Assembly: GCA_903824855.1 (NCBI GenBank) | Contig: CAIJYI010000043.1 | Span: 177 to 64,176 of the forward strand | Source of the DNA: an uncultured bacterium | GTDB taxonomy: Bacteria; Patescibacteriota; Minisyncoccia; Phycocordibacterales; CAIJYI01 | DNA: 64,000 bases | Direction of reading: 5' to 3' | Shown: positions 1 through 64,000 of the stretch, one piece after another | Numbering within the stretch: the stretch's first letter is position 1 | Layout of the letters: every line of letters begins with the position of its first letter | Position numbers and translations under genes: made by a program | Notes under the pieces: model-generated | Told to the model about the DNA's origin: nothing | What the model saw: only the letters and a program-made list of their open reading frames with translations | Databases searched by the model: none

Positions 1-52
1 TACTTGTCCTATCCCGCTCTCTTATAATGGAAAATCTATCGCGCGAAAATTT

Positions 53-622
53 TTGGACAGGGTGCTTAACTGTCGGGCTTATTTTCCAAAATCTGAAATA
101 ACAGTTCGATATGCACCGGAATTTCATCCTTACGCGGAAACTGATCCGCAAGAGATTGGAGCGGAATTTGAGAAATATTCAAAGATTTATTTTCACGGCA
201 GATGTTTTGTTTTGCGAAATGAAGCCGTCTGGGATGTTCCGGAAAATACAGTGGGAGAGGATACTTATTTAGACAGAAGTATTCATTTTCGATTTGGTCC
301 GGGAAGTATTCGAACAATGTACGATGCCAAAATATATTTTTATCCAATGAGTACATTGGGGGAATTCTCAAAAACGTTCTACCGAGTTTACTGTGACTTG
401 AGAAATTTAAAACACATACACCCCGAACGAAATGATGTCAGAGAATATTCTAAAACAAAGCTTGATTGGAATTACATTCGAACACTCCCAATTAAATGGC
501 AATTCTTTTTTATGACTTATTCTGTCGTCAGAAAATATTATCATTTCCTTTTTAAACATAATCTCGCTTATTCAGGAAAATCGGCATTGGACGTCTGGTC
601 TTATGAGCAAAAAACCCATTAA
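53..622 (+). CDS. hypothetical protein; frame is open to the window edge, so the gene may begin upstream of the window or at the TTG at 53
   Basis: ORF track; no in-frame stop between position 2 and 53; no recognisable motif. Confidence 0.35.
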   Translation: MDRVLNCRAYFPKSEITVRYAPEFHPYAETDPQEIGAEFEKYSKIYFHGRCFVLRNEAVWDVPENTVGEDTYLDRSIHFRFGPGSIRTMYDAKIYFYPMSTLGEFSKTFYRVYCDLRNLKHIHPERNDVREYSKTKLDWNYIRTLPIKWQFFFMTYSVVRKYYHFLFKHNLAYSGKSALDVWSYEQKTH

Positions 623-628
623 TTTTTT

Positions 629-1747
629 ATGAAAATAGCAATTCATCAACCAAGGGTCAGTTATTATTATGGCGGAGGCGAGCGTGTTCCTCTTGAACAA
701 GCGAGTCACTTTTCTAAACTCGGTCATGAGGTTTTTGTAATAACAACGGAAGTGAACAATAAATCTCAACTCTTTTTGGATTTTCAAAAAAATAACCCGA
801 AAGTAAAAATCGTTGCTTTTAAACCGACTGACAAGCTGAAAGAAATTTACAAAAAAGAACTTGGACAAAGCCGTCATCGGGCTGATGCGGAATCTCTTGA
901 ATTCGGAAGAATGACCAAAAACTTTTATTTGGCGAACCAATTCGATATTGTCGCTACCCACTATACGGTTGATTCTTTATACATTCCGAATAACCAGTTT
1001 GTTGTTCTGGAATTACATGGGTGCCCCTCAAAACGAAGGATGATAGATGCGAGGTCTTTGGAAAGAGCGAACGCTCTTGTTTGCGTAGCTGAATACGTTG
1101 GAAATTTTTGGAAAGAAATGTATTTGATTACAAGGCAGATATATCTTACCTACAATGGTATAGATAGCTCATACTACACTCCGGAGAAAAGAGCGAAAAT
1201 CTACGATCTCCTTTATGTAGGCAGATTGATAAAAATAAAAGGCGTCGATGATCTTTTGCATTCAATAAAAAATGTCGCTCAAAATTTTCCAAAAATACGG
1301 TTCGCGATAGTCGGAAAAGGACCGGAAAGCGACCGATTGCATACTCTTGCTAAAAAATTGAAAATCAATCATTTGATCGATTGGAAAAACTCCATTGCCG
1401 ATTGTGAACTTTTGGAACTTTATCGTGCCTCAAAAATTGGGGTTTTCCCGTCAACGGCAAAAGAGGGTGTTTTGACTACTATGCTGGAGGCGGCTTCTTG
1501 CGAGATTGCAGTAATAACCACAAACAGTTGCGGAATGCCGGAGTTTCTTAAAAACAATAAAAATGGTTTACTGGTTGAACCGCATAACGTTACAGAATTA
1601 ACATCGGCAATAGAAAAACTTTTGAACGATGATAAACTCCGAAACTCTCTCGGAAAGAAAGCGCGTGCTGATATCGTTCGTAATTGGACTTGGGAAACAA
1701 GAGCGAAAGAATTAATTAAGATATACAAACTATGTCTGAAAAAATAA
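629..1747 (+). CDS. glycosyltransferase family 1 (GT4-type)
   Basis: C-terminal GT1 signature ...EGVLTTMLEAASCEIAVITTNSCGMPEF...GLLVEP...; ATG start. Confidence 0.8.
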   Translation: MKIAIHQPRVSYYYGGGERVPLEQASHFSKLGHEVFVITTEVNNKSQLFLDFQKNNPKVKIVAFKPTDKLKEIYKKELGQSRHRADAESLEFGRMTKNFYLANQFDIVATHYTVDSLYIPNNQFVVLELHGCPSKRRMIDARSLERANALVCVAEYVGNFWKEMYLITRQIYLTYNGIDSSYYTPEKRAKIYDLLYVGRLIKIKGVDDLLHSIKNVAQNFPKIRFAIVGKGPESDRLHTLAKKLKINHLIDWKNSIADCELLELYRASKIGVFPSTAKEGVLTTMLEAASCEIAVITTNSCGMPEFLKNNKNGLLVEPHNVTELTSAIEKLLNDDKLRNSLGKKARADIVRNWTWETRAKELIKIYKLCLKK

Positions 1748-2574
1748 ACAAATTATATATCACTTCCGGAGAAGCAACACTTCTTGTTGAATCGGAGAAT
1801 TCAGCAATTTTGAGTGATCTCCAAAATGAGGCTTTTGTACGGAGCCATATTCCGAGCGCAATCATAAGCACGGAAACTTTAGAGAAGGTCGTCGCATCGC
1901 TATTGATCAAGAATTCAGAACAATTTGATGTGATTCTGAAATATCCTGATGTTGTTTGTTTTCAACCTGAAAAAGTTGATACTCGCGGGGTGATAGCCCT
2001 GATGGGTTATATTTTAGAGCGTGCAAATAACGAGAAAGGTGTTTATTCGGTGCATTCTTCTGTTATCACTAAAAATAATAAAGCAATTGTTCTATTTGGC
2101 GGTACAACAAACTTGGGAAAAACAAGTATCGCAAAAATAGCATCGGAAAAATTTGCTTGGTCATTTTACTCCGATGAAATGGCACTTATAGATAGTAACG
2201 ATGGGAAAATAATCGCAGGTGGAAAAATTGTAACCAATAGCGATTCTTTTGATGATTTCAATTTACCCGAAACAAAAGAAACCTTTGAAATTATCGGATT
2301 TGTTCATCCTCATATAGATAATGGTTTGAACAAATTTGAGAAATGGAACAGCGATAAATTTTTCTGGCACCTAAAAGAAGAACTCGCGAGAAAAATACGC
2401 GGTGGTTCAAAAGCGATACATTTTTTTAGTTATCCGCTAGGCTCGTTGGATACTTTTGATATCGCAAGCAAAAGACTTTTATTCGCTAAAAATCTTTCTG
2501 AAAAAATACCGTGCTACGAAATGAGAGGGGATCCGGAGTATATAGGAAAACAAATTACTGAAATTTTTAAATAA
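1732..2574 (+). CDS. HPr kinase-related P-loop protein (HprK C-terminal domain-like)
   Basis: LFGGTTNLGKTSIAKIA...FYSDEMALID resembles the HprK P-loop followed by the acidic ADD-like motif; overlaps the upstream GT1 stop by 16 nt, suggesting translational coupling. Confidence 0.45.
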   Translation: MSEKINKLYITSGEATLLVESENSAILSDLQNEAFVRSHIPSAIISTETLEKVVASLLIKNSEQFDVILKYPDVVCFQPEKVDTRGVIALMGYILERANNEKGVYSVHSSVITKNNKAIVLFGGTTNLGKTSIAKIASEKFAWSFYSDEMALIDSNDGKIIAGGKIVTNSDSFDDFNLPETKETFEIIGFVHPHIDNGLNKFEKWNSDKFFWHLKEELARKIRGGSKAIHFFSYPLGSLDTFDIASKRLLFAKNLSEKIPCYEMRGDPEYIGKQITEIFK

Positions 2575-2614
2575 CAAAAATTGTTTTATTCGCTAAAAAG
2601 CATATAATTGTCAT

Positions 2615-3121
2615 ATGGCAAAATTCACTGAAAAATCAAGTTGGGAGGGTCAAGAAATTACCTATACTTGGCTTCCGACTTCGGATGTTAAAAATTATAT
2701 TCCTGTCACCCAGGTATACGGCGTTTGTATAAATGATGAGGGCAAAATTCTTGTAATCAAAGATAAACGTTGGCAGATTCCAGGCGGTACCCCCGAACAG
2801 GGCGAAACAGCCGAAGAAACATTGCAACGGGAGCTTGTCGAAGAGGCGCAAGTTGAAGTTGATAAGCTTGTTCCTCTCGGTGTTCAGGAAGTAAAATATC
2901 CAAATAATCCGAATAAAGACCAAGGCGAATTGTTTTATCAATATCGCTATCTCGCAATTATCACAAAATTAAATCCAACCGCACCTGATCCTGCTACAGG
3001 AAGAGAATATGAAAGAAAATTTGTTTCCTTTGACGAGATTGATGAATACGTAAAATGGGGAGGAGTCGGAACTGAAATGTTTAAAGATGCAAAAGTTGTT
3101 TTTCAAGAAATGAAAAAATAA
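2615..3121 (+). CDS. NUDIX hydrolase
   Basis: Nudix box GGTPEQGETAEETLQRELVEEAQV. Confidence 0.8.
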   Translation: MAKFTEKSSWEGQEITYTWLPTSDVKNYIPVTQVYGVCINDEGKILVIKDKRWQIPGGTPEQGETAEETLQRELVEEAQVEVDKLVPLGVQEVKYPNNPNKDQGELFYQYRYLAIITKLNPTAPDPATGREYERKFVSFDEIDEYVKWGGVGTEMFKDAKVVFQEMKK

Positions 3122-3157
3122 TGAATAAAAAAATACTCCGTCATTAAGGCGAAGTAT

Positions 3158-3622
3158 TTACGTATGGGGCGAATAAATATATTCAATCACTTCTTCAGCT
3201 TCTTCTTCTGTATCGGTGGAATGAACTAAATTTTCCGCGGTGAGTTTAATATTAAGCTCTTTTTGTCTCGGGTGTTTATTTTCTTCCCAAAGTGCGATAT
3301 CTTCTTTTGTAAGTTCTATCCAAGAAGCGCTATTTTCTTTTCGGAAGCGTTTTTTAAGTTCTGTGACTTTGTTTATCGCATCGTCACCTGAAACAACCAG
3401 TGTCATACACGGACCGGAAAGAATGAAGTTTTCAAGGTCTTGATAAAAATGCTTGTCGAGGCAATCTCTATATATGAAACGTGCCGCCCCTTGTTTTATT
3501 TCAAGTTGTTGCTGATTTTCCGCACTTAGCCCCATTGATAATAATTCCGAAAGGAATAGTTTTACAAGACCGCGTTTGAGACAATCTGGCTTAAATAATA
3601 CAAATACTTTTTGGATGCTCAT
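3158..3622 (-). CDS. ndk: nucleoside diphosphate kinase-like protein with a roughly 35-aa internal insertion
   Basis: FKPD...ARFIY...SGP...NLVHSTDTEEEAEEVI align to NDK motifs (KPD, active-site His in NxxH(G/S)xD); start moved to the internal ATG preceded by AAGGAGG. Confidence 0.6.
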   Translation of the reverse strand: MSIQKVFVLFKPDCLKRGLVKLFLSELLSMGLSAENQQQLEIKQGAARFIYRDCLDKHFYQDLENFILSGPCMTLVVSGDDAINKVTELKKRFRKENSASWIELTKEDIALWEENKHPRQKELNIKLTAENLVHSTDTEEEAEEVIEYIYSPHT

Positions 3623-3683
3623 TTTCGCCTCCTTTGAAAAGATTGAAATATTCTGTAATATACTATATAATAATGGCTCAAAT

Positions 3684-4235
3684 ATGTCAATTTTCAGAAA
3701 TAAAAAAATATTCTTTTTTGATGGCGATGGAACCATCTGGTACCCAAAGGAAACCAAGCGAACAAAGGCTCCTTATTGGGTATATGGCGACACCAATAGT
3801 GCGGAAATTAACACGTCTGGTATTGAAAAACTCGTGGTTAGCGACACAACTTTTGAAACACTAAAGGAACTTAATCAAAAAGGTGTAAAACTTATTTTGC
3901 TTTCAACACACCCTCACGAGCCGGAAATTGCTCAACAGGTATTACATATGAAATTAGCTCATTTAGGTTTGCTTAATATATTTTATGAGTGTCTCGCAAC
4001 AGATGGACGACCGGAAGCAAAAGGCGAAGAAATACTCAAATTTCTAAAAAAATATAAATTACCAAAAACGCAGGCACTGATGATTGGAGATAGTTACTCG
4101 TATGATTATCTCTCCGCAAAAAAAGTTGGTGTTGATGTGGTGTTGCTAAAATCGGATTATTTGAAACATCCACCCCGTGGGCCACGAGTTAAAAAACTTA
4201 TAGATGAAATAAGGGATGTTATCGGCTTTTGTTAA
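3684..4235 (+). CDS. HAD-superfamily hydrolase
   Basis: FFDGDGTIW (DxDxT motif I) near the N-terminus, ...MIGDS... motif; start moved to the internal ATG; divergent from ndk. Confidence 0.55.
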   Translation: MSIFRNKKIFFFDGDGTIWYPKETKRTKAPYWVYGDTNSAEINTSGIEKLVVSDTTFETLKELNQKGVKLILLSTHPHEPEIAQQVLHMKLAHLGLLNIFYECLATDGRPEAKGEEILKFLKKYKLPKTQALMIGDSYSYDYLSAKKVGVDVVLLKSDYLKHPPRGPRVKKLIDEIRDVIGFC

Positions 4236-4269
4236 ATGGTTCAATATCCCCCCCCATCTATCACAAAAA

Positions 4270-4298
4270 ATACCCTTGTAAAATAAGGGTATTTTGAT
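4270..4298 (+). terminator. rho-independent terminator after the HAD gene
   Basis: tacccttg-taaaata-agggta followed by a T-run. Confidence 0.55.
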
Positions 4299-4301
4299 CT
4301 G

Positions 4302-4688
4302 TGGAGATGGGGGGAATCGAACCCCCGTGCAAAAAGGAACTCTTGGTGCCGGTACAAACATAGAATATTTTTTTGGTTTAAATCTGATAAGTCTTAAATA
4401 GACAAAATCTTATCAGTATCGAGCTTCCTTTGTTTTGAAAATGCGCCGAAGCGCTCGCATTTTCTATCCCGATGTTATTACACCTTTTCCTTTTTATCAG
4501 GATTCAAAAAGAAAAGATGCCGAATTTACGCTAAAGCGAATTCCGGAGTAAAGTATGGTGAAACCATAGCTGTTACTTTTGAAGATAAGTTTGCACTTAT
4601 GCATTTTCCTGCGCATTTTGACGGGCGAGCAGGAGTAACCGGTTTGAGCATTCAAGAGGACGGCTTATTGTCTAGGCCGATCATCCCC
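4302..4688 (-). ncRNA. ssrA: tmRNA (ssrA)
   Basis: Minus strand: 5' GGGGAUGAUCGGCC... pairs with 3' ...GGGGGUUCGAUUCCCCC-CAUCUCC-A (T-arm plus 7-bp acceptor with one G-U); an internal reading frame ends ...P-E-F-A-L-A-UAA, a typical tag ending; consensus TTGACA-17-TATACT promoter about 27 nt upstream of the 5' end; smpB lies 2.2 kb away. Confidence 0.65.
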
Positions 4689-4712
4689 ATGGGTATTTCA
4701 AAGTACTGGTTC

Positions 4713-4741
4713 AGTATACACCCAAAAAGATGACTTGTCAA
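4713..4741 (-). promoter_or_regulatory. sigma70-type promoter of ssrA (TTGACA-N17-TATACT)
   Basis: perfect -35 and near-perfect -10 with a 17-nt spacer on the minus strand. Confidence 0.55.
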
Positions 4742-4913
4742 ACACTGTTTTCTATGTTGCTATGATTTTCTGTTGATTGTTTTTTATTAAGACGGAGATA
4801 GATCGAAAGAGTTTCCTCTAACGTTTTTACCGAAAAAATAATGTTATTACAAAGGCCCGGAAATGGGTTTTTTCTTATTTGAGAAATCTTGACAAAAGTA
4901 CATTCAAAATTGT

Positions 4914-4941
4914 TTGACATGGTATTAAAAAGATGTATGAT
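4914..4941 (+). promoter_or_regulatory. promoter of the flotillin-like gene (TTGACA-N16-TATGAT); a second TTGACA lies at 4889
   Basis: consensus hexamers about 70 nt upstream of ATG 5011. Confidence 0.45.
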
Positions 4942-5010
4942 TGTCACGATTTGGGGAACTCTCCAAAGCAACGTTGTTCCATGACATTTTAAATTATAGA
5001 GGAAATAAGA

Positions 5011-6852
5011 ATGGAAAATACTTTTATAGATGTATTGGTTTCGTGGTGGTGGGTTATCCCGCTTATCGCGGCACTCGTTTATTGGAAACAGATATTATTG
5101 CTTTTCTTTGGGATGAAAATAATTCCTGAAAACCAGCTTGGTATCGTTTACAAAAAATTTGTTATCTTCGGCAAAAATGCTACGTTGCCTGACGGTAAAA
5201 TTATCGCTTTGAACGGTGAAGCAGGTCATCAAGTCGACGCTTTGGCTCCCGGTATTTACTGGGGCTACTGGGTTTGGCAATATGATATTACTCTTGCCAG
5301 TTTTACCAACATACCAAAAGGTTTTATCGGAGTTGTTGAATCTCGCGATGGTAAGCCTATTTCAGGCGGACGCAACCTTGGAAGGAAAGTCGATTCCGAC
5401 GCGTTTCAAAACGCTCGAGCATTTCTTGAAAACGGTGGTGAACGTGGTCCTCAAATAGACTTCATTCCTGCCGGTGCGTGGCGTATTAATACCGCATTAT
5501 TTAATGTGAAGGATATTGTTCCTGTAAAAAATATTCCAAACGGAAAAATTGGTATCGTAACAACAAAAGACGGTCAATCTCTTCCAACCGGTGAAATTGC
5601 CGGTAAAGAAATCTTTGGTCATAGTTCGTTTCAAAATGGACAAGCGTTCATTGATAACGGCGGATATAAAGGTACTCAAGAGCAAGTAATTTTGTCAGGT
5701 AACTACTTTATCAACCCAATGTTTGCTGATGTTGAAATTCAGGATATGACGCCTGTTGCAATGGCACATGTCGGTGTTGTTATCGCCTATGTCGGCGAAG
5801 CGGGCGAAGATGTTACCGGTGATACTTTCAAACATGGTAATTTGGTAAAACGCGGTCAAAAAGGCGTGTGGATTGACGGTTATGATCCGGGTAAATATCC
5901 GATTAACTATGTGACTCATAAGCTTGAATGTGTTTCTACCGCAAACATCGTTTTGAACTGGGCTGATAGTAAGAGTGAATCGCATAATCTTGATAAAGAA
6001 CTTTCAACGATTACCGTTCGTTCGGCTGATGGCTTTAAGTTTAATTTAGATGTAAGCCAGATTATTCATATTCCACGATCTGATGCTCCAAAAGTTATTG
6101 CTCGTTTCGGTTCTGTCGCCAACTTGGTAACACAGGTTCTTGAACCTACCATCGGCAACTATTTTCGTAACGCGGCTCAAAGTTCCGACGCTATTGATTT
6201 CTTGAAACAACGTCAGGAAAGACAAGCTGATGCAAGGAAAAAAATTGCAGACGCTCTGATTGAATATAACGTTGTTGCAGTTGATACACTTATTGGTGAT
6301 ATCGTTCCTCCTCCTGAATTGATGAAAACTCTAACGGATAGAAAAATCGCTGAACAAGAAAGGGTAACATATGAAACTCAACGTGGTGCGGAAGAAGTGA
6401 AGAAAGAACTGATGCAAGCGAAAGCTCTTGCTGATACTCAGCCATTGGTTGTTACCGCTCAACGAAAAGTTGAGATTGCAAAATTCGATGCTGCTGCCGT
6501 TATTGAAAAAGCCGGTGGTGACGCAAAATCAAAAACAGTAAACGCTGAAGCTGATGCGCATGTACTTGAAGTGATGGGTGTTGCGAAAGCATCAAACGTT
6601 AAAGCGGTCGGTCTGGCCGAATCAGAAGTTATCAGGTTGAAAACGGCTGCGGTTGGTCAATCCAATTATGCTATTATCGAAGTCGGTCGCGCTCTTGCGG
6701 AAAATCATATTAAATTGGTTCCCGAAATTTTCGCCGGTGGTGGTAATGGTCAAGGTGGCGGAACGCTCGTTGATGTACTTATCGCAAATATTTTACGCGA
6801 TAAAATGCTTGCAACCGAAGTGGTAAAAAAAGCAGAAACCCTTACCGAATAA
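5011..6852 (+). CDS. SPFH/band-7 flotillin-like membrane protein
   Basis: N-terminal TM helix, SPFH-like core, long Ala/Glu/Lys-rich coiled-coil C-terminal region (…ERQADARKKIADA…AEQERVTYETQRGAEEVKKELMQAKALA…), Gly-rich end. Confidence 0.5.
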   Translation: MENTFIDVLVSWWWVIPLIAALVYWKQILLLFFGMKIIPENQLGIVYKKFVIFGKNATLPDGKIIALNGEAGHQVDALAPGIYWGYWVWQYDITLASFTNIPKGFIGVVESRDGKPISGGRNLGRKVDSDAFQNARAFLENGGERGPQIDFIPAGAWRINTALFNVKDIVPVKNIPNGKIGIVTTKDGQSLPTGEIAGKEIFGHSSFQNGQAFIDNGGYKGTQEQVILSGNYFINPMFADVEIQDMTPVAMAHVGVVIAYVGEAGEDVTGDTFKHGNLVKRGQKGVWIDGYDPGKYPINYVTHKLECVSTANIVLNWADSKSESHNLDKELSTITVRSADGFKFNLDVSQIIHIPRSDAPKVIARFGSVANLVTQVLEPTIGNYFRNAAQSSDAIDFLKQRQERQADARKKIADALIEYNVVAVDTLIGDIVPPPELMKTLTDRKIAEQERVTYETQRGAEEVKKELMQAKALADTQPLVVTAQRKVEIAKFDAAAVIEKAGGDAKSKTVNAEADAHVLEVMGVAKASNVKAVGLAESEVIRLKTAAVGQSNYAIIEVGRALAENHIKLVPEIFAGGGNGQGGGTLVDVLIANILRDKMLATEVVKKAETLTE

Positions 6853-6925
6853 TTCGGTAATAATTGTTCTTTATAGAGTAAGTCAAACGCCCCGACGAAA
6901 GTCGAGGCGTTTTTTTAAATATTTT

Positions 6926-7372
6926 TTATCTTGTCTTATATTCTCTCGCAATATCACGCTCCGTATCTCTTTTTTTAATGACTTCGCGTTTGTCGTATTT
7001 TTTCTTTCCTCTTACAATGGCGATTTCAACTTTGATTTTCTTTCCTTTTAGATACATTGAAATGGGAATAATTGTGAGACCTTTTTGTCCTTCGGCGCGG
7101 GCGAGTTCTGCGATTTCCGATTTTGTTAAAAGAAGTTTTCGTGTTCGGTCGGTTTGATATGCGGAGACGGCATTATTTGGCTGATAGAGGGGGATAGTGA
7201 CACCGACGAGAAAAGCCTCACCGCCACGAACAAGAACACGTGCACCGTCAAGCGAACCGCGTGAATTTTTTATGGATTTCACTTCATGGCCAAGAAGTTC
7301 AATGCCCGTTTCGAATTTTTGCATCACCTCGTAATCGAAATGCGCCTTTTTGTTGTAAACAAGATTCGCCAT
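6926..7372 (-). CDS. smpB: SsrA-binding protein SmpB
   Basis: MANLVYNKKAHFDYEV...GIELLGHEVKS...LLLTKSEI... canonical SmpB; start moved to the internal ATG. Confidence 0.85.
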   Translation of the reverse strand: MANLVYNKKAHFDYEVMQKFETGIELLGHEVKSIKNSRGSLDGARVLVRGGEAFLVGVTIPLYQPNNAVSAYQTDRTRKLLLTKSEIAELARAEGQKGLTIIPISMYLKGKKIKVEIAIVRGKKKYDKREVIKKRDTERDIAREYKTR

Positions 7373-7496
7373 AGGTATAGTATAGCAAACAGAGACGAGC
7401 TTGACAAACAATGTCTTATGAGCTATCTTGAAAAAAGATTTCGTTCAGCTGTTGGCTGATGAAACATTGATTCTTAACAAAACAAGGAGAAAGAGA

Positions 7497-7667
7497 TGAG
7501 CGATGCATTTTTTGACTGGAAAACAAAAAAAGTTGTTGAAGTAAAGGAACCACCGATATTTGAAGTACCTACTGCTGCCACTGTCGCAAAACGGGAAGCC
7601 GAAGGGTATTATATCGTCACTGATTCTGATTTACTTTGCGGTGGAGAGTATGACTACGGAAAGTAAA
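7497..7667 (+). CDS. small hypothetical protein (57 aa), not in the ORF track
   Basis: ATG preceded by AAGGAGAAAGAG; TTGACA-17-TATCTT promoter at about 7452-7480. Confidence 0.3.
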
Positions 7668-7970
7668 TATAAACATCTGGATTACGGAAAAGAACTTAAG
7701 CAATTTATTTTTGAGCAAAAAGACAAGAAAAGACAAGCGTTGAAAGATTTAAAAGAGGCGAAAACTAAAATTTTAGAAGTGAAGCTTCTTTTGCTTTTGG
7801 CGGACCATAAAGGGTTATTGGAATCCGCGGGCGTTAATCCCGGAAAAATGGAGGCCAGTATACTTTTGCTCGGTAATGTTACTGAAAATTTAGGTACTGA
7901 AATACAAAAATTGCAAAAGCTTGTCGATGCACAAAACAATGGTGATGGTCCGGTAATCGGGCATCCATAA
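7650..7970 (+). CDS. hypothetical coiled-coil protein (106 aa from the internal ATG)
   Basis: start GGAGAG-ATG overlaps the upstream small ORF; followed by a strong terminator. Confidence 0.35.
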   Translation: MTTESKYKHLDYGKELKQFIFEQKDKKRQALKDLKEAKTKILEVKLLLLLADHKGLLESAGVNPGKMEASILLLGNVTENLGTEIQKLQKLVDAQNNGDGPVIGHP

Positions 7971-7982
7971 AAGTAACGAGTC

Positions 7983-8008
7983 CCGCATAATTGCGGGGCT
8001 TTTTTATT
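7983..8008 (+). terminator. rho-independent terminator
   Basis: cccgcataattgcgggg + T-run. Confidence 0.6.
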
Positions 8009-8036
8009 TTTGGCTTTGTGTTATGATATTTTGTAT

Positions 8037-9992
8037 ATGAATGAAATAAATAACGAAAAAAACAATAATCACGAAGAGAAAGGGAAAAGTCCTGAAAAGA
8101 AGAACGGAATAAAAATGCCCGAAATGAGCCCAACAAAGCAATTTCTGACAAACATCGGCGGTTCTCTGCTTATTTTTCTTGTCCTCATAACACTCTATTC
8201 ATACATCTCTGATGAGCAGGCTAAGAAGCCAACAGAAATTACCCTGACACAACTTTCCTCTTACGTTAAGAAAGGTGAGGTGAAATCTATCACGATTGAC
8301 GGCGAGAAACTTTCTATTGAGTTAAAGAACAAACAGTTAAAGGAATCAAAGAAAGAGTTAGAAGCTTCTCTTTCTCAAACGTTGGTGAATTACGGAGTAA
8401 CAGGCGAACAACTTTCTTCGGTGCAGACAAAAGTTGTTGATGCTTCAGGTTTCTGGTTTTGGTTTACGAATTTGGCGCCAATTCTTATTCCCGTCATCTT
8501 TATCATTCTTCTTTTCTGGATGCTCACTCGGCAAGTGAAAGGTGCCGGAGTGCAAGCGTTTACTTTCGGACAATCAAAGGCTCGCATTATTGATCCTGAT
8601 GACGCTAATCAACAAGTTACTTTTAAGGACGTTGCCGGTGTAAAAGAAGCGAAAGAAGAATTGAGTGAAATTGTTGATTTCTTAAAAAATCCAAAAAAAT
8701 TCTTGGACATCGGTGCGAGAATTCCAAAAGGTGTCATCTTAATGGGTGCGCCGGGAACAGGAAAGACGTTGCTCGCGAGGGCTGTCGCAGGAGAAGCTCA
8801 TGTTCCTTTCTTCCATCTTTCAGGTTCTGAATTTGTGGAAATGTTTGTCGGAGTCGGTGCTTCTCGTGTGCGCGATTTATTTAAAATGGCGAAAAAAGCT
8901 GCGCCTGCAATTATATTCATTGACGAGATTGATGCCGTTGGACGTATTCGCGGTACCGGTGTCGGCGGAGGAAATGATGAACGCGAACAAACCTTAAATC
9001 AGATTCTCGTCGAGATGGATGGCTTTGAACCGAATGAAAAAGTTATCGTTATCGCCGCAACAAATCGCCCCGATGTACTTGATCCGGCTTTGCTTCGCCC
9101 CGGACGTTTTGATCGCCGCGTCACTCTTGATTTACCTGACCTTGATGACCGAGAAGAAATCCTAAAAATTTACGCCAGGAAAAAACCGTTTGCTGAAGAT
9201 GTGAACTTGCGACTGCTCGCAGAACGAACACCCGGATTTTCCGGAGCTGATTTGTATTCTCTTATGAATGAAGGTGCCATTCTCGCCGCAAGAGAAGCGC
9301 GCAAAAAAGTGGCGCAATTTGATCTCATTCGTTCCATTGAGAAAGTTATGCTCGGACCTGAACGCAAAAGCCATTTGCTCTCCAAAGACGAAAAGAAAAT
9401 TACCGCTTATCACGAAGTCGGACATGCGCTCGTCGCTTCCGTTCTTCCTCTTGCTGATCCGGTACAAAAAGTTTCCATCATTTCTCGCGGACATGCCGCC
9501 GGCTATACACTTACGCTCCCTCTTGAAGAAAGAAAATTGCAAACCAGAAAAGAATTTCTTGATGACATTGCAAAATTGCTCGGCGGATATGCTGCGGAGA
9601 AATTAATTTTTGGAGATATTACAACAGGTCCTTCCAACGACTTGCAGGTTGCAACCGCACTTTCACGAAACATGGTGACACGGTGGGGAATGTCGGATAG
9701 AATCGGCCCTGTAGCACTCGAAGATCCGTCCGGAAAAGTTATTTACGGAAGGGGTATCGGAGAGAAAGAATATTCCGAAGAAGTTTCCGCGATGGTTGAT
9801 TCCGAGGTTTCGATTATGATGAATGAAGGATTAAGACGAGCGAATGAAGTACTTGCGATTCACCGAAAAGCGCTTGACGCAATTTCCGAAGAACTCATCC
9901 GCGCAGAAACAATCGAGCACAAGGAATTCGAAAATCTCTTAATTGCGAACGGCATCACTCCAAAGAAAAAAATAGAAGAGGAAATTAAATAA
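8037..9992 (+). CDS. ftsH: ATP-dependent zinc metalloprotease FtsH
   Basis: Walker [22 protein letters not shown] region, zinc motif HEVGHALV; the ORF track starts at a TTG at 8010 and the first ATG is at 8037 (alternative ATG at 8115). Confidence 0.9.
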
Positions 9993-9995
9993 TTT

Positions 9996-10024
9996 TAAAA
10001 AACTCCGCAGCAATGCGGAGTTTT
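9996..10024 (+). terminator. rho-independent terminator after ftsH
   Basis: ctccgcagcaatgcggag + T-run. Confidence 0.6.
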
Positions 10025-10142
10025 TGTTTTTTCTCAGGAAGGTCGGACCTTCCTGAGATTAAAATACTCTCCGTTTGACATTTTCTTTCTGGTGGCGTAT
10101 CCTATTCTTGGTTCAGTTTTTTTTGAGAAAAAGGAGCAAAAA

Positions 10143-10397
10143 ATGACCGAAACAACAAAAAAAGAAACTTGGCGTTGTACTATTTTTGTAGGAAAAGATG
10201 ACGTGTCTGTCATTTTTTGCCGAAGCGATATCTTGAGTGTTCCGAAGGAAGTGTCCATCGGAAAACTGGTTGCATCATATTCTCATGAGGTTATCCCTCA
10301 CAAAGAATGGGCACAGGAACTTGAAAGACAAGGCGCACCTATTTTTGTGATAAAAAGAGTAAGGGATTTTTTCAAACAATACACACCAAAAGAATAG
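10143..10397 (+). CDS. hypothetical small protein
   Basis: internal ATG with AAAAAGGAG RBS; terminator gggccggatgctttccggctc + T-run downstream. Confidence 0.4.
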   Translation: MTETTKKETWRCTIFVGKDDVSVIFCRSDILSVPKEVSIGKLVASYSHEVIPHKEWAQELERQGAPIFVIKRVRDFFKQYTPKE

Positions 10398-10488
10398 TAA
10401 TACAAAGGGCCGGATGCTTTCCGGCTCTTTTTTATTACCATTCAATAGCACATTTCCTGACGCTTGCCCAAAATACTCGTAATGTCCC

Positions 10489-10516
10489 TTGACTATTTCT
10501 GGCGTTTTGATATGAT
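10489..10516 (+). promoter_or_regulatory. candidate tuf promoter TTGACT-N16-TATGAT
   Basis: consensus-like hexamers about 175 nt upstream of tuf. Confidence 0.4.
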
Positions 10517-10690
10517 AACTATCACTTGTTAGTATCGCACGAATGCGTATTTTTTATATGTGTTATTGCGGAGCTCACACGTGTTATTGAAAAAATTTAT
10601 TAGCGATAATTGCAATATTTATTAACGGTCAGGGTTAAGTTGATCAAATCTTAAGAGCTTAACTTTGACCGGTAAATAATAAAAAAATAT

Positions 10691-11887
10691 ATGGCAGTAG
10701 AAGAATTTAAGAGGGATAAACCTCACGTAAATGTTGGTACAATCGGTCACGTTGACCACGGAAAGACTACTCTTACCGCGGCAATTCTCCATGTCCTTAA
10801 TATGGCTGGAAAGACCGTTAAGATGAAAAGTGTTGATCAGATTGACTCAGCACCGGAAGAAAAAGCTCGTGGAATCACGATCGCTCTTTCTCACAATGAA
10901 TACTCGACTGATTCTCGCCACTACGCGCACATCGACGCACCGGGACATGCTGACTATATTAAGAACATGATCACCGGAGCAGCACAGATGGACGGAGCAA
11001 TCCTCGTCGTTGCAGCACCGGATGGAGCTATGCCTCAGACTCGTGAGCATATCCTCCTCGCACGCCAAGTTGGAGTACCGAGAATGCTCGTATTCCTCAA
11101 CAAATGCGATCTCGTTGATGATCCGGATTTGATTGACCTCGTTGAAGAAGAAATTCGCGAATTGCTCACCAAGCAAGGATATGATGGCGCAAATGCTCCT
11201 ATCATCCGTGGTTCAGCTACAAAAGCTCTCGAATCAAAATCACTTGATGACCCATACGCAAAGAGTATCCTACAACTTACCGATGCTCTCGATACCTACA
11301 TCCCGGTTCCGGAAAGAGAGACAGACAAACCGTTCCTTATGCCTGTTGAAGACATCTTCACAATCGAAGGACGCGGAACTGTTGCTACCGGACGTATTGA
11401 AAGAGGTATCATCAAAGTCGGTGAAGACGTTGAAATCGTTGGTTTGAAACCAACCGTTAAGACTACTATCACCGGTATCGAAATGTTCAACAAATCTTTG
11501 AAGGAAGGATTTGCAGGAGACAACGCAGGAGTTCTTCTCCGCGGAGTCAAGAAAGAAGACGTTACGAGAGGTCAGGTTCTCGCTAAACCGGGTTCCGTTA
11601 CTCCTCATACCGAATTCTCAGGAGAAGTTTACATTCTTTCAAAAGAAGAAGGTGGACGCCATACTCCATTCTTCACAGGATACAAACCTCAATTCTATAT
11701 CCGAACCACTGACGTAACCGGAGAGGTTACCTTAAATCCGGGAGTAGAAATGGTTATGCCTGGAGATACCGTTACATTCACCGTAAAACTTATCATGCCT
11801 GTCGCTCTTGAAGAGAAGATGCGTTTCGCCGTCCGTGAAGGAGGACGAACTGTCGGATCCGGAGTCGTCACCAAAATCATTGCGTAA
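10691..11887 (+). CDS. tuf: elongation factor Tu
   Basis: [23 protein letters not shown]-motifs; full-length EF-Tu. Confidence 0.97.
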
Positions 11888-11913
11888 ATCGGCACTAGTG
11901 CGCTCATAAAAAA

Positions 11914-12348
11914 ATGCCTACAAAAACCACGACAACAAAAACAGCGACAAAAGCGGTCAAGCCTGTAGCGAAAGCTGCAGCGAAGCCCGTAGCAGCGGTA
12001 AAAGCTCCGAAAGTCACAACGGTTGTAAAAAAATCCGATGAATTTCAGAAGCTTCGCATCCGCGTTCGAGCCTACGAGCACAAAATTCTTGATGCTTCGG
12101 TCAAGCAGATCATCGATACGGCCGTTCGCTATGACGCAAAAGTCATGGGCCCTGTACCATTGCCTGCCGAGATCAAAAAGTATACGGTCAACCGTTCAAC
12201 TTTTGTCCACAAAGATGCAAGGGAACAATTTGAGATTCGAACGCACAAACGTTTGATTGATATTGAAAACCCAAGTCCGAAAGTAATCGAGGCTCTCACG
12301 AACCTTTCCTTACCTTCAGGCGTCAACATCGATGTAAAAATGATGTAA
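11914..12348 (+). CDS. rpsJ: 30S ribosomal protein S10 with a Lys/Ala/Thr-rich N-terminal extension
   Basis: QKLRIRVRAYEHKILD...GPVPLP...THKRLIDI matches S10; about 45-aa basic low-complexity N-terminal part. Confidence 0.9.
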   Translation: MPTKTTTTKTATKAVKPVAKAAAKPVAAVKAPKVTTVVKKSDEFQKLRIRVRAYEHKILDASVKQIIDTAVRYDAKVMGPVPLPAEIKKYTVNRSTFVHKDAREQFEIRTHKRLIDIENPSPKVIEALTNLSLPSGVNIDVKMM

Positions 12349-12364
12349 TAAAAATTCCAAAGGG

Positions 12365-12403
12365 AATTTCAAAAAACACCCGCATATTTCATGCGGGTGT
12401 TTT
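12365..12403 (+). terminator. rho-independent terminator after rpsJ
   Basis: acacccgcatatttcatgcgggtgt + T-run. Confidence 0.6.
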
Positions 12404-12475
12404 TGTGTGAAATGATGGCGTATACCAATAAAATAAAAAACCACCCAAAGTTTTTACTTTAGGTGGTGCTTCTCT

Positions 12476-12892
12476 CTATTTTACAACGTCAGGGCAAACA
12501 GATTTGTCGACGACGGTTTGGCCGTAGGCTATGCCGTTGTATTTCCATATGTGCATCTTCGCGAATGAGTCATAACCGCCGGCTTGGAGTTTTTCTTCAC
12601 TCCATTGGCACTTTTGCAAAGTGGCTTCACCGACCCTGTCGATGATTTCATTCATTGCTGAATTAAAATTTTTCTGAGGTGTTATTGCAACACCGTAGGG
12701 TTGGTCCGGAACCACCATTTGGTTTGTAAGTACCGGAAGGGAATTCACTTGTTCGCTCGTCGAAGTCGGAGATTTTTCACCCGAGGTGAAGTATCGATCT
12801 GCTATTCCAAATCCGAAGTCAGCTATTGCGAATCCGATGATGATAAAAGATACAAGAATAATCTGGGCGGTAATTTTTTGTGTTTTGTTCAT
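12476..12892 (-). CDS. hypothetical secreted or membrane-anchored small protein
   Basis: AAGGAGAGAAAA-ATG RBS; N-terminal TM/signal-like helix; Cys pair near the C-terminus. Confidence 0.5.
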   Translation of the reverse strand: MNKTQKITAQIILVSFIIIGFAIADFGFGIADRYFTSGEKSPTSTSEQVNSLPVLTNQMVVPDQPYGVAITPQKNFNSAMNEIIDRVGEATLQKCQWSEEKLQAGGYDSFAKMHIWKYNGIAYGQTVVDKSVCPDVVK

Positions 12893-12998
12893 TTTTCTCT
12901 CCTTTTTCAGAATGTGCGTTATCCGAATACCACAGTAACAATAAAGTTATTCAGTGTCAATTTGTGCATGTTAGAAAAATTTTGTATAATTCTACATT

Positions 12999-13724
12999 AT
13001 GGTCAGTGTTTCAGCAGAACATATTTTTTCTGTATTTAATATGCCTGTGACAAATTCAATGCTTACGGCATGGATGGTTGTTATTCTTTTGTCGGTTGTG
13101 TCTTATTTTGCTACAAGAAAAATGAAAATCGTTCCGACCGGAATGCAAAATTTTTTTGAAATGGCTATTGAGGAACTTTTCAAGATTGTCGAGAGCGTTT
13201 TTGGGAACAGGGAACAAACACTCAAATATTTTCCTTTTGCCGTCACATTTTTCTTCTTTATTTTAACCGCCAACTGGATGGGTCTTTTGCCGGGATTTGG
13301 AAGCATCGGTTTTTATGAGGAGGGCGTTTTTGTTCCTATTTTTCGAAGCGCTACCGCTGATTTAAATACCACACTCGCTTTTGCAATGATTTCGGTAATT
13401 ATGATACAAGTCGCCGGAATTATGGCGCTCGGAGTCAGAAAATATGGAAAGAAATTCATCAATTTTTCCAGCCCGCTCAATTTTCTTGTCGGACTTCTCG
13501 AACTCATGTCTGAATTTGCAAAAATTATTTCCTTCTCATTCCGTCTCTTCGGAAGCGTTTTTGCCGGCGAAGTTTTGCTTGTTGTTATCTCCGGTCTTGT
13601 TCCGTATATTGTTCCTCTTCCGTTTCTTGGGCTCGAACTGTTTATCGGCGCCATTCAGGCATTTGTTTTTATGCTCCTCACTGTAGCGTTTATAAAAATA
13701 GCGACAACGGAGATGGCGCATTAA
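12999..13724 (+). CDS. atpB: F0F1 ATP synthase subunit a
   Basis: ...SFSFRLFGSVFAGE... (conserved Arg in TM4), multi-TM; an extended -10 TTTGTATAAT ends only 8 nt before the ATG, so the mRNA may be leaderless. Confidence 0.9.
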   Translation: MVSVSAEHIFSVFNMPVTNSMLTAWMVVILLSVVSYFATRKMKIVPTGMQNFFEMAIEELFKIVESVFGNREQTLKYFPFAVTFFFFILTANWMGLLPGFGSIGFYEEGVFVPIFRSATADLNTTLAFAMISVIMIQVAGIMALGVRKYGKKFINFSSPLNFLVGLLELMSEFAKIISFSFRLFGSVFAGEVLLVVISGLVPYIVPLPFLGLELFIGAIQAFVFMLLTVAFIKIATTEMAH

Positions 13725-13768
13725 AATGTTTATAAAATATTATTAATTATTAAGTTATATATAATTGT

Positions 13769-13987
13769 ATGGAATTAAAATTCATTGGTATTGGACTTGC
13801 TATTGGTCTCGCTGCAATCGGAGCGGGTCTTGGAATCGGTAAAATCGTTGCTCAGACGATTGAATCAACAGGAAGAAATCCTGAAGCTCAGGGTAAACTC
13901 TTCTCAATGATGATCTTGGGTGTCGCCTTTACTGAGGCTCTCGCAATTTTCGCTTTGGTCTTGTCCTTCATGATGATCAGTAAATAG
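13769..13987 (+). CDS. atpE: ATP synthase subunit c
   Basis: 72-aa hairpin proteolipid, GLAAIGAG...ALAIFALV. Confidence 0.9.
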   Translation: MELKFIGIGLAIGLAAIGAGLGIGKIVAQTIESTGRNPEAQGKLFSMMILGVAFTEALAIFALVLSFMMISK

Positions 13988-14015
13988 AGTTTCATTAACA
14001 TAATTCATTATTTGC

Positions 14016-14507
14016 ATGGACGTACTTCAAAATTTCGGAGTTGAATGGCCGTTTTTTATAGCCCAGCTCGTCAATTTCGCCATATTATTTCTTGTTCTCA
14101 AACGGTTTTTATACAAACCGATTTTGGACATGTTGGAAAAACGACGAATTGAGATCGAGGAAGGTCTTGCGAATGCGCGAAAAATGGCTGAAGACGCGAA
14201 GAAATTTGATGCAGAACACGCTTTGCTCATGCAAAAAGCGAAAAAAGAGTCGGGTGAGATTACTGCTAATGCGGTGCTCGCGGGAGAAAAAATTCGTGAC
14301 AGTATTTTGAAAGACGCCACCCAAAAAGCGAAGGATGTATTGGCTTCTGCCGAAGTTCTTATTGAAGATGAAAAAAAGAAGATGCTGTTGGAAGTAAAAG
14401 GAGAAGTACTCACTTTAGCAACGGCAATTGTTGAAAAAATTCTTAATGAAAAAATGGATAGCGCGCATGATAAAAAATTCATCGAAGGATTGATGGAAGA
14501 AAAATAG
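14016..14507 (+). CDS. atpF: ATP synthase subunit b
   Basis: N-terminal TM then a long charged helix; position in the operon. Confidence 0.85.
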   Translation: MDVLQNFGVEWPFFIAQLVNFAILFLVLKRFLYKPILDMLEKRRIEIEEGLANARKMAEDAKKFDAEHALLMQKAKKESGEITANAVLAGEKIRDSILKDATQKAKDVLASAEVLIEDEKKKMLLEVKGEVLTLATAIVEKILNEKMDSAHDKKFIEGLMEEK

Positions 14508-14516
14508 AAAAAAAGT

Positions 14517-14906
14517 ATGGATAAAACAGCCCTCTATTCAAAAGCATTTTTAGAAAGCATTCAGGGACTTCCTGAGAAGAAGGTTTTGCCTGCACTCTTA
14601 CGTTTTAAAGAGGTTCTTAAAAACAGAGAAGAAAGTCATTTATACCCGCGAATACTTCGGAATATTATTGCGTCTATTGAATATCGCGAAATTGCAACGA
14701 TTACCTCTGCGCGCGAACTTGATAAGAAACTTCAGAATTCAGTGATAAAAATGATTAGGAAAAATTTTCCCGACCTATCTAAAGAATATATTCGTTTCAA
14801 TGTTGATGAAAAAATGTTGGGAGGTATTTCTATCTCATATCGTGATCAAATGTTTGACGGTACGATACAGGGAGCCCTCCAAAAATTAATTGGTATCCAC
14901 AAATAA
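14517..14906 (+). CDS. atpH: ATP synthase subunit delta (short form)
   Basis: C-terminal [24 protein letters not shown] matches the delta/OSCP end; position between b and alpha. Confidence 0.7.
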
Positions 14907-14913
14907 AAATATT

Positions 14914-16413
14914 ATGAACAGCGCTCAACACATCATCGATACATTAAAAAAAGAGCTCTCGGAGGCCAAAATTGAGGCCGGTTTCGAGAACGTCGGACAT
15001 GTCACCGAAATAAAAGACGGCATCGCCCGTGTTTCAGGATTGTCTCAATGTTTCTACAACGAACTCCTCGAGTTCGGCGGTGGTGTTTTGGGAATGGCAC
15101 TCAGTCTTGAAGAAGATTCCGTTGGCGTTATTGTCCTCGGAGATTACTCACATATCAAAGAAGGGGATACGGTAAAAACAACGGGAAATATTGCGAGCGT
15201 CCCCGTAAGTGATGAATTGCTTGGTCGTGTCATCGACCCACTCGGAAATCCTCAAGACGGACGGGAAAAAATTCCTGCAAAAAAACGCTATCCGATTGAA
15301 AAAATTGCCGCCGGAGTTATCCAAAGAAAAGCCGTATCTGAACCAATTGAAACAGGAATCAGAGCCATCGACGCACTTATCCCAATTGGTCGCGGACAAC
15401 GCGAGCTCATCATCGGTGACCGCCAGACCGGAAAGACCGCCATCGCCGTCGACACTATCATCAACCAAAAAGGGAAGAACGTTATTTGTATTTATGTTGC
15501 CATCGGTCAGAAAGAATCAAAGACCGCGAAAATCGTTGCTGAATTTAAAAAGTCAGGAGCCATGGAACACACTATCGTAGTGAATGCTTCTGCGGCAATG
15601 CCTGCTTCTCTTCAATATATCGCACCATTTTCCGCATCCGCTATCGGAGAATATTTCATGGATCAAGGAAAAGATGTTTTGGTTGTTTATGATGATCTTT
15701 CCAAACACGCTTGGTCATATCGTGAAATTTCACTCCTCCTTCGGAGACCTCCGGGCCGCGAAGCCTATCCGGGAGACGTATTTTATTTGCACTCCCGTTT
15801 GCTTGAGCGTTCAGCAAGACGCGATGAAAAATATGGTGGCGGTTCTATTACCGCACTTCCGATTATTGAAACTCAACAAGGAGACGTTTCCGCCTACATT
15901 CCTACTAACGTAATTTCTATTACCGACGGACAAATTTATCTCGATACCGACCTCTTTTATTCCGGAGCTCGCCCGGCTTTGAACGTTGGACTTTCTGTTT
16001 CTCGCGTAGGAGCAACCGCTCAAACTAAGTCGATGAAACAATTCGCCGGAAAACTTCGCCTTGACCTCGCACAATTCCGCGAACTTGCCGCTTTTGCACA
16101 ATTTGAAGGTGATTTAGATGAAGGCACAAAAAACCAAATTGCCAGAGGACGCAGACTCACAGAACTCTTGAAACAAGCTCAATTCTCACCACAATCAATT
16201 CCACGTCAGGTAGTCGGAATTTTCGCCGTCACACAAGGAATGGCTGATGATGTTGAACCGAAAGATATTTTTGCTTTTGATGAAAATCTTTTCAGATACA
16301 TGGAAGACAAAGGACAAGACATAATTGCAGAAATTGAAAAAGGAATAAAATTAAGTGATGAGATCCAAGCGAAGTTGAAGGAATTGATTACAAAGTTTAA
16401 GGAGATAAGTTAA
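14914..16413 (+). CDS. atpA: ATP synthase subunit alpha
   Basis: [19 protein letters not shown]-loop; the ORF track has a TTG at 14890 and the first ATG after the atpH stop is 14914. Confidence 0.95.
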
Positions 16414-16415
16414 TG

Positions 16416-16493
16416 AGGTTATAGGTTATAGGGGATAGGGTTTAGACAACGACCTAACCCCTAAAACCGATAACCCAAAACCTAACACCTAAC
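16416..16493. repeat. G-rich/C-rich palindromic element built from TTAGG/CCTAA-like units (copy 1, atpA-atpG spacer)
   Basis: gaggttataggttataggggatagggtttagacaacgacctaacccctaaaaccgataacccaaaacctaacacctaac, immediately before the atpG ATG. Confidence 0.7.
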
Positions 16494-16495
16494 AT

Positions 16496-17404
16496 ATGCC
16501 AAGCACACGAGATATTAAACGTCGAATAAAGCTCATCAAAACTACGAGTCAAATAACTCGGGCGATGGAGCTTGTTGCGGCGACAAAAATGAAACGTGCC
16601 GAAGTGGAAGCTCGCTCGACGCAGGCATATTCTTCGAGAGGAAGAAAAATTCTTCGTGCTCTTATGGAACATTCCGATACCGAACTTTCTCCATTCTTTA
16701 AGACAAACGAAAAAGGGAAGATTCTTGCTCTTGTAATAACTCCTGATCGCGGTCTTTGCGGGGCACTCACCGGAAACGTCCTTCGCCAAGCCGTAGCTCT
16801 TCTTTCAAAATATGAGAAAGATGATGTAGATATTATGACTATCGGAAAAGTCGGACAGGATACGTTCAAAAGACAGGGATATAATATTATCGCAACCGCT
16901 ACGCATCTCGATTGGAAACCAAAAATATTTGATATTAGACCATTTTCAAAAATTGCACTCGACGGATATTCATCGGAGAAATATCGCCGTGTCTATTTGA
17001 TTTTTACACATTTTATTTCAAACTCAGTACAACATCCCGCCATTCGATGGCTCTTTCCATTCTCTCCCGACGATGAAAGTGAAGATATGTTGCACGTTAA
17101 AACTTTAGAAAAATATCCGCTTGGTCCAAAAGAAGACCTACATGCGACCGAGAAATTTGAATATTTATTTGAACCGTCACCCGCAAAAGTTCTTCCATTT
17201 ATTATTCGGAACCTTGTCGAAATGGAAATGTATCAGGCCCTCCTCGATTCCAACGCCGGAGAACATTCAGCCCGAATGATTGCGATGCATTCCGCGACAG
17301 AAAACGCAAAAGAATTAGTCGGCGATCTTTCCCTCACTTTCAACCAAATGCGCCAAGAGGGAATTACCAGAGAGCTTGCGGAGATAAGTGCATCAAATGC
17401 ATAA
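16496..17404 (+). CDS. atpG: ATP synthase subunit gamma
   Basis: N-terminal IKRRIKLIKTTSQITRAMELVAATKMKRAE and C-terminal helix. Confidence 0.9.
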   Translation: MPSTRDIKRRIKLIKTTSQITRAMELVAATKMKRAEVEARSTQAYSSRGRKILRALMEHSDTELSPFFKTNEKGKILALVITPDRGLCGALTGNVLRQAVALLSKYEKDDVDIMTIGKVGQDTFKRQGYNIIATATHLDWKPKIFDIRPFSKIALDGYSSEKYRRVYLIFTHFISNSVQHPAIRWLFPFSPDDESEDMLHVKTLEKYPLGPKEDLHATEKFEYLFEPSPAKVLPFIIRNLVEMEMYQALLDSNAGEHSARMIAMHSATENAKELVGDLSLTFNQMRQEGITRELAEISASNA

Positions 17405-17418
17405 AACATAATTTGTAA

Positions 17419-18801
<1,383 letters not shown>

Positions 18802-18836
18802 AGAGCTCATAGCGAGAACCTAAAAGCTAAAAAAAC

Positions 18837-19277
18837 ATGTCTACATTTCGACTCAAAATAATAACGCAAGAAGAGGTACTTCTCGAACAGGAAGTGGAGT
18901 CGCTTTATGTTACGACAATTGATGGTGATATCACCGTTCTTCCTCATCACACTCCGTATGTAAGTATTCTCAAACCTGCCGAAGTAATCATCAAAGTAGG
19001 AGGGAAGGAAGAATCATTCGCTTGCACCGGCGGAATTTTAGAAGTTACTCCCGAGAAAGTTGTTATCCTTGCAGACTCCGCGGTTCGAACGGAAAAGATT
19101 GATGAAGAAGCGGCGTTAAAAGCGAAAGAACGTGCCGAGAGTGTCATGGCAGAGAAATTGGAATCAAGAGAAAATGCCGAGGCGATGCTTGCTCTCGAAA
19201 AAGCTCTCCTTCATCTTCGTGTCGCGCAAAAAAGAAAGCACCGATCTTCATTGCCGACAAACCCAAATCAAGAATAA
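18837..19277 (+). CDS. atpC: ATP synthase subunit epsilon
   Basis: beta-sandwich N-domain plus helical C-domain; operon position. Confidence 0.85.
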   Translation: MSTFRLKIITQEEVLLEQEVESLYVTTIDGDITVLPHHTPYVSILKPAEVIIKVGGKEESFACTGGILEVTPEKVVILADSAVRTEKIDEEAALKAKERAESVMAEKLESRENAEAMLALEKALLHLRVAQKRKHRSSLPTNPNQE

Positions 19278-19306
19278 AAAAACGCCCCGGAAGACGGGGC
19301 GTTTGA
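19278..19306 (+). terminator. terminator after atpC
   Basis: aaacgccccggaagacggggcgtttg. Confidence 0.55.
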
Positions 19307-19320
19307 CTAAACTTTGAATA

Positions 19321-19479
19321 TTATTTTCCGAATAATTTATGATACCACTTAACCAAAGAATCGTGATACTCAAATTCTTTTGATATAATTATTCCAAAAA
19401 ATAAAGAAAGAGCACAGATGAAAAATAACAAAATTAAAACTAAACCTTCCGGCGAAGAATATACAAAATCGTGAAGCAT
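19321..19479 (-). CDS. small hydrophobic protein (52 aa)
   Basis: GGAGAAATT-ATG RBS; MLHDFVYSSPEGLVLILLFFICALSLFFGIIISK... single TM; not in the ORF track. Confidence 0.4.
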   Translation of the reverse strand: MLHDFVYSSPEGLVLILLFFICALSLFFGIIISKEFEYHDSLVKWYHKLFGK

Positions 19480-19585
19480 AATTTCTCCTTTTTAAATAAA
19501 TTGCAACGATTAAACTACATTCACTATAGAATAATGAGATTTTTTGTCAATCGTTTTCTCATAATAAAACCCCCGAAATATTTCG

Positions 19586-19747
19586 GGGGTTTGAACTATT
19601 TTTTGTTTGTAGGTTTTGTAAAAACCTCTTTAAGAAATTTAATGAGTCCGAGTTCGTCAGAACAAATAAACATCAAAAATCCGATAAGTAAGAGGCCTCC
19701 ATAAAACAAAAGTACCGCAATACCTTCCCACGAACCTAGCATCGTTT
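19586..19747 (-). CDS. small hydrophobic protein (53 aa), paralogue of the 19867-20151 gene
   Basis: MLYETMLGSWEGIAVLLFYGGLLLIGFLMFICS...; GGGAGAA RBS; TTGACA-17-TATACT promoter and an upstream terminator on the minus strand. Confidence 0.45.
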
Positions 19748-19860
19748 CGTACAACATACATTTCTCCCTGTTTAAAATAAGTGGTGTACCTATGTAAAGT
19801 ATAGCACAATTGATAAAATTGTCAAGTAATAAAAAACGCCCATTTTGATGGGCGCTTTGG
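19616..19860. repeat. tandem duplication unit A (about 245 bp), homologous to 20018-20262
   Basis: near-identical nucleotide blocks with a 2-nt indel that shifts the C-terminal reading frame of the small protein. Confidence 0.7.
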
Positions 19861-19866
19861 GTTTTT

Positions 19867-20151
19867 TTAGAATATTCCTAATAGGGCGAATACTCCTTCT
19901 AAGAATATATAAACGATAAAGAGTAATAATCCAAGAATATAGGGAGCAGCTACTATAACTGCAATCGCACAGAATATCCATGCAAGTTTTTTTAATACTT
20001 CTTTTGGTTTTAAAAAGCTCTTTAAGAAATTCAATAGGTCCGATTTCGTCAGAGAACAAATAAACATTAAAAATCCGATGAGTAAGAGGCCTCCATAAAA
20101 CGAAAGTAGAGCAATACCTTCCCACGAACCCAACACTGTTTCGTACAACAT
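19867..20151 (-). CDS. small two-TM membrane protein (94 aa)
   Basis: MLYETVLGSWEGIALLSFYGGLLLIGFLMFICS...; GGGGAGAAatgt-ATG RBS spacing favours this frame over the overlapping 121-aa ORF. Confidence 0.5.
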   Translation of the reverse strand: MLYETVLGSWEGIALLSFYGGLLLIGFLMFICSLTKSDLLNFLKSFLKPKEVLKKLAWIFCAIAVIVAAPYILGLLLFIVYIFLEGVFALLGIF

Positions 20152-20262
20152 ACATTTCTCCCCAGTTTCAATTAGGTGATATATCTATATCCAAAGTATC
20201 ACAATATAATGTTTTGTCAAGTAATAAAAAAACGCTCTCTATCAGAGAGCGTTTGAACTTTT
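20018..20262. repeat. tandem duplication unit B
   Basis: see unit A. Confidence 0.7.
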
Positions 20263-20270
20263 TTTGCTTT

Positions 20271-20423
20271 TTATTCTATGAGTAAAAGCAGACTTGCGAT
20301 AACATGCATTACTAAAGATATCGCCATAAATGAAGCAAGAACAATTACATACAGAGATATAATGATAATAGCGGCAGGGAGGAATATTATTGGGAATAAT
20401 AATATTATAATCCAAAGAAGCAT
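20271..20423 (-). CDS. small hydrophobic protein (50 aa), possibly coupled to the upstream gene
   Basis: MLLWIIILLFPIIFLPAAIIIISLYVIVLASF...; 13 nt after the stop of the upstream gene; no clear SD. Confidence 0.35.
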   Translation of the reverse strand: MLLWIIILLFPIIFLPAAIIIISLYVIVLASFMAISLVMHVIASLLLLIE

Positions 20424-20436
20424 TGTTGAGGCAGTT

Positions 20437-20664
20437 TTATTCACGAGGTGAAGCCCTGTTTTTTTTAGAAAATATCTTGTATGCGCCGAAGATGGCGAGA
20501 GCGGGAATTATTCCATATATGAATATTAGTCCCCCAAAAGCAACAAGAAGAGCGAAGATGATTGCAAGAAGAGGAATCAGGTATAATACGGCAATGATAA
20601 CGATAGGAGATATTATTACTCCAAATAAAATCCATCCTGTTCTTGGTTGAGTGGGTTGTGTCAT
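20437..20664 (-). CDS. small membrane protein (75 aa)
   Basis: AAGGAGG-5nt-ATG RBS; two predicted TM helices. Confidence 0.5.
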   Translation of the reverse strand: MTQPTQPRTGWILFGVIISPIVIIAVLYLIPLLAIIFALLVAFGGLIFIYGIIPALAIFGAYKIFSKKNRASPRE

Positions 20665-20685
20665 TGAGAACCTCCTTTTTTATTT

Positions 20686-20925
20686 TTAAGTTAACCGACG
20701 TTTAATTGAGAGACCGATGAGCGCAATCGCTAAAATTATCATCACAATCCACCAAACGCTAAACAAAAAGGCGAAGATTGTACTAAAGATAATGAAGAGA
20801 AGATAAAATAAAAACCAAATAAGGTATAAAATTTCAAATGCGGCAATCATAAGGAATGGGGAGAGCATAATGCACAAAAGAGTCTGTGCTGTTTGCAATA
20901 AAAGTATATTTCCAGACATGTTCAC
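20686..20925 (-). CDS. small membrane protein (79 aa)
   Basis: AGGAGG upstream; 2-3 predicted TM helices; ends KRRLT. Confidence 0.5.
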   Translation of the reverse strand: MNMSGNILLLQTAQTLLCIMLSPFLMIAAFEILYLIWFLFYLLFIIFSTIFAFLFSVWWIVMIILAIALIGLSIKRRLT

Positions 20926-21051
20926 AAAGAACCTCCTGCCGACATAGTATCATGTTACTCTTATTTGTAAAGTCGTGCCGTTCGGTGTTTTACGGGGTTT
21001 CATTTCTTTATATATTTGTTAAATCTGAGGGAAGTTTGATATACTGATGGT

Positions 21052-21906
21052 ATGTCATTTCATAAACATAAAAAAGTCGGTCTTGCTCTCGGTTCGGGTT
21101 CCGCCCGCGGATTTGCTCATATCGGCGTTATAAAAGTTCTTGAAAAAAATAATATTCCGATTGATTACATTGCCGGTTCCAGTATTGGTGCACTTGTCGG
21201 CGGATTATACGCAGCAACGAAAGATATCGCTTACATTGAAAAACTCGCCTTAGACACCGACTGGTTGCAATTGGTTAAACTCGCTGATCCGTCATTTGGA
21301 AGCGGTTTTATTGCTGGGGAAAAAGTAAAACAATATATTCGTGATGCTCTTCGTGGCACAACTTTTTCTACTCTCAAAATTCCTTTTTCCGTCGTCGCTA
21401 CCGATATTATCGCAGGTGAACCCGTTATCTTTCATGAAGGAGATCTTGCCGAAGTTATACGGGCGAGTATCTCAATTCCTTTCATTTTTCATACCGTCCC
21501 CGATGGTGAAAAAATATTATGCGACGGCGCGCTTTCCATGCCGGTCCCTGTTCCTGTGGCTCTTCAAATGGGAGCGGATTATGTTATTGCGGTTGATCTT
21601 GATTCCGGATATTTCAAACAAGGTCATCCAAAACCAAAAGACAATTTGATGGATATGGGAAATAATGTGGTCATGTTGCTTTCCTCTCATCTCGCAAAAG
21701 AAAATATGAAGAAAGCTGATTTGATATTAACTCCATCTTTGGGTGATGTTGAATGGAAATCTTTCGGTTCCAGAAAAGCTACCGCCGATCTCATTGCTCG
21801 CGGAGAAAAAACAATGGAAGAAGCTCTCCCTCGATACTTTGAAAGTATTAAGCCGAAGAGTATTATCGTCCGCGTTAAAGAATATTTGACTCAACCTTTG
21901 CCTTAA
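21052..21906 (+). CDS. patatin-like phospholipase
   Basis: GLALGSGSARGFAHIGV (oxyanion Gly-rich) and GSSIG serine lipase motif; a TATACT -10 upstream. Confidence 0.8.
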   Translation: MSFHKHKKVGLALGSGSARGFAHIGVIKVLEKNNIPIDYIAGSSIGALVGGLYAATKDIAYIEKLALDTDWLQLVKLADPSFGSGFIAGEKVKQYIRDALRGTTFSTLKIPFSVVATDIIAGEPVIFHEGDLAEVIRASISIPFIFHTVPDGEKILCDGALSMPVPVPVALQMGADYVIAVDLDSGYFKQGHPKPKDNLMDMGNNVVMLLSSHLAKENMKKADLILTPSLGDVEWKSFGSRKATADLIARGEKTMEEALPRYFESIKPKSIIVRVKEYLTQPLP

Positions 21907-21938
21907 AAAAAGCCCACACGAATGTGGGCTTTTTATGT
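21907..21938. terminator. bidirectional terminator between patatin and the asparaginase-like gene
   Basis: aaaaaaagcccacacgaatgtgggcttttt. Confidence 0.55.
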
Positions 21939-21957
21939 TCTCAAAATATTTGAAAGC

Positions 21958-22518
21958 TTATTCTCCTTTCGCCAAAATGGTTTCAAAAAAACCTTCTCCG
22001 TTGTGTTTTATTTTTCTGACATTTGGAATAGGGAAAATTTCTCCCTGCATAACGATATAAACTCCCGGCGGTAGAGTCTGGCAGGCGATAATGGCGCCGC
22101 CTAAATTAAAAGGGGCATCAGAATCGGGCGCCTTATTCGGGCGCATGGCTCCGGTTAAAACAATGGTTTTATTTTTTATTTTTTCTGAGAGAAGTTCTCC
22201 TGTTTTTGCCATCGTGTCTGTGCCGTGTGTAATCAAAATTCTTTCTCGTGTATCCATAAGGCAAACATCAAGAATCCTTTGTCGGTCTTCATCTGTCATT
22301 TCAAGGCTGTCTTTTTGAGGAAGGATGAAAATATCGGCATCGTCGTTTTTAATTGGCTCGGAGGGAGAGATATCAAGATTTCGCACGCGACCTGTTTTTA
22401 AAATATTTTTTACCGCCGGTTCGCCAAATTCCAAAACCTTACCTTCAGCAAAATCGTATTTTTCCGCATCAATCGTTCCGCCGACGGCAATAATTCTCAT
22501 TGAGTTAATCGGGTTCAT
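21958..22518 (-). CDS. L-asparaginase N-terminal domain family protein (short, 186 aa)
   Basis: IIAVGGTIDA and ITHGTDTM motifs of the asparaginase/GatD N-domain; lacks the C-terminal domain. Confidence 0.55.
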   Translation of the reverse strand: MNPINSMRIIAVGGTIDAEKYDFAEGKVLEFGEPAVKNILKTGRVRNLDISPSEPIKNDDADIFILPQKDSLEMTDEDRQRILDVCLMDTRERILITHGTDTMAKTGELLSEKIKNKTIVLTGAMRPNKAPDSDAPFNLGGAIIACQTLPPGVYIVMQGEIFPIPNVRKIKHNGEGFFETILAKGE

Positions 22519-22526
22519 AGAAATTA

Positions 22527-23177
22527 TTATTTAACATCCGTTCCAAATTTTTTAAAAAGAAAATAGGAATAGATGGTGGTGAAAATTGAGGAAAAAATAA
22601 TCGGCACAATAACAAACCATATTGTGTATTGAGGAAGAAGTAGTCCGATGACGGCCAAGATTCCCGAGTAAACAAAAAGTTTACCGCCGATCTTGTGTGT
22701 TTCGTCCCAGACACGAACACTGGCGAGAGTCCAAGGTGTGCGGAACCCCATGAACCAATTTTGTTTCATTTTTGGCATTGCAATTCCGAGTAATAACCAA
22801 AGGAGTGCCATTGGCGGAACAATCATCACGGTCATATTAAAGGTGAAGCCAAGATTCCAGAAAACGGTGAGCAGATGAATGTAAAAGAGAAAAATAGTAA
22901 CGCCGGCAATTATTGAGTTGTACGATTTTTGAAATAAAGCGATGTTTGCCTTGAGCGGGTCAATCTTCGGAAGAAGAATTAGTAGGGAAGAAATAAAAAT
23001 CATGATGATAGGCATCAGGAAAAGTCCCCAGAATTTTGGCATATAGCCGTTTACTTCGCCGTTCGCTCCCCAGTGCGACGCAATATTTTCGGGGAATTGA
23101 GGATAGAAATAAAAGCCGATAAGAAAAGATGCTACCGTGATTATTCCGATTAACCAATATGTTTGTTTTGTATTCAT
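22527..23177 (-). CDS. SdpI/YhfL-like (DUF1648-type) membrane protein
   Basis: PQFPENIASHWGANGEVNGYMPKFWGLF motif typical of DUF1648/SdpI; multi-TM; the ORF-track N-terminus overlapping pth was trimmed to ATG 23177. Confidence 0.45.
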   Translation of the reverse strand: MNTKQTYWLIGIITVASFLIGFYFYPQFPENIASHWGANGEVNGYMPKFWGLFLMPIIMIFISSLLILLPKIDPLKANIALFQKSYNSIIAGVTIFLFYIHLLTVFWNLGFTFNMTVMIVPPMALLWLLLGIAMPKMKQNWFMGFRTPWTLASVRVWDETHKIGGKLFVYSGILAVIGLLLPQYTIWFVIVPIIFSSIFTTIYSYFLFKKFGTDVK

Positions 23178-23250
23178 AAATATAGAGTACAACAAATTTT
23201 CAGGACTTGTCAATATAATATTATTTTGCAGAGAGTGGTAGAATAGCCAA

Positions 23251-23850
23251 ATGGCATACATCATTGCAGGGCTCGGAAATCCGGGCGAAGAATATTTAAA
23301 TACCAGACACAATACCGGACGCATTATGATCGAACACTTTCGTGAAGCGTTTGATTTTCCTGAATGGAAAGAAGATAAGAAATTGAAAGTTCTTGTTTCG
23401 AAAGGAAAAGTCGGAGAGGAGAGCGTGACGCTTCTCGAGCCGAATAACTTTATGAATAATTCCGGCAAGCAAGTTCTTCCGTTTGTGAAGAGCAAAAAAG
23501 CGGCGGAAAAAACAGTGGTTATTTATGATGATATTGACCTGCCTTTGGGGACGGTGAAAATTTCCTACAATCGAAGTTCCGGTGGACATAACGGTATCGG
23601 TTCTATTATTAAATGTTTGAAGACGCAAGAATTTATTCGTGTGCGCATCGGCGTTTCAAAAGTAGGTGCGAAAGGTCTGGCGAAAAAACCAAAAGGAGAA
23701 GATGCTGTTTTGAAATTCCTCCTCGGAGAATTTAAAAAAGACGAAATGCTGGAATTAAAGAAGATAGAGAAACGAGCCGGTGAAGCGTTAGCCATGATAG
23801 TAACTTCCGGAAGAGAAAAAGCCATGGGAGAAATCAACCGTCTTTCCTAA
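23251..23850 (+). CDS. pth: peptidyl-tRNA hydrolase
   Basis: IIAGLGNPGEEYLNTRHNTG...; Pth family. Confidence 0.9.
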   Translation: MAYIIAGLGNPGEEYLNTRHNTGRIMIEHFREAFDFPEWKEDKKLKVLVSKGKVGEESVTLLEPNNFMNNSGKQVLPFVKSKKAAEKTVVIYDDIDLPLGTVKISYNRSSGGHNGIGSIIKCLKTQEFIRVRIGVSKVGAKGLAKKPKGEDAVLKFLLGEFKKDEMLELKKIEKRAGEALAMIVTSGREKAMGEINRLS

Positions 23851-24076
23851 GAGGTTCAACCTCCGGGACAGAATATAAATATGTGTTGTAATAAAAAGAA
23901 GTCCCGCGGAGATAGCGGGACTTTTTGGTTAAAAAACTTCTTTTTTTAATTCGGAAAATTTTTTTTCCGCTATCATTAAGGAACTGTTGTAATTAAACTT
24001 GATTTAATATATCATAAGAAACAGATTTGTCAATTGATTACTTGAAATAATATTATAACGAGGTATAATCAAAATT

Positions 24077-25711
24077 ATGAAAAAACAAACATATTCGGGT
24101 AATATTGTTGATGTCGTTAAAAATGAAATCTATTCAGGAACGCTCGTTGTTTCTGGCGGGAAGATTACTGAAATTATTCGCGATAAAAAGAAATACAAGA
24201 CCTATTTAATTCCCGGTTTTATTGATTCTCACATTCATACCGAAAGTTCGATGCTTCCGCCTTCTGAATTCGCTCGTGTCGCAGTCTCTCATGGAACGGT
24301 GGCGGTTATGGCTGACCCCCATGAAATTGCGAACGTCCTCGGAATGAAAGGAATGAAATACATGATGGACGACGCTAAAGGTGTGCCGTTCCATTTTTTC
24401 TTTTCCGCTCCTTCTTGTGTTCCTGCGACTACTTTTGAAACGTCGGGCGCCAGTTTAGGTGTTGCTGAAATTGAAGAACTTTGCAAAAATCCGGAAATAA
24501 AATTTCTCGGTGAAATGATGAATTTTTCCGGCGTTATACACGGCGACTCATTAGTGATGGAAAAAATCGCTCTCGCGAAAAGATACGGAAAGCTTGTTGA
24601 TGGTCATTCTCCGGGACTTCGCGGTCCGGATTTGAAAAAATATGTCGGCGCAGGAATTTCCACCGATCATGAAGCGTTCCAAAAAGATGAAGCTCTTGAA
24701 AAACTTTCACTCGGAATGAAAATTCAGATTCGTGAAGGTTCTGCCGTAAAAAATTATGAAGAATTGATTCCGATTGCGGATGAGCATTATGAAAACTGCA
24801 TGCTTTGTTCTGACGACAAACATCCTGATGATTTGGTTAAGAGCCACATCAATGAGCTTGTCGTACGTTCTGTGAAAAAGGGCATTGATGTCATGAAGGT
24901 TCTTCGTATGGCATCGGTTAATCCAATCATGCATTATGGGCTTCCTGTCGGTTTGCTTGGTTTAGGCGACGGTGCTGATTTCATTGAAGTTTCCGATTTG
25001 AAAAAGTTTTCTGTTTTGAAAACGGTTATCGGAGGTGTTGTTGTTGCAAAGAACGGAAAAAGTGCACTCAAAAAGAAACCGGCGAAGCTCGTGAATAATT
25101 TTCACGCAACGGCGAAAAAAGTTTCAGACTTTGCCGTTCCTTCGTTTGAGGGTGAAATGAAAGTTATTGAAGCGACTGACGGTTCACTCATTACCAAGAA
25201 AATTCTTGCGACTCCAAAAATTGAGAAGGGAAATATCATTTCCGATACAAAAAATGATGTCCTCAAAATGGCGGTGGTGAATCGATACAAAAATGAAAAA
25301 CCAGCCGTGGCTTTTATTAAAAACTTCGGTTTGAAAAAAGGCGCTATTGCAAGCTCGGTGGCTCACGATTCTCATAATATCGTTGCCGTAGGAACAACTG
25401 ATCAGGAAATTTGCGATGCCGTAAATTTGATTATTAAAAATAAAGGTGGCGTTTGCGCCGTACAAAAAGGGAAGACAAGTGAAGTCTTGCCTCTTCCGAT
25501 TGCCGGTCTTATGAGCGATGACCGATTTGATATCGTTGCCAAGAAATATACAAAAATCGATAAACTCGCCAAGACTTTCGGTTCCAAACTTCACGCGCCG
25601 TTTATGACCCTTTCCTTTATGGCACTTTTGGTTATTCCTGAAATAAAACTTTCCGACAAAGGACTCTTCGACGGAACAACTTTCCAATTCACAAACGTTT
25701 CAGAAAAATAA
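24077..25711 (+). CDS. ade: adenine deaminase
   Basis: LIPGFIDSHIHTESSML...MADPHEIANV amidohydrolase metal ligands; about 544 aa. Confidence 0.8.
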   Translation: MKKQTYSGNIVDVVKNEIYSGTLVVSGGKITEIIRDKKKYKTYLIPGFIDSHIHTESSMLPPSEFARVAVSHGTVAVMADPHEIANVLGMKGMKYMMDDAKGVPFHFFFSAPSCVPATTFETSGASLGVAEIEELCKNPEIKFLGEMMNFSGVIHGDSLVMEKIALAKRYGKLVDGHSPGLRGPDLKKYVGAGISTDHEAFQKDEALEKLSLGMKIQIREGSAVKNYEELIPIADEHYENCMLCSDDKHPDDLVKSHINELVVRSVKKGIDVMKVLRMASVNPIMHYGLPVGLLGLGDGADFIEVSDLKKFSVLKTVIGGVVVAKNGKSALKKKPAKLVNNFHATAKKVSDFAVPSFEGEMKVIEATDGSLITKKILATPKIEKGNIISDTKNDVLKMAVVNRYKNEKPAVAFIKNFGLKKGAIASSVAHDSHNIVAVGTTDQEICDAVNLIIKNKGGVCAVQKGKTSEVLPLPIAGLMSDDRFDIVAKKYTKIDKLAKTFGSKLHAPFMTLSFMALLVIPEIKLSDKGLFDGTTFQFTNVSEK

Positions 25712-25734
25712 TCATTGTCTGCAAAAACCATCAA

Positions 25735-25770
25735 AAAGCCCCCACGTAATGCGGGGGGCTTTTTTTATTT
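25735..25770. terminator. bidirectional terminator
   Basis: aagcccccacgtaatgcggggggcttttttt. Confidence 0.6.
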
Positions 25771-25794
25771 CGTCGGTAGCTAAAAGCTTCGTTC

Positions 25795-27000
25795 CTATTC
25801 AGCTTTTTTTGCAGGGGCTACTTTGTAGGATAATGCCATTTTCTGATCTTTTGGATCGAAGTGGGTTATCTTGAAAGTGTAGGTTTTTCCGAGCTCGAGA
25901 GAATTTTTGAGGTTCTCTTCAGTGCCGAATTCAGAGAGATGGACTAATCCTGCGACTCCTTCTTCGATGCTGGCGAGTGCTCCGTATTTGTTGTATTTGA
26001 TGATAACTCCTTTTACGTCATCGCCTTTTTTGTAAGTATCTTTCGCGTTGATCCAAGGATTTGCGCGGAGAGCCTTGATGGAGAGGGAAATCTTTCCTCC
26101 TGAAATTTCAATGATTTTTGCTTTAACTTTTTCTCCAACTTTGAAGAGTTTGCGTGGGTCTTCAACGAGTCCCCAATCGAGTTCGCTGATGTGAACGAGT
26201 CCTTCCAATCCTTCTTCAATCTTTACAAAAACTCCGAAGTCAACGATACCGGTGATTTCGCCTTCGACCTCATTGCCGACGACATATTTTTCAACGATAA
26301 CTTCTCGTTCTTTCTGGTCGTTTCCTTTTTCAGTGAAGATGAGTTTTCCTTCTTTTGGTACAGCGGTCAAGATGGTGACGGAAATTTTCTGGCCGATAAG
26401 GCGTTTCAATTCCTCCATAATTTTGACTTTGTCGCCGTCTTCTACTCGAGGATAGTGTTCAGGTCCGAGTTGTGAAGCAGGGAGAAATCCTTGCAAACCT
26501 TTCCAGTCAATAATAAGACCTCCTTTGTTTGCTTCTTTTACTAATACCTTGAGAATAGTTTTGTTTTTCAAAAGAGCTTCAGCTTCGTTCCAGATAATTG
26601 CCTGGTGAGCTTCTTTTAATGAGAGTTCGATATATCCGTCTTCGTTTTCCCTCTCTAAGATTTTTGCGGTAATGGTGTCTCCGATATTAACCTTTCGGAT
26701 AATGTCGCGAGTCATCATGAATTCACGTCCGAATATAATACCGGTACCAAACGGTGCCAAGTCTACATAAAGGGAAGTCTTTTCAATTCCGATAACCGGT
26801 CCTTCAACGATATCTCCTTCTTCAGGATATCTCGTGAGTTTTTCCGTAAATTTCTCCATAACCTCGGAAACGGTTTCCGGTGTTGCGAGAGCTAACTTTT
26901 CACTGGAGCTCTGGGCTTTTTTGCCTTCGCTCGCAGGTACTACCTTAACCGCTTCTTCTTCAGCTGCGATTTCGGTGACGATGGTGTCTGTGTCTGCCAT
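25795..27000 (-). CDS. rpsA: 30S ribosomal protein S1 (four S1-domain form)
   Basis: repeated S1 domains (GDIVEGPVIGIEKTSLYVDL..., GNEVEGEITGIVDFGVFVKI..., GDDVKGVIIKYNKYGALASI...); start at the internal ATG. Confidence 0.8.
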   Translation of the reverse strand: MADTDTIVTEIAAEEEAVKVVPASEGKKAQSSSEKLALATPETVSEVMEKFTEKLTRYPEEGDIVEGPVIGIEKTSLYVDLAPFGTGIIFGREFMMTRDIIRKVNIGDTITAKILERENEDGYIELSLKEAHQAIIWNEAEALLKNKTILKVLVKEANKGGLIIDWKGLQGFLPASQLGPEHYPRVEDGDKVKIMEELKRLIGQKISVTILTAVPKEGKLIFTEKGNDQKEREVIVEKYVVGNEVEGEITGIVDFGVFVKIEEGLEGLVHISELDWGLVEDPRKLFKVGEKVKAKIIEISGGKISLSIKALRANPWINAKDTYKKGDDVKGVIIKYNKYGALASIEEGVAGLVHLSEFGTEENLKNSLELGKTYTFKITHFDPKDQKMALSYKVAPAKKAE

Positions 27001-27271
27001 AATATTAAATGTTCTTAAGGTGGCTACCGATTTCACGTGTGAAATTTCTCACGTGGGAAGGGGTAGGATTACGCCCGAAGAATTTGTTAAAAATATTGCA
27101 AAATGGGCAAAATTTGCTCGTTTGCAACAGTAAGAATAAGTATACCTATTTTATAGAAAATGTACAGTGCGGAACAAGGTTTTAGCTTTTAGCTGATAGC
27201 TTTTAGGTTTGGCACCTTCGGCGCCTGGTGCGATAATAAAAAACCCCGACTTAGCATCAGGGTTTGGTTTA

Positions 27272-27634
27272 TTATTTTTTCTCTTCAACCGGCAAAGGAT
27301 AGAATTCTTCCATGGCTTCTTCGAGTTCTGCGGCGCTGGTGAATACCGGTCCGCCACCCATCATTACTGCCATTTCAAAAACGTTCAAAATCTCTTCGCG
27401 GGTAACACCGAGTTTTTTGCAACTCTTCATATGATAGAGCAAGCAACCGTTACACCGTACGGCGAGAGCAATACCCAAGGCTACCAATTCTTTTGTTTTA
27501 GCAGAAAGAGCGTCGTCTTTCTTGGCTTGTGCTGAAAATTGTAGATAGGCGGTGATAGAGTCGGGAAGGTTTTTCTTTGCAAATGCATACCCTTTGTTGA
27601 TTCTGTTTATTTTCTCTTGAACTGCGCTTGTCAT
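27272..27634 (-). CDS. carboxymuconolactone decarboxylase / AhpD-like protein
   Basis: ...ALAVRCNGCLLYH... CxxC-H CMD motif; AGGAGAtacgcca-ATG RBS; the ORF-track N-terminal extension was rejected. Confidence 0.7.
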   Translation of the reverse strand: MTSAVQEKINRINKGYAFAKKNLPDSITAYLQFSAQAKKDDALSAKTKELVALGIALAVRCNGCLLYHMKSCKKLGVTREEILNVFEMAVMMGGGPVFTSAAELEEAMEEFYPLPVEEKK

Positions 27635-27793
27635 TGGCGTATCTCCTCTGTTGTGTTTGGAACCTAACCGCAGATACTGTATCACGAGAAAAAGTGTCTG
27701 TCTATAGAAAAAAGCGTTCAGGACTTGCATTTTTTTTGAAAGTATGTTATTATCAGATTCTATTAGATACTAGATAAACATATCGCAATATAT

Positions 27794-28381
27794 ATGGGTA
27801 ATTTTAACAGAGGCGACCGTGGCGGAGATCGCGGTGATCGCGGAGGGGATAGAGGAGGAGACAGAGGAGGTTTTCGCAAATCAGGCGGAAATTTCGGACG
27901 ACCGGACTTCCAGAAGAGAAGTTTCGGCGGAAATAGTGGACAAATGCATCAAGCAATCTGTGCTGAATGCAATAAGCCTTGTGAAGTACCATTTCTTCCT
28001 AAAGACGGAAGACCTGTATACTGTTCCGATTGTTTCGGAAAGAAAGGCGGAAGAGACGGAGGTGAAAGAAGCGACAGAGGCGGAAGAGATTTCGCTCCAC
28101 GTTCTTTCCAAAAACCGGCTTTTGAACAGCCTCGCACGGATGGAGACACCAAGAGACGCTTGGAGTCAATCGAGTACAAACTCGACAAAGTTATCCACGC
28201 TGTAGATATGTTACTTGGAGCAAAACTTCCTGCCGTTACTAAAGCGGTAGAAGTAAAAGCAAAAGACGCGGCAAAAATCAAAGAAGAATTGACCGCCGTC
28301 GTTAAAAAAGTTTCAAAAGAAGCAGTGAAAGAAACGAAAACAGCAAAGCCTGCGGCAAAAAAAGCCAAAGCTAAAAAATAA
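27794..28381 (+). CDS. Arg/Gly-rich nucleic-acid-binding-like protein with a C4 zinc ribbon and a Lys/Ala-rich histone-H1-like tail
   Basis: (GDRG)n repeats, CAECNKPCEVPFLPKDGRPVYCSDC, C-terminal ...AKPAAKKAKAKK. Confidence 0.55.
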   Translation: MGNFNRGDRGGDRGDRGGDRGGDRGGFRKSGGNFGRPDFQKRSFGGNSGQMHQAICAECNKPCEVPFLPKDGRPVYCSDCFGKKGGRDGGERSDRGGRDFAPRSFQKPAFEQPRTDGDTKRRLESIEYKLDKVIHAVDMLLGAKLPAVTKAVEVKAKDAAKIKEELTAVVKKVSKEAVKETKTAKPAAKKAKAKK

Positions 28382-28392
28382 GAAATAAATCA

Positions 28393-28437
28393 CTTATAAA
28401 AAAATATCTCCGAGCTTTACCGCTCGGAGATATTTTT
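28393..28437 (+). terminator. terminator
   Basis: atatctccgagctttaccgctcggagatat + T-run. Confidence 0.6.
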
Positions 28438-28526
28438 TTGATTACAGGCCTCTCCTTCGCCGGGGTGACGGGTGTAATCAATTACGATAATTGGTGATAT
28501 ACTATATAAATATAAAAATAAAAAAA

Positions 28527-31500
28527 ATGCCAAGCTTAACAAAATTCGATGAATCGTTCGCGAAGCTTAATCCAAGCCAGAGAAAGGCCGTAGATACAAT
28601 TGATGGGCCGGTGATGGTGGTTGCGGGTCCCGGATCGGGGAAGACGGAAATTCTTTCGCTTCGGGTGGCGAATATTTTGCGACGTACCGATATGTCGCCG
28701 GGAAATATTTTGTGTCTCACTTTTACCGATGCCGCGAGCGTAAATATGCGCAAGCGTTTGGTGGGAATGATTGGTAATAATGCGTATCGTGTTTCTATCA
28801 ATACCTTCCATTCATTCGGCGTGGAAATCATCAACTCATATCCTGAATATTTTTTCGGCGGGGCGTCTCTTTTGCCCGCCGACCAATTAGCCACCATTCG
28901 CATTTTGGAAAATATTTTTTCCGAACTTCCTCATGATAATCCGCTCTCGTCAGTTTTTGATGATTCTTATACCTATCTGAAAGATGTAAAAAGCGCCATC
29001 GGTCATTTGAAAAAAGGAGGGCTTGATCCGGAGGAGTTCAGAGTCATCCTTATAGAAAATGCCAAATTTATTGCCTATGCCAACCCGATACTTTCTCCTG
29101 TTATTTCGGAACGGATTTCGAAAAAAATGTTTCCTGAAATAGAGGCGCTCCTTCCTGAATTACGAAAATATAAAACGGAAAATCTTGAGATGATTCACCC
29201 CTTGCAAAATCTTGTCATTGAATCTCTCAGCCGCGCTGTGAACGAATCAGAAACAGAAGATTCTACTAAACCTTTATCTGAGTGGAAAAAAGAATGGACT
29301 GAAAAAAACGATGACGGACAAACGGTTTTGAAAGGTACAGCAGGACAGATTAAACTTTCCGCGCTCGCGGATGTCTATCAAAAATATCAGGAAGCAATGC
29401 GCAAAGAAGGATATTACGATTTTGACGACATGATTTTGGATGTGATTCATTCGCTCGCAAAAAATGCTTCGCTTCGTTATGAATTACAAGAACGGTATCA
29501 GTATCTTCTCGTTGACGAATTCCAAGACACGAATGATGCCCAGATGAGGCTCATTCGGCTCCTCACAGACGCAGCGGTGAACGAAGGTCGTCCGAATATT
29601 ATGGTGGTGGGAGATGATGATCAGGCGATTTATAAATTCCAAGGTGCTGATATTTCCAACATTCTTTCCTTTAAAGAAATGTATCGCGATCCGATTATCA
29701 TTACGATGACCGATAACTATCGCTCAACACAAAAAATTCTTGATCTCGCTCGGCACATCATTTTGAAAGGTGACGAAAGATTGGAAAACAGGATTCCTGA
29801 AATGGTGAAAGACCTTCGCGCGGGGAATAAAAATATTCCTGAAGGAAACATTGTTCGAAAAAGTTTTCGTACCCGTTTGGACGAGTTTAATTTTATTGCG
29901 AAGGAGATAAAGAAAATAATCACTGAAGGAAAAAATCCTAACGACATTGCCGTCATCTGCCGAAAACACAGCGAGCTTGAAGGTATGGTTCCTTTTCTTA
30001 ATAAACACGGAATTCCTGTAAGATACGATCGAAAGCAAAACGTTTTTCATGAACCGCACGTCAGAGAGCTTATTATTCTTTCACGTTTTATCTCATCACT
30101 CGGAAGAAAAAATGCGGATGAAGCAGACGAATATCTCCCTGAAATTATTGCATTTCCGTTTTGGGGAATACCAAGAAAAATCGCCTGGGAAATTTCTCGT
30201 GATTCCAAACGCGGACGGTGGCTTGACGCGATGACCTCGCACGAAAATATAAAAGTAAAACAGGTTGCAGAATTTCTCATCAATCTCGGTGAACGTTCCA
30301 AAAACGAAACCCTTGAACAAATATTGGACGACCTCATGGGAAGTGATATTGTTTCCGTTGCTTTCACGGAAGACGAGGTTCCTCTGGTACCGAAAACATC
30401 TTCCTTTGGTTTTGTTTCTCCCTTCAAAGAATATTATTTCAGTCCCGAAAAATTCAAAGCCGACAAGTCAGAATTTCTTTTGTTTCTTTCTTCGCTCCGT
30501 GTCTTCGTCGATTCTCTTCGCGAATATAAACAAGGCTCCATGTTGCACATCGATGACCTTGTGGAATTTGTTGATTTACACGAGTCAAATAAAATTGCCG
30601 TTTTGGATGTCAGCCCATTTGTTTCCGGAAATGAATCTGTAACACTTCTCTCTGCTCACGGCGCGAAAGGTTTGGAATATGATACCGTTTTCACTATTTC
30701 TTGCCAGAATGATATGTGGGCAGGTCGAGGAATGTCGTCAAAACTTCCTTTTCCAAAAAACCTCGCACTCTCACCGGCGGGAGACACAACCGACGACCAG
30801 CTTCGCTTGTTTTACGTAGCACTCACACGTGCAAAAAGTCATTTGTATATAACATCTTATGAAATAAAAGAAGACGGAAAAGAATCTCTCCCTTTGGAGT
30901 TTTTGACGATTCCCGATGACGGCGAAAGTTCTGAAGAGGTAAGAAACATGCTTGCGGTGGAAAATCACGAAGAAGAAGACAGTGAAGAAAAGGAAAAGAC
31001 TTTGCTCTTTGAAGCGTGGAAATCATTTTTGGCGCCACCCTTTATCGCCGATGAACAGGCACTTCTACATTCAATCCTTGATGATTACCAAATGAGCGTC
31101 ACTCATTTCAATAATTTCCTCGATGTTCTTCATGGTGGCCCGGAGAAATTCCTGGAGCATAATCTCCTCCGTTTTCCCGAGGCGAAAAGTCCTTCGGGCG
31201 CATTTGGTTCCTCCATTCATAGCACTCTTGAAAAGATTTATACATTCCTCAAACGCGAAGGGAATGTTCCCGATGAGAAAACTATTCTGTCGTGGTTTGA
31301 AGATGAGCTGAAATTCGCGCGACTCTCAAAAAATGATTTCGCTTTCTTCTTAAAAAAAGGAAAAGATGCTCTCACTATTTATCTGAAAGAAAAAGCAGGC
31401 ACATTTGATCCGCTCCATAAGATTGAAGTTGATTTCAAAAGTCAGGGTGTCGTGATTGGTGACGCGAGACTTACCGGAAAGATTGATAAAATGATTCCGG

Positions 31501-31892
31501 AATCAGATGGAAAGTTTTTGGTGGTAGATTTGAAGACAGGAAAATCGTTTGATGAATGGGAAGGAAAAAGTCCTGAGGAAAAAGTGAAAATGTATAAATA
31601 TCGCCGACAGTTGGTATTTTATAAAATTTTGGTGGAGAATTCTCGCGACTATGCAAAATACCGAGTAGAAGAGGGAATGTTGGAATTTGTTGAACCTGAT
31701 AAAAAGGGGAAGATTCACGAGCTTGTTGCCGACATTACGGAAGAAGAAACAAACCATACAAAAGCACTCATCGAAGCAGTCTATAAAAAAATTATGACGT
31801 TAGATTTCCCCGATGTAGAGAAATACAGCAAGGATTTACAAGGAATGATTGATTTTGAAAGTGATTTGTTGGAGGAAGGGAAAAGCTTATAG
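28527..31892 (+). CDS. UvrD/PcrA/AddA-family helicase fused to a C-terminal PD-(D/E)xK (RecB-type) nuclease
   Basis: GPGSGKTEIL (Walker A), LLVDEFQDTN, C-terminal GKIDKM...VVDLKTGK...YRRQLVFY nuclease motifs; start at ATG 28527 after an AT-rich leader. Confidence 0.85.
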   Translation: MPSLTKFDESFAKLNPSQRKAVDTIDGPVMVVAGPGSGKTEILSLRVANILRRTDMSPGNILCLTFTDAASVNMRKRLVGMIGNNAYRVSINTFHSFGVEIINSYPEYFFGGASLLPADQLATIRILENIFSELPHDNPLSSVFDDSYTYLKDVKSAIGHLKKGGLDPEEFRVILIENAKFIAYANPILSPVISERISKKMFPEIEALLPELRKYKTENLEMIHPLQNLVIESLSRAVNESETEDSTKPLSEWKKEWTEKNDDGQTVLKGTAGQIKLSALADVYQKYQEAMRKEGYYDFDDMILDVIHSLAKNASLRYELQERYQYLLVDEFQDTNDAQMRLIRLLTDAAVNEGRPNIMVVGDDDQAIYKFQGADISNILSFKEMYRDPIIITMTDNYRSTQKILDLARHIILKGDERLENRIPEMVKDLRAGNKNIPEGNIVRKSFRTRLDEFNFIAKEIKKIITEGKNPNDIAVICRKHSELEGMVPFLNKHGIPVRYDRKQNVFHEPHVRELIILSRFISSLGRKNADEADEYLPEIIAFPFWGIPRKIAWEISRDSKRGRWLDAMTSHENIKVKQVAEFLINLGERSKNETLEQILDDLMGSDIVSVAFTEDEVPLVPKTSSFGFVSPFKEYYFSPEKFKADKSEFLLFLSSLRVFVDSLREYKQGSMLHIDDLVEFVDLHESNKIAVLDVSPFVSGNESVTLLSAHGAKGLEYDTVFTISCQNDMWAGRGMSSKLPFPKNLALSPAGDTTDDQLRLFYVALTRAKSHLYITSYEIKEDGKESLPLEFLTIPDDGESSEEVRNMLAVENHEEEDSEEKEKTLLFEAWKSFLAPPFIADEQALLHSILDDYQMSVTHFNNFLDVLHGGPEKFLEHNLLRFPEAKSPSGAFGSSIHSTLEKIYTFLKREGNVPDEKTILSWFEDELKFARLSKNDFAFFLKKGKDALTIYLKEKAGTFDPLHKIEVDFKSQGVVIGDARLTGKIDKMIPESDGKFLVVDLKTGKSFDEWEGKSPEEKVKMYKYRRQLVFYKILVENSRDYAKYRVEEGMLEFVEPDKKGKIHELVADITEEETNHTKALIEAVYKKIMTLDFPDVEKYSKDLQGMIDFESDLLEEGKSL

Positions 31893-31950
31893 CTAGGGGT
31901 TAGACACTTCGCCGGTTCTGGGTTGTACAGAGAACCGAAACGTTTGGAAT
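31893..31950. repeat. degenerate partial copy of the TTAGG-type element (gggttagac ... gaaacg) after the helicase gene
   Basis: ctaggggttagacacttcgccggttctgggttgtacagagaaccgaaacg; lacks the C-rich arm. Confidence 0.3.
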
Positions 31951-32122
31951 ATCTCACTAAAATAAGAATTATCGCAAAATCGTGTTTTCTTAAAAACGTT
32001 CCGAAGCGGGGTATAACCCCACTCCGGCGATGAGGATACTTCTCACTTTTCTTGCGCTCTCGCAACATTTGTGCTTATATAAAATTAGGTTCATTTCGTT
32101 TCTCAAAAGAGGAGGACACACC

Positions 32123-32530
32123 ATGAATTGGAATGCGTTTTTACTATTATTTCCCGCCACTTTTTTAAACATTGATTTCGTTTTGATGCTTTTGTTTAGT
32201 ATTGGTGGAGCGTTTCTTTTAGGCCTTTTTCCGTTACTCTCCGATTTCATATCAAAAGTAACAGGTATCCCCGGAATTCCCGAATCGGAACTCTCAATGC
32301 TTAAGCGATTGGTTTGTATCGGTTCAGGATTATTTGCGCTTTGGTATGTATTCGTTGCATCAAGCGCAGGATTTCTCTATTTGGCAATCTTCCTCAGCGT
32401 CATTCTTCAATGGTTCGTGACCTGCTATACTCTAGCCGCAACCTGCGAAAAAAGATTCCTTCGTATGAGTGAGTTTTGGCACATAATATATCCATGGATG
32501 TTCTGGAGACCAAAAAGTAGTAAAGAATAA
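32123..32530 (+). CDS. hypothetical multi-TM membrane protein
   Basis: AAGAGGAGG-ATG RBS at the internal Met; strong terminator downstream. Confidence 0.45.
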   Translation: MNWNAFLLLFPATFLNIDFVLMLLFSIGGAFLLGLFPLLSDFISKVTGIPGIPESELSMLKRLVCIGSGLFALWYVFVASSAGFLYLAIFLSVILQWFVTCYTLAATCEKRFLRMSEFWHIIYPWMFWRPKSSKE

Positions 32531-32539
32531 AAAAATACA

Positions 32540-32572
32540 CGACTGAGCCTTCATGCTCGGTCGTTTTTTATC
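32540..32572 (+). terminator. terminator
   Basis: acgactgagccttcatgctcggtcgt + T-run. Confidence 0.6.
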
Positions 32573-32646
32573 ACAGTAAGGTCCGACCTTCCTGCTTTTG
32601 TCGTCCGTTTGTTGTCTGTTCGTTCGTCGTTCCTCCTAGCTAGTGA

Positions 32647-32731
32647 GCCGTTTCGTTCTTTTCCCGGGTTATGAGTGCGATCACTCATCCTTCGGCGCCG
32701 CACGCCGAAAAAGGGAAAAGAACGAAACGGC
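32647..32731. repeat. element with a perfect 19-bp terminal inverted repeat (copy A, 85 bp), upstream of the rplC promoter
   Basis: gccgtttcgttcttttccc ... gggaaaagaacgaaacggc; internal conserved hairpin ttcggcg-ccgca-cgccgaa. Confidence 0.65.
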
Positions 32732-32878
32732 GAACGTTCGTTTGACGTTCTCAGGTATTTCTGCTAGGATTAAAGCCAAACCTACGAAGGGCTTTTTTTT
32801 ATTGCCACCGAACAGGCTAATTGGGACCAATGGCGACAGAACGTATTAAACGGCGTTCCGCGAAAGTCCCCAGAATTT

Positions 32879-33502
32879 ATGAGATTTATACTCGGAGAAA
32901 AGCTTGCGATGACGCAAATCTTCACGGAAGATGGCGTTGTGCACCCGGTTACCGCTGTCCAATCAGGGCAAATGACCGTTGTTCAAGTGAAGAACAAAAA
33001 GAAAGACGGTTATGACGCTATCCAATACGGATTCGGCGATCGTAACGAAAAAAATATTAATAAAGCGCAGATCGGCCACGCAAAAACGCTTGGCAATTTT
33101 CGGTATTACCGCGAAGAAAGACTGCCTGATGGAACAGAAGCGACCGTAACTACGGGCGATACTGTTAATCCTGAAGTTTTCAATGTTGGAGACATCGTTG
33201 AAGTTTCGGCCATTTCAAAAGGAAAAGGTTTCCAGGGTGTTGTTAAACGCCATAAATTTGAAGGAGGTCGCCGATCACACGGACAAAAACATTCCGAACG
33301 TGAGGCTGGTTCCATTGGAGGAGCTGCACACGGAGGAGGTAGAGTTCGACTAGGAAAAAGAATGCCGGGAAGAATGGGTTACGACAGAGTCACCGTCAAA
33401 AACTTAAAAATCGTTGCGGTTGATACCGATACGAATCAGATTTTCGTATCAGGCGCCATTCCGGGTCGAAGAGGAACACTTATTGAAATTAAAGGCCGAT
33501 AA
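32879..33502 (+). CDS. rplC: 50S ribosomal protein L3
   Basis: ILGEKLAMTQIFTEDG... canonical L3. Confidence 0.9.
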   Translation: MRFILGEKLAMTQIFTEDGVVHPVTAVQSGQMTVVQVKNKKKDGYDAIQYGFGDRNEKNINKAQIGHAKTLGNFRYYREERLPDGTEATVTTGDTVNPEVFNVGDIVEVSAISKGKGFQGVVKRHKFEGGRRSHGQKHSEREAGSIGGAAHGGGRVRLGKRMPGRMGYDRVTVKNLKIVAVDTDTNQIFVSGAIPGRRGTLIEIKGR

Positions 33503-33508
33503 AATTCC

Positions 33509-34171
33509 ATGGAAGCAAAAATATACAATCAAACAGGAAAAAGCGTTGGAACGATTGCATTGCCAACCGAAGTTTTCGGAGCACACTGGAACGGAGACTT
33601 GGTTCACCAGGTTTTGGTTTCTGAAGGCGGAAACGCACGCAACAACATCGCCCATGTTAAAGATCGAAGCGATGTAAGAGGAGGAGGAAAGAAACCGTGG
33701 AAACAGAAAGGTACCGGACGCGCTAGACATGGTTCTACTCGTTCACCAATCTGGGTCGGCGGAGGTGTTACCCACGGACCAACCAACGAAAAAGATTACA
33801 CCAGAAAAATCAACAAAAAAATGAAAGCTGCGGCTATTTACGCCATTCTTTCGCAGAAGTTGAAAAATGGAGAAATAATTTTTGTTGACGAAATCAAACC
33901 GACTGAAATTAAAACAAAAGAAGCGAAAGTAATCCTTTCATCTTTGGCAACAATTTCAGGATGCGAAGATATTGCCACAAAAAGAAAGAATGCCGCTTTC
34001 ATCGCGCTTGGAAAGAAAGACAAAGATGCGGAAAGAGTATTCAGCAACATCAAGAGCGTTTTTATTGGAGAATGGCGCAACATTACGCCTTCCGAACTTT
34101 TGAAATACAAATATATTGTTGTATCTCATCCGGAAGAAAGCGTGAAATTTGTCGCTTCAAAAATAAAATAA
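33509..34171 (+). CDS. rplD: 50S ribosomal protein L4
   Basis: GGGKKPWKQKGTGRARHGS... Confidence 0.9.
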   Translation: MEAKIYNQTGKSVGTIALPTEVFGAHWNGDLVHQVLVSEGGNARNNIAHVKDRSDVRGGGKKPWKQKGTGRARHGSTRSPIWVGGGVTHGPTNEKDYTRKINKKMKAAAIYAILSQKLKNGEIIFVDEIKPTEIKTKEAKVILSSLATISGCEDIATKRKNAAFIALGKKDKDAERVFSNIKSVFIGEWRNITPSELLKYKYIVVSHPEESVKFVASKIK

Positions 34172-34172
34172 T

Positions 34173-34472
34173 ATGAAAGCAAAAATTTTCAAAAATAAAA
34201 ATCTTGCCGAAATTCTGAAACGCCCTCGCGTGACCGAAAAAGCAGCTATTCTCGTCGAGAATAATGCCTATACATTCGAAGTCGCTCCAACCGCTACCAA
34301 ACCGGAAGTGAAAGCTGCGATTATCGCTATGTACAAAGTCACCCCGATTCAGATTAACATGACAGCAGGAACCAGTAAAAATATTACGAGGCGCGGTCGA
34401 GCCGGCGTAAAAACAACCAACAAAAAGGCGGTTGTTCATCTTAAGAAAGGTGATAAAATAGAATTCATCTAA
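34173..34472 (+). CDS. rplW: 50S ribosomal protein L23
   Basis: ILKRPRVTEKA...YTFEV... Confidence 0.9.
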   Translation: MKAKIFKNKNLAEILKRPRVTEKAAILVENNAYTFEVAPTATKPEVKAAIIAMYKVTPIQINMTAGTSKNITRRGRAGVKTTNKKAVVHLKKGDKIEFI

Positions 34473-34477
34473 AAAAC

Positions 34478-35320
34478 ATGAAATCACACAGACCTACAAC
34501 CCCATCAATGAGACACACGAAGGTTGTTTCTTACCGAAATGTTCTCACTTCGGCGAAACCTCACAAAGCGCTCACTATGGGACGCAAACGCGATGTCGGA
34601 CGCAATGCCGACGGACGCATTTCTGTTCGCCACAAAGGAGGTGGACACAAACGCCTTTATCGCGAAATAGACTTCAAATACAATAAAAGAGACATCCCGG
34701 CGAAAATCGAGACTATCGAATATGACCCGAACCGTTCCTCTTTCATTTCTCTCGTTTGCTACAAAGACGGAGAAAGACGCTATGTTCTCACAGCGAAAAC
34801 AATGAAAGTCGGCGACATGATGGTTGTCGGAGAGAACGCCGAAATCAAAGCCGGCAACAGACTCCCGATGAAAAACATTCCTCAAGGTACTTTCGTTTAC
34901 AATGTAGAATTGAAACCGGAAGGAGGTGCAAAAATCGTACGATCAGGCGGAAGCTATGCTGAAATCGTTGCGAAAGATGCTCCGTACGTTCACTTGAAAA
35001 TGCCGTCAGGAGAAATTCACAAAATTCACGAGAATGCATGGGCTTGCGTCGGAGTTGTTTCCAACGACGAACACAAACTCCGCAATATCGGAAAAGCCGG
35101 ACGCTCAAGATGGCTCGGTATTAGACCGACCGTTCGCGGAACAGCAATGAATCCTGTCGATCATCCACACGGTGGAGGAGAAGGAAAACAGGGAAGAGGA
35201 CTTCGCAGAGCCAAAACCGCTTGGGGAAAACCATCCGGAAAAGGACAGAAGACCAGAGCCCCGAAAAAGTATTCCAACGTCTTCATTATTTCAAGAAGAA
35301 AGACAAGAAAGAAAAAATAA
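34478..35320 (+). CDS. rplB: 50S ribosomal protein L2
   Basis: ...VRSGGSYAEIVAKD...HPHGGGEGK... Confidence 0.95.
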   Translation: MKSHRPTTPSMRHTKVVSYRNVLTSAKPHKALTMGRKRDVGRNADGRISVRHKGGGHKRLYREIDFKYNKRDIPAKIETIEYDPNRSSFISLVCYKDGERRYVLTAKTMKVGDMMVVGENAEIKAGNRLPMKNIPQGTFVYNVELKPEGGAKIVRSGGSYAEIVAKDAPYVHLKMPSGEIHKIHENAWACVGVVSNDEHKLRNIGKAGRSRWLGIRPTVRGTAMNPVDHPHGGGEGKQGRGLRRAKTAWGKPSGKGQKTRAPKKYSNVFIISRRKTRKKK

Positions 35321-35456
35321 TATTTTCAAAAAAAATACCGTCAGCAATGGCGGTATTTTTGTGGTAATTTCTTACACGATTTATTATTGACAAGAACTCT
35401 TTATTAACGTATTCTTTTTGCAGTTATGTTCACGGTGAAAATTTGGAGGCTATAAA

Positions 35457-35969
35457 ATGGCAAATATATCTACCGCTTTAAAATGTTTTTATGCGACTCT
35501 CGAAGGAGAGGGAGTAAAGGATAATGAAATTCTCTTTGGTTCAAAAGTCAGATTAGTTTTTCATATTCCGAAACTATCTTTTTCGGATGAGTCCGTTCAC
35601 CTTGGTTTTACAATTATGCCATTCGGTTTACAATTTCCGGAAAGAAATCCGACTTTGTGGCATCAAGACTTGAATATCCCATGTGAGGAAAGCGAAGTCG
35701 TTTTTTCCTTTATCGTTCCAACAGAAAAAAAATGGAAAAAAGATATCACCCCCGGTTTTTCATTTACTTTTGATGTAAACGGTTTATCTGTTTTTTCTCA
35801 ATTTTTGAAAGTACGATTTGTTTCGTCTTTTAATGATCGAAAGAGACGTGAGAAATTTGCATTCCATTTCATTGATTTAGAAAAGGGTATTGAATCATCA
35901 GTGAAGCAGATTAGAAAATTTGAGGAACAAGAAAAAAATTGGCAAAAAGAATTTGCGTGGGAAAAATAA
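35457..35969 (+). CDS. hypothetical protein inserted between rplB and rpsS
   Basis: ORF with a terminator (aaactgaaacggcactaccgtttcagttt + T-run) downstream. Confidence 0.45.
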   Translation: MANISTALKCFYATLEGEGVKDNEILFGSKVRLVFHIPKLSFSDESVHLGFTIMPFGLQFPERNPTLWHQDLNIPCEESEVVFSFIVPTEKKWKKDITPGFSFTFDVNGLSVFSQFLKVRFVSSFNDRKRREKFAFHFIDLEKGIESSVKQIRKFEEQEKNWQKEFAWEK

Positions 35970-36135
35970 ATAATTTCCGAAATGACTACAAACTGAAACG
36001 GCACTACCGTTTCAGTTTTTTTATTTATGTTTCTCTTTTGGACCTTTGTTCGACGAACACCACTTGCTTTTTCTCATCATGTATGGTTAAATACATTCGG
36101 AAACATTTGAAATTATATAGACCGAAGGAGGTTCT

Positions 36136-37305
36136 ATGTCTGACCAAGAACAATTAAGAACAACACCGCTCACCGAGTGGCACTTGGAGAATGGTGCAAA
36201 AATGGCGGAATTTGCCGGATATTCGATGCCGATTAATTATCCGTCAGGCGCGCTTAAAGAAACAAAAGCAGTCCGTGAAAATGCCGGAATGTTTGATATT
36301 TCTCACATGAGGCCCATTGTTGTGAAGGGAACGCTTGCCCGAGCTTTTCTTAACTTTATTGATACCAGAGACTTGGCATCAATGGAACCGGGAGACGCGA
36401 AGTACGGTATCGTTTGTCTAAACAACGGTGAGGCTATCGACGATATTATCGTTTATGAATCGCCATTTTCTACAAAACCGAGTGAAACTTTTATCGTTAT
36501 CTCTAATGCGAGCAACGGTACAAGAGTGTATGAACATTTGCGCCAAGTCAAAAGTGATTATTCTCTTTTGAATTCGCAGGTACAAATTGAAGACGGTCTT
36601 GATCAATTCGGATTTATTTCTTTACAAGGTCCGAAGGCAAAATCTATCTTACAAAAAGCGATTGGTTCTGAAAATCAAATTCCGAAAAAATATTATTCAT
36701 GCCAATACGGCATGGTGTTCGGATATTTTGCACTGCTTGCAAAAACAGGATACACAGGAGAAGAAGGGTACGAAATATTGTGTCCCAAATTAGACACCAT
36801 AGAAATCTGGACCCATTTTCTTGAAGTCGGAGAAGAAGACGGATTAGTTGCGTGCGGTCTTGCCTCTCGTGATACACTTCGTCTTGAAGCAGGTATGCCT
36901 TTATTCGGTCATGAAATGGATAAAAACCATAATCCGATAATAGCCGGCTTAGGAAAATATGTTGACTTCAACAAGGAAGGATACTTCCTCGGGAAAGGCA
37001 TACTTGAAAAAGTTCGTGATGGTGCATCCAAAAAACCTAATGAATATTTTAATGCCTTCATTATGGAAAAAGGAAGAGTTCCAAGACATGGCAATGTCAT
37101 TTACCTTATGCTTATGGGCGAAACTCGTCCCGTAGGAAAATTGACGAGCGCAGGATTTTCTCCAACGCTCCAAAAAAATATCGCTATGGGATATACGGAC
37201 CACTCGTTTCTTCCGGGCACCACTGTCCTCATTGATATCGGCGGACAAATGTATCCGGCGACAATAACAAAACTTCCTTTCTATAAAAGAGAAAAGAAAC
37301 AATAA
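36136..37305 (+). CDS. gcvT: glycine-cleavage T-protein family aminomethyltransferase
   Basis: GcvT-like N-terminal folate-binding region (…ENAGMFDISHM…) and C-terminal barrel; GGAGG RBS. Confidence 0.75.
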   Translation: MSDQEQLRTTPLTEWHLENGAKMAEFAGYSMPINYPSGALKETKAVRENAGMFDISHMRPIVVKGTLARAFLNFIDTRDLASMEPGDAKYGIVCLNNGEAIDDIIVYESPFSTKPSETFIVISNASNGTRVYEHLRQVKSDYSLLNSQVQIEDGLDQFGFISLQGPKAKSILQKAIGSENQIPKKYYSCQYGMVFGYFALLAKTGYTGEEGYEILCPKLDTIEIWTHFLEVGEEDGLVACGLASRDTLRLEAGMPLFGHEMDKNHNPIIAGLGKYVDFNKEGYFLGKGILEKVRDGASKKPNEYFNAFIMEKGRVPRHGNVIYLMLMGETRPVGKLTSAGFSPTLQKNIAMGYTDHSFLPGTTVLIDIGGQMYPATITKLPFYKREKKQ

Positions 37306-37508
37306 AGTTACAACCGCGATAGCATAGTCTTTCGCGGTTTTTTTATTACAACATCTATTCCATTTATTGTCCCAGAGGTTGAACCTCTTCAATTTTTTTG
37401 TTGACAAAGGGGTGACGGGTACGAGTAATCGGTTTTTGGTGTTGATTCGCTTTGACTATCTGGTATCATGGGTATGGTTTTGATTTTTGAAACAAAAAGG
37501 AGGATATC

Positions 37509-38672
37509 ATGGAAAACTCGAATAAAGAAGTTTGGTACGAAAGTGCCTTAACACTTCTTCGCAACGCACGGAAAAAAGCAAAAAAAATGTCTCCCGAAGA
37601 ACTCATCATTCTAAAAAAAGACACACATAAAGAACTTGATGAAATCTTTTATGAGCGCAGCCTTAATGAAGAAATCGCCGAAGACCGAAATTTGCGTAGA
37701 AACAAAACGGCTGAAAGTGATTTGAAAAAGAAATATCATGCGCTTCAGGAGCAAATTGAATTGCTTGAAAAAGAAAATCTCGCTATGAGAAATTTAAAAA
37801 ATGATCATAGCGCACATAACATTATTGCGTCTCCAGGTCTTGCCGTATCAGAAGCAACAGCAATGGTCGTGCTTTCCGATTGGCATATTGAAGAAATTGT
37901 TCGTTCTGAAACCGTTAATGGAAAAAACACTTTCAACCTTGAGGTTGCGAAGAAACGCGCTGATCGTTGTTTTCAAAAAATTGTCAGTTTGACGGTAAAA
38001 GAACAACAAGACGTTACCATCAATAATATGGTCGTGGCATTACTCGGCGATTTTATCTCCGGTAATATTCACGAAGAGCTGATGGAAAACTGCGAACTTC
38101 GTCCAATGGAAGCAATTCTTTTTGCACAAGGTCTGCTTGAGTCAGGGATTTGCTATTTATTGGCAAACACCAAACTCAATCTTACTTTCGTTTGTCATGT
38201 GGGCAACCATTCTCGCATCACCAAGAAAATTCACATTTCCAACGAACAAGGCAACTCACTTGAGTCGCTCATGTATTGTTCATTGAAACAACGATTCTTA
38301 AGTGAACCTCGAGTGAAGTTTGTTATCGCGGAAGGGTATCATTCATATATGGATGTGTATAAAACAAGAATCCGTTTTCATCACGGTCATTCATTACGTT
38401 TCCAAGGCGGTGTCGGCGGACTTACTATTCCGGTAAATAAAGCCATCGCTCAATGGAATAAAATAATTCCTGTTGATTTGGATATTTTTGGTCACTGGCA
38501 TACCTATATGCATATGAAGAACTTCGTTGCGAACGGTTCTCTTATCGGTTACAACGGATTCGCTCTTTCTATTAAAGCTGACTTTGACGATCCGAAACAA
38601 GCGTTTTTCTTAATTGATAAACGTTTAGGTCCTTCAATCTTTGCACCTATATTTGTAGATAAATATAAGTAA
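37509..38672 (+). CDS. calcineurin-like metallophosphoesterase with an N-terminal coiled-coil domain (Mre11/SbcD-like motifs)
   Basis: LSDWH (DxH), LLGDFISGN (GDxxD), VGNHS (GNH[DE]), FGHWH (GHxH); AAAGGAGG RBS. Confidence 0.55.
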   Translation: MENSNKEVWYESALTLLRNARKKAKKMSPEELIILKKDTHKELDEIFYERSLNEEIAEDRNLRRNKTAESDLKKKYHALQEQIELLEKENLAMRNLKNDHSAHNIIASPGLAVSEATAMVVLSDWHIEEIVRSETVNGKNTFNLEVAKKRADRCFQKIVSLTVKEQQDVTINNMVVALLGDFISGNIHEELMENCELRPMEAILFAQGLLESGICYLLANTKLNLTFVCHVGNHSRITKKIHISNEQGNSLESLMYCSLKQRFLSEPRVKFVIAEGYHSYMDVYKTRIRFHHGHSLRFQGGVGGLTIPVNKAIAQWNKIIPVDLDIFGHWHTYMHMKNFVANGSLIGYNGFALSIKADFDDPKQAFFLIDKRLGPSIFAPIFVDKYK

Positions 38673-38683
38673 TATTTATTTAT

Positions 38684-38722
38684 AGCACACCCCCGGGGCC
38701 ATTATGGCCCCGGTTTTTTTAT
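38684..38722 (+). terminator. terminator
   Basis: ccccggggccattatggccccgg + T-run. Confidence 0.6.
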
Positions 38723-38793
38723 GCATGAAGTCCCTCGATTTTAAGGTTTTTTTGCTCGGTTCTTAGTCGTTTTTCTATTCTCTCCATGTTTAC

Positions 38794-38822
38794 TTGACTT
38801 AATTTGCTCTTTTTGTTAGGAT
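38794..38822 (+). promoter_or_regulatory. candidate promoter TTGACT-N17-TAGGAT for the rpsS segment
   Basis: hexamers 30 nt upstream of rpsS. Confidence 0.4.
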
Positions 38823-38852
38823 ACAACGTAAAGCTCTGATTAAGAGGAGCTT

Positions 38853-39218
38853 ATGTTTTTGACTAAAATCATGACCAGATCACTAAAAAAAGGTCCATAC
38901 GTGGACGAAAAGTTGTTAAAGAAAGTTGAAGGGAAACGACCGATAGAAACGGGCGTCATTAAAACGTGGGCACGAGCCAGTCAGATCTCACCAGAAATGT
39001 TGGGTTTCACTTTCGGCGTTCACAATGGACGTGCACATCTTGAAGTTTTAGTTACCGAAGATATGGTCGGACATCGTCTCGGCGAATTCTCACCTACAAG
39101 AAAGTTTATTAGACACGGAGGAAAAATGCAGAAAGAAATCGAACAGAAAAAGAAAGACTCCGAAATAGCGGCAGCAAAAGCGGCGAAAACCGCAACCGCG
39201 GAACCGAAAAAGAAATAA
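38853..39218 (+). CDS. rpsS: 30S ribosomal protein S19 with a Lys/Ala-rich C-terminal tail
   Basis: [16 protein letters not shown]...[13 protein letters not shown]; alternative ATG at 38871. Confidence 0.9.
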
Positions 39219-39227
39219 TTAAAGAGC

Positions 39228-39306
39228 TTTTAGGTTTTAGGGGGTAGGTTTTAGACGAAACGGTTTCCGTTTCCCTAACCACTAACCCCTAAGACCTAAC
39301 ACCTAA
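39228..39306. repeat. TTAGG/CCTAA-type palindromic element (copy 2, rpsS-rplV spacer)
   Basis: ttttaggttttagggggtaggttttagacgaaacggtttccgtttccctaaccactaacccctaagacctaacacctaaa. Confidence 0.7.
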
Positions 39307-39311
39307 ATATC

Positions 39312-39761
39312 ATGGAAACAGGAACAGCAAGTCTTAAGAATTATCGACAGTCGCCACGAAAGGTGCGACTCCTTGCCAATTTGGTTAAAGGAAAAGAAGC
39401 GAAAGAGGCCATTACCCTCCTTCGTTTTTCGCAGAAACGAGCTTCAGATCCTTTGGAGAAGCTTATTGAAAGCGCCCTTGCCAATGTCAGGAATGCCGGA
39501 GCCGGAGCAAAAGATTTGTTTCGCGTGGTCAATATGACGGTTGATAAAGGAGTAGTTATGAAAAGAAGCATGCCTCGCGCGAGAGGAAGAGCTTTCCCGA
39601 TTAAGAAACGAACCAGCCATGTCACAGTTACGATAGCAAGAATGGAAGCACCTGTCGCAAAAGCAAAAATCGAAGCAAAAAAAGTTGAGACCAAAGAAGT
39701 AAAGAAAGCAACTGTTGCGAAAAAACCGGTAGCAAAGAAGAAAATCACAACAAAAGAATAA
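39312..39761 (+). CDS. rplV: 50S ribosomal protein L22 with a Lys-rich C-terminal tail
   Basis: PRKVRLLANLVKGKEAKEAITLLRFS... Confidence 0.9.
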   Translation: METGTASLKNYRQSPRKVRLLANLVKGKEAKEAITLLRFSQKRASDPLEKLIESALANVRNAGAGAKDLFRVVNMTVDKGVVMKRSMPRARGRAFPIKKRTSHVTVTIARMEAPVAKAKIEAKKVETKEVKKATVAKKPVAKKKITTKE

Positions 39762-39795
39762 ACCATTTATACTAAAAATACTTAATACATAATTT

Positions 39796-40461
39796 ATGTC
39801 GCACACCGTACATCCATATTCACATCGCTTGGGGATACTCAGAGATTGGAAATCTCGATGGTTCGCCGCATCCGGAAAATATCAGGAATTTTTACGTTCT
39901 GATGTTCTTTTGCGCGAATATCTTGAAAAACGCCTTCATGGACAATACGTAAGCGCTATCGATTTCGAGAGAAACGACAACACTTTAAAGATTATCATCA
40001 AAACCGGTCGACCGGGAATGATTATCGGAAGAAGCGGAGAAGGACACACCAAACTCAAGAACGACGTCCTCGCTTTTGCCAAGAAAAACAAAATCTCTCT
40101 TTCTGAAAACTTAAAGATAGATATTGAAGAAGTTCGTTATCCTGAAACAGATGCCGCGATTGTCGGACAAATGATTGCCGAAGGTTTGGAAAAACGTATG
40201 CCATTCCGCCGTGTTCTCAAACAGACCGTTGAAAAAGTTATGGCAAGCAAATCAGCACAAGGAGCAAAAATTGCCATTTCCGGACGCTTAGGAGGAGCTG
40301 AAATGAGCCGATCCGAAGAAATCAAACGAGGAAACATTCCTCTTCAGACGTTCCGCGCTGACATCGATTTCGCAAAAGTAAGAGCTAACCTTCCATACGG
40401 AGTTATCGGTATCAAGGTTTGGATCTACAAAGGAGAAGTATTTGAACCGAAAACAAAGTAA
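39796..40461 (+). CDS. rpsC: 30S ribosomal protein S3
   Basis: KH domain GRPGMIIGRSGEG... Confidence 0.95.
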   Translation: MSHTVHPYSHRLGILRDWKSRWFAASGKYQEFLRSDVLLREYLEKRLHGQYVSAIDFERNDNTLKIIIKTGRPGMIIGRSGEGHTKLKNDVLAFAKKNKISLSENLKIDIEEVRYPETDAAIVGQMIAEGLEKRMPFRRVLKQTVEKVMASKSAQGAKIAISGRLGGAEMSRSEEIKRGNIPLQTFRADIDFAKVRANLPYGVIGIKVWIYKGEVFEPKTK

Positions 40462-40498
40462 CATTAAACGAAAGTATTCATCAAATTAAAGAAAGAAT

Positions 40499-40921
40499 AT
40501 GCTAGCCTTCCCAAGAAAAGTTAAACATCGCAAATGGCAGACCAATCGCCATAATCCAAAGAAACCGCACAATGAAACGCGTGGTATTACTGTTGCGTTT
40601 GGATCATTCGGTTTGAAAGCTCAGAGCATGGGACGTATTCGTTCCAATCAGATTGAAGCTGCAAGAAAGACATTAACAAGAACAATCTCAAAAACAGGAA
40701 AAGTTTGGATTCGTATTTTCACAGACAGACCGGTTACACAAAAAGCCGCTGAAGTGGGAATGGGAAAAGGTAAAGGAGATCCGGTTGGATATTGCTTTGA
40801 GGTATTACCTGGACGCATCCTTTTTGAAGTTGACGGAGTTACCGAAGCAATTGCTAAAGAAGCTCTCAGAAAAGCCGGCGCAAAACTTCCGATTAAAACG
40901 AAAGTCGTTGCCCACATCTAA
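40499..40921 (+). CDS. rplP: 50S ribosomal protein L16
   Basis: PRKVKHRK...GKGDPVGYCFEVLPGRILFE. Confidence 0.95.
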   Translation: MLAFPRKVKHRKWQTNRHNPKKPHNETRGITVAFGSFGLKAQSMGRIRSNQIEAARKTLTRTISKTGKVWIRIFTDRPVTQKAAEVGMGKGKGDPVGYCFEVLPGRILFEVDGVTEAIAKEALRKAGAKLPIKTKVVAHI

Positions 40922-40932
40922 ATAATACGAAT

Positions 40933-41127
40933 ATGACAGAAGAAATAAAATCAAAAACTGACGAAGAATTGGTAAAAGAACTTTCTGAAAAGAAGGTTGC
41001 TTTGAATGGAATGAAATTCAACATCGCCGGTTCAAAGATCAAGAATGTTAGAGAACAGCGCAGTATGAAGAAAGACATCGCTCGTTTCTTGACCGAACTT
41101 AATAAGCGAGCATCCGCAAACAAATAA
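40933..41127 (+). CDS. rpmC: 50S ribosomal protein L29
   Basis: 64 aa, [13 protein letters not shown]... Confidence 0.85.
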
Positions 41128-41132
41128 TCAAC

Positions 41133-41381
41133 ATGGAAAAGAAAATTCACAAAAAGCAATTGAAAGGAGTTGTCGTCTCCGATAAAATGCAAAAGACTGT
41201 TGTCGTCTTAGTAAATCGTTTTATCAAAGCTCCAAAATACGGCAAATACGTTCAAAAAAGCAAAAGATACAAAGCTCACGATGAAACAAACATCTATAAG
41301 ACGGGAGACAAAGTTGTCATCGAAGAAACCAATCCAATCTCTAAAGACAAAACCTTTAAAGTAGTCGGAAAACAGATGTAA
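41133..41381 (+). CDS. rpsQ: 30S ribosomal protein S17
   Basis: [20 protein letters not shown]...YKAHDE...GDKVVIEE. Confidence 0.9.
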
Positions 41382-41444
41382 ACGAGTATTGTTATATGGT
41401 ATACGGCATAAGTGATACTATTCCCATATACATACAATAAAAAT

Positions 41445-41816
41445 ATGATTCAACCACAAACAATAGTTAAAATAGTTGACAATACCGGAGGAAAAATCGG
41501 AAGAGTCTTCAAAGTACTCGGAGGTTCAAAGAAACGATACGCTGAAATAGGCGAACTCGTTGTTTTGGCTGTCCAAGTTGCTGAACCAAGAAAAGGAGTC
41601 AAACGTAAAGACGTTTTGCAGGCCGTTGTTGTTCGACAGACAAAACCACTTCGCAGAAAAGACGGATCGTATGTTCGTTTCGATGAGAATGCGGTTGTCA
41701 TTTTAGAAAAAGGGAAAAAGGAACCTAAAGGCGGTCGTGTTTTTGGTCCAATCCCACGCGAGATTGCTGATCTCGGATATCAGAAAATTGCTTCATTGGC
41801 ACCGGAAATCGTTTAA
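41445..41816 (+). CDS. rplN: 50S ribosomal protein L14
   Basis: MIQPQTIVKIVDNTGGK...; start at the internal ATG. Confidence 0.95.
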   Translation: MIQPQTIVKIVDNTGGKIGRVFKVLGGSKKRYAEIGELVVLAVQVAEPRKGVKRKDVLQAVVVRQTKPLRRKDGSYVRFDENAVVILEKGKKEPKGGRVFGPIPREIADLGYQKIASLAPEIV

Positions 41817-41830
41817 ATAACAATACATAT

Positions 41831-42136
41831 ATGAACGTAAAGAAAGACGACATGGTTATCGTGCTCACGGGCAAAGACAAAGGAAAGAAGGGGAAAGTTC
41901 TCCAAGTTTTTCGTGAGAATGACAGAGTTACCGTTGAAGGCGTTGCCATCAAGAAAAAAGCTCTTAAATCAAAAGCTAAAGGGAAACCGGGTCAGATTAT
42001 TGAGAAGGCTTCACCTATTCATGTTTCAAACGTATCATTACTTGACCCAAAAAGCGGAAAAGCAACTCGCGTTGGTTCAAAGATGGTAGGAGACAAGAAA
42101 ATCAGAATTAGTAAAAAGAGCGGAGTCGAAGTTTAA
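41831..42136 (+). CDS. rplX: 50S ribosomal protein L24
   Basis: KOW motif KKDDMVIVLTGKDKGKKGKV. Confidence 0.9.
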   Translation: MNVKKDDMVIVLTGKDKGKKGKVLQVFRENDRVTVEGVAIKKKALKSKAKGKPGQIIEKASPIHVSNVSLLDPKSGKATRVGSKMVGDKKIRISKKSGVEV

Positions 42137-42200
42137 TTTAGTATAGTATCTGGTATTAAGTATGTAATTATACTACCTCCAGTTACGCCATAAAAATATC

Positions 42201-42749
42201 ATGGAAAATATTAAGACAAAAGAAAAGAAAGCATACGAAGCAATGAAGGCTGAGTTTGGATATAAAAACCCGATGCAAGCGCCTCGCCTCGTTAAGGTTG
42301 TTGTCAGTAGCGGAACGGGAAAATCAAAAGACCCAAAAAGAAATGACCTCGTCGTTGATCGCCTCACTAAAATCACCGGACAAAAACCGTCTTTGCGCGG
42401 AGCTAAAAAATCTATCGCATCATTTAAAGTAAGACAAGGAGATCCTGTCGGAGTTACGATTACTATGCGAAAAGGAAGAATGTACGGATTCTTGGATAAG
42501 CTCATCGATATCGCTATTCCCCGAATGAAAGACTTCCGCGGACTCGACGCAAAAGCTATCGACGAAATCGGAAACTACACCATGGGACTTCGCGAACACA
42601 CTATTTTCACAGAAGCTACCAATGAAGACTTGAAAGACGTTTTCGGACTTGCTATCACTGTCGTCACTACAGCAAAGAGCGCCAAAGAAGCAAAAGCATT
42701 CCTCGACGTCCTCGGATTTCCTTTCAAGAAACCTGAAGCTGCAAAATAA
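42201..42749 (+). CDS. rplE: 50S ribosomal protein L5
   Basis: ...NPMQAPRLVKVVV...GMDI-like C-terminus. Confidence 0.95.
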   Translation: MENIKTKEKKAYEAMKAEFGYKNPMQAPRLVKVVVSSGTGKSKDPKRNDLVVDRLTKITGQKPSLRGAKKSIASFKVRQGDPVGVTITMRKGRMYGFLDKLIDIAIPRMKDFRGLDAKAIDEIGNYTMGLREHTIFTEATNEDLKDVFGLAITVVTTAKSAKEAKAFLDVLGFPFKKPEAAK

Positions 42750-42760
42750 TTTTAAAAATG

Positions 42761-42790
42761 AAAGACCACCCTCGGGTGGTTTTTCTTTTG
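42761..42790 (+). terminator. terminator after rplE (the cluster ends here; no rpsN/rpsH/rplF follow)
   Basis: aaagaccaccctcgggtggtttttc. Confidence 0.6.
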
Positions 42791-42887
42791 TCATAAAAAC
42801 GTTTTTTTGTTTGTATGATAAGATTGTATAAGGTATTATTAAAACAAGTCATTATTCAATTAATTATTAATCGATATAAAAATATTT

Positions 42888-43703
42888 ATGGACGAATTAT
42901 TTAAAAATAAAAAAGTAGTACAAGTTGTTATGGTGCTGTTGTTGTCATTATCGGTATATCTTATCGGTCTTGCCGTGAATAATATTAAGACAAACACTTT
43001 TATTGGGCGAGATATTCCTGCACTCACGACTATCAATGTGACGGGGGAAGGAGAGGTCTTTCAAAAACCTGACGTTGCTGAGCTTTCATTTACAGTAAGC
43101 CAGGATTCCAAAACAGTGTCAGAGGCTCAATCAATCTCCACGGAAAAAATCAATAAAATTACCTCATACCTCAAAGATACGATGAAAATTGCGGATAAAG
43201 ATATCAAAACCGAGGATTACAGTGTTTATCCAAAATACGAATACCAGAAAGCCGTTGCGTGTTTGAATTTAAATATGAACGGATTTTGCCCTGACGGGAA
43301 ACAAATTCTTGTCGGATATACGGTCAGTCAGACAACTTCTGTGAAGATTCGCAAGATTGATGATGCCGGTACTATTCTCACCGCTATCGGAGATAAGGGG
43401 GCGACGACGGTGAGCGGACTCAGCTTTACCGTTGATGCGAAAAAAGATTTTGAAGCAAAAGCCCGCGACTTGGCAATAAAAGAAGCGCAAACAAAAGCTG
43501 AAACCTTGGCAAAAAGTTTAGGGGTTTCTCTTACACGCATCACGAATTTTTCAGAAGGCGGAAATTCACCGGTGTACGGTTATGGTGGCGGCGTAATGAT
43601 GAAAACAGCTTCACCGATGATGGATTCTGCACAAGCTCCGACGATTTCAGCAGGTGAAAATAAATTCACCTCGAATGTAAACATCACCTACGAGATACAG
43701 TAA
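42888..43703 (+). CDS. SIMPL-domain (DUF541/YggE-like) periplasmic protein
   Basis: N-terminal TM, TINVTGEGEV...PDVAELSFTV...EAQ pattern. Confidence 0.6.
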   Translation: MDELFKNKKVVQVVMVLLLSLSVYLIGLAVNNIKTNTFIGRDIPALTTINVTGEGEVFQKPDVAELSFTVSQDSKTVSEAQSISTEKINKITSYLKDTMKIADKDIKTEDYSVYPKYEYQKAVACLNLNMNGFCPDGKQILVGYTVSQTTSVKIRKIDDAGTILTAIGDKGATTVSGLSFTVDAKKDFEAKARDLAIKEAQTKAETLAKSLGVSLTRITNFSEGGNSPVYGYGGGVMMKTASPMMDSAQAPTISAGENKFTSNVNITYEIQ

Positions 43704-43744
43704 AGATGAGGTTATAACGGTTAGCTTTTTTAAGGAACAGGCGA

Positions 43745-43797
43745 CAAAATAAAACGTTCTGGATGGGGTCAGATGAGCCTGTCCAGAACGTTTTTTC
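43745..43797 (+). terminator. terminator (long hairpin)
   Basis: aacgttctggatggggtcagatgagcctgtccagaacgtt + T-run. Confidence 0.55.
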
Positions 43798-43873
43798 TGA
43801 ACTAATCGGGTTTGATATCAAAGGACTTTTGAGGTAAACTATTTCTACTTATAAGTAATCTGCAATTTATACT

Positions 43874-44182
43874 ATGAATACAAAAACAAAAATTATTCCG
43901 CTTGCCGATCGTGTATTGGTCAAGCCGGGAAATCCAAAAGATTCCATGAAAACAAAATCAGGGATTATTATTCCGGATACTGCAAGCAAGGACATACCTG
44001 AAATGGGTGAGGTTCTCGCCGTCGGAGAAGGAAAAATGCTTGATAACGGAGAGATTATTCCCGTCAAAGTGAAAGTGGGTGACCTCGTTCTTTTTTCAAA
44101 ATACGGACCGGATGAAGTGAAAATTGATGATGAAAAATATTTTATTATCAGAGAAGAGGCAATATTGGCAGTAGTGAAATAA
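43874..44182 (+). CDS. groES: co-chaperonin GroES
   Basis: IIPLADRVLVK...GEVLAVGEG... Confidence 0.9.
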   Translation: MNTKTKIIPLADRVLVKPGNPKDSMKTKSGIIIPDTASKDIPEMGEVLAVGEGKMLDNGEIIPVKVKVGDLVLFSKYGPDEVKIDDEKYFIIREEAILAVVK

Positions 44183-44218
44183 TATCCAATCGCAAATTTA
44201 TCAGTAATTATACAAATA

Positions 44219-44320
44219 AGGTTTTAGGGATTAGGTTATAGGTTTTAGACGAAACGATTCTTGTTTTCTAAATCCTAACACCTAACCCCTAACCCCTAAT
44301 CCCTAAAACCTAAAACCTAA
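44219..44320. repeat. TTAGG/CCTAA-type palindromic element (copy 3, groES-groEL spacer)
   Basis: ggttttagggattaggttataggttttagacgaaacgattcttgttttctaaatcctaacacctaacccctaacccctaatccctaaaacctaaaacctaa. Confidence 0.75.
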
Positions 44321-44325
44321 TCAAT

Positions 44326-45975
44326 ATGTCAAAACAAATTATTTATGATGAGAAAGCGAGAGCGCTATTAAAAACTGGCGTAGACAAAGTTGCCGACGCA
44401 GTGAAGGTAACACTCGGACCCCGCGGAAAGAATGTTATTTTGGATAGAACTTACGGCGCTCCGATGATTACTAATGATGGCGTAACTATCGCAAAAGAAA
44501 TTACTCTCTCCGACAAAGTTGAGAATATGGGAGCGGAAATGGTGAAAGAAGTTGCATCAAAAACAAATGAACTTGCAGGAGACGGTACCACAACCGCGGT
44601 TGTACTCACACAAGCGTTGGTCACGGAAGGAATGAAGAAAACTACCATGGGTGTAAATGCTATGGGTGTTCGTCTTGGAATTGAAGCAGCAGCCGCAGCT
44701 ATCGTTGAGGCACTCAAAAGTGCAGCGAAACCGATTAAAAATCATTCAGAAATTAAACAAGTTGCAACCATCTCCGCTGAGTCTGAAGAAATTGGTACTA
44801 TTATTGCTGATACTATTGATAAGGTGGGAAAAGACGGCGTTGTTACGGTAGAGGAGTCTCAGACTGTCGGTATTGAATCGGAAGTAGTGAAAGGTTTGCA
44901 GTTTGATAAGGGGTACGTTTCTCCTTATATGATTACGAATCCCGAGCGAATGGAAGCAGACTATTCTGACGTTGCTTTGCTGATTACCGACAAGAAAATT
45001 TCTTCTATAAAAGAGATACTTCCTCTTCTTGAAAAACTTGCACAGACGGGGAAGAAAGATTTGGTGATTGTTGCCGATGATGTTGATGGGGAAGCGTTGA
45101 CGACTTTTATTTTAAATAAACTTCGGGGAACATTTAATATCCTTGCCGTGAAGGCTCCCGGTTTTGGCGATCGTAAAAAAGAAATGCTCGCCGATCTTGC
45201 TGTTTTAACAGGAGGAAAAGTCGTAACGGACGATGTTGGACTCAAGCTGGAAACTGCTGAACTCGATGTTCTTGGACACGCAGGAAAAGTTATCGCCACA
45301 AAAGATGCGACCACCATTGTCGGAGGAAAGGGAAAGAAAGCCGATATTGATTCACGTGTTGCTCAGATTAGAAAACAAGTTGAGATGACCGATTCTAAGT
45401 ATGACAAAGAGAAAATGATTGAAAGATTAGCGAAACTTTCGGGCGGTGTTGCTGTCATTAAAGTCGGAGCCGCGACGGAAACCGAAATGAAATATTTGAA
45501 ATTAAAAATCGAAGACGCAGTAAATGCTACCAAAGCAGCAATCGATGAAGGAGTCGTTCCCGGAGGTGGAGTCGCGCTGGTGAAGGCCGCAGCAAAAGTT
45601 GCCTCAAAGGAAGTAAAAGCACCGCTTAAAAACTTTGAAGCTGAATATAAAGTTGGATGGGATATCGTTCTACGTGCAGTAGAAGCGCCACTTCGCCAGA
45701 TTGCTATTAACGCCGGAAAAGACGGATCGGTTATCGTAGAGAAAGTCCGTAACGCAAAAGGAAACGGTGGATACGACGCGAAGCAAGATGAAATGATTGC
45801 CGATATGCTCATCGCAGGAATTATCGACCCGGTGAAAGTGACTCGAAGTGGACTCCAAAATGCAGCATCTGCCGCCGCAATTCTTCTCACTACGGAAGTC
45901 GCTATCGTAGACGAACCAAAAGAAGAAAAGGAAATGCCGCAAATGGGAGGAGGAATGCCGGGAATGGGGTATTAG
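44326..45975 (+). CDS. groL: chaperonin GroEL
   Basis: full-length Cpn60, GGGMPGMGY C-terminus. Confidence 0.97.
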   Translation: MSKQIIYDEKARALLKTGVDKVADAVKVTLGPRGKNVILDRTYGAPMITNDGVTIAKEITLSDKVENMGAEMVKEVASKTNELAGDGTTTAVVLTQALVTEGMKKTTMGVNAMGVRLGIEAAAAAIVEALKSAAKPIKNHSEIKQVATISAESEEIGTIIADTIDKVGKDGVVTVEESQTVGIESEVVKGLQFDKGYVSPYMITNPERMEADYSDVALLITDKKISSIKEILPLLEKLAQTGKKDLVIVADDVDGEALTTFILNKLRGTFNILAVKAPGFGDRKKEMLADLAVLTGGKVVTDDVGLKLETAELDVLGHAGKVIATKDATTIVGGKGKKADIDSRVAQIRKQVEMTDSKYDKEKMIERLAKLSGGVAVIKVGAATETEMKYLKLKIEDAVNATKAAIDEGVVPGGGVALVKAAAKVASKEVKAPLKNFEAEYKVGWDIVLRAVEAPLRQIAINAGKDGSVIVEKVRNAKGNGGYDAKQDEMIADMLIAGIIDPVKVTRSGLQNAASAAAILLTTEVAIVDEPKEEKEMPQMGGGMPGMGY

Positions 45976-46136
45976 ACGAAAAGGAGAGAAAATCGAAAAT
46001 ATCACTTGGGTTCATCGCTCAAGTGGTATTTTGTTTCTGTCTTGCCATTTTATATATAATGTGATATTAAGAGGATAGGGTATCGGGCTTTGTTCGATAT
46101 AGTACGGTCATTTTTGCCAAAGAAAGGAGAACAAAA

Positions 46137-46274
46137 TGAGTGATTTTGATGATAGAATAAAAAAAGTGAAAGAACCTGCGAGCTGGAGAATATACGCCAT
46201 TGTTTTTGGCCTCTGTGTTTTTGCCCCAATTATTTTTGGAATCCTAGGGAAAATTCTCGGATTCGGTCAATAGT
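46137..46274 (+). CDS. small TM protein (45 aa), not in the ORF track
   Basis: AAAGGAGAACAAA-ATG RBS; hydrophobic core; terminator atcgccatggcaacgccttggcgat + T-run. Confidence 0.3.
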
Positions 46275-46451
46275 TTAAATAATCGCCATGGCAACGCCTT
46301 GGCGATTTTTACTATTAAATTGAGTTTTTTATACGGCGAATTTAATATCTGATAATCAATAGAAATGAATTTCGTTGAGTTTTCCTTTGTGGAAATAATT
46401 TCTCTTTAGTATAATTATAGAAACACTTTACAAACTAACTCATTTTTTTCT

Positions 46452-47426
46452 ATGTCTCCCGACACCTCTCATAAAATAAAAAAAGTATTCATAATCGGAT
46501 TTCTCGTCATCCTCTGTATTTCTTTTTTACTTTCGGTAATTATTTTTACCACACCTATTTGGTCATCACATGAAGCCAACAACAGTAAGGGGTCGTCACT
46601 GTCCCTGCCTTCCTATCCAAACGCTTATCCATTAGAATCAGCAAACTCTCCTTCTTTTTCGTCAGGACTTTCCACTACGGATTCATCTGCGGGGATTTCA
46701 GAAACTTCTATCGTTGAGAGAAAATTAACACAGGACGGGAATCTTTCGCTTATTGTTTCCAATACTGAAAATGCTATTGATTCAATTTCGTTAATCGCCA
46801 CACAAGAGGGTGGTCGGGTTGATTCTATAAATTATCAGAATGCCGAGAAGAGCGAGAAGATTAATGCCACCATTATTTTCCGCGTTCCTACTGCAAATTT
46901 TTCGAAGGCGATGAGTGAGACGAAGGCTCTGTCGCTAAAAGTGGTATCCGAAAGTGTCGCCACGAGAGACGTGACGGAACAATTTGTTGACATGCAGGCG
47001 CGCTTGAAAACCCTAAAGGTAACAGAGGCGCAGTATCAGGATATAATGCAAAAAGCCGTAAAGATAGACGATGTTCTTAATGTCTCAAAATATTTGGCGG
47101 ATGTGCGAATTCAGATTGAACAAATTCAGGGGCAGATGAACTATTTATCACGACAAGTTGATATGTCCACTATTACGGTTATGGTTTCTGCTGATCCTGC
47201 AATTAATCCTTCAAACGTTATTTGGAATCCATTGACGACGGCTAATGATGCAATGAAATCCTTCGTTGAAACTTTCTATGCAATTATTAACTTCATCATA
47301 AAAATACTCCTCTATTATTTGCCATTGGCAATTCTTCTCTCGATAATAGCCGTCATTTGTTTCTTTTTCTATCGTAAGGTATTGAAACCACTATACGAAG
47401 GAGGAAGGGACATATTGCATTTTTAA
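46452..47426 (+). CDS. DUF4349-domain membrane-anchored protein
   Basis: …DVTEQFVDMQARLKTLKVTEAQYQ…DVRIQIEQIQGQMNYLSRQVDMSTITV pattern; N- and C-terminal TM helices. Confidence 0.55.
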   Translation: MSPDTSHKIKKVFIIGFLVILCISFLLSVIIFTTPIWSSHEANNSKGSSLSLPSYPNAYPLESANSPSFSSGLSTTDSSAGISETSIVERKLTQDGNLSLIVSNTENAIDSISLIATQEGGRVDSINYQNAEKSEKINATIIFRVPTANFSKAMSETKALSLKVVSESVATRDVTEQFVDMQARLKTLKVTEAQYQDIMQKAVKIDDVLNVSKYLADVRIQIEQIQGQMNYLSRQVDMSTITVMVSADPAINPSNVIWNPLTTANDAMKSFVETFYAIINFIIKILLYYLPLAILLSIIAVICFFFYRKVLKPLYEGGRDILHF

Positions 47427-47485
47427 TTCATATATAGCTGTGTTATAATAGTCGTGTAATCTTAAAAGATAATTACTTTATTTCT

Positions 47486-48049
47486 ATGAACCCACTTTGG
47501 ATATTTATCGGTGTTATTGCCGTTGTCGCACTTGTCGTGCTTGTAATGTACAACAAATTTGTCACTCTTTCTGTAAATGCAAAAGAGGCTTGGGCGGATA
47601 TCGACGTTCAATTAAAAAGGAGGTACGATCTTATCCCGAACCTGGTAAATACCGTAAAAGGTTACGCGACACATGAGAGTGCCACATTCGAAAAAATTAC
47701 CGAGGCGAGAAGCAAAGCCATGCAAGCCGAAACTCCTGCAGAAAAAGGAGCTGCGGAAAACATGCTATCGGGAACTCTCAAAAGCCTTTTTGCCATCTCA
47801 GAAGCTTATCCTGAATTAAAAGCAAATCAAAACTTTCTCTCGCTGCAAACCGAACTTTCCGATACAGAAAACAAAATCCAAGCCGCAAGAAGATTCTATA
47901 ACGGAAATGTGCGAGACCTTAACACGGCCTTACAAATGTTTCCGGGAAATATTATTGCGGGAATGTTCGGAAAATTCACTAAAATGGAATTTTTTGAACT
48001 CGGTGAAGGGGAACAAGCTGCAAAACAACCGGTAGAAGTAAAATTTTAA
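47486..48049 (+). CDS. lemA: LemA family protein
   Basis: N-terminal TM plus the conserved LemA core (KEAWADIDVQLKRRYDLIPNLV...). Confidence 0.85.
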   Translation: MNPLWIFIGVIAVVALVVLVMYNKFVTLSVNAKEAWADIDVQLKRRYDLIPNLVNTVKGYATHESATFEKITEARSKAMQAETPAEKGAAENMLSGTLKSLFAISEAYPELKANQNFLSLQTELSDTENKIQAARRFYNGNVRDLNTALQMFPGNIIAGMFGKFTKMEFFELGEGEQAAKQPVEVKF

Positions 48050-48090
48050 AAAAAAGAAATCTTAAATTATTCCGTTCTTTATAAAAAAAT

Positions 48091-48948
48091 ATGGATACGC
48101 AACAAACAAACCATCCCGAAAAACCAATTGGTGTTTTTCGTCGAAGTGTAACTTTTGCGAAAAAGAGTATTTCACTCCTCGTTCAAGACTATCGAGTGAT
48201 GTATATTCCTCTTTTGTTTGGGATTATTACTTCGCTTTTTATGGCGGGTTTCTTGTTGTTCTATATTTTTTCCAACATTAATAATGGAAAAATATCATCC
48301 GGGACCATCCTTTTTGTTTGGTTCATGGTGGTTTTCTTTTCGACATCAGCGAGGATTGCCGTCACTCTGTCACTCAGGCCTCGCCTCCTCGGTAGTTCTA
48401 TCTCTTTGAAAGAGTCTTTTATAAAAATGATGAAAAAGACGGATTTTATTTTCGGATGGTCTTTTGTTTCATCGGCAGTCGGGATGCTTTTGGTTGCGTT
48501 TCCTTTTGATAGCTATTCTCTTTTTACCTCTATGATCCTTTCCGTTTATTGGATGTTTGGGACATATTTTATTATCCCTTCAATCGTTGAAGAGGAAATC
48601 TCACTTGCTTCCGCTTTTTCAAATTCAGTGGAAGCGCTAAAAAGATCGTGGAAAGAAATAATCGTTGTCAACTTCGCATTCAGATTGATAGTAGTTCCTG
48701 TTTTCCTTTTGTTTTTGTATCTCATTGCGGTTTTATTTTATTCTCTTCCTGCAGCCCCTCTTGCTCTCGAGATACTTATCTTTATCATCACAGTAGTAAT
48801 ACTTCTTTTGATGGTCACGCTCATGGTCTTTTCAATGCTTTTTCGTACATCGCTCGATTTGGTTCTTTATACTTTGAATCGTAAAGAAGAAGGCGGTCAT
48901 ATCGCAGAAATAATTCTCAAAAAACCGCGTAAAACAAAACTTCTATAA
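48091..48948 (+). CDS. hypothetical polytopic membrane protein
   Basis: about 6 predicted TM helices; located between lemA and htpX. Confidence 0.45.
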   Translation: MDTQQTNHPEKPIGVFRRSVTFAKKSISLLVQDYRVMYIPLLFGIITSLFMAGFLLFYIFSNINNGKISSGTILFVWFMVVFFSTSARIAVTLSLRPRLLGSSISLKESFIKMMKKTDFIFGWSFVSSAVGMLLVAFPFDSYSLFTSMILSVYWMFGTYFIIPSIVEEEISLASAFSNSVEALKRSWKEIIVVNFAFRLIVVPVFLLFLYLIAVLFYSLPAAPLALEILIFIITVVILLLMVTLMVFSMLFRTSLDLVLYTLNRKEEGGHIAEIILKKPRKTKLL

Positions 48949-49029
48949 TTTAACTATTAATGAGTGTGTTTCAAGGAAGGGAATCAGAGGACTCTGTACT
49001 TCTTTTTGTAACTTTGTATAATAGATTCT

Positions 49030-49923
49030 ATGGCTACTTTATATACTCTTCAAAACGTTAATACGAGGAAAACGTGGTTTCTAATGACTACATTTTTTAT
49101 AGTTATTATACTTCTCGGATGGGCGGTGAGTCTTTATTTTCAAAATCCTGGGATCCTCTATATCTTCTTTTTTTTCAGTATGATTATGAACATCGGAAGC
49201 TATTGGTTCTCCGATAAAATCGTTCTCTCAATGTCCGGCGCGCACGAGATCTCACATGACACTCATCATGATCTATGGAATGTTGTAGAAAATCTTTGTA
49301 TCACCGCGGGTCTTCCGATGCCGAAGGTATATGTTATGGACGATCCCGCACCGAATGCTTTTGCAACAGGTCGCGATAAAAATCATTCTGCCGTAGCCGT
49401 CACAACCGGTTTGCTTGCGATGATGAATCGGAATGAGCTTGAAGGAGTTATTTCTCACGAACTTTCTCATATCGGAAATAAAGATATTCTCCTCCAAACA
49501 GTGGTAGTTGTTTTAGTTGGTTTTATTACACTTCTGGCGGACTTCTTCATTCGTTCAACTTTCTGGAGCGGGGGCAGAGATAATGATGATAGAGGAGGTA
49601 CTATTGCTCTTATTATCGGTATTGTACTTTCCATTCTTGCTCCGTTATTTGCCCAGCTTATCCAGCTTGCCATTTCGCGAAAAAGAGAATTTCTCGCAGA
49701 TGCTTCAGGCGCGCTTCTTACCCGTTATCCGGAAGGGCTCGCTACCGCCTTAGAAAAAATATCAAGTTATCAGGGAGGAATGAAAACGGCCAATCGTGCT
49801 ACGGCACATCTTTTTATCGCAAATCCTTTTGGTCCCGCAGGTTTTAAAGGAAAGGCCTCCACACTTTTTATGACCCATCCGCCGGTTGAACAAAGAGTCA
49901 AGGCTCTTCGTGGTATGGCATAG
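49030..49923 (+). CDS. htpX: zinc metalloprotease HtpX (M48)
   Basis: GVISHELSHIGNKD HExxH motif, TM helices. Confidence 0.85.
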   Translation: MATLYTLQNVNTRKTWFLMTTFFIVIILLGWAVSLYFQNPGILYIFFFFSMIMNIGSYWFSDKIVLSMSGAHEISHDTHHDLWNVVENLCITAGLPMPKVYVMDDPAPNAFATGRDKNHSAVAVTTGLLAMMNRNELEGVISHELSHIGNKDILLQTVVVVLVGFITLLADFFIRSTFWSGGRDNDDRGGTIALIIGIVLSILAPLFAQLIQLAISRKREFLADASGALLTRYPEGLATALEKISSYQGGMKTANRATAHLFIANPFGPAGFKGKASTLFMTHPPVEQRVKALRGMA

Positions 49924-50010
49924 AATACCGAGTTTTCTCACCTCTAAACTTTTTCATTTGTTATGCACAAGATTTATTGTGCGAGCTTCTTTATCGCGAT
50001 ATAATATACA

Positions 50011-50589
50011 ATGATGCCAAGAAATAAAAAAAGAGGATTTACTTTGCTCGAAATGATCGTCACTCTTTCTGTCTTCATGATTATGACGACGATAATGATA
50101 TCGAGCAACCGCAACACGACAAAGACTGTTGTTTTGAATACCCTCGCGAATCAGGTGATTTCGGTGATACGCCAATCGGAATCCTACGCCCTTACCAAGC
50201 CCGCTTTATCCATAGGGAATTATCCGCCCTACGGAGTTTATTTTAGTACGGGATCCCCTAGCTCTTTTATTCTTTTTAAGGATACTAATAAAGACCACTT
50301 ATACACAGAGGGAGAGAGTCTCCAAAATCTTACTTTTCAACCCGGTTTTACCATTGCGAAACTCTGCGTAAACATGAAGAAGAATAATAAGACTCCCACA
50401 ACATGCACAAGTGTTACTAACATTGATGTTTCCTTCACACGGCCTTATCCGGAGCCGACTATTACCACCACAACATCTACCGTGGGTGAAATTCCTTTTA
50501 CTGACGTAGAGATAATTCTTTCATCGGGTGCGGGTAATATTCAAAAAACAATTGTTGTCTGGGTTACGGGGCAACTGGCTATTGAATAA
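50011..50589 (+). CDS. prepilin-type N-terminal cleavage/methylation domain protein (type IV pilin or pseudopilin)
   Basis: KRGFTLLEMIVTLSVFMI class III signal. Confidence 0.7.
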   Translation: MMPRNKKRGFTLLEMIVTLSVFMIMTTIMISSNRNTTKTVVLNTLANQVISVIRQSESYALTKPALSIGNYPPYGVYFSTGSPSSFILFKDTNKDHLYTEGESLQNLTFQPGFTIAKLCVNMKKNNKTPTTCTSVTNIDVSFTRPYPEPTITTTTSTVGEIPFTDVEIILSSGAGNIQKTIVVWVTGQLAIE

Positions 50590-50604
50590 ATTATGTTTTA
50601 AAAA

Positions 50605-51267
50605 TTGAGAATGAAAGGCGATAAAAAAATGCATCAGCTTAAAAATAATAGAAAAATATTAAATAAAGGATTCACTCTTGTTGAATTGCTTGTTTCCATT
50701 GCTATTTTCAGTATGGTATTTGTCTCAGCGAGTGGTGCTTTCGTATCGGTTCTTGATGCCTATCAAAAAATTACTAAAACGCGCGTGAGTGTTGATAATC
50801 TCACGAATGCGCTTGAAAGTTTGGTGAGAGAAGCAAAGACCGGAACAAACTATCACTGCGGGTCAACCCTTCCTCTAACCACACCATTGGATTGCGCTAG
50901 TGGTGATACTTATTTTGCTTTTGTTAATACCAATGTTCCGAGAATTTTGAGCGGAGGTTCTCAAACGCCTTCTATCGTTTATAAATTTGTTGCTTGCCCG
51001 AGTGCCTTCCCTTATTGCGGAAGAATACAGCGATCTGATGATGGCGGGGTTAATTTTTTTCCCGTGACGGTTGCACCGCCTGACCTTATGATTACTGACC
51101 TTAAATTTATCGCCATAGGATCGACTCCTTTTTCAGATGCAACTTTGAATGTTGTTCAGCCACAGGTCACGATAGTTATAAGAGGATACGTTACTTTGAA
51201 AGGCGGTGTTACTGCTCCTTTTAGTGTACAAACGATGGCAAGTCAACGTAATCTTGATATCCTGTAA
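50605..51267 (+). CDS. type IV pilin-like protein
   Basis: NKGFTLVELLVSIAIFSMV prepilin N-terminus. Confidence 0.65.
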   Translation: MRMKGDKKMHQLKNNRKILNKGFTLVELLVSIAIFSMVFVSASGAFVSVLDAYQKITKTRVSVDNLTNALESLVREAKTGTNYHCGSTLPLTTPLDCASGDTYFAFVNTNVPRILSGGSQTPSIVYKFVACPSAFPYCGRIQRSDDGGVNFFPVTVAPPDLMITDLKFIAIGSTPFSDATLNVVQPQVTIVIRGYVTLKGGVTAPFSVQTMASQRNLDIL

Positions 51268-51271
51268 AAAA

Positions 51272-51871
51272 ATGAAAAAAAACATACCTATAAAAAATAA
51301 GGACGGTCTTTCCATAAAACGGGGAATTGCTTTTGGTGTAGGGGGTTTCGTTATCGTCGAAACGCTTGTTGCGGTCGCTCTGGTTTTGCTGGCTATTCCT
51401 GACGCTCTGCAGATGTCAACCAAAGGTATTTATCTTTCAACCTATTCGAAGAACCAAATGATTGCTACCTATCTCGCGCAGGAAGGGATTGAATATATCC
51501 GAGCCAGAAGAGATTATAATAGAATGCTTGTCTTAAAAGATGGTGTTGGTGCCGCCAATTGGGACGATGGATTTTCCGGCATGGCCGACGCAGTTCGTAT
51601 TGATCCGTCCCTTCCTTCTCCTATCGTCAATTGTTCGGGCTGTAATATCTATAGCAATCCGCCGAATGCGAGCTATCATCTTTATATAAGCTCAAATGGA
51701 TTTTACTCGCATACTTCAGCAGGAAATACCGCGACTCCATTTTATCGAGGTGTTTTTGTGGTGCCTTCCGGAACTAGCGAATATGTTATTACCTCTGTAG
51801 TTCGTTGGAATGCCGGTTTTGTCAGTAAAACAACTACCTTGAACGGTTATATTTCCAACTGGTATAAATAA
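51272..51871 (+). CDS. pilin-like protein (non-canonical prepilin N-terminus)
   Basis: GIAFGVGGFVIVETLVAVALVLLA; start at the internal ATG after the upstream stop. Confidence 0.45.
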   Translation: MKKNIPIKNKDGLSIKRGIAFGVGGFVIVETLVAVALVLLAIPDALQMSTKGIYLSTYSKNQMIATYLAQEGIEYIRARRDYNRMLVLKDGVGAANWDDGFSGMADAVRIDPSLPSPIVNCSGCNIYSNPPNASYHLYISSNGFYSHTSAGNTATPFYRGVFVVPSGTSEYVITSVVRWNAGFVSKTTTLNGYISNWYK

Positions 51872-51887
51872 ACAGAAAAAAACTTAT

Positions 51888-52454
51888 ATGTTCAAATTGT
51901 TTTTTCAAAAAAAATATAATGAGAAATTAATTTCATTGAAAACAGCTAAAATTCATAATAATGAAAGTGGTTTTTTTCTGCTTTATGCAATTATTTTGAC
52001 TTCAATAATGCTTATTATCGGAATGGGAATTCTTGATGTAACTTTGCAACAAATTGCTTATTCGGGAGTGGACAGAGAATCTGTGCGTGCGTTTTATGCG
52101 GCGGATGCCGGTATTGAATGCGGACTTAGTCTTGATTTTGCTCTCAATAAACTCAGTACAAGTACTCCGCCGGGAACGTACACTCCGGGTGGAAGTGAAA
52201 AGGTTTGTAATGCTTCATCTATAACTATCACCACCACAACTAATCCGCCTAAATTTACTTTTAATATGTGGCTCGACAAAGCATCAGCAAGCAACAAAAG
52301 CTGTGCCAGCGTGACGGTAAGCCGTGTTATCAATGCTGATGGAACGACGGGAACAACCACTATCTCATCTCTCGGCTATAATTCTGAATGCCCTCTGATT
52401 GGAGCCTCAACGCGAATCCCCGTAACTGAAAGAGGACTCATGTCGGTATATTAA
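51888..52454 (+). CDS. minor pilin-like or hypothetical protein
   Basis: N-terminal hydrophobic helix FFLLYAIILTSIMLIIGMGIL; Thr-rich. Confidence 0.4.
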   Translation: MFKLFFQKKYNEKLISLKTAKIHNNESGFFLLYAIILTSIMLIIGMGILDVTLQQIAYSGVDRESVRAFYAADAGIECGLSLDFALNKLSTSTPPGTYTPGGSEKVCNASSITITTTTNPPKFTFNMWLDKASASNKSCASVTVSRVINADGTTGTTTISSLGYNSECPLIGASTRIPVTERGLMSVY

Positions 52455-52532
52455 GGAATTTTTAATTAACGAAAAAATGCCCACAATGGGCATTTTTTAC
52501 AGATTGAAAAGAAAAAGGATTGATTCATTACT

Positions 52533-52979
52533 TTGACATTAGATAAAACAATTAATAATGTAAAAAAATATATGAAAGACGAAGAATTATATGATTCATT
52601 CACTAAAGAAGAAATGGAAGAACTTTCCGACGAAGCGAAAGAACGTTGGGGACATACAACTGCCTACAAAGAATCGGAGCAAAAAATGCGAAGAATGACC
52701 AAAGAGCAAATGGACGTGATTAAAAAAGAAGGCGACGATATACTGAAGAAAGGGGTATCTCTAATAGAGAAGAATATACACAGCAAAGAAGTTCAGGATT
52801 TAATTGCGGAACACTATAAACATCTTTCAAACTTCTATACTCCAAATACTGAAATGTATAAAGGGTTGGCGGAAATGTATATAGGCGATTCAAGATTTAG
52901 AGAACATTTTGAGAAGTACCATCCAAAACTTCCACAATTTATGCACGATGCAATGATTGCATTTGTTGAAAATAAATAA
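52533..52979 (+). CDS. standalone TipAS (antibiotic-recognition) domain protein
   Basis: the C-terminal domain of TipA/Mta-type regulators without the MerR HTH; ...YIGDSRFREHFEKYHP... Confidence 0.65.
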   Translation: MTLDKTINNVKKYMKDEELYDSFTKEEMEELSDEAKERWGHTTAYKESEQKMRRMTKEQMDVIKKEGDDILKKGVSLIEKNIHSKEVQDLIAEHYKHLSNFYTPNTEMYKGLAEMYIGDSRFREHFEKYHPKLPQFMHDAMIAFVENK

Positions 52980-53079
52980 TATTAAGAAAAAACACACGAC
53001 CAATTCGTGTGTTCATATTTAGCAGAATTGCCACTGATATACAAAAAAATGATACAACATATGTACCATTTTTTGATTT

Positions 53080-53167
53080 TGGCGGAGGGTATGAGATTCG
53101 AACTCATGAGAGGTTTCCCCCTACTCGCTTTCCAAGCGAGCGCACTCGACCACTATGCGAACCCTCC
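53080..53167 (-). tRNA. tRNA-Ser (anticodon GGA), class II with a long variable arm, CCA encoded
   Basis: minus strand: GGAGGGU-UC-...-CUCGC-UUGGAAA-GCGAG-var arm-AUGAG-UUCGAAU-CUCAU-ACCCUCC-G-CCA; TTGATT-16-TATAGT promoter upstream. Confidence 0.8.
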
Positions 53168-53281
53168 AAGGTTTGCAAATGTTTCTTTTACTATATCAGA
53201 AAGCAAAGAAAAATCAAAATTTTTTAGCGATCATCCATTCGCGCTATTGCGCCCGCTCGTGTCGTTTGCCATCTTTAATGA

Positions 53282-53464
53282 GCCGTTTCGTCCTTTTCCC
53301 GGGTTATGCGGTGCGCCCTCCTTACAGGAGCAGTACACCTTTTCAATATTTTGTTTCGCTCACCGGTCACAAAATATTAGAAGAAGGACTTGCGGAATGG
53401 GTCCCAACCCATTCCTCACCTATCCTTCGGCGCGCCGCCGAAAAAGGGAAAAGGACGAAACGGC
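53282..53464. repeat. element with a perfect 19-bp terminal inverted repeat (copy B, 183 bp), just upstream of the rplJ promoter
   Basis: gccgtttcgtccttttccc ... gggaaaaggacgaaacggc; shares gggttatg and ttcggcg-loop-cgccgaa-aaaaa with copy A; a compensatory t/c - a/g change keeps the pairing. Confidence 0.65.
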
Positions 53465-53475
53465 GAACGGCCCTC

Positions 53476-53503
53476 TTGACTTTTGTTTTAAAAGCCGTAA
53501 TAT
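53476..53503 (+). promoter_or_regulatory. candidate rplJ-rplL promoter TTGACT-N16-TAATAT
   Basis: hexamers directly after the right IR of element B. Confidence 0.45.
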
Positions 53504-53626
53504 AGTAACCAAGCCGCGAAGACAAGAGGCATCCATAAGCCCTCTCGAGCAGGTCGATCTTCGGTTGTTTGGGTTAATACCCTTACATTAATGCACGGCT
53601 TTTAGCCGTTTTTTGTTTGTTATACT

Positions 53627-54118
53627 ATGGCAATAAATAAAGCGAAGAAATCGGAAATCTACTCACACCTTAAAGAAATCGTAAAAGGGAAGGGATCACA
53701 TGTTTTTGTGAACTTTCACGGATTAACGGTTTCGGAAGCGACCAATATTAGGCGCACACTCCGACAGGAAGGGGTTGGATATTTCGTATCAAAAAAGACA
53801 CTCGCAAAGAAAGCATTTGTTGAATCCGGAATCACAGGAGAATTTCCTGAATTATCGGGAGAACTTGCTATCGCTTACGGAGAGGACGCTATTGCTCCCG
53901 CAAGAGAGGTCTTAAAATTCCAAAAAACACTGAAAGACAAAGTTACAATTCTTGGTGGAGTTTTTGAAAATCATTTCACCACAGCAGAAGAGATGAAGGT
54001 CATCGCTTCCATACCATCACAACAAGTTTTGTATGGACAGTTCGTCAACCTTATCAATTCTCCTATTCAACGATTTGTCACCGTACTCGATCAGATAGCA
54101 GAAAAGAAAAGTGCGTAA
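53627..54118 (+). CDS. rplJ: 50S ribosomal protein L10
   Basis: L10 family; precedes rplL. Confidence 0.9.
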   Translation: MAINKAKKSEIYSHLKEIVKGKGSHVFVNFHGLTVSEATNIRRTLRQEGVGYFVSKKTLAKKAFVESGITGEFPELSGELAIAYGEDAIAPAREVLKFQKTLKDKVTILGGVFENHFTTAEEMKVIASIPSQQVLYGQFVNLINSPIQRFVTVLDQIAEKKSA

Positions 54119-54145
54119 AATTAGAAATTTAATTTAAAAATTACT

Positions 54146-54538
54146 ATGGAAGAAGAAAAAGTAGAAGTACCGGCGAAATTCAAAGATCTCGTCGAGAAAA
54201 TTGAAACAATGAGCGTTCTCGAATTACACGAGCTCGTCAAATTACTTGAAAAGAAATTCGGAGTTTCCGCAGCCGCTGTTGCTGTTGCCGGAGCTGCCGG
54301 CCCAGCCGCTGCCGCTGAAGATGAAAAGAGTTCTTTCAATCTTGAGCTTACCGCCGCAGGAGAAGCTAAAATTGCGGTTATCAAAGTTATCAAGGAGGTC
54401 TTGGGTCTCGGTTTGAAAGAGGCAAAAGATATGGTTGAAGCCGCTCCTACAATGGTAAAGGAAGGTTTGAAAAAAGAAGAAGCAGAATCTATAAAGAAAA
54501 AATTGGAAGAAGCCGGAGCAAAGGTTACTCTCAAATAA
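54146..54538 (+). CDS. rplL: 50S ribosomal protein L7/L12
   Basis: Ala-rich hinge [21 protein letters not shown]-terminal [19 protein letters not shown]. Confidence 0.95.
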
Positions 54539-54551
54539 TAAAAAATTACAA

Positions 54552-54585
54552 GAAAAAAGCCCGACATTTGTCGGGCTTTTTTCTT
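54552..54585. terminator. bidirectional terminator
   Basis: aaaaaagcccgacatttgtcgggctttttt. Confidence 0.6.
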
Positions 54586-55638
54586 TTATAATCTTACGAG
54601 TCCTTTTCCGGAGAGACCTAATATTTTTTCCCTCTCAAATTTATCCACAATTCCGATATTTATGTTTTGTTGGATATTTATATATTCACTATATTCCGGA
54701 GAAAGGATTGAATAGGCAATCTCAAATTCAAATGCTTTTTCGCCAAAATTTTTAAAATATACATTGTTGAGATTGGTGCCGTCTTCCTTCAATATAATGT
54801 CACTGATAATTTTTGGAATTTCACGAAGTTTTTTTGCCGGAGTTTCAGGTGAGATTGAAATAGTAAATGTAACTTTTCTTTCCGGCATCATTTTGAAATT
54901 TTGGATGCGGGTCGCGGTGAGTTCTTTGTTGGAGATAATAAGTTCTTCGCCTTGCAATCCACGAAGGCGAGTAGTTTTAAGACCAATTTTTTCGACTGTT
55001 CCGGTATTGTTGTTAGTTACGGGAAGATTTCCAAAAGTAATTAAATCTCCAATCTTGAACGGTTTATCAAAATAAATTGAGAGGGAACTGAAAAGATCTC
55101 CGAGGATATTTTGCGCGGCGAGAGCGACGGCGATGCCTCCGATTCCGAGTCCTGTTGCGAGAGCCGTCACGTTTATTCCCAAACTCGATAATGCCATAAG
55201 AACACCGATAATCCAGAGAGTTGCGCTAATCCCCATATTTACCAAATGGATAGCGGCGGTATCAATTTCTTCATCTGATGCTGTTTTTCTGTTGAGTATT
55301 TTTTGGTCAATTATTGTTTCTGTGATGAGGATAAGATGATACGCAGACCACATGATTATGGTCGCCGTAAATGCTTTTTCTACAAGAGTATGGAGAAGTA
55401 AAGTTCGTGAAGCAATATAAGCGGAAAAAAAAGCTATAAATGAGAATTGAAATTTTTCGGCGAGAAGATATAAAATATTTTCACGATTCTCCCAATTGCT
55501 TTTTAATATGGAATTTTTTGTCGTTTGAAGAGCAAAAAAAACGATGAGGAAAACAATAAGAGAGATAAGATAACCAAAAACGGTATTTTCAAATAATGAC
55601 GTTTCCCAAATTGGGTGTAGAATTATTGATTCAAGCAT
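54586..55638 (-). CDS. small-conductance mechanosensitive channel (MscS family)
   Basis: TM3-like GLGIGGIAVALAAQNILGDLFSSLSIYFDKPFKIGDLI. Confidence 0.8.
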   Translation of the reverse strand: MLESIILHPIWETSLFENTVFGYLISLIVFLIVFFALQTTKNSILKSNWENRENILYLLAEKFQFSFIAFFSAYIASRTLLLHTLVEKAFTATIIMWSAYHLILITETIIDQKILNRKTASDEEIDTAAIHLVNMGISATLWIIGVLMALSSLGINVTALATGLGIGGIAVALAAQNILGDLFSSLSIYFDKPFKIGDLITFGNLPVTNNNTGTVEKIGLKTTRLRGLQGEELIISNKELTATRIQNFKMMPERKVTFTISISPETPAKKLREIPKIISDIILKEDGTNLNNVYFKNFGEKAFEFEIAYSILSPEYSEYINIQQNINIGIVDKFEREKILGLSGKGLVRL

Positions 55639-55752
55639 AAAAAATTTTATTAACTACCTCCTCATTATTTATGTTTTTCGTGAAATTGTAAACAGGAGGT
55701 GTGCATTACTTTTCTTTAAAAATTTTTTTTTTGATATATAATATAATGATAG

Positions 55753-57603
55753 ATGGAACCATTAACAACAAACTCGGATTTGAATCGCACGGGAATACCC
55801 AGAGATCCGATTATTGAACACGCAGAAGAAGTTGCGAATGCTGATTTGCAGAAAGCGTGGAGGATTTTTCCTTACGCTGTTTTTTTGCTGTTACTCTCCG
55901 GTTTGTTTTCCACATGGAAATATCTTGCTTCGTATTTTAATTTGAATCCGGTTTCGTTAGCGATGATTATTGCGGTATTTTTTGGCATAATTTTTGCTGT
56001 ATATATTAGCTCGCTTCTTATTGTTCTTATTCGTTCTTATTTAGATATACTTAAAACGAGTAGAACTCTCTATTATCAGAATCAAATGTTTTCCCTTATT
56101 GTTGAGGGTGGGAAAGATGCTATTTGGGATTGGGATATGGAGAAGAACAAAATATATTTTTCCCCACAATGGAATAAGATGTTTGGAAATCGTAATTCCA
56201 TAATGTCAGAGGATCCGAACGAGTGGCTTAAACTTATTCATCCTGACGATCAGGCTTCATTTCAACAAAGTCTTAACCTTCACCTTGAAAAGAGAGACCC
56301 AATTTTTCATTCTGAGCATCGTATTCGTACAATAAGCGGAGATTATCGATGGGTTCTTGATCGGGGTCACGCCCTCTGGAATAAAGACAATAAAGTTACA
56401 AGGATTTCCGGTTCTACCTCTGATATTTCAAATTCAAAAGAAGTAGAAAACGTATTAAAAGGGAAGACTGAAGAGCTCGAGCGTGCGAATGATATTGTTA
56501 AACAAGAAAAGGTTAAATATGAGGCGCTTCTCACGAGTATCGGTGACGGAATGATTGCAGTGAATCAAGATGGACACGTTATCGTAATGAATCCTCAAGC
56601 GAGTAAAATGCTCGGGAAAGAGATTTCCGATTCAGTTGGTCATTTTTTCACGGAAGTAATAGCTCTAGAGCAAAATGAAAAAGAAGAGCAACTTGTTCTT
56701 GGCGATAGGCCAATCATGCAAACCCTCGTTCAAGGTATTCGTGTGAAAACCGTTTCCTATTTGTTTCGAATTGACGGGACGAAATTCCCGGCATCGGTTA
56801 CCTCTGCGCCGATTTTTCTCGACAATCGCCTTATAGGAGCTATTATTGTTTTTCGCGATATTACTCACGAAAAAGATGTCGATAAAAGTAAAACGGAATT
56901 CGTTTCTCTTGCTTCTCATCAACTGCGCACGCCTCTCTCCGCCATCAGATGGTATTCAGAAATGCTTATTTCCGAAAAACTTGGAACCGTTAATGAGCAA
57001 CAAAAAAGTTATTTGACCGAGATATACAATAGTGATAGGCACATGATTGAGTTAGTAAATTCGCTCCTCAATGTTTCAAGAATCGACATGGGAACTTTTG
57101 CTATTGAACCGGTCCCGACAGATTTCCGAGAAGTTGCAGAAAGCGTACTCAAAGAATTGTTCGTTAAGATTCAGGAAAACGATATGCATGTCAGTGCATC
57201 GTATGATGATTCGATTCCAAAAATAAATGCTGATCCGAAATTAGTGAGAATTGTATTCCAAAATCTTCTTTCGAACGCGATTAAATACACAAAGAAAGGC
57301 GGGGACGTTTCTCTTTCTCTCACAAAGGATGCAACCAATCTGCAGATAAAAGTTACCGACAACGGGGTAGGTATTCCCGAGAAGGTTCAGGAAAAGATTT
57401 TCACCAAACTCTTCCGCGCCGACAATGCTCGTCTTGTAGAATCGGAAGGAACAGGACTTGGACTCTATATATTGAAATCCATCGTTGAAAAAGGAGGCGG
57501 AAAAATATGGTTTGAATCTGTTGAAAACAAAGGGACCACTTTTTACCTCACCATGCCGTTAGCGGGAATGCAAGCCGTTTCCGGAGCGAAAGACTTGGCG
57601 TAA
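55753..57603 (+). CDS. PAS-domain sensor histidine kinase
   Basis: N-terminal TMs, PAS repeats, H-box SHQLRTPLSAIRWYSEML, G-box GTGLGLYILKSIVE. Confidence 0.85.
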   Translation: MEPLTTNSDLNRTGIPRDPIIEHAEEVANADLQKAWRIFPYAVFLLLLSGLFSTWKYLASYFNLNPVSLAMIIAVFFGIIFAVYISSLLIVLIRSYLDILKTSRTLYYQNQMFSLIVEGGKDAIWDWDMEKNKIYFSPQWNKMFGNRNSIMSEDPNEWLKLIHPDDQASFQQSLNLHLEKRDPIFHSEHRIRTISGDYRWVLDRGHALWNKDNKVTRISGSTSDISNSKEVENVLKGKTEELERANDIVKQEKVKYEALLTSIGDGMIAVNQDGHVIVMNPQASKMLGKEISDSVGHFFTEVIALEQNEKEEQLVLGDRPIMQTLVQGIRVKTVSYLFRIDGTKFPASVTSAPIFLDNRLIGAIIVFRDITHEKDVDKSKTEFVSLASHQLRTPLSAIRWYSEMLISEKLGTVNEQQKSYLTEIYNSDRHMIELVNSLLNVSRIDMGTFAIEPVPTDFREVAESVLKELFVKIQENDMHVSASYDDSIPKINADPKLVRIVFQNLLSNAIKYTKKGGDVSLSLTKDATNLQIKVTDNGVGIPEKVQEKIFTKLFRADNARLVESEGTGLGLYILKSIVEKGGGKIWFESVENKGTTFYLTMPLAGMQAVSGAKDLA

Positions 57604-57659
57604 AAAGAATATTCGAGTATACTAGGTAATATCTTTCGCCGATAATTTTAAAAGAATTT

Positions 57660-58046
57660 ATGAACCAAAACAGCAATAAAAAAGTACTCGTAGTAGAAGA
57701 TGATCGAATTTTGCGACGGGTTGTTGTCGACAATCTTAAGGCCGACGGATTTATTGCCATTGAAGCCGAGGATGGTCTTGCAGGTCTTCAAATGGCTCTC
57801 TCTGAACATCCTGACCTCATGCTCGTTGATGTTGTTATGCCTAAGATGGACGGGATTTCTTTGCTTGAGAAATTAAGAGAAGATGCATGGGGCAAAACCG
57901 CACAAGTTATCATGCTAACGAACCTGAGCGATACTGATAAAATTGCTTTTGCGGAAAAGAAAGGTGTGAGTGATTATTTAGTAAAAGCTGACTGGGATAT
58001 TACTTCTATTATCGACAAAGTAAAAGATAAACTAAGAGACAAATAA
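57660..58046 (+). CDS. single-domain response regulator (CheY-like receiver)
   Basis: VLVVEDD...LMLVDVVMPKMDG...; no output domain. Confidence 0.85.
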   Translation: MNQNSNKKVLVVEDDRILRRVVVDNLKADGFIAIEAEDGLAGLQMALSEHPDLMLVDVVMPKMDGISLLEKLREDAWGKTAQVIMLTNLSDTDKIAFAEKKGVSDYLVKADWDITSIIDKVKDKLRDK

Positions 58047-58134
58047 AAAGAAAGGCACCCGGTAAGGGTGCTTTTTTGTTTGTGTAAAAAGTTATTGTTA
58101 TACTTTTTCAAAGTATTTAAAATATGTTATTGTA

Positions 58135-60129
58135 ATGAATATGGAAGATCAAAGTAAAATCACCTATTTTGGTAAGGCGGACTTCCGCAATAAAATGACG
58201 AAGTTCGGCATTAAAGCTATCGACCGAACGCGCCATATGTATGTTATCGGAAAAACCGGAATGGGGAAGTCTACGCTTCTTGAAAATCTCGCTGTTCAGG
58301 ATATTCAAAATGGAAACGGTTGCGCTTTTATTGATCCACACGGTGGCACGGCGGAGTTATTGCTCGATTATGTACCAGAGCATCGCATTAAAGATGTTAT
58401 TTATTTTGCACCATTTGATACCGATTATCCCGTAGCGTTCAATATCATGGAAGATGTCGGAAAAGATAAACGTCATCTTGTCGCGAGTGGTCTCATGAGT
58501 GCATTCAAAAAAATATGGGTGGATGCATGGTCTGCCAGAATGGAATACATTTTGGGTAATACTTTGCTCGCTCTATTGGAGTTTCCCGGTGCGACATTGC
58601 TTGGAGTAAATAGAATGTACTCCGATAAAGATTATCGAAAAAAAGTTGTTGATAATATTACCGACCCTTCCATCAAATCTTTTTGGGTTGATGAATATGC
58701 GAAATATGGCGATCGATATACACAAGAAGCCACACCGGCCATTCAGAATAAAGTCGGACAGTTTGTTTCCAATCCGCTTATCCGAAATATTATCGGGCAA
58801 TCCAAATCCACTTTTGACATTCGCGAGGTGATGGACAGTAAAAAGATTCTCATCATGAATCTTTCGAAAGGAAAAGTTGGTGATCAAAACACCAGTCTTC
58901 TTGGAAGCATGCTTATTACGAAGATATATCTCGCTGCTATGTCGCGCGCAGATGCTTCTGCTGTAGAGATGAAAGAATTGCCTAATTTTTATTTCTTTGT
59001 GGACGAGTTCCAGTCATTTGCCAACGAATCATTTGCAGACATTCTTTCGGAGGCGAGAAAATATAAATTAAATCTCACTATTGCTCATCAGTATATCGAG
59101 CAAATGCCGGAAGAAGTGCGCGCCGCTGTTTTTGGAAACGTCGGTACAATGATTACGTTCCGTGTAGGTTCGTATGATGCCGATGTATTGGAGAAAGAAT
59201 TTTTGCCGGCATTCTCCGCAGAGGATATTGTGAATCTTGATAAATACCAGCTATATCTTCGCTTAATGATAGACGGCGTCGGTTCTCGTCCTTTTTCAGC
59301 TGTCGCTCTTCCTCCGATTTCTCGTGAAGGTACTTCCTATAAACAACAGATTCTAGAAAGTTCCCGACAACTTTTTGCCAAGAAAAGGGAAGATGTAGAG
59401 AAAGAAATTCTTGATTGGCATTTGACTAATTATGCTGATAAGAAGCCTGAGAAGCCCGCTGTAAACGCAGGAACTCCAGCTCCGTTTGAGCAATCGAACC
59501 CGACTTTTACTCCGTCTGCCACTCCGAATTATATTCCATCAAAGCCTCAAAATGCACCATTTACTCCAAAGCCAACAGTAAACCAGACGCCTTATCGTGC
59601 CCCTCAAGAAAGAGCCCCTGCTCGTCCTTATACACCACCTTCGTTTTCAGAAGAACCAAAACCTCAATATCAACAAACAAATAAACCGGCCTTCGTGCCA
59701 CGCACTTCCGCTCAGACCTTTGAACGGCGTGCTCCTGTACAAAATAACGCAAACTCGGAATATGTTCGACAGACAGGACAAGAGAGAAGAAGTACCGAGA
59801 CGAATTCCTTTTCACAAAAGCCGATTATGACTCCGCGTCCTGTGGCTCCGACTCAAACCACACCAGCTACGCCAATCTCTTTATCATCACTGAGAAAGGA
59901 TTCACGAGAAGCTATTGCACCTACTCAAAATAGAAATACTTTGAAGGAAGCATTAATGGCAATCATTCCTCCGAAAGAAAAAGAAGAGGCGCCTATTCCT
60001 AAAAAATCAGTAACTCCACCAATCAAGCCTCCCGAAAAAAAAGAAGAGACCACTCAAACATCAGTTGTTGGACACACCAAGGAAATCCCGGAAGATATTT
60101 TAAGGGGAATACTAAAAGTGGACGAATGA
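58135..60129 (+). CDS. TraD/TraG/VirD4-like (type IV coupling-protein-like) P-loop ATPase with a long Pro/Thr-rich disordered C-terminal region
   Basis: HMYVIGKTGMGKSTLL...AFIDPHGG..., FFVDEFQSF (Walker B-like), IAHQYIEQ; no N-terminal TM; C-terminal about 230 aa low complexity. Confidence 0.5.
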   Translation: MNMEDQSKITYFGKADFRNKMTKFGIKAIDRTRHMYVIGKTGMGKSTLLENLAVQDIQNGNGCAFIDPHGGTAELLLDYVPEHRIKDVIYFAPFDTDYPVAFNIMEDVGKDKRHLVASGLMSAFKKIWVDAWSARMEYILGNTLLALLEFPGATLLGVNRMYSDKDYRKKVVDNITDPSIKSFWVDEYAKYGDRYTQEATPAIQNKVGQFVSNPLIRNIIGQSKSTFDIREVMDSKKILIMNLSKGKVGDQNTSLLGSMLITKIYLAAMSRADASAVEMKELPNFYFFVDEFQSFANESFADILSEARKYKLNLTIAHQYIEQMPEEVRAAVFGNVGTMITFRVGSYDADVLEKEFLPAFSAEDIVNLDKYQLYLRLMIDGVGSRPFSAVALPPISREGTSYKQQILESSRQLFAKKREDVEKEILDWHLTNYADKKPEKPAVNAGTPAPFEQSNPTFTPSATPNYIPSKPQNAPFTPKPTVNQTPYRAPQERAPARPYTPPSFSEEPKPQYQQTNKPAFVPRTSAQTFERRAPVQNNANSEYVRQTGQERRSTETNSFSQKPIMTPRPVAPTQTTPATPISLSSLRKDSREAIAPTQNRNTLKEALMAIIPPKEKEEAPIPKKSVTPPIKPPEKKEETTQTSVVGHTKEIPEDILRGILKVDE

Positions 60130-60163
60130 AAAGAATAGAAAATGGAATATTGAGAATAAAAAA

Positions 60164-60195
60164 AGCCGGTCAAACTGATCGGCTTTTGTTGAATT
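60164..60195 (+). terminator. terminator
   Basis: aagccggtcaaactgatcggctttt. Confidence 0.55.
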
Positions 60196-60314
60196 TTTTT
60201 AAACACACGGAAACCCAAAAAAGAAAAATCAATCTATCATATTTTCTGTACCTGTCAATGTTTGAGCTTAGTTCATTTTCCAGTACAATAGAATAATAAA
60301 GTATAAAGATTTGA

Positions 60315-61445
60315 ATGGAAAAAATAAAATCGAAAAAAATTAAAATACTGATTGCCACACCCCTTTATCCTCCGGAAATTGGTGGCCCTGCAACGTATGT
60401 CAGATTCTTAGAAGAAAATCTTCCGAAGGATCAATTCTCTCTCAGAATTGTTAAATTCAGTGAAGTAAAAAAACTCCCCTATATTATTCGGCATATTGTT
60501 TTTTTCTGGATGGTTTTTAAACGTTCTAAAGGCGGAGATATCATTTATGCGCTTGACCCGCTCGGTGTCGGTCTTCCTTCCGGGCTTGCTGCGAAATTGC
60601 GCGGGAAAAAATTCCTACTTCGCATTTCGGGTGATAGAGCTTGGGAAACGGCCGTTCAAAAATGGAAAATTACCGATTCTCTCGATAATTTTTCAGTGAA
60701 AAAATCATACCCGATATTTTTGCGAATACTAAAATTTGCACAAACTTGCACCGCCAAAATGGCGTGGAAAATAATTGTCCCCGGTAAATATCTGTCGGGA
60801 ATTGTTTCTTCTTGGGGTATTCCTCATGCGAAAATTTTTTCCATCTATAACGCTTTTTCACCCGTTTCCATGAATATCTCAAAAGATGAAATTCGTAAAG
60901 AACTAGGTCTTTCCGGTTTCATCATTGTGAGTGCCGGGCGGTTAGTTCCATGGAAAGGATTTGCAACGCTCATTCAAACTATGCCTGAAATATTAAAGGA
61001 AATACCTGATGCGAAACTCTATATTATCGGAGACGGTCCCGACAAGCAAAAGCTCCGCTCTATCGTTCAATTTTTAAATCTTGAAAAAAGTGTACGATTC
61101 ACCGGCGTGCTTCCTAAATCCGAGCTTCATCGATATATCAAATCCGCAGATGTTTTTGCTCTCAATACATCCTACGAAGGTTTTTCTCACCAGATACTTG
61201 AGGCAATGTCTCTTTCAACTCCGGTTATTACTACTACTTCGGGTGGAAACCCTGAAATGATAGAATCGGGGGTTGGCGGTCTTTTGGTGACACACGATGA
61301 CGCCAGAGCGTTCGCATCATCAATTATTTTGCTTTCTATGAAAAAGGAATATTCAGCAATGCTTGCTCAAAAAGCGAAAGAAAAATCTGAAACATTTAAC
61401 GTTATTAGGGCTGTTTCGGAGTTTATGGAAGTATTACATATATAA
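60315..61445 (+). CDS. glycosyltransferase family 1
   Basis: ...NTSYEGFSHQILEAMSLSTPVITTTSGGNPEMIE... Confidence 0.8.
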   Translation: MEKIKSKKIKILIATPLYPPEIGGPATYVRFLEENLPKDQFSLRIVKFSEVKKLPYIIRHIVFFWMVFKRSKGGDIIYALDPLGVGLPSGLAAKLRGKKFLLRISGDRAWETAVQKWKITDSLDNFSVKKSYPIFLRILKFAQTCTAKMAWKIIVPGKYLSGIVSSWGIPHAKIFSIYNAFSPVSMNISKDEIRKELGLSGFIIVSAGRLVPWKGFATLIQTMPEILKEIPDAKLYIIGDGPDKQKLRSIVQFLNLEKSVRFTGVLPKSELHRYIKSADVFALNTSYEGFSHQILEAMSLSTPVITTTSGGNPEMIESGVGGLLVTHDDARAFASSIILLSMKKEYSAMLAQKAKEKSETFNVIRAVSEFMEVLHI

Positions 61446-61450
61446 ACTTT

Positions 61451-62683
61451 ATGTCATTAGTAAAAAAACAATTGCATGTGCTTTTTATTTCCACCGATCG
61501 TGAAATCTTTCGGGAGGGAAGCGAGGCCCACTTAAGAATGCTCGATTATGCTTCCATTATGGACGAACTTCGGATTATTGTTTACACGAAGAAAAGTTCA
61601 GGGTTTGTTGCAACTCAAATCGGAAAAAATGCCTGGGCATATCCCACTAATTCAATATCAAGATGGTTTTATGTGTTTGATGCAATTCGTTTGGCCGAAA
61701 ATTTATTTACTCCGCAGTTTGGCATAAGAAGTGATTTCATCGAAGAAGACGGTAAAGATGTTGTTAATCTCGTGAGCGCTCAAGATCCGTTTGAGTGCGG
61801 GCTTGCCGGCTATCGTATTTCAAAAAAACTCCACATTCCGCTTCAATTGCAGATCCATACCGATTTTCTAAATAAAAATTTTACCGTCGGTTCAAAACTG
61901 AATTTTTTGCGTGTTAAAATCGCTAAATTTCTCTTGGTTCGTCACGCAAAAATAAGAGTTGTTTCTGAACGGATAAAATCTTCAATTTTTAAAAATATTT
62001 GGTTTCCGAAAAGTGATATCGCTGATATTTCGGTGCTTCCTGTTTTTGTCGACAGAGAAAGATTCAGAAATTCAATGGAAACGAATTTCCTTTCTGAAAA
62101 ATATCCAAATCATACATTACTCGTTCTCGTCGTGTCCCGGCTGGAAAAGGAAAAAAATGTCGAGCTCGCACTAAAAATTCTTTCCGAGACAACAAGGCGG
62201 AGTCAGGAATCTTTTATCGGTTTGGTTATTGTCGGAGATGGAAGTGAAAAAAAGGCATTGAAAAAAATGGCAGAAAAACTGCATATTGCCGACCGTGTGT
62301 TTTTTGAGGGGGCAGTCGCTGATGTTGGCCCTTATTATAAAGCTGCAGATGTGTTATTGGTGACATCGAAATATGAGGGGTATGGAAGAATGATTGCTGA
62401 GGCAACCGCTGCGGGATGTTTCGTCATTACGCCTGATGTCGGAGCTGCAAGAGAATTAGTAACTCAATCAAGCGGCGTTGTTTGTAATGACGATGATGAG
62501 GAATGTCTTCTTCGAAATATTCTTTTTCTTTGCAGTACCAGTTATACGAGAGATCAATTTAAAAGTGTCGCACGAATATCTTCCAGTCGGGCGGTTTTTG
62601 AATCAAAAAGCGAATATTTGGAAAAATACAGAGAGCTACTTTTGTCTGCGGCAAACAATGAAGATTATTTTCTCGATAAATAA
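61451..62683 (+). CDS. glycosyltransferase family 1
   Basis: ...VTSKYEGYGRMIAEATAAGCFVITPDVGAAREL... Confidence 0.75.
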   Translation: MSLVKKQLHVLFISTDREIFREGSEAHLRMLDYASIMDELRIIVYTKKSSGFVATQIGKNAWAYPTNSISRWFYVFDAIRLAENLFTPQFGIRSDFIEEDGKDVVNLVSAQDPFECGLAGYRISKKLHIPLQLQIHTDFLNKNFTVGSKLNFLRVKIAKFLLVRHAKIRVVSERIKSSIFKNIWFPKSDIADISVLPVFVDRERFRNSMETNFLSEKYPNHTLLVLVVSRLEKEKNVELALKILSETTRRSQESFIGLVIVGDGSEKKALKKMAEKLHIADRVFFEGAVADVGPYYKAADVLLVTSKYEGYGRMIAEATAAGCFVITPDVGAARELVTQSSGVVCNDDDEECLLRNILFLCSTSYTRDQFKSVARISSSRAVFESKSEYLEKYRELLLSAANNEDYFLDK

Positions 62684-62734
62684 TCAGAGTCTTTACCACT
62701 TCCTTTTTGTGTGTTTTTTTGTTATGGTTCTAAT

Positions 62735-64000
62735 ATGATTTTCGAAAATATTCATTCTGAAAAAGACGTGGATACTTTAAAAAAGCACATCCTTAAAGAT
62801 GCGGCTCTTATTGCGCGTATCAGGGAAATCAGAAAGACTCTCCATTATTCTCGTCGGGGAGGAGATAAAGGTAATTCAATGATGCCTACAAATGCTGAGA
62901 TTCTGGCTCTGTACCGAGAGATGGTCTTGTCCGGTGAAATATCTCCCGATAAAAATACGGAGCTTCTCTTAAGAAAAATTAAGACAAAAAGCAATTCTGG
63001 TGTTGCGGTTATTTCATTGCTCACAAAACCGTTTCCATGCCCCGGTACGTGCACATATTGCCCAACTGAGGTGAATATGCCCAAAAGCTACTTATCGAGG
63101 GAGCCTGCGGCAGCAAGAGCCCTTTCAAGCGATTTTGACCCAAGAAAACAGATTCAAATGCGTCTTCAGGCCCTCATTACGAATGGGCACCCGGTAGATA
63201 AAATAGAGATAATTATTATCGGCGGGACATGGAGTTTTTATCACTCTTCCTATCGCGAGTTCATAATAAAAGAATGTTTCCGTGCCTGTAATGATTTTAC
63301 TGAAGGGCAGTCTTTTGTGGAAAACAACAGAGAAGAATCTCTTGCTGAGTTGCAGAAGAAAAATGAAACCGCGGAATGTCGCATTGTTGGACTCTCCATT
63401 GAAACAAGACCCGATTATATTACTGAAGAGGAAGTAAAAAAACTACGAGAATATGGAGTGACCAAAGTGGAGATTGGAGTTCAACATTTAGATGATTCCA
63501 TTCTTGCCGGTATTAAACGAAACATGACGAAGGCGGATATTATTCGTGCAACCGAAATTCTCCGAAACGCCGGATTGAAAGTGGTGTATCATATGATGCC
63601 GAATCTTCCGGGGAGTGATAAAGAAAAAGATATCGAAATGTTCCGGGAGCTTTTTCGTGACGGATCAGGTCTTGAACCGGACATGCTTAAAATATATCCA
63701 TGCATGGTTCTCGAAGGGAGTGAACTTTATGAAATATGGAAGGCCGGAAAATTCCGAGCTTATACTGACGAAGAACTTATGGAAGTACTTCGAGAAGCAA
63801 AAAAACTCGTTCCTCCCTATGTAAGAATTTTACGGGTCATTCGTGATATTCCCGCTGATTACGTAAAAGCCGGAAGCAAAATCTCAAATATGCGCCAGTG
63901 GCTCGAACAAGACCAGAAAAAATATGGCTGGAAATGTAAATGTATTCGTTGCCGTGAAGTAAGGGAAAGAGAAGTGATGCTTTCCGATTGTACTTTGGTC
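62735..64000 (+). CDS. Elp3-family radical SAM protein (tRNA wobble-uridine modification homologue), 3' end beyond the window
   Basis: open frame with no stop to the window edge; SGVAVISLLTKPFPCPGTCTYCP (CxxxxCxxC radical-SAM cluster) and DKIEIIIIGGTWSF Elp3-like; absent from the ORF track because it is incomplete. Confidence 0.7.
   Translation, partial: MIFENIHSEKDVDTLKKHILKDAALIARIREIRKTLHYSRRGGDKGNSMMPTNAEILALYREMVLSGEISPDKNTELLLRKIKTKSNSGVAVISLLTKPFPCPGTCTYCPTEVNMPKSYLSREPAAARALSSDFDPRKQIQMRLQALITNGHPVDKIEIIIIGGTWSFYHSSYREFIIKECFRACNDFTEGQSFVENNREESLAELQKKNETAECRIVGLSIETRPDYITEEEVKKLREYGVTKVEIGVQHLDDSILAGIKRNMTKADIIRATEILRNAGLKVVYHMMPNLPGSDKEKDIEMFRELFRDGSGLEPDMLKIYPCMVLEGSELYEIWKAGKFRAYTDEELMEVLREAKKLVPPYVRILRVIRDIPADYVKAGSKISNMRQWLEQDQKKYGWKCKCIRCREVREREVMLSDCTLV

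Follow-up and report, generated by a model that had tools for sequence, protein, structure and literature searches.

Between the ATP synthase gene atpC and a patatin gene, an uncultivated Parcubacteria bacterium carries on the minus strand an array of six open reading frames (ORFs) of 52-94 aa that are nearly all transmembrane (TM) helix. The array is best explained, in a reading that we hold with about even confidence, as real genes for abundantly expressed, fast-evolving and clade-specific membrane proteins that have been expanded by cassette duplication. Judged by similarity, all but one of the six genes fall into two families not described before, here termed X and Y. Small membrane proteins are commonly overlooked by annotation, notably in bacteria of the Candidate Phyla Radiation, in which around half of the genes still lack a functional assignment. 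All six of the small hydrophobic ORFs described in an earlier note on this DNA are present in the window (the whole 64,000-nucleotide stretch that was analysed), with GRAVY values of 0.76-2.15 and one to three TM segments per protein by hydropathy. They are organised as four transcription units, with predicted promoters, ribosome-binding sites and intrinsic terminators (Table 1), in a region of 33% GC against 40% for the window.

Table 1. Features of the array and its convergent neighbour, in window coordinates
Feature	Position	Strand	Remarks
atpC (ATP synthase epsilon), conserved convergent neighbour	18837..19277	+	context
g1, X-family small membrane protein, ~3 TM	20686..20925	-	79 aa from GTG; 77 aa from ATG at 20919
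g2, X-family small membrane protein	20437..20664	-	75 aa; AAGGAGG ribosome-binding site
g3, possible 2-TM ORF	20271..20444	-	57 aa; GTG start overlaps g2 stop
g4, Y-family derivative	19867..20151	-	94 aa; first 33 residues g5-like
g5, Y-family protein	19596..19757	-	53 aa; acidic head MLYETMLGSWEGIA, one TM helix, amphipathic basic tail
g6, divergent Y-family protein	19321..19479	-	52 aa; AAGGAG ribosome-binding site
Promoter-like site, g1-g2-g3 unit	20944..20971	-	TTTACA-16-TACTAT, extended -10 TG, 9/12
g4 promoter	20193..20220	-	TTGACA-16-TACTTT, extended -10 TG; weak -10, read from sequence
g5 promoter	19798..19825	-	TTGACA-16-TATACT, extended -10 TG, 11/12
g6 promoter	19523..19550	-	TTGACA-16-TATAGT, extended -10 TG, 11/12
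Intrinsic terminator T1, end of g1-g3 unit	20230..20254	-	11-bp stem + T run
Intrinsic terminator T2, end of g4	19833..19858	-	terminator scan
Intrinsic terminator T3, end of g5	19567..19592	-	minus-strand role read from sequence and fold
Terminator T4, end of g6	19280..19304	-	same hairpin 3 nt past atpC stop, other strand
Repeat copy A	19616..19858	-	terminator, promoter, 5'UTR, most of g5
Repeat copy B	20008..20254	-	terminator, promoter, 5'UTR, g4 N-terminal half

Strong and correctly spaced Shine-Dalgarno sites lie upstream of five of the six ORFs. That of g1 (AGGAGG) is 6 nt upstream of the GTG at 20925, and it is the 77-aa form of this protein that is annotated in 18 public contigs. The least certain member is g3, which is without a clear ribosome-binding site or a detectable relative, is annotated by no public gene caller in the matching contigs and resembles family X only at a level that is not significant (p 0.06-0.35). 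Public gene callers annotate g1, g2, g4, g5 and g6 in some contigs and opposite-strand ORFs in others. The g5 gene had been placed at 19586-19747; the gene is real, but it lies 10 nt away. Neither tblastn nor a junction-motif search found further paralogs within the window, and weak matches at 48.2-48.9 kb, considered as candidates, fall inside an unrelated 285-aa membrane protein.

Family X (g1, g2 and, doubtfully, g3) consists of proteins of about 75 aa with three TM helices; g1 and g2 are paralogs (z 5.4) and end in KRRLT and the charged KKNRASPRE, respectively. Members of family Y (g6, g5 and the derivative g4) are about 50 aa in length and have an acidic head with the motif ML..E.ML.SWEGIA, a single TM helix and an amphipathic basic tail. 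The heads carry a net charge of -1 to -3 and the tails a net charge of 0 to +4 with a hydrophobic moment of 0.5-0.95, and in g5 the basic and acidic residues are equal in number. The predicted topology would place the head outside the cytoplasm and the basic tail on the cytoplasmic face of the membrane. The membership of g6 is indicated by z 3.9 against g5 and z 6.1-6.6 against two outside protein clusters, P0007 and P0009. These belong to a set of four outside clusters (P0007-P0010) which keep the motif and which an exhaustive profile search recovered from among 1.84 billion proteins (E 3e-8 to 2e-4; shuffle z 14-20 against g5). Relatives of family X were found by tblastn, g1 matching L075:1205-1429 (z 7.1) and g2 matching L078:1086-1307 (z 8.7). 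The earlier note had named a lack of conservation in related genomes as grounds for refuting it, and conservation is what was found: for all of the six genes but g3, related Parcubacteria carry a relative in the corresponding place.

Other searches returned little. A word-indexed protein search gave only itself and g5 for g4, and only g1 for a profile of g1, g2 and g3; such negatives mislead, since Y relatives were recovered by the exhaustive profile search. With g2 the search, made with HMMER, returned nothing, not even g2 itself, so that the negative searches for family X are weak. In the JGI metagenomes a profile of g4, g5 and g6 had no match and a Y profile of six members recovered nothing beyond two loci already identified in this analysis. 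All six peptides gave sub-threshold noise only in Pfam, NCBIfam, PHROGs and PADLOC, the best hit of a PDB profile search was PufX (E 0.21, not significant) and tblastn against 50,697 phage records found no match. Rfam, applied to the window at the gathering threshold and to the region permissively, gave only sub-threshold matches, for example Phe_leader, which are apparently driven by terminator hairpins. A literature search found nothing on families X and Y or on small-protein arrays in Parcubacteria.

The order X, Y, convergent atpC recurs in the outside lineages L072, L074/L075 and L078, where the array proteins are 40-50% identical to those of the window and atpC keeps 82-89%; with the window this makes four lineages, which are rather closely related, so the adjacency is possibly just inherited gene order. 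The far flank varies, being occupied by patatin in the window, PHO4 and murG in L074-L077 and PhoU_div in L078. The patatin gene next to the array, to which the earlier note drew attention, is indeed present (PF01734, with asparaginase, an SdpI-like protein and Pth also in the surroundings), but its adjacency is not conserved: in the nearest genomes (70-72% identity) patatin follows mraY-ftsW and the array is absent. Patatin is therefore not the conserved partner of these genes, and the conserved neighbour is atpC.

The expression signals of the array are clear. With both strands counted, the window has only eight promoter sites as good as 11/12, one of them fronting the tmRNA gene, and the g5 and g6 promoters are of this same class; the promoters before Y in every lineage score 11-12/12 with an extended -10. 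The TTGACA and TATACT elements reported earlier are correct, but the spacer is 16 nt, not 17, and the TACTTT -10 of g4 is weak, matching at only 3/6 positions, which is why this promoter is missing from the promoter scan list. Intrinsic terminators upstream of the duplicated units had also been proposed and are there (T1 and T2), in a setting where terminator-like sites are enriched (8 observed against 2.0 +/- 1.3 expected). T1 is followed directly by TTTTTATTAC and then by the g4 -35 element. The T3 hairpin appears in the terminator scan on the plus strand only; its minus-strand stem is followed by TTTTATTATG. T4 probably serves both g6 and, going by position alone, atpC, and an equivalent hairpin sits between Y and atpC in the relatives. 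From the predicted transcription start sites the 5'UTRs would be about 40 nt long, and no stable fold over the Shine-Dalgarno is found in the predicted mRNA structures, whose z scores of -1.3 to -3.3 include the terminator hairpin, taken to explain much of the signal. With near-consensus sigma-70 promoters, strong Shine-Dalgarno sites, short 5'UTRs and terminators of their own, the proteins are probably made constitutively and in quantity.

A cassette of this kind has been duplicated to give g4 and g5. The tandem duplication proposed for them is real, with an offset of 392-395 nt, although copy B had been put at 20018-20262, 8-10 nt from its place, and 'recent' overstates the case given a dS between the two genes of about 0.34. 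Copies A and B share 88% identity where they encode the N-terminus, 87% identity over the tail and 70% across the promoter and 5'UTR, and their terminator stems differ in sequence but keep their pairing. Over the 33 shared codons there are six synonymous and three non-synonymous changes, and the resulting dN/dS of 0.12 (Fisher p 0.0035) places the pair under purifying selection. The 2-nt indel said to change the C-terminal frame is real; g5 keeps the ancestral reading frame. Alignments of both DNA and protein suggest another 2-nt indel, some 41 nt further on, that would restore the frame of g4, in which case only about 14 g4 codons are read in the other frame. Past residue 33, g4 thus continues with this apparent frameshifted amphipathic segment (LTKSDLLNFLKSFL) and then a 45-residue extension with two more TM helices; when this extension was compared with X, Y and other local ORFs, nothing significant emerged (best z 2.96 among 8 tests). 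A junction module, caaac-hairpin-GTTTTTTATT-(C)TTGAC, is found at all four array junctions and in L072.

Tandem copies of small hydrophobic genes invite comparison with type I toxin-antitoxin loci, an analogy already drawn in the earlier note. On this account g5, g6 and perhaps g4 would be membrane-depolarising peptides whose translation is repressed by antisense RNAs, with the tandem copies representing amplification of the locus, a proposal that we consider unlikely. A published screen for type I toxin candidates looks for tandemly repeated proteins, shorter than about 70 aa, that have a single TM segment and end in a tail of polar, charged or aromatic character (Fozo et al., 2010; PMC2887945). 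At the protein level g5 (53 aa) and g6 (52 aa) are candidates by this screen, which produces many false positives and for which an antitoxin sRNA and toxicity on overexpression are the deciding features; g1, g2 and g4 (75-94 aa, with 2-3 TM segments) are not. The array further resembles the tandem chromosomal type I toxins (Ldr, Ibs, ZorO/ZorP, Fst and the TxpA/BsrG family) in that g5 and g6 are each monocistronic with their own promoter and terminator, in duplication within one intergenic region that extends beyond the ORF into the flanks, which is suggestive but not defining, and in rapid evolution and copy number that differs between strains. Hairpins in the window also have T-rich tails on both strands. 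However, comparison with the toxin families Hok, Fst/Ldr, TxpA/BsrG, Ibs, TisB and ZorO in Pfam and NCBIfam gave only noise at E up to 1, and no Rfam antitoxin family was matched in the window or the region. Antisense promoter-like sites reach 9-10/12, but their positions are not conserved across the four lineages, and the internal terminators of the relatives act in one direction only; these indirect searches point to no conserved antisense RNA gene. The short leaders, with no fold hiding the ribosome-binding site, are unlike the long structured 5'UTRs of type I toxin mRNAs. A conserved extracytoplasmic motif in Y and a conserved three-TM partner gene are foreign to type I loci, and the context of the array is one of housekeeping genes, not mobile ones. 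The proteins are predicted not to poison the cell that makes them, although their fast evolution also fits toxin/immunity-type or conflict-driven genes. Were they toxic, they would be, to our knowledge, the first type I-like toxins reported from the phylum.

The constancy of atpC raises the prospect that X, Y or both bind the Fo sector of the ATP synthase, be it as accessory or assembly subunits peculiar to the clade or to regulate or inhibit the enzyme, and have been kept beside atpC for that reason, which we judge rather improbable. X and Y lie beside atpC in the window and in all three informative outside lineages, while the other side of the locus has undergone three different rearrangements, and the atp operon of the window starts at atpB, without atpI. 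There is precedent for a small hydrophobic Fo-binding peptide in IbsA, which at 19 aa binds Fo subunits a and b (bioRxiv 10.1101/2025.05.26.656083). IbsA is, however, a type I toxin with a Sib antisense RNA, is not encoded beside the atp operon and has no sequence similarity to the array proteins, and the link of the latter to the F-type ATPase is one of genomic adjacency to atpC, which among such close lineages could be chance inheritance. The array genes lie on the other strand and have promoters of their own, and therefore X and Y are not co-transcribed with the atp operon; they converge on its 3' end, unlike AtpI/UncI and AtpZ/AtpR, which are placed at the head. In L073 a Y gene sits beside an M10 peptidase, with no atpC in the 1.6-kb contig. 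No Pfam match was obtained to ATP-synt_I, AtpR or other ATP synthase families, and the fast evolution of X and Y contrasts with the high conservation of their supposed Fo partners. If the link to atpC were functional, the proteins would be lineage-specific energy-conservation components in organisms not yet grown alone, diversifying with the unusual energy metabolism of reduced symbionts.

It is very unlikely that Y is a peptide that is exported or forms pores, with X as its immunity or partner protein, as in bacteriocin systems, or that these are holin-like lysis proteins, both of which analogies had been floated earlier. A single-TM peptide gene beside a small multi-TM gene does resemble a peptide/immunity pair, and the rapid diversification of Y and X is compatible with this. 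Similarly, g1 and g2 (75-79 aa) resemble class I/II holins in having 2-3 TM helices and ending in a short charged stretch, which is a generic feature. The best PHROGs or Pfam match (E 0.005) falls well short of the curated cut-off and is to families that are not holins, and there are no endolysin or phage genes near the array. Neither a double-glycine leader, as the earlier note correctly observed, nor a Sec-type leader is present in Y, which has an acidic head and is not cationic overall. Neither the window locus nor L072-L078 has an ABC exporter, a C39 peptidase or accessory genes, and the array keeps a fixed chromosomal position next to a housekeeping operon.

Finally, low-GC, T-rich DNA easily gives hydrophobic ORFs, gene callers conflict on strand in some contigs and g3 is without translation signals and homologs, but the idea that the array is a set of chance ORFs in a T-rich spacer, or of non-coding RNAs between promoters and terminators, is scarcely credible in view of a g4/g5 dN/dS that argues for coding, a repeat better conserved in its coding part than in its 5'UTR, proteins conserved across lineages with diverged DNA, Shine-Dalgarno sites before all but one of the ORFs and Rfam families that are all below threshold.

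The favoured reading, that of clade-specific membrane proteins expanded by cassette duplication, would have the X and Y proteins insert in the membrane of the cell that makes them as accessory or structural components. The specific conserved Y motif suggests a defined partner, and X and Y probably act together and by way of a specific contact of the conserved head motif. AcrZ, KdpF, CydX and MgrB are small membrane proteins that modulate larger complexes. Like them, the Y proteins are about 50 aa long, contain one TM helix and have expression signals of their own, and the predicted arrangement of an N-terminal TM helix and a cytoplasmic C-terminal part is also that of AcrZ. Unlike them, the array has two co-located families, tandem expansion and fast divergence, which are unusual for modulators, and there is no homology. 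As it stands, the locus is an ordinary but well-documented case of the unknown small membrane protein.

It is also a case study of the birth and turnover of small genes, through cassette duplication, apparent compensated frameshift, extension and recombinational loss of a copy. One X gene followed by one Y gene, convergent with atpC where the ATP synthase operon ends, is the arrangement in a small group of related Parcubacteria. In the present genome, tandem duplication of a cassette of terminator, promoter and gene, occurring repeatedly, took this pair to six genes, after which g4 gained its apparent pair of compensating 2-nt indels, creating a new amphipathic segment, and its 45-residue extension; some strains appear to have lost g4 since then by recombination between the repeats. 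The earlier note had proposed looking for copy-number variation in related genomes, and a one-copy variant does appear in other assemblies of the same species. This variant, L071, is without g4 and is a clean chimera, with copy B upstream, copy A downstream and the crossover inside a 25-nt identical stretch. L071 is the sole one-copy variant with DNA and is a short contig with three odd G-to-T changes, so it could reflect an assembly or sequencing error; the gene coordinates of two further contigs give the same layout, shorter by 395 bp. Outside the window, L073 has a tandem paralog of its Y gene that arose independently (z 8.9).

The minus strand between atpC and the patatin-like gene carries two undescribed, clade-restricted families of small membrane proteins, X (g1, g2 and relatives) and Y (g4, g5, g6 and relatives), which have expanded beside atpC by tandem duplication. 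All six small ORFs of the array described in the earlier note (g1–g6) are present, with some slips in its coordinates (10 nt for g5). Their products are strongly hydrophobic (GRAVY 0.76–2.15), each has one to three predicted transmembrane (TM) segments, and the GC content of the region is 33%, compared with 40% for the window. Some public gene callers replace g5/g6 and g2 with ORFs on the opposite strand, but these are without support and are probably mis-calls from skewed base composition.

Coordinates of the array, its flanks and other features of the window
Feature	Position	Strand	Remarks
g1	20686–20925	−	79 aa; 77 aa if started at ATG 20919
g2	20437–20664	−	75 aa
g3	20271–20444	−	57 aa; GTG start overlaps g2 stop
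g4	19867–20151	−	94 aa
g5	19596–19757	−	53 aa
g6	19321–19479	−	52 aa
atpC	18837–19277	+	flank of array, convergent with g6
patatin-like gene	21052–21906	+	PF01734; other flank of array
copy A	~19616–19858		duplicated unit holding most of g5
copy B	~20008–20254		duplicated unit holding N-terminal half of g4
antisense ORF	19471–19704	+	56 aa
antisense ORF	20423–20650	+	75 aa
ORF overlapping g4	19790–20155	−	121 aa
last hairpin	19280–19304		3 nt past atpC stop, other strand
tmRNA gene	4299–4688	−	Rfam 112 bits; 11/12 promoter at 4741–4713
DUF1648/SdpI-family gene	22527–23495	−	membrane protein
adjacent gene pair	50011–51267	+	N-termini GFTLLEMIV and GFTLVELLVS

The tandem duplication is real, although copy B had been placed 8–10 nt out of register. 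The two copies are offset by 392–395 nt; sequence identity is lowest over the promoter and 5′UTR (70%) and reaches 88% for the N-terminal coding part and 87% for the tail. Across the 33 codons shared by g4 and g5 there are six synonymous and three non-synonymous changes (dS 0.34, dN 0.04, dN/dS 0.12; Fisher p 0.0035), which implies that the ORFs are under selection at the protein level and that the duplication is not very recent, contrary to the original description. The genes are real and protein-coding, their products are under purifying selection yet diverge quickly, and the array has grown by duplication of cassettes. The 2-nt indel reported between g4 and g5 is confirmed, and protein and DNA alignments suggest that a second 2-nt indel, ~41 nt downstream, restores the g4 frame at "KP". 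Under this two-indel reading ~14 codons of g4 would lie out of the g5 frame (LTKSDLLNFLKSFL vs DELGLIKFLKEVFT) with their amphipathic character retained. The g5 stop codon is missing from g4, which runs on for 45 codons that add two TM helices and resemble none of the other sequences tested. Since outside homologues fit the g5 frame, g5 is ancestral and g4 derived. The 121-aa ORF that overlaps g4 in another frame still encodes the ancestral tail SDEIGPIEFLKELFKTK, so the frameshift has left the old reading largely intact in the DNA.

Word-indexed searches had suggested that these were orphan genes, a reading overturned when g4, g5 and g6 were used together in an exhaustive profile search, which recovered four further protein clusters: P0007 (48 aa; E 3e-8), P0008 (52 aa; E 2e-6), P0009 (52 aa; E 1.5e-4) and P0010 (40 aa; E 2e-4). 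Against composition-preserving shuffles, g5 matches all four at z 14–20, and g6 matches P0007 and P0009 at z 6.1–6.6. Family Y proteins share the head motif ML..(D/E).ML.SWEGIA, a TM helix carrying FFGG and, in P0007–P0009, an amphipathic, basic tail (..FLK..F.K), in place of which the shorter P0010 has a brief basic end. The head is acidic (net −1 to −3) and the tail carries 0 to +4; judged from sequence, the N-terminus would lie outside and the C-terminus inside, with the tail on the inner leaflet. A second Y paralogue, shorter at its N-terminus (MFINYLVIICTVLIFVGLILCPIHDYYVEHREQIKTFVK...), directly follows P0008 on another contig (L073:1502–1619; z 8.9), and this pair represents a duplication independent of that in the window, in another lineage. 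On that contig an M10 peptidase gene lies upstream of Y where an X gene would be.

Searches with tblastn placed relatives of g1/g2 directly upstream of Y, on the same strand, in Y-bearing contigs. Family X proteins are ~74 aa long with three TM helices and the motifs LSP(F/I)I and IIP.L (z 7–9 in shuffle tests); membership of g3 in X could not be demonstrated. The order X, Y, convergent atpC is found in every lineage with enough sequence (contigs L072, L074/L075 and L078), the relative contigs being 82–89% identical to the window in atpC and 97% in atpD, and inheritance at this fixed site has been vertical. The opposite flank varies, with patatin in the window, PHO4-murG in L074–L077 and PhoU_div in L078. 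The array is absent from L006 and L007, two relatives picked out by patatin, where that gene comes after mraY-ftsW, indicating that patatin adjacency is incidental. When patatin is compared, the closest species-level genomes carry the label Parcubacteria or Paceibacterota. Between X and Y, L072 carries a 28-aa single-TM ORF (160–330; MSASIVILAFVFVGLAVCIRKSVKLTKK) with a promoter (TTGACA-N16-TATACT, 11/12), AGGAGG ribosome-binding site and terminator of its own, and without significant similarity to g3 or g6. Together with the independent paralogue in L073, this ORF indicates that small-gene turnover at the site is recurrent.

Copy number also varies. The locus recurs at 100% identity in ~18–30 contigs from several ENA assemblies. 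A single-copy variant, L071, is identical to the window from patatin as far as the fourth codon of g4, g4 promoter included, and then continues as g5, the crossover lying inside a 25-nt stretch common to both copies. Its sequence is that of copy B on the upstream side of the crossover and that of copy A beyond it, so it reflects deletion from the two-copy form rather than the ancestral state. Two more contigs, judged by gene coordinates only, have the one-copy layout and are 395 bp shorter, and an assembly artefact is unlikely. In L071 (868–1029; window 19696–19740) three G-to-T changes fall within 45 nt of g5 (M6I, G12V, G21V), two at invariant positions of the Y-family alignment (G12, G20); the contig is short, and the changes may be errors of sequencing or assembly or else mark a decaying allele.

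Four transcription units can be read from the region: g1-g2-g3, g4, g5 and g6. The g5 (TTGACA-N16-TATACT) and g6 (TTGACA-N16-TATAGT) promoters both score 11/12, and only eight sites as good occur across both strands of the 64-kb window, one of them preceding the tmRNA gene, whose promoter served as the yardstick of strength. The g4 promoter has the same −35 and an extended −10 TG with a weak −10 (TACTTT), and a promoter-like site at g1 scores 9/12. Shine-Dalgarno sequences are strong and well spaced at five of the six ORFs, g3 being the exception. Terminator-like hairpins number eight, against 2.0 ± 1.3 in shuffles, and each unit ends with one; the last, so close to the atpC stop, probably terminates atpC and g6 alike. 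All four junctions share a module (caaac, hairpin, GTTTTTTATT, (C)TTGAC) in which stem sequences differ and pairing is kept. Each Y gene in the relatives likewise has a terminator and its own 11–12/12 promoter with extended −10. Expression of the array is thus predicted to be high and constitutive. In L072 (150–165) and L078 (1300–1310) the X-gene TGA stop falls within the TTGACA −35 of the Y promoter, and the X-Y interval has no terminator, so tightly are coding sequence and promoter packed.

There is about an even chance that X and Y are non-toxic accessory or structural membrane proteins, acting through specific contact of the conserved head and helix; the two would act jointly. The earlier note was right to see a small membrane-protein array with a tandem duplication, but its toxin, holin and bacteriocin analogies lack support. 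That these are type I toxins is unlikely: the proteins have a fitting size and tail, and the genes occur in tandem copies that vary in number, all of which figure among screening criteria for such toxins (PMC2887945), but the proteins have no homology to known toxin families, and there is no antisense promoter conserved across the four lineages, no match to a known antitoxin RNA and no predicted mRNA structure hiding the ribosome-binding site. A link to the ATPase, less probable again, has atpC adjacency as its sole basis; there is precedent in IbsA, which binds Fo (bioRxiv 10.1101/2025.05.26.656083), and the ATP synthase operon of the window lacks atpI. A bacteriocin or holin is very improbable, since leader peptide, charge, gene neighbourhood and homology all speak against it, and spurious ORFs or non-coding RNAs are scarcely credible given the dN/dS and protein conservation across lineages. 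There is a modest chance of a more notable outcome, either a partner of the ATPase or a type I-like toxin of this phylum.

Two genes beyond patatin lies a gene for a DUF1648/SdpI-family membrane protein; in Bacillus, SdpI confers immunity and takes part in signalling. Elsewhere in the window, the N-termini encoded by an adjacent gene pair are presumably those of type IV pilins or pseudopilins.

Follow-up and report, generated by a model that had tools for sequence, protein, structure and literature searches.

Within the 64-kb stretch of DNA analyzed here (the window), two copies of an intergenic palindromic element lie upstream of ribosomal-protein genes, copy A before those for L3-L4-L23-L2 and copy B before those for L10-L7/L12. 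Copy A (32647-32731, 85 bp) and copy B (53282-53464, 183 bp) are each bounded by perfect 19-bp inverted termini, which form a stem designated P1. This stem had been read exactly in an earlier inspection of the letters (the sequence-only reading), as had the single T/A versus C/G difference between the copies, which is compensated on the opposite arm, and the parts common to both: GGGTTATG, a hairpin of the form TTCGGCG-loop-CGCCGAA and an A tract. The pattern GCCGTTTCGTYCTTTTCCC gave four matches, corresponding to both arms of both copies, with 0.04 expected from shuffles.

Composition and setting of copies A and B

Homology between the copies runs beyond P1 by 3-4 nt on the left (TGA, or GYGA in the other family members) and by 5 nt on the right (GAACG), so the fuller element coordinates listed in Table 1 were adopted. 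With covariance model R1, copy A scores 104.9 bits. Copy B is longer by ∼98 nt, which had been taken for an insertion at a variable point; these nucleotides in fact replace the apex of hairpin P2. Judging from an alignment (A3) with homologues located next to the tmRNA gene in L015 and upstream of rplC in L044, the extra sequence is a nested member of a separate, second repeat family.

Table 1. Coordinates of the element copies and neighboring features in the window
Feature	Position	Strand	Basis
Inverted doublet of a different REP family (flanks RAYT genes in relatives)	31905..32035	.	REP comparison
CGT-rich pyrimidine tract left of copy A (GTCGTCCGTTTG...CGTTCGTCGTTCC)	32594..32632	+	CGT counts
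Copy A, whole element with flanks GTGA (32643-32646) and GAACG (32732-32736)	32643..32736	+	sequence, fold, covariance model
Copy A P1 5' arm GCCGTTTCGTTCTTTTCCC	32647..32665	+	pairs perfectly with 32713-32731
Copy A hairpin P2 (GGG-TT-ATGAGTG-CGAT-CACTCAT-CCT)	32666..32691	+	RNA and DNA folds; stem covaries in family
Copy A hairpin P3 (TCGGCG-CCGCA-CGCCGA)	32692..32708	+	folds, covariation
Copy A unpaired AAAA, directly after P3	32709-32712	+	
Copy A P1 3' arm GGGAAAAGAACGAAACGGC	32713..32731	+	pattern match
rplC promoter-like site TTGACG-17-TAGGAT	32742..32770	+	promoter scan; starts 10 bp past copy A P1
Copy B, whole element with flanks ATGA and GAACG	53278..53469	+	sequence, fold
Copy B P1 5' arm GCCGTTTCGTCCTTTTCCC	53282..53300	+	pattern match
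Copy B nested three-hairpin second module, in place of P2 apex	53309..53425	+	homologues in L015, L044
Copy B hairpin P3 (TTCGGCG-CGC-CGCCGAA)	53426..53442	+	sequence, fold
Copy B P1 3' arm GGGAAAAGGACGAAACGGC	53446..53464	+	pattern match
rplJ promoter-like site TTGACT-16-TAATAT	53476..53503	+	promoter scan; starts 11 bp past copy B P1

Both copies had been described as ending shortly before the -35 hexamers of rplC and rplJ, and the promoter scan puts the distance at 10-11 bp. The leaders of these genes (32771-32878 for rplC and 53504-53626 for rplJ) are separate from the element and are conserved in relatives that do not carry it. An r-protein leader or other cis-regulatory 5' UTR RNA was rejected because the -35 box follows each copy, which places both outside the leaders. 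Copy A follows an intrinsic terminator with a U tract located 75 bp upstream of it, and copy B occupies the spacer between the divergent promoters of tRNA-Ser and rplJ. No consensus promoter was found upstream of copy A or B on either strand in the promoter scan. The two ORFs next to copy A, of 166 and 170 aa, gave no family matches and are not HUH-like; the REP doublet of Table 1 lies ∼610 bp upstream of this copy. Tracts resembling the CGT-rich pyrimidine tract of copy A flank most members of the family, and CGT occurs 2.9 times per 50 nt upstream of family copies versus a background of 0.54.

Distribution, pairing and turnover of the family

When further copies were sought in public collections and with the covariance model, about ten more were recovered from other metagenome contigs of Candidatus Paceibacterota, a group of ultra-small CPR bacteria and the only one in which the element was found. 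Full copies occur in L009/L024, L010, L011, L013, L014, L015, L022, L025 and L027 (metagenome scan plus covariance model). All family copies are intergenic. Tandem pairs, with just 10-40 nt between the members, occur in L025 and L027; a 5' half copy is present in L009, and the copy in L015 has an internal deletion. Copy number is two in the window and zero in ∼260 kb from relatives, where the covariance model was used to look for more copies near the r-protein loci; among GTDB representative genomes, an exact match was found in one only, at one locus. Plasmid and phage collections gave no blastn match to the element. A viral origin was likewise dropped: searches of IMG/VR with two 16-17-nt patterns gave only chance matches, which the covariance model rejects.

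Most genes downstream of family copies have roles connected with translation (L3, L10, EF-Tu, trigger factor and ArgRS). At rplC, rplJ, tig and tuf, P1 ends 10-18 bp before the -35 box, in one orientation only. A promoter-like site begins 10-18 nt after P1 at four of the seven independent loci (null, 0.022 per random position), and placement beside promoters is real and statistically unusual. The proposal that the element is an operator for r-protein promoters proved too narrow, and a specific link to r-protein operons was rejected: further r-protein promoters of the window lack the element, the same rplJ and rplC promoters lack it in relatives, and elsewhere it precedes the promoters of tuf, tig and argS.

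All full copies adopt a single three-way junction fold comprising the 19-bp P1 and two short hairpins, P2 and P3, with similar stems of 6-7 bp and CGCA/CGCC loops. Predicted RNA hairpin stabilities range from -52 to -98 kcal/mol. Relative to shuffled controls, copies A and B give z = -7.6 and -12.1 when folded as RNA and z = -9.5 and -10.5 when folded as DNA. Compensatory changes are present in P1, P2 and P3 of the family alignment. In alignment A2, 97.8% of cells are paired and both sides have changed in 14 of 37 pairs; the observed covariation was reached by none of 500 shuffles, and slid controls were far lower. The P1 arms and the unpaired nucleotides of the junction hardly vary between species, and the conserved flanks GYGA...GARC contain a Y-R pair that covaries.

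The argument from covariation is right in that pairing has been kept in the family through these double changes. The A/B difference is a family polymorphism and not a compensatory event within the genome, since the T-A variant also occurs in L027. Note also that covariation cannot tell hairpins of RNA from those of DNA: bona fide REPs beside the RAYT genes of this lineage vary likewise, with compensated stems. Taken across the aligned copies, the comparison shows an element family present in several genomes, whose hairpins are maintained by compensated substitutions.

Orthologous loci were compared for presence of the element. Upstream of rplJ, no element was seen on reading L028, L030 and L031, where promoters and leaders are conserved, and the covariance model found no copy in L055; the L10 proteins of these four relatives are 75-85% identical. 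Upstream of rplC, the same holds for L044, L046 and L048 (read; promoters and leaders conserved) and for L052 (covariance model), with L3 proteins 72-89% identical. Since they are kept in relatives without the element, the rplC and rplJ promoters are, on this comparison, native to their loci and not supplied by the element. Upstream of tuf, the element is present in five lineages and absent in the window, L046, L048 and L052. Two element subtypes occupy the tuf locus in different species, with near-identical left flanks, and both subtypes also occur at other loci. This sharing argues for replacement or conversion and not for evolution in situ, and in-situ compensatory evolution at tuf was rejected on the same ground as the main source of the covariation. 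Comparison of orthologous promoter-upstream spacers shows that the element is gained, lost or replaced at them.

Mobile repeat, host module or RNA

In our judgment the best explanation, held at about even confidence, is that copies A and B are members of a low-copy, REP/REPIN- or MITE-like non-coding palindromic repeat that acts as DNA. The unit is the 19-bp terminal inverted repeat around two short hairpins, and its action would be at the DNA level and not through a gene product. The description “MITE-like” offered by the sequence-only reading was partly borne out. Terminal inverted repeats, lack of coding capacity, copies elsewhere, presence/absence among relatives, and tandem, truncated and nested copies all agree with it, but neither a target-site duplication nor a cognate transposase was found. 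The duplications that had been suggested as a check were not seen around 10 copies, where the only repeat is the invariant GA...GA of the conserved GYGA/GARC flanks and no direct repeat varies from copy to copy, and no transposase gene flanked by element termini was found. A classical MITE moved by a DDE transposase is less likely.

Two routes of spread or homogenization are conceivable, each put forward tentatively and given equal weight. The hairpins could be mobilized as single-stranded DNA by an HUH/Y1 enzyme of the RAYT type, a REP-associated tyrosine transposase, acting in trans, or copies could be spread by gene conversion or recombination, in which case the near-invariant 19-bp arms would serve as homology. 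RAYT genes are present in relatives (one scores 85.6 bits versus an NCBIfam cutoff of 80), and the list of homologues is headed by proteins named Paceibacterota or Parcubacteria. A distinct REP with consensus TCGCCGGTTCGGGGTTGTACCCCGAACCGAAACGTTTG flanks the RAYT gene of L044 and that of L050, which encodes a close RAYT homologue; the RAYT gene of L046 has yet another hairpin beside it. At these three RAYT loci no element flanks the RAYT genes and covariance model R1 finds none; tblastn with the L044 and L046 RAYT proteins gave no match in the 64-kb window or in the element-carrying loci.

If the element is such a repeat, its spacing of 10-18 bp from the -35 box might reflect a target preference for promoter-upstream DNA, or survival at sites where a compact genome is unhurt, and any effect on promoters would be secondary. 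Given the tight placement beside promoters, a host function is possible. Relative to the -35 box, the element is far more regular in orientation and distance than a selfish repeat predicts, and its arms and junction are near-invariant; a host function fits these features equally well.

One such function, which we consider unlikely yet the strongest of the rivals, is that of a host-selected, cis-acting DNA module of strong translation-gene promoters that tunes or insulates transcription, either by extrusion of a cruciform or hairpin in negatively supercoiled DNA or by protein binding through the inverted GTTTCGTCC / GGACGAAAC arms. The single orientation and 10-18 bp distance at rplC, rplJ, tig and tuf, the mostly translation-related genes downstream, the near-invariant arms, GGGTTATG junction and AAAA linker beside covarying stems, and the retention upstream of tuf in five lineages are what such a module would lead one to expect. 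Against this, close relatives retain the promoters and leaders without the element, the tuf and rpsS promoters of the window do not have it, and its spacing from the -35 box differs between loci by roughly one helical turn, a poor fit to a phased activator or UP site. The tandem copies of L027 abut the 3' end of a convergent gene, where there is no promoter, and tandem, truncated and nested copies resemble repeat dynamics. The arm motif, sought as a short protein-binding box TTTCGTCCGT or CGTTTCGTCC, is not enriched in the window outside the elements themselves. Somewhat more doubtful still is a branched DNA (or RNA) structure retained by the host, not merely selfish, whose targeting or selection would place it one or two turns of the helix ahead of the -35 boxes of highly expressed CPR translation genes. 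A host-retained promoter-upstream module of this kind, whether a supercoiling-sensing cruciform, an insulator or a platform for a regulator, would be a structural promoter element without described counterpart.

An element acting as RNA, either a multi-copy small ncRNA or an RNA domain processed out of read-through transcripts, with a three-way junction, a long stem and a basal tandem G.A, is improbable. Covariation in all three helices suits it, the GYGA...GARC flanks would form tandem sheared G.A pairs on the + strand only, and copy B resembles the hairpin-apex expansions of structured RNAs. G.U exceeds C.A on the + strand (12 versus 2 cells), but eight of the 12 are junction cells and may stem from the alignment. 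Otherwise the stems consist almost entirely of Watson-Crick pairs, and folding is about as good for the bottom strand as for the top; folding energy does not single out a strand, since which of the two is more stable differs from copy to copy. The ncRNA with its own promoter proposed from the sequence found no support: no known RNA family was matched, promoter-like sites are lacking upstream on both strands, the element is not followed by a terminator, and copy A lies just past an intrinsic terminator while copy B occupies a divergent-promoter spacer. At the gathering threshold, Rfam 15 recovers only tmRNA and tRNA-Ser in the whole window, and a permissive search of both elements (E up to 10) returned chance hairpin matches far below gathering scores. 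Tandem copies 10-40 nt apart leave no room for signals of their own, and close relatives carry the element only patchily. A transcription insulator or terminator that shields strong promoters from upstream read-through is very improbable: although the element lies between an upstream gene end and the next promoter and its predicted hairpin is very stable, the terminator scan calls neither copy, GAACG and no U tract follows the hairpin (nor is there one on the other strand), the genome uses canonical U-tract terminators, including that before copy A, and no co-oriented transcription upstream of copy B exists to be stopped.

Genomes of Paceibacterota/CPR bacteria are tiny and thought to be streamlined. 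A full-text literature search combining Patescibacteria/CPR with palindromic-repeat or RAYT/REPIN terms returned no paper describing REP, REPIN or MITE-type repeats there. The window and related contigs show that structured intergenic palindromes of at least three families occur in this one lineage, namely the three-way-junction element, the nested module and the RAYT-type REP. They cluster around breakpoints of the fragmented ribosomal-protein gene cluster, which bears on how these genomes rearrange. For the discovery of RNA motifs the family is a caution, as compensated base changes alone do not prove RNA. The regular spacing to -35 boxes may indicate a targeting rule or a promoter function.

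Comparison with known palindromic elements

REP/REPIN-RAYT systems have tens to hundreds of copies per genome. The element resembles them in being a short, extragenic, non-coding palindrome with compensated hairpin changes, without target-site duplication and with tandem or clustered copies, and RAYT genes with REPs exist in the lineage, their REP being present in the window. It differs in being a branched three-way junction with a perfect 19-bp outer stem, where a REP is an imperfect hairpin or doublet, and in its very low copy number in the sequence scanned; the RAYTs examined carry a different REP. REPs have a conserved 5' GT[AG]G tetranucleotide next to the hairpin; the conserved 5' flank of the element is G(T/C)GA, before which GTAG itself stands in L010 and L025 alone. 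REPs are typically found at 3' ends of genes, whereas the element adjoins -35 boxes.

Correia/NEMIS elements of Neisseria, RUP, BOX and ERIC are non-coding MITEs that have length variants arising by internal insertion or deletion and are often near promoters. The element shares with MITEs of the Correia/NEMIS type its size of 85-183 bp, its perfect terminal inverted repeats around a short non-coding unit, its length variants and its promoter proximity. Unlike MITEs, it has no TA or other target-site duplication. No autonomous IS with matching ends was found in the window or in the relatives' loci examined, nor any match in plasmid, phage or viral collections. DDE-type MITEs need no paired internal hairpins, whereas those of the element are under pairing constraint, and the -35 boxes beside the element are native to the loci and not supplied by it.

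With PATEs of the IS200/IS605 type the element has in common a dependence on hairpins, the lack of a target-site duplication and possible recognition as a Y1 transposase substrate, and P2 and P3 bear a loose resemblance to left- and right-end hairpins. Long terminal inverted repeats are absent from IS200/IS605 ends, whose insertion takes place 3' of a fixed sequence of four or five nucleotides; neither is true of the element, whose left flanks vary (TA, CA, AA, GA), and assignment to this class was rejected. Finally, integron attC sites are also structured palindromes (60-140 nt) that are recognized as folded single strands and conserve structure over sequence. The element has no R''/R' cores (RYYYAAC...GTTRRRY), cassette array or nearby integrase, and whereas attC sites lie at the 3' ends of cassettes, the element lies upstream of promoters.

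Sequence and fold of copies A and B

Both stretches described in the sequence-only reading agree exactly with the window, in which the 19-nt terminus pattern matches four times (expected, 0.04), at both arms of copy A (upstream of rplC) and copy B (upstream of rplJ). The sole difference between the copies, T-A in copy A and C-G in copy B, is compensated on the opposite arm, as had been noted. Because similarity runs a few bases past the termini, by TGA (GYGA in other family members) at the left end and by GAACG at the right end, the fuller limits in the table were assigned. Copy A is predicted to fold as a three-way junction with a 19-bp closing stem (P1), two hairpins, P2 (GGG-UU-AUGAGUG-CGAU-CACUCAU-CCU) and P3 (UCGGCG-CCGCA-CGCCGA), and an AAAA linker. 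Copy B keeps P1 and P3, with about 115 nt of additional hairpins at the expected P2 apex. The structures are predicted to be stable well beyond shuffled controls, with z scores of -7.6 (RNA) and -9.5 (DNA) for copy A, which folds far better than shuffled sequence, and of -12.1 (RNA) and -10.5 (DNA) for copy B. Both copies are almost wholly Watson-Crick paired, and therefore either strand folds about equally well.

In a model-fitted alignment of the element, pairing holds in 97.8% of cells, and 14 of 37 pairs have changes in both partners; fitting to structure favours structure, but these changes can be seen directly in the unaligned sequences. None of 500 shuffles reached the observed values, and the signal was lost when partners were slid. 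Variants include AGUG/CACU, AGGC/GCCU, GGGU/ACCC and GGAC/GUCC in P2 and GGCG/CGCC to GGUG/CACC in P3, and in distal P1 of one tandem copy (L025b) all four changes from CCTTTTCCC to CTCTTCTGC are compensated. With the family flanks (GYGA...GARC) included, the structure would gain a covarying Y-R pair and a tandem G.A. Evidence for a choice of strand is weak: on the + strand, G.U outnumbers C.A pairs by 12 cells to 2 (8 of the 12 at the junction), and by predicted energy the more stable strand is the top one in some copies but the bottom one in others.

The additional segment of copy B belongs to a second repeat family and is inserted at the apex of P2. In other Paceibacterota its homologues adjoin a tmRNA gene in one metagenome locus (L015) and lie upstream of rplC in a relative (L044). 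This module is structured and intergenic, with three hairpins, and ends in ...GGGTCCCNNCCCATTCCTCACC; its middle hairpin differs in sequence between homologues with pairing kept.

Genomic surroundings and promoters

The window comes from a lake metagenome and is assigned to Candidatus Paceibacterota (Patescibacteria/CPR); contigs identical to it are present in assemblies from ENA, NCBI and Logan, among them GCA_903923685.1, and the closest homologues carry the names Paceibacterota or Parcubacteria. Its S10-spc ribosomal-protein cluster lies in at least five separate pieces across 10691-54538, interspersed with ATP synthase, UvrD/PD-(D/E)XK helicase, gcvT, groESL and pilin genes. In relatives L044, L046 and L048 the rpsJ-rplC gap is just 1-3 kb and holds RAYT (REP-associated tyrosine transposase) or HicA-type insertions.

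Coordinates of the element copies and associated features (window positions unless a locus is named)
Feature	Position	Remarks
tuf leader	10560-10690	
tuf-rpsJ	10691-12348	S10-spc piece
REPIN-like inverted doublet	31905-32035	about 610 bp upstream of copy A
166-aa ORF, start	32030	overlapped by right-hand REP of doublet
Intrinsic terminator	32539-32564	copy A lies 75 bp beyond
Copy A, core	32647-32731	
Copy A, fuller limits	32643-32736	
rplC promoter	32742-32770	TTGACG-17-TAGGAT
rplC leader	32771-32878	
rplC leader, opening hairpin	about 32774-32803	AAGCC...GGGCTTTTTTTT; terminator-like
rplC-D-W-B	32879-35320	S10-spc piece
rpsS to rplP	38853-40921	S10-spc piece
rplN-X-E	41412-42749	S10-spc piece
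groES	43874-44182	
groES/groEL spacer	44216-44322	long imperfect inverted repeat
groEL	44326-45975	
tRNA-Ser promoter	53217-53190	minus strand; divergent from rplJ promoter, copy B between
Copy B, core	53282-53464	
Copy B, fuller limits	53278-53469	
Second-family segment	53309-53425	
rplJ promoter	53476-53503	TTGACT-16-TAATAT
rplJ leader	53504-53626	
rplJ leader, closing hairpin	53595-53609	terminator-like; then T run
rplJ-L	53627-54538	S10-spc piece
L015, second-family homologue	about 318-425	
L015, hairpin array	200-510	downstream of tmRNA gene
L044, second-family homologue	about 2860-2965	
L027, candidate RNA gene	1-140	minus strand
L028, upstream promoter module	about 9880-9925	
L046, upstream promoter module	about 9840-9880	
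L015, L022, upstream promoter module		upstream of tuf

A promoter scan recovered both promoters that had been proposed 3' of the copies. At the rplC, rplJ, tig and tuf loci a promoter-like site starts 10-18 nt past the end of P1, always in the same orientation; the chance of such a site at this spacing is 0.022 per position. Loci that lack the element conserve the -35 boxes, which therefore belong to the loci themselves. On its left the element is mostly flanked by a pyrimidine tract rich in CGT (2.9 versus 0.54 CGT per 50 nt). Tracts of this kind, and TAAATC repeats, also precede these promoters in relatives with no element there, so that flanks in common could steer recombination or else label a favoured target. 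Upstream of the rplJ, rplC and tuf promoters, relatives have an UP-element-like module in common: a TTTTTCGTCCGT-like tract comes first, then TATTCTTAAATC(W)TAAATC repeats. Upstream of tuf in L015 and L022, the three-way-junction element separates this module from the -35 box. Within the window, neither tuf nor rpsS has the element at its promoter.

The rplC and rplJ operon leaders are conserved in relatives and match no Rfam family. Each includes a terminator-like hairpin, and the conservation of both suggests attenuator-type autoregulation. For tuf, the species compared (window; L011, L013, L015, L022) have in common a conserved 5' leader of about 190 nt, with a long hairpin, CGGTCAGGGTTAAGTTGATC...CTTAACTTTGACCG, immediately ahead of the start codon. 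The groES/groEL spacer has 41-nt arms, 76% complementary, of TTTAGGG/TTAGG telomere-like units against CCCTAAA units.

Further copies and turnover

Additional copies, whose existence the sequence-only reading had left to be searched for, are present. An exact-pattern scan of GTDB representative genomes returned one locus (L009, a Paceibacterota MAG), where a full copy immediately precedes the trigger-factor promoter and the 5' half of another stands 111 bp before that copy; a scan of JGI metagenomes returned 18 loci, 10 real and 8 chance matches. Among the real copies, one precedes argS (L010), others precede the tuf promoter in several different lineages (L011, L013, L014, L015, L020/L022) and one precedes tig (L024, identical in sequence to L009). 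Two loci have tandem pairs: that of L025 is upstream of a small membrane-protein gene, and that of L027 abuts a convergent gene at that gene's 3' end. Nine distinct copies were used to build a covariance model, which recovered every one; it detected no copy in the window beyond A and B and none in about 260 kb around relatives' r-protein and RAYT loci. Viral, plasmid and phage collections held no copy.

About 130 nt from the tandem elements of L027 lies a possible unannotated structured RNA gene (long closing stem GTACGGCGGA...TCCGCCGTAC; promoter-like sequence; no Rfam match). The L015 array comprises at least six perfect hairpins, several with TGCG loops (CGCA on the other strand), the loop of the element's P2.

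The element was absent upstream of rplJ in relatives L028, L030, L031 and L055 (L10 75-85% identical) and upstream of rplC in L044, L046, L048 and L052 (L3 72-89% identical). Promoter and leader were read as the same as in the window in all but L052 and L055, for which absence was judged by the covariance model alone. At tuf it is the window that has no copy, and L011 (94% EF-Tu identity to the window) has one. Tandem pairs, 3'-arm-truncated copies, a copy reduced to its 5' half and one with an internal deletion were also observed. At tuf sites with near-identical left flanks, L011 and L022 have a subtype with a 7-bp stem, and L013-L015 have one with a 6-bp stem and CGCA loops; these also occur elsewhere (7-bp at L009 and L025a; 6-bp at L027), and L027 shares copy A's T-A variant of P1. 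The covariation therefore reflects differences among subfamilies replacing one another, not compensation in place.

Origin and relation to known repeats

We favour a repeat over a regulator or an RNA on the basis of turnover, repeat dynamics, subtype exchange, nesting, lack of evident transcription and the hairpin mobilome of the lineage. Relatives carry Y1 transposase genes within the broken S10 cluster; one such protein scores 85.6 bits (NCBIfam cutoff, 80) as a REP-associated tyrosine transposase, and the listing of RAYT homologues is headed by proteins named Paceibacterota or Parcubacteria. The RAYT genes of L044 and L050 are flanked by one common REP family (consensus TCGCCGGTTCGGGGTTGTACCCCGAACCGAAACGTTTG), whose stems vary with compensation and which forms the REPIN-like doublet in the window.

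A purely selfish repeat fits poorly with the strikingly regular promoter-side position, low copy number, and absence of a transposase and of the target-site duplications that had been sought at the flanks. No transposase for the element was found, tblastn with the L044 and L046 RAYT proteins gave no homologue in the window, and RAYTs examined in relatives were flanked by other REPs, never by the three-way-junction element. Given these misfits, a host function is retained as an unlikely alternative and a noncoding RNA as a more improbable one; against the latter, the promoter scan found no promoter-like site upstream of copy A or copy B on either strand, and hence no consensus promoter that would transcribe them. 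Identity as a known RNA family (no Rfam match to either copy, even at E = 10), an r-protein leader or a terminator was rejected.

As a repeat, the element would spread and be homogenised as DNA, either as a folded single strand on which a Y1/HUH enzyme acts in trans or by gene conversion via the invariant 19-bp arms, and may survive at sites that tolerate insertion or are targeted for it, in spacers immediately before strong promoters. Its significance lies in promoter-adjacent placement and in several palindromic repeat families within a streamlined CPR genome; a full-text literature search combining Patescibacteria/CPR with palindromic-repeat or RAYT/REPIN found no description of such repeats.

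Cumulative GC skew rises throughout the window, which suggests that the + strand is leading-strand sequence and hence lagging-strand template. Single-strand transposition of IS200/IS605 elements has a lagging-strand-template arrangement; that of the window copies is alike, for two copies and confounded with gene orientation. Since it flanks none of the RAYT genes examined and has no target-site duplication, the element differs in defining features from REP/REPIN sequences and from MITEs such as Correia elements, respectively, which are nevertheless its closest working likenesses.
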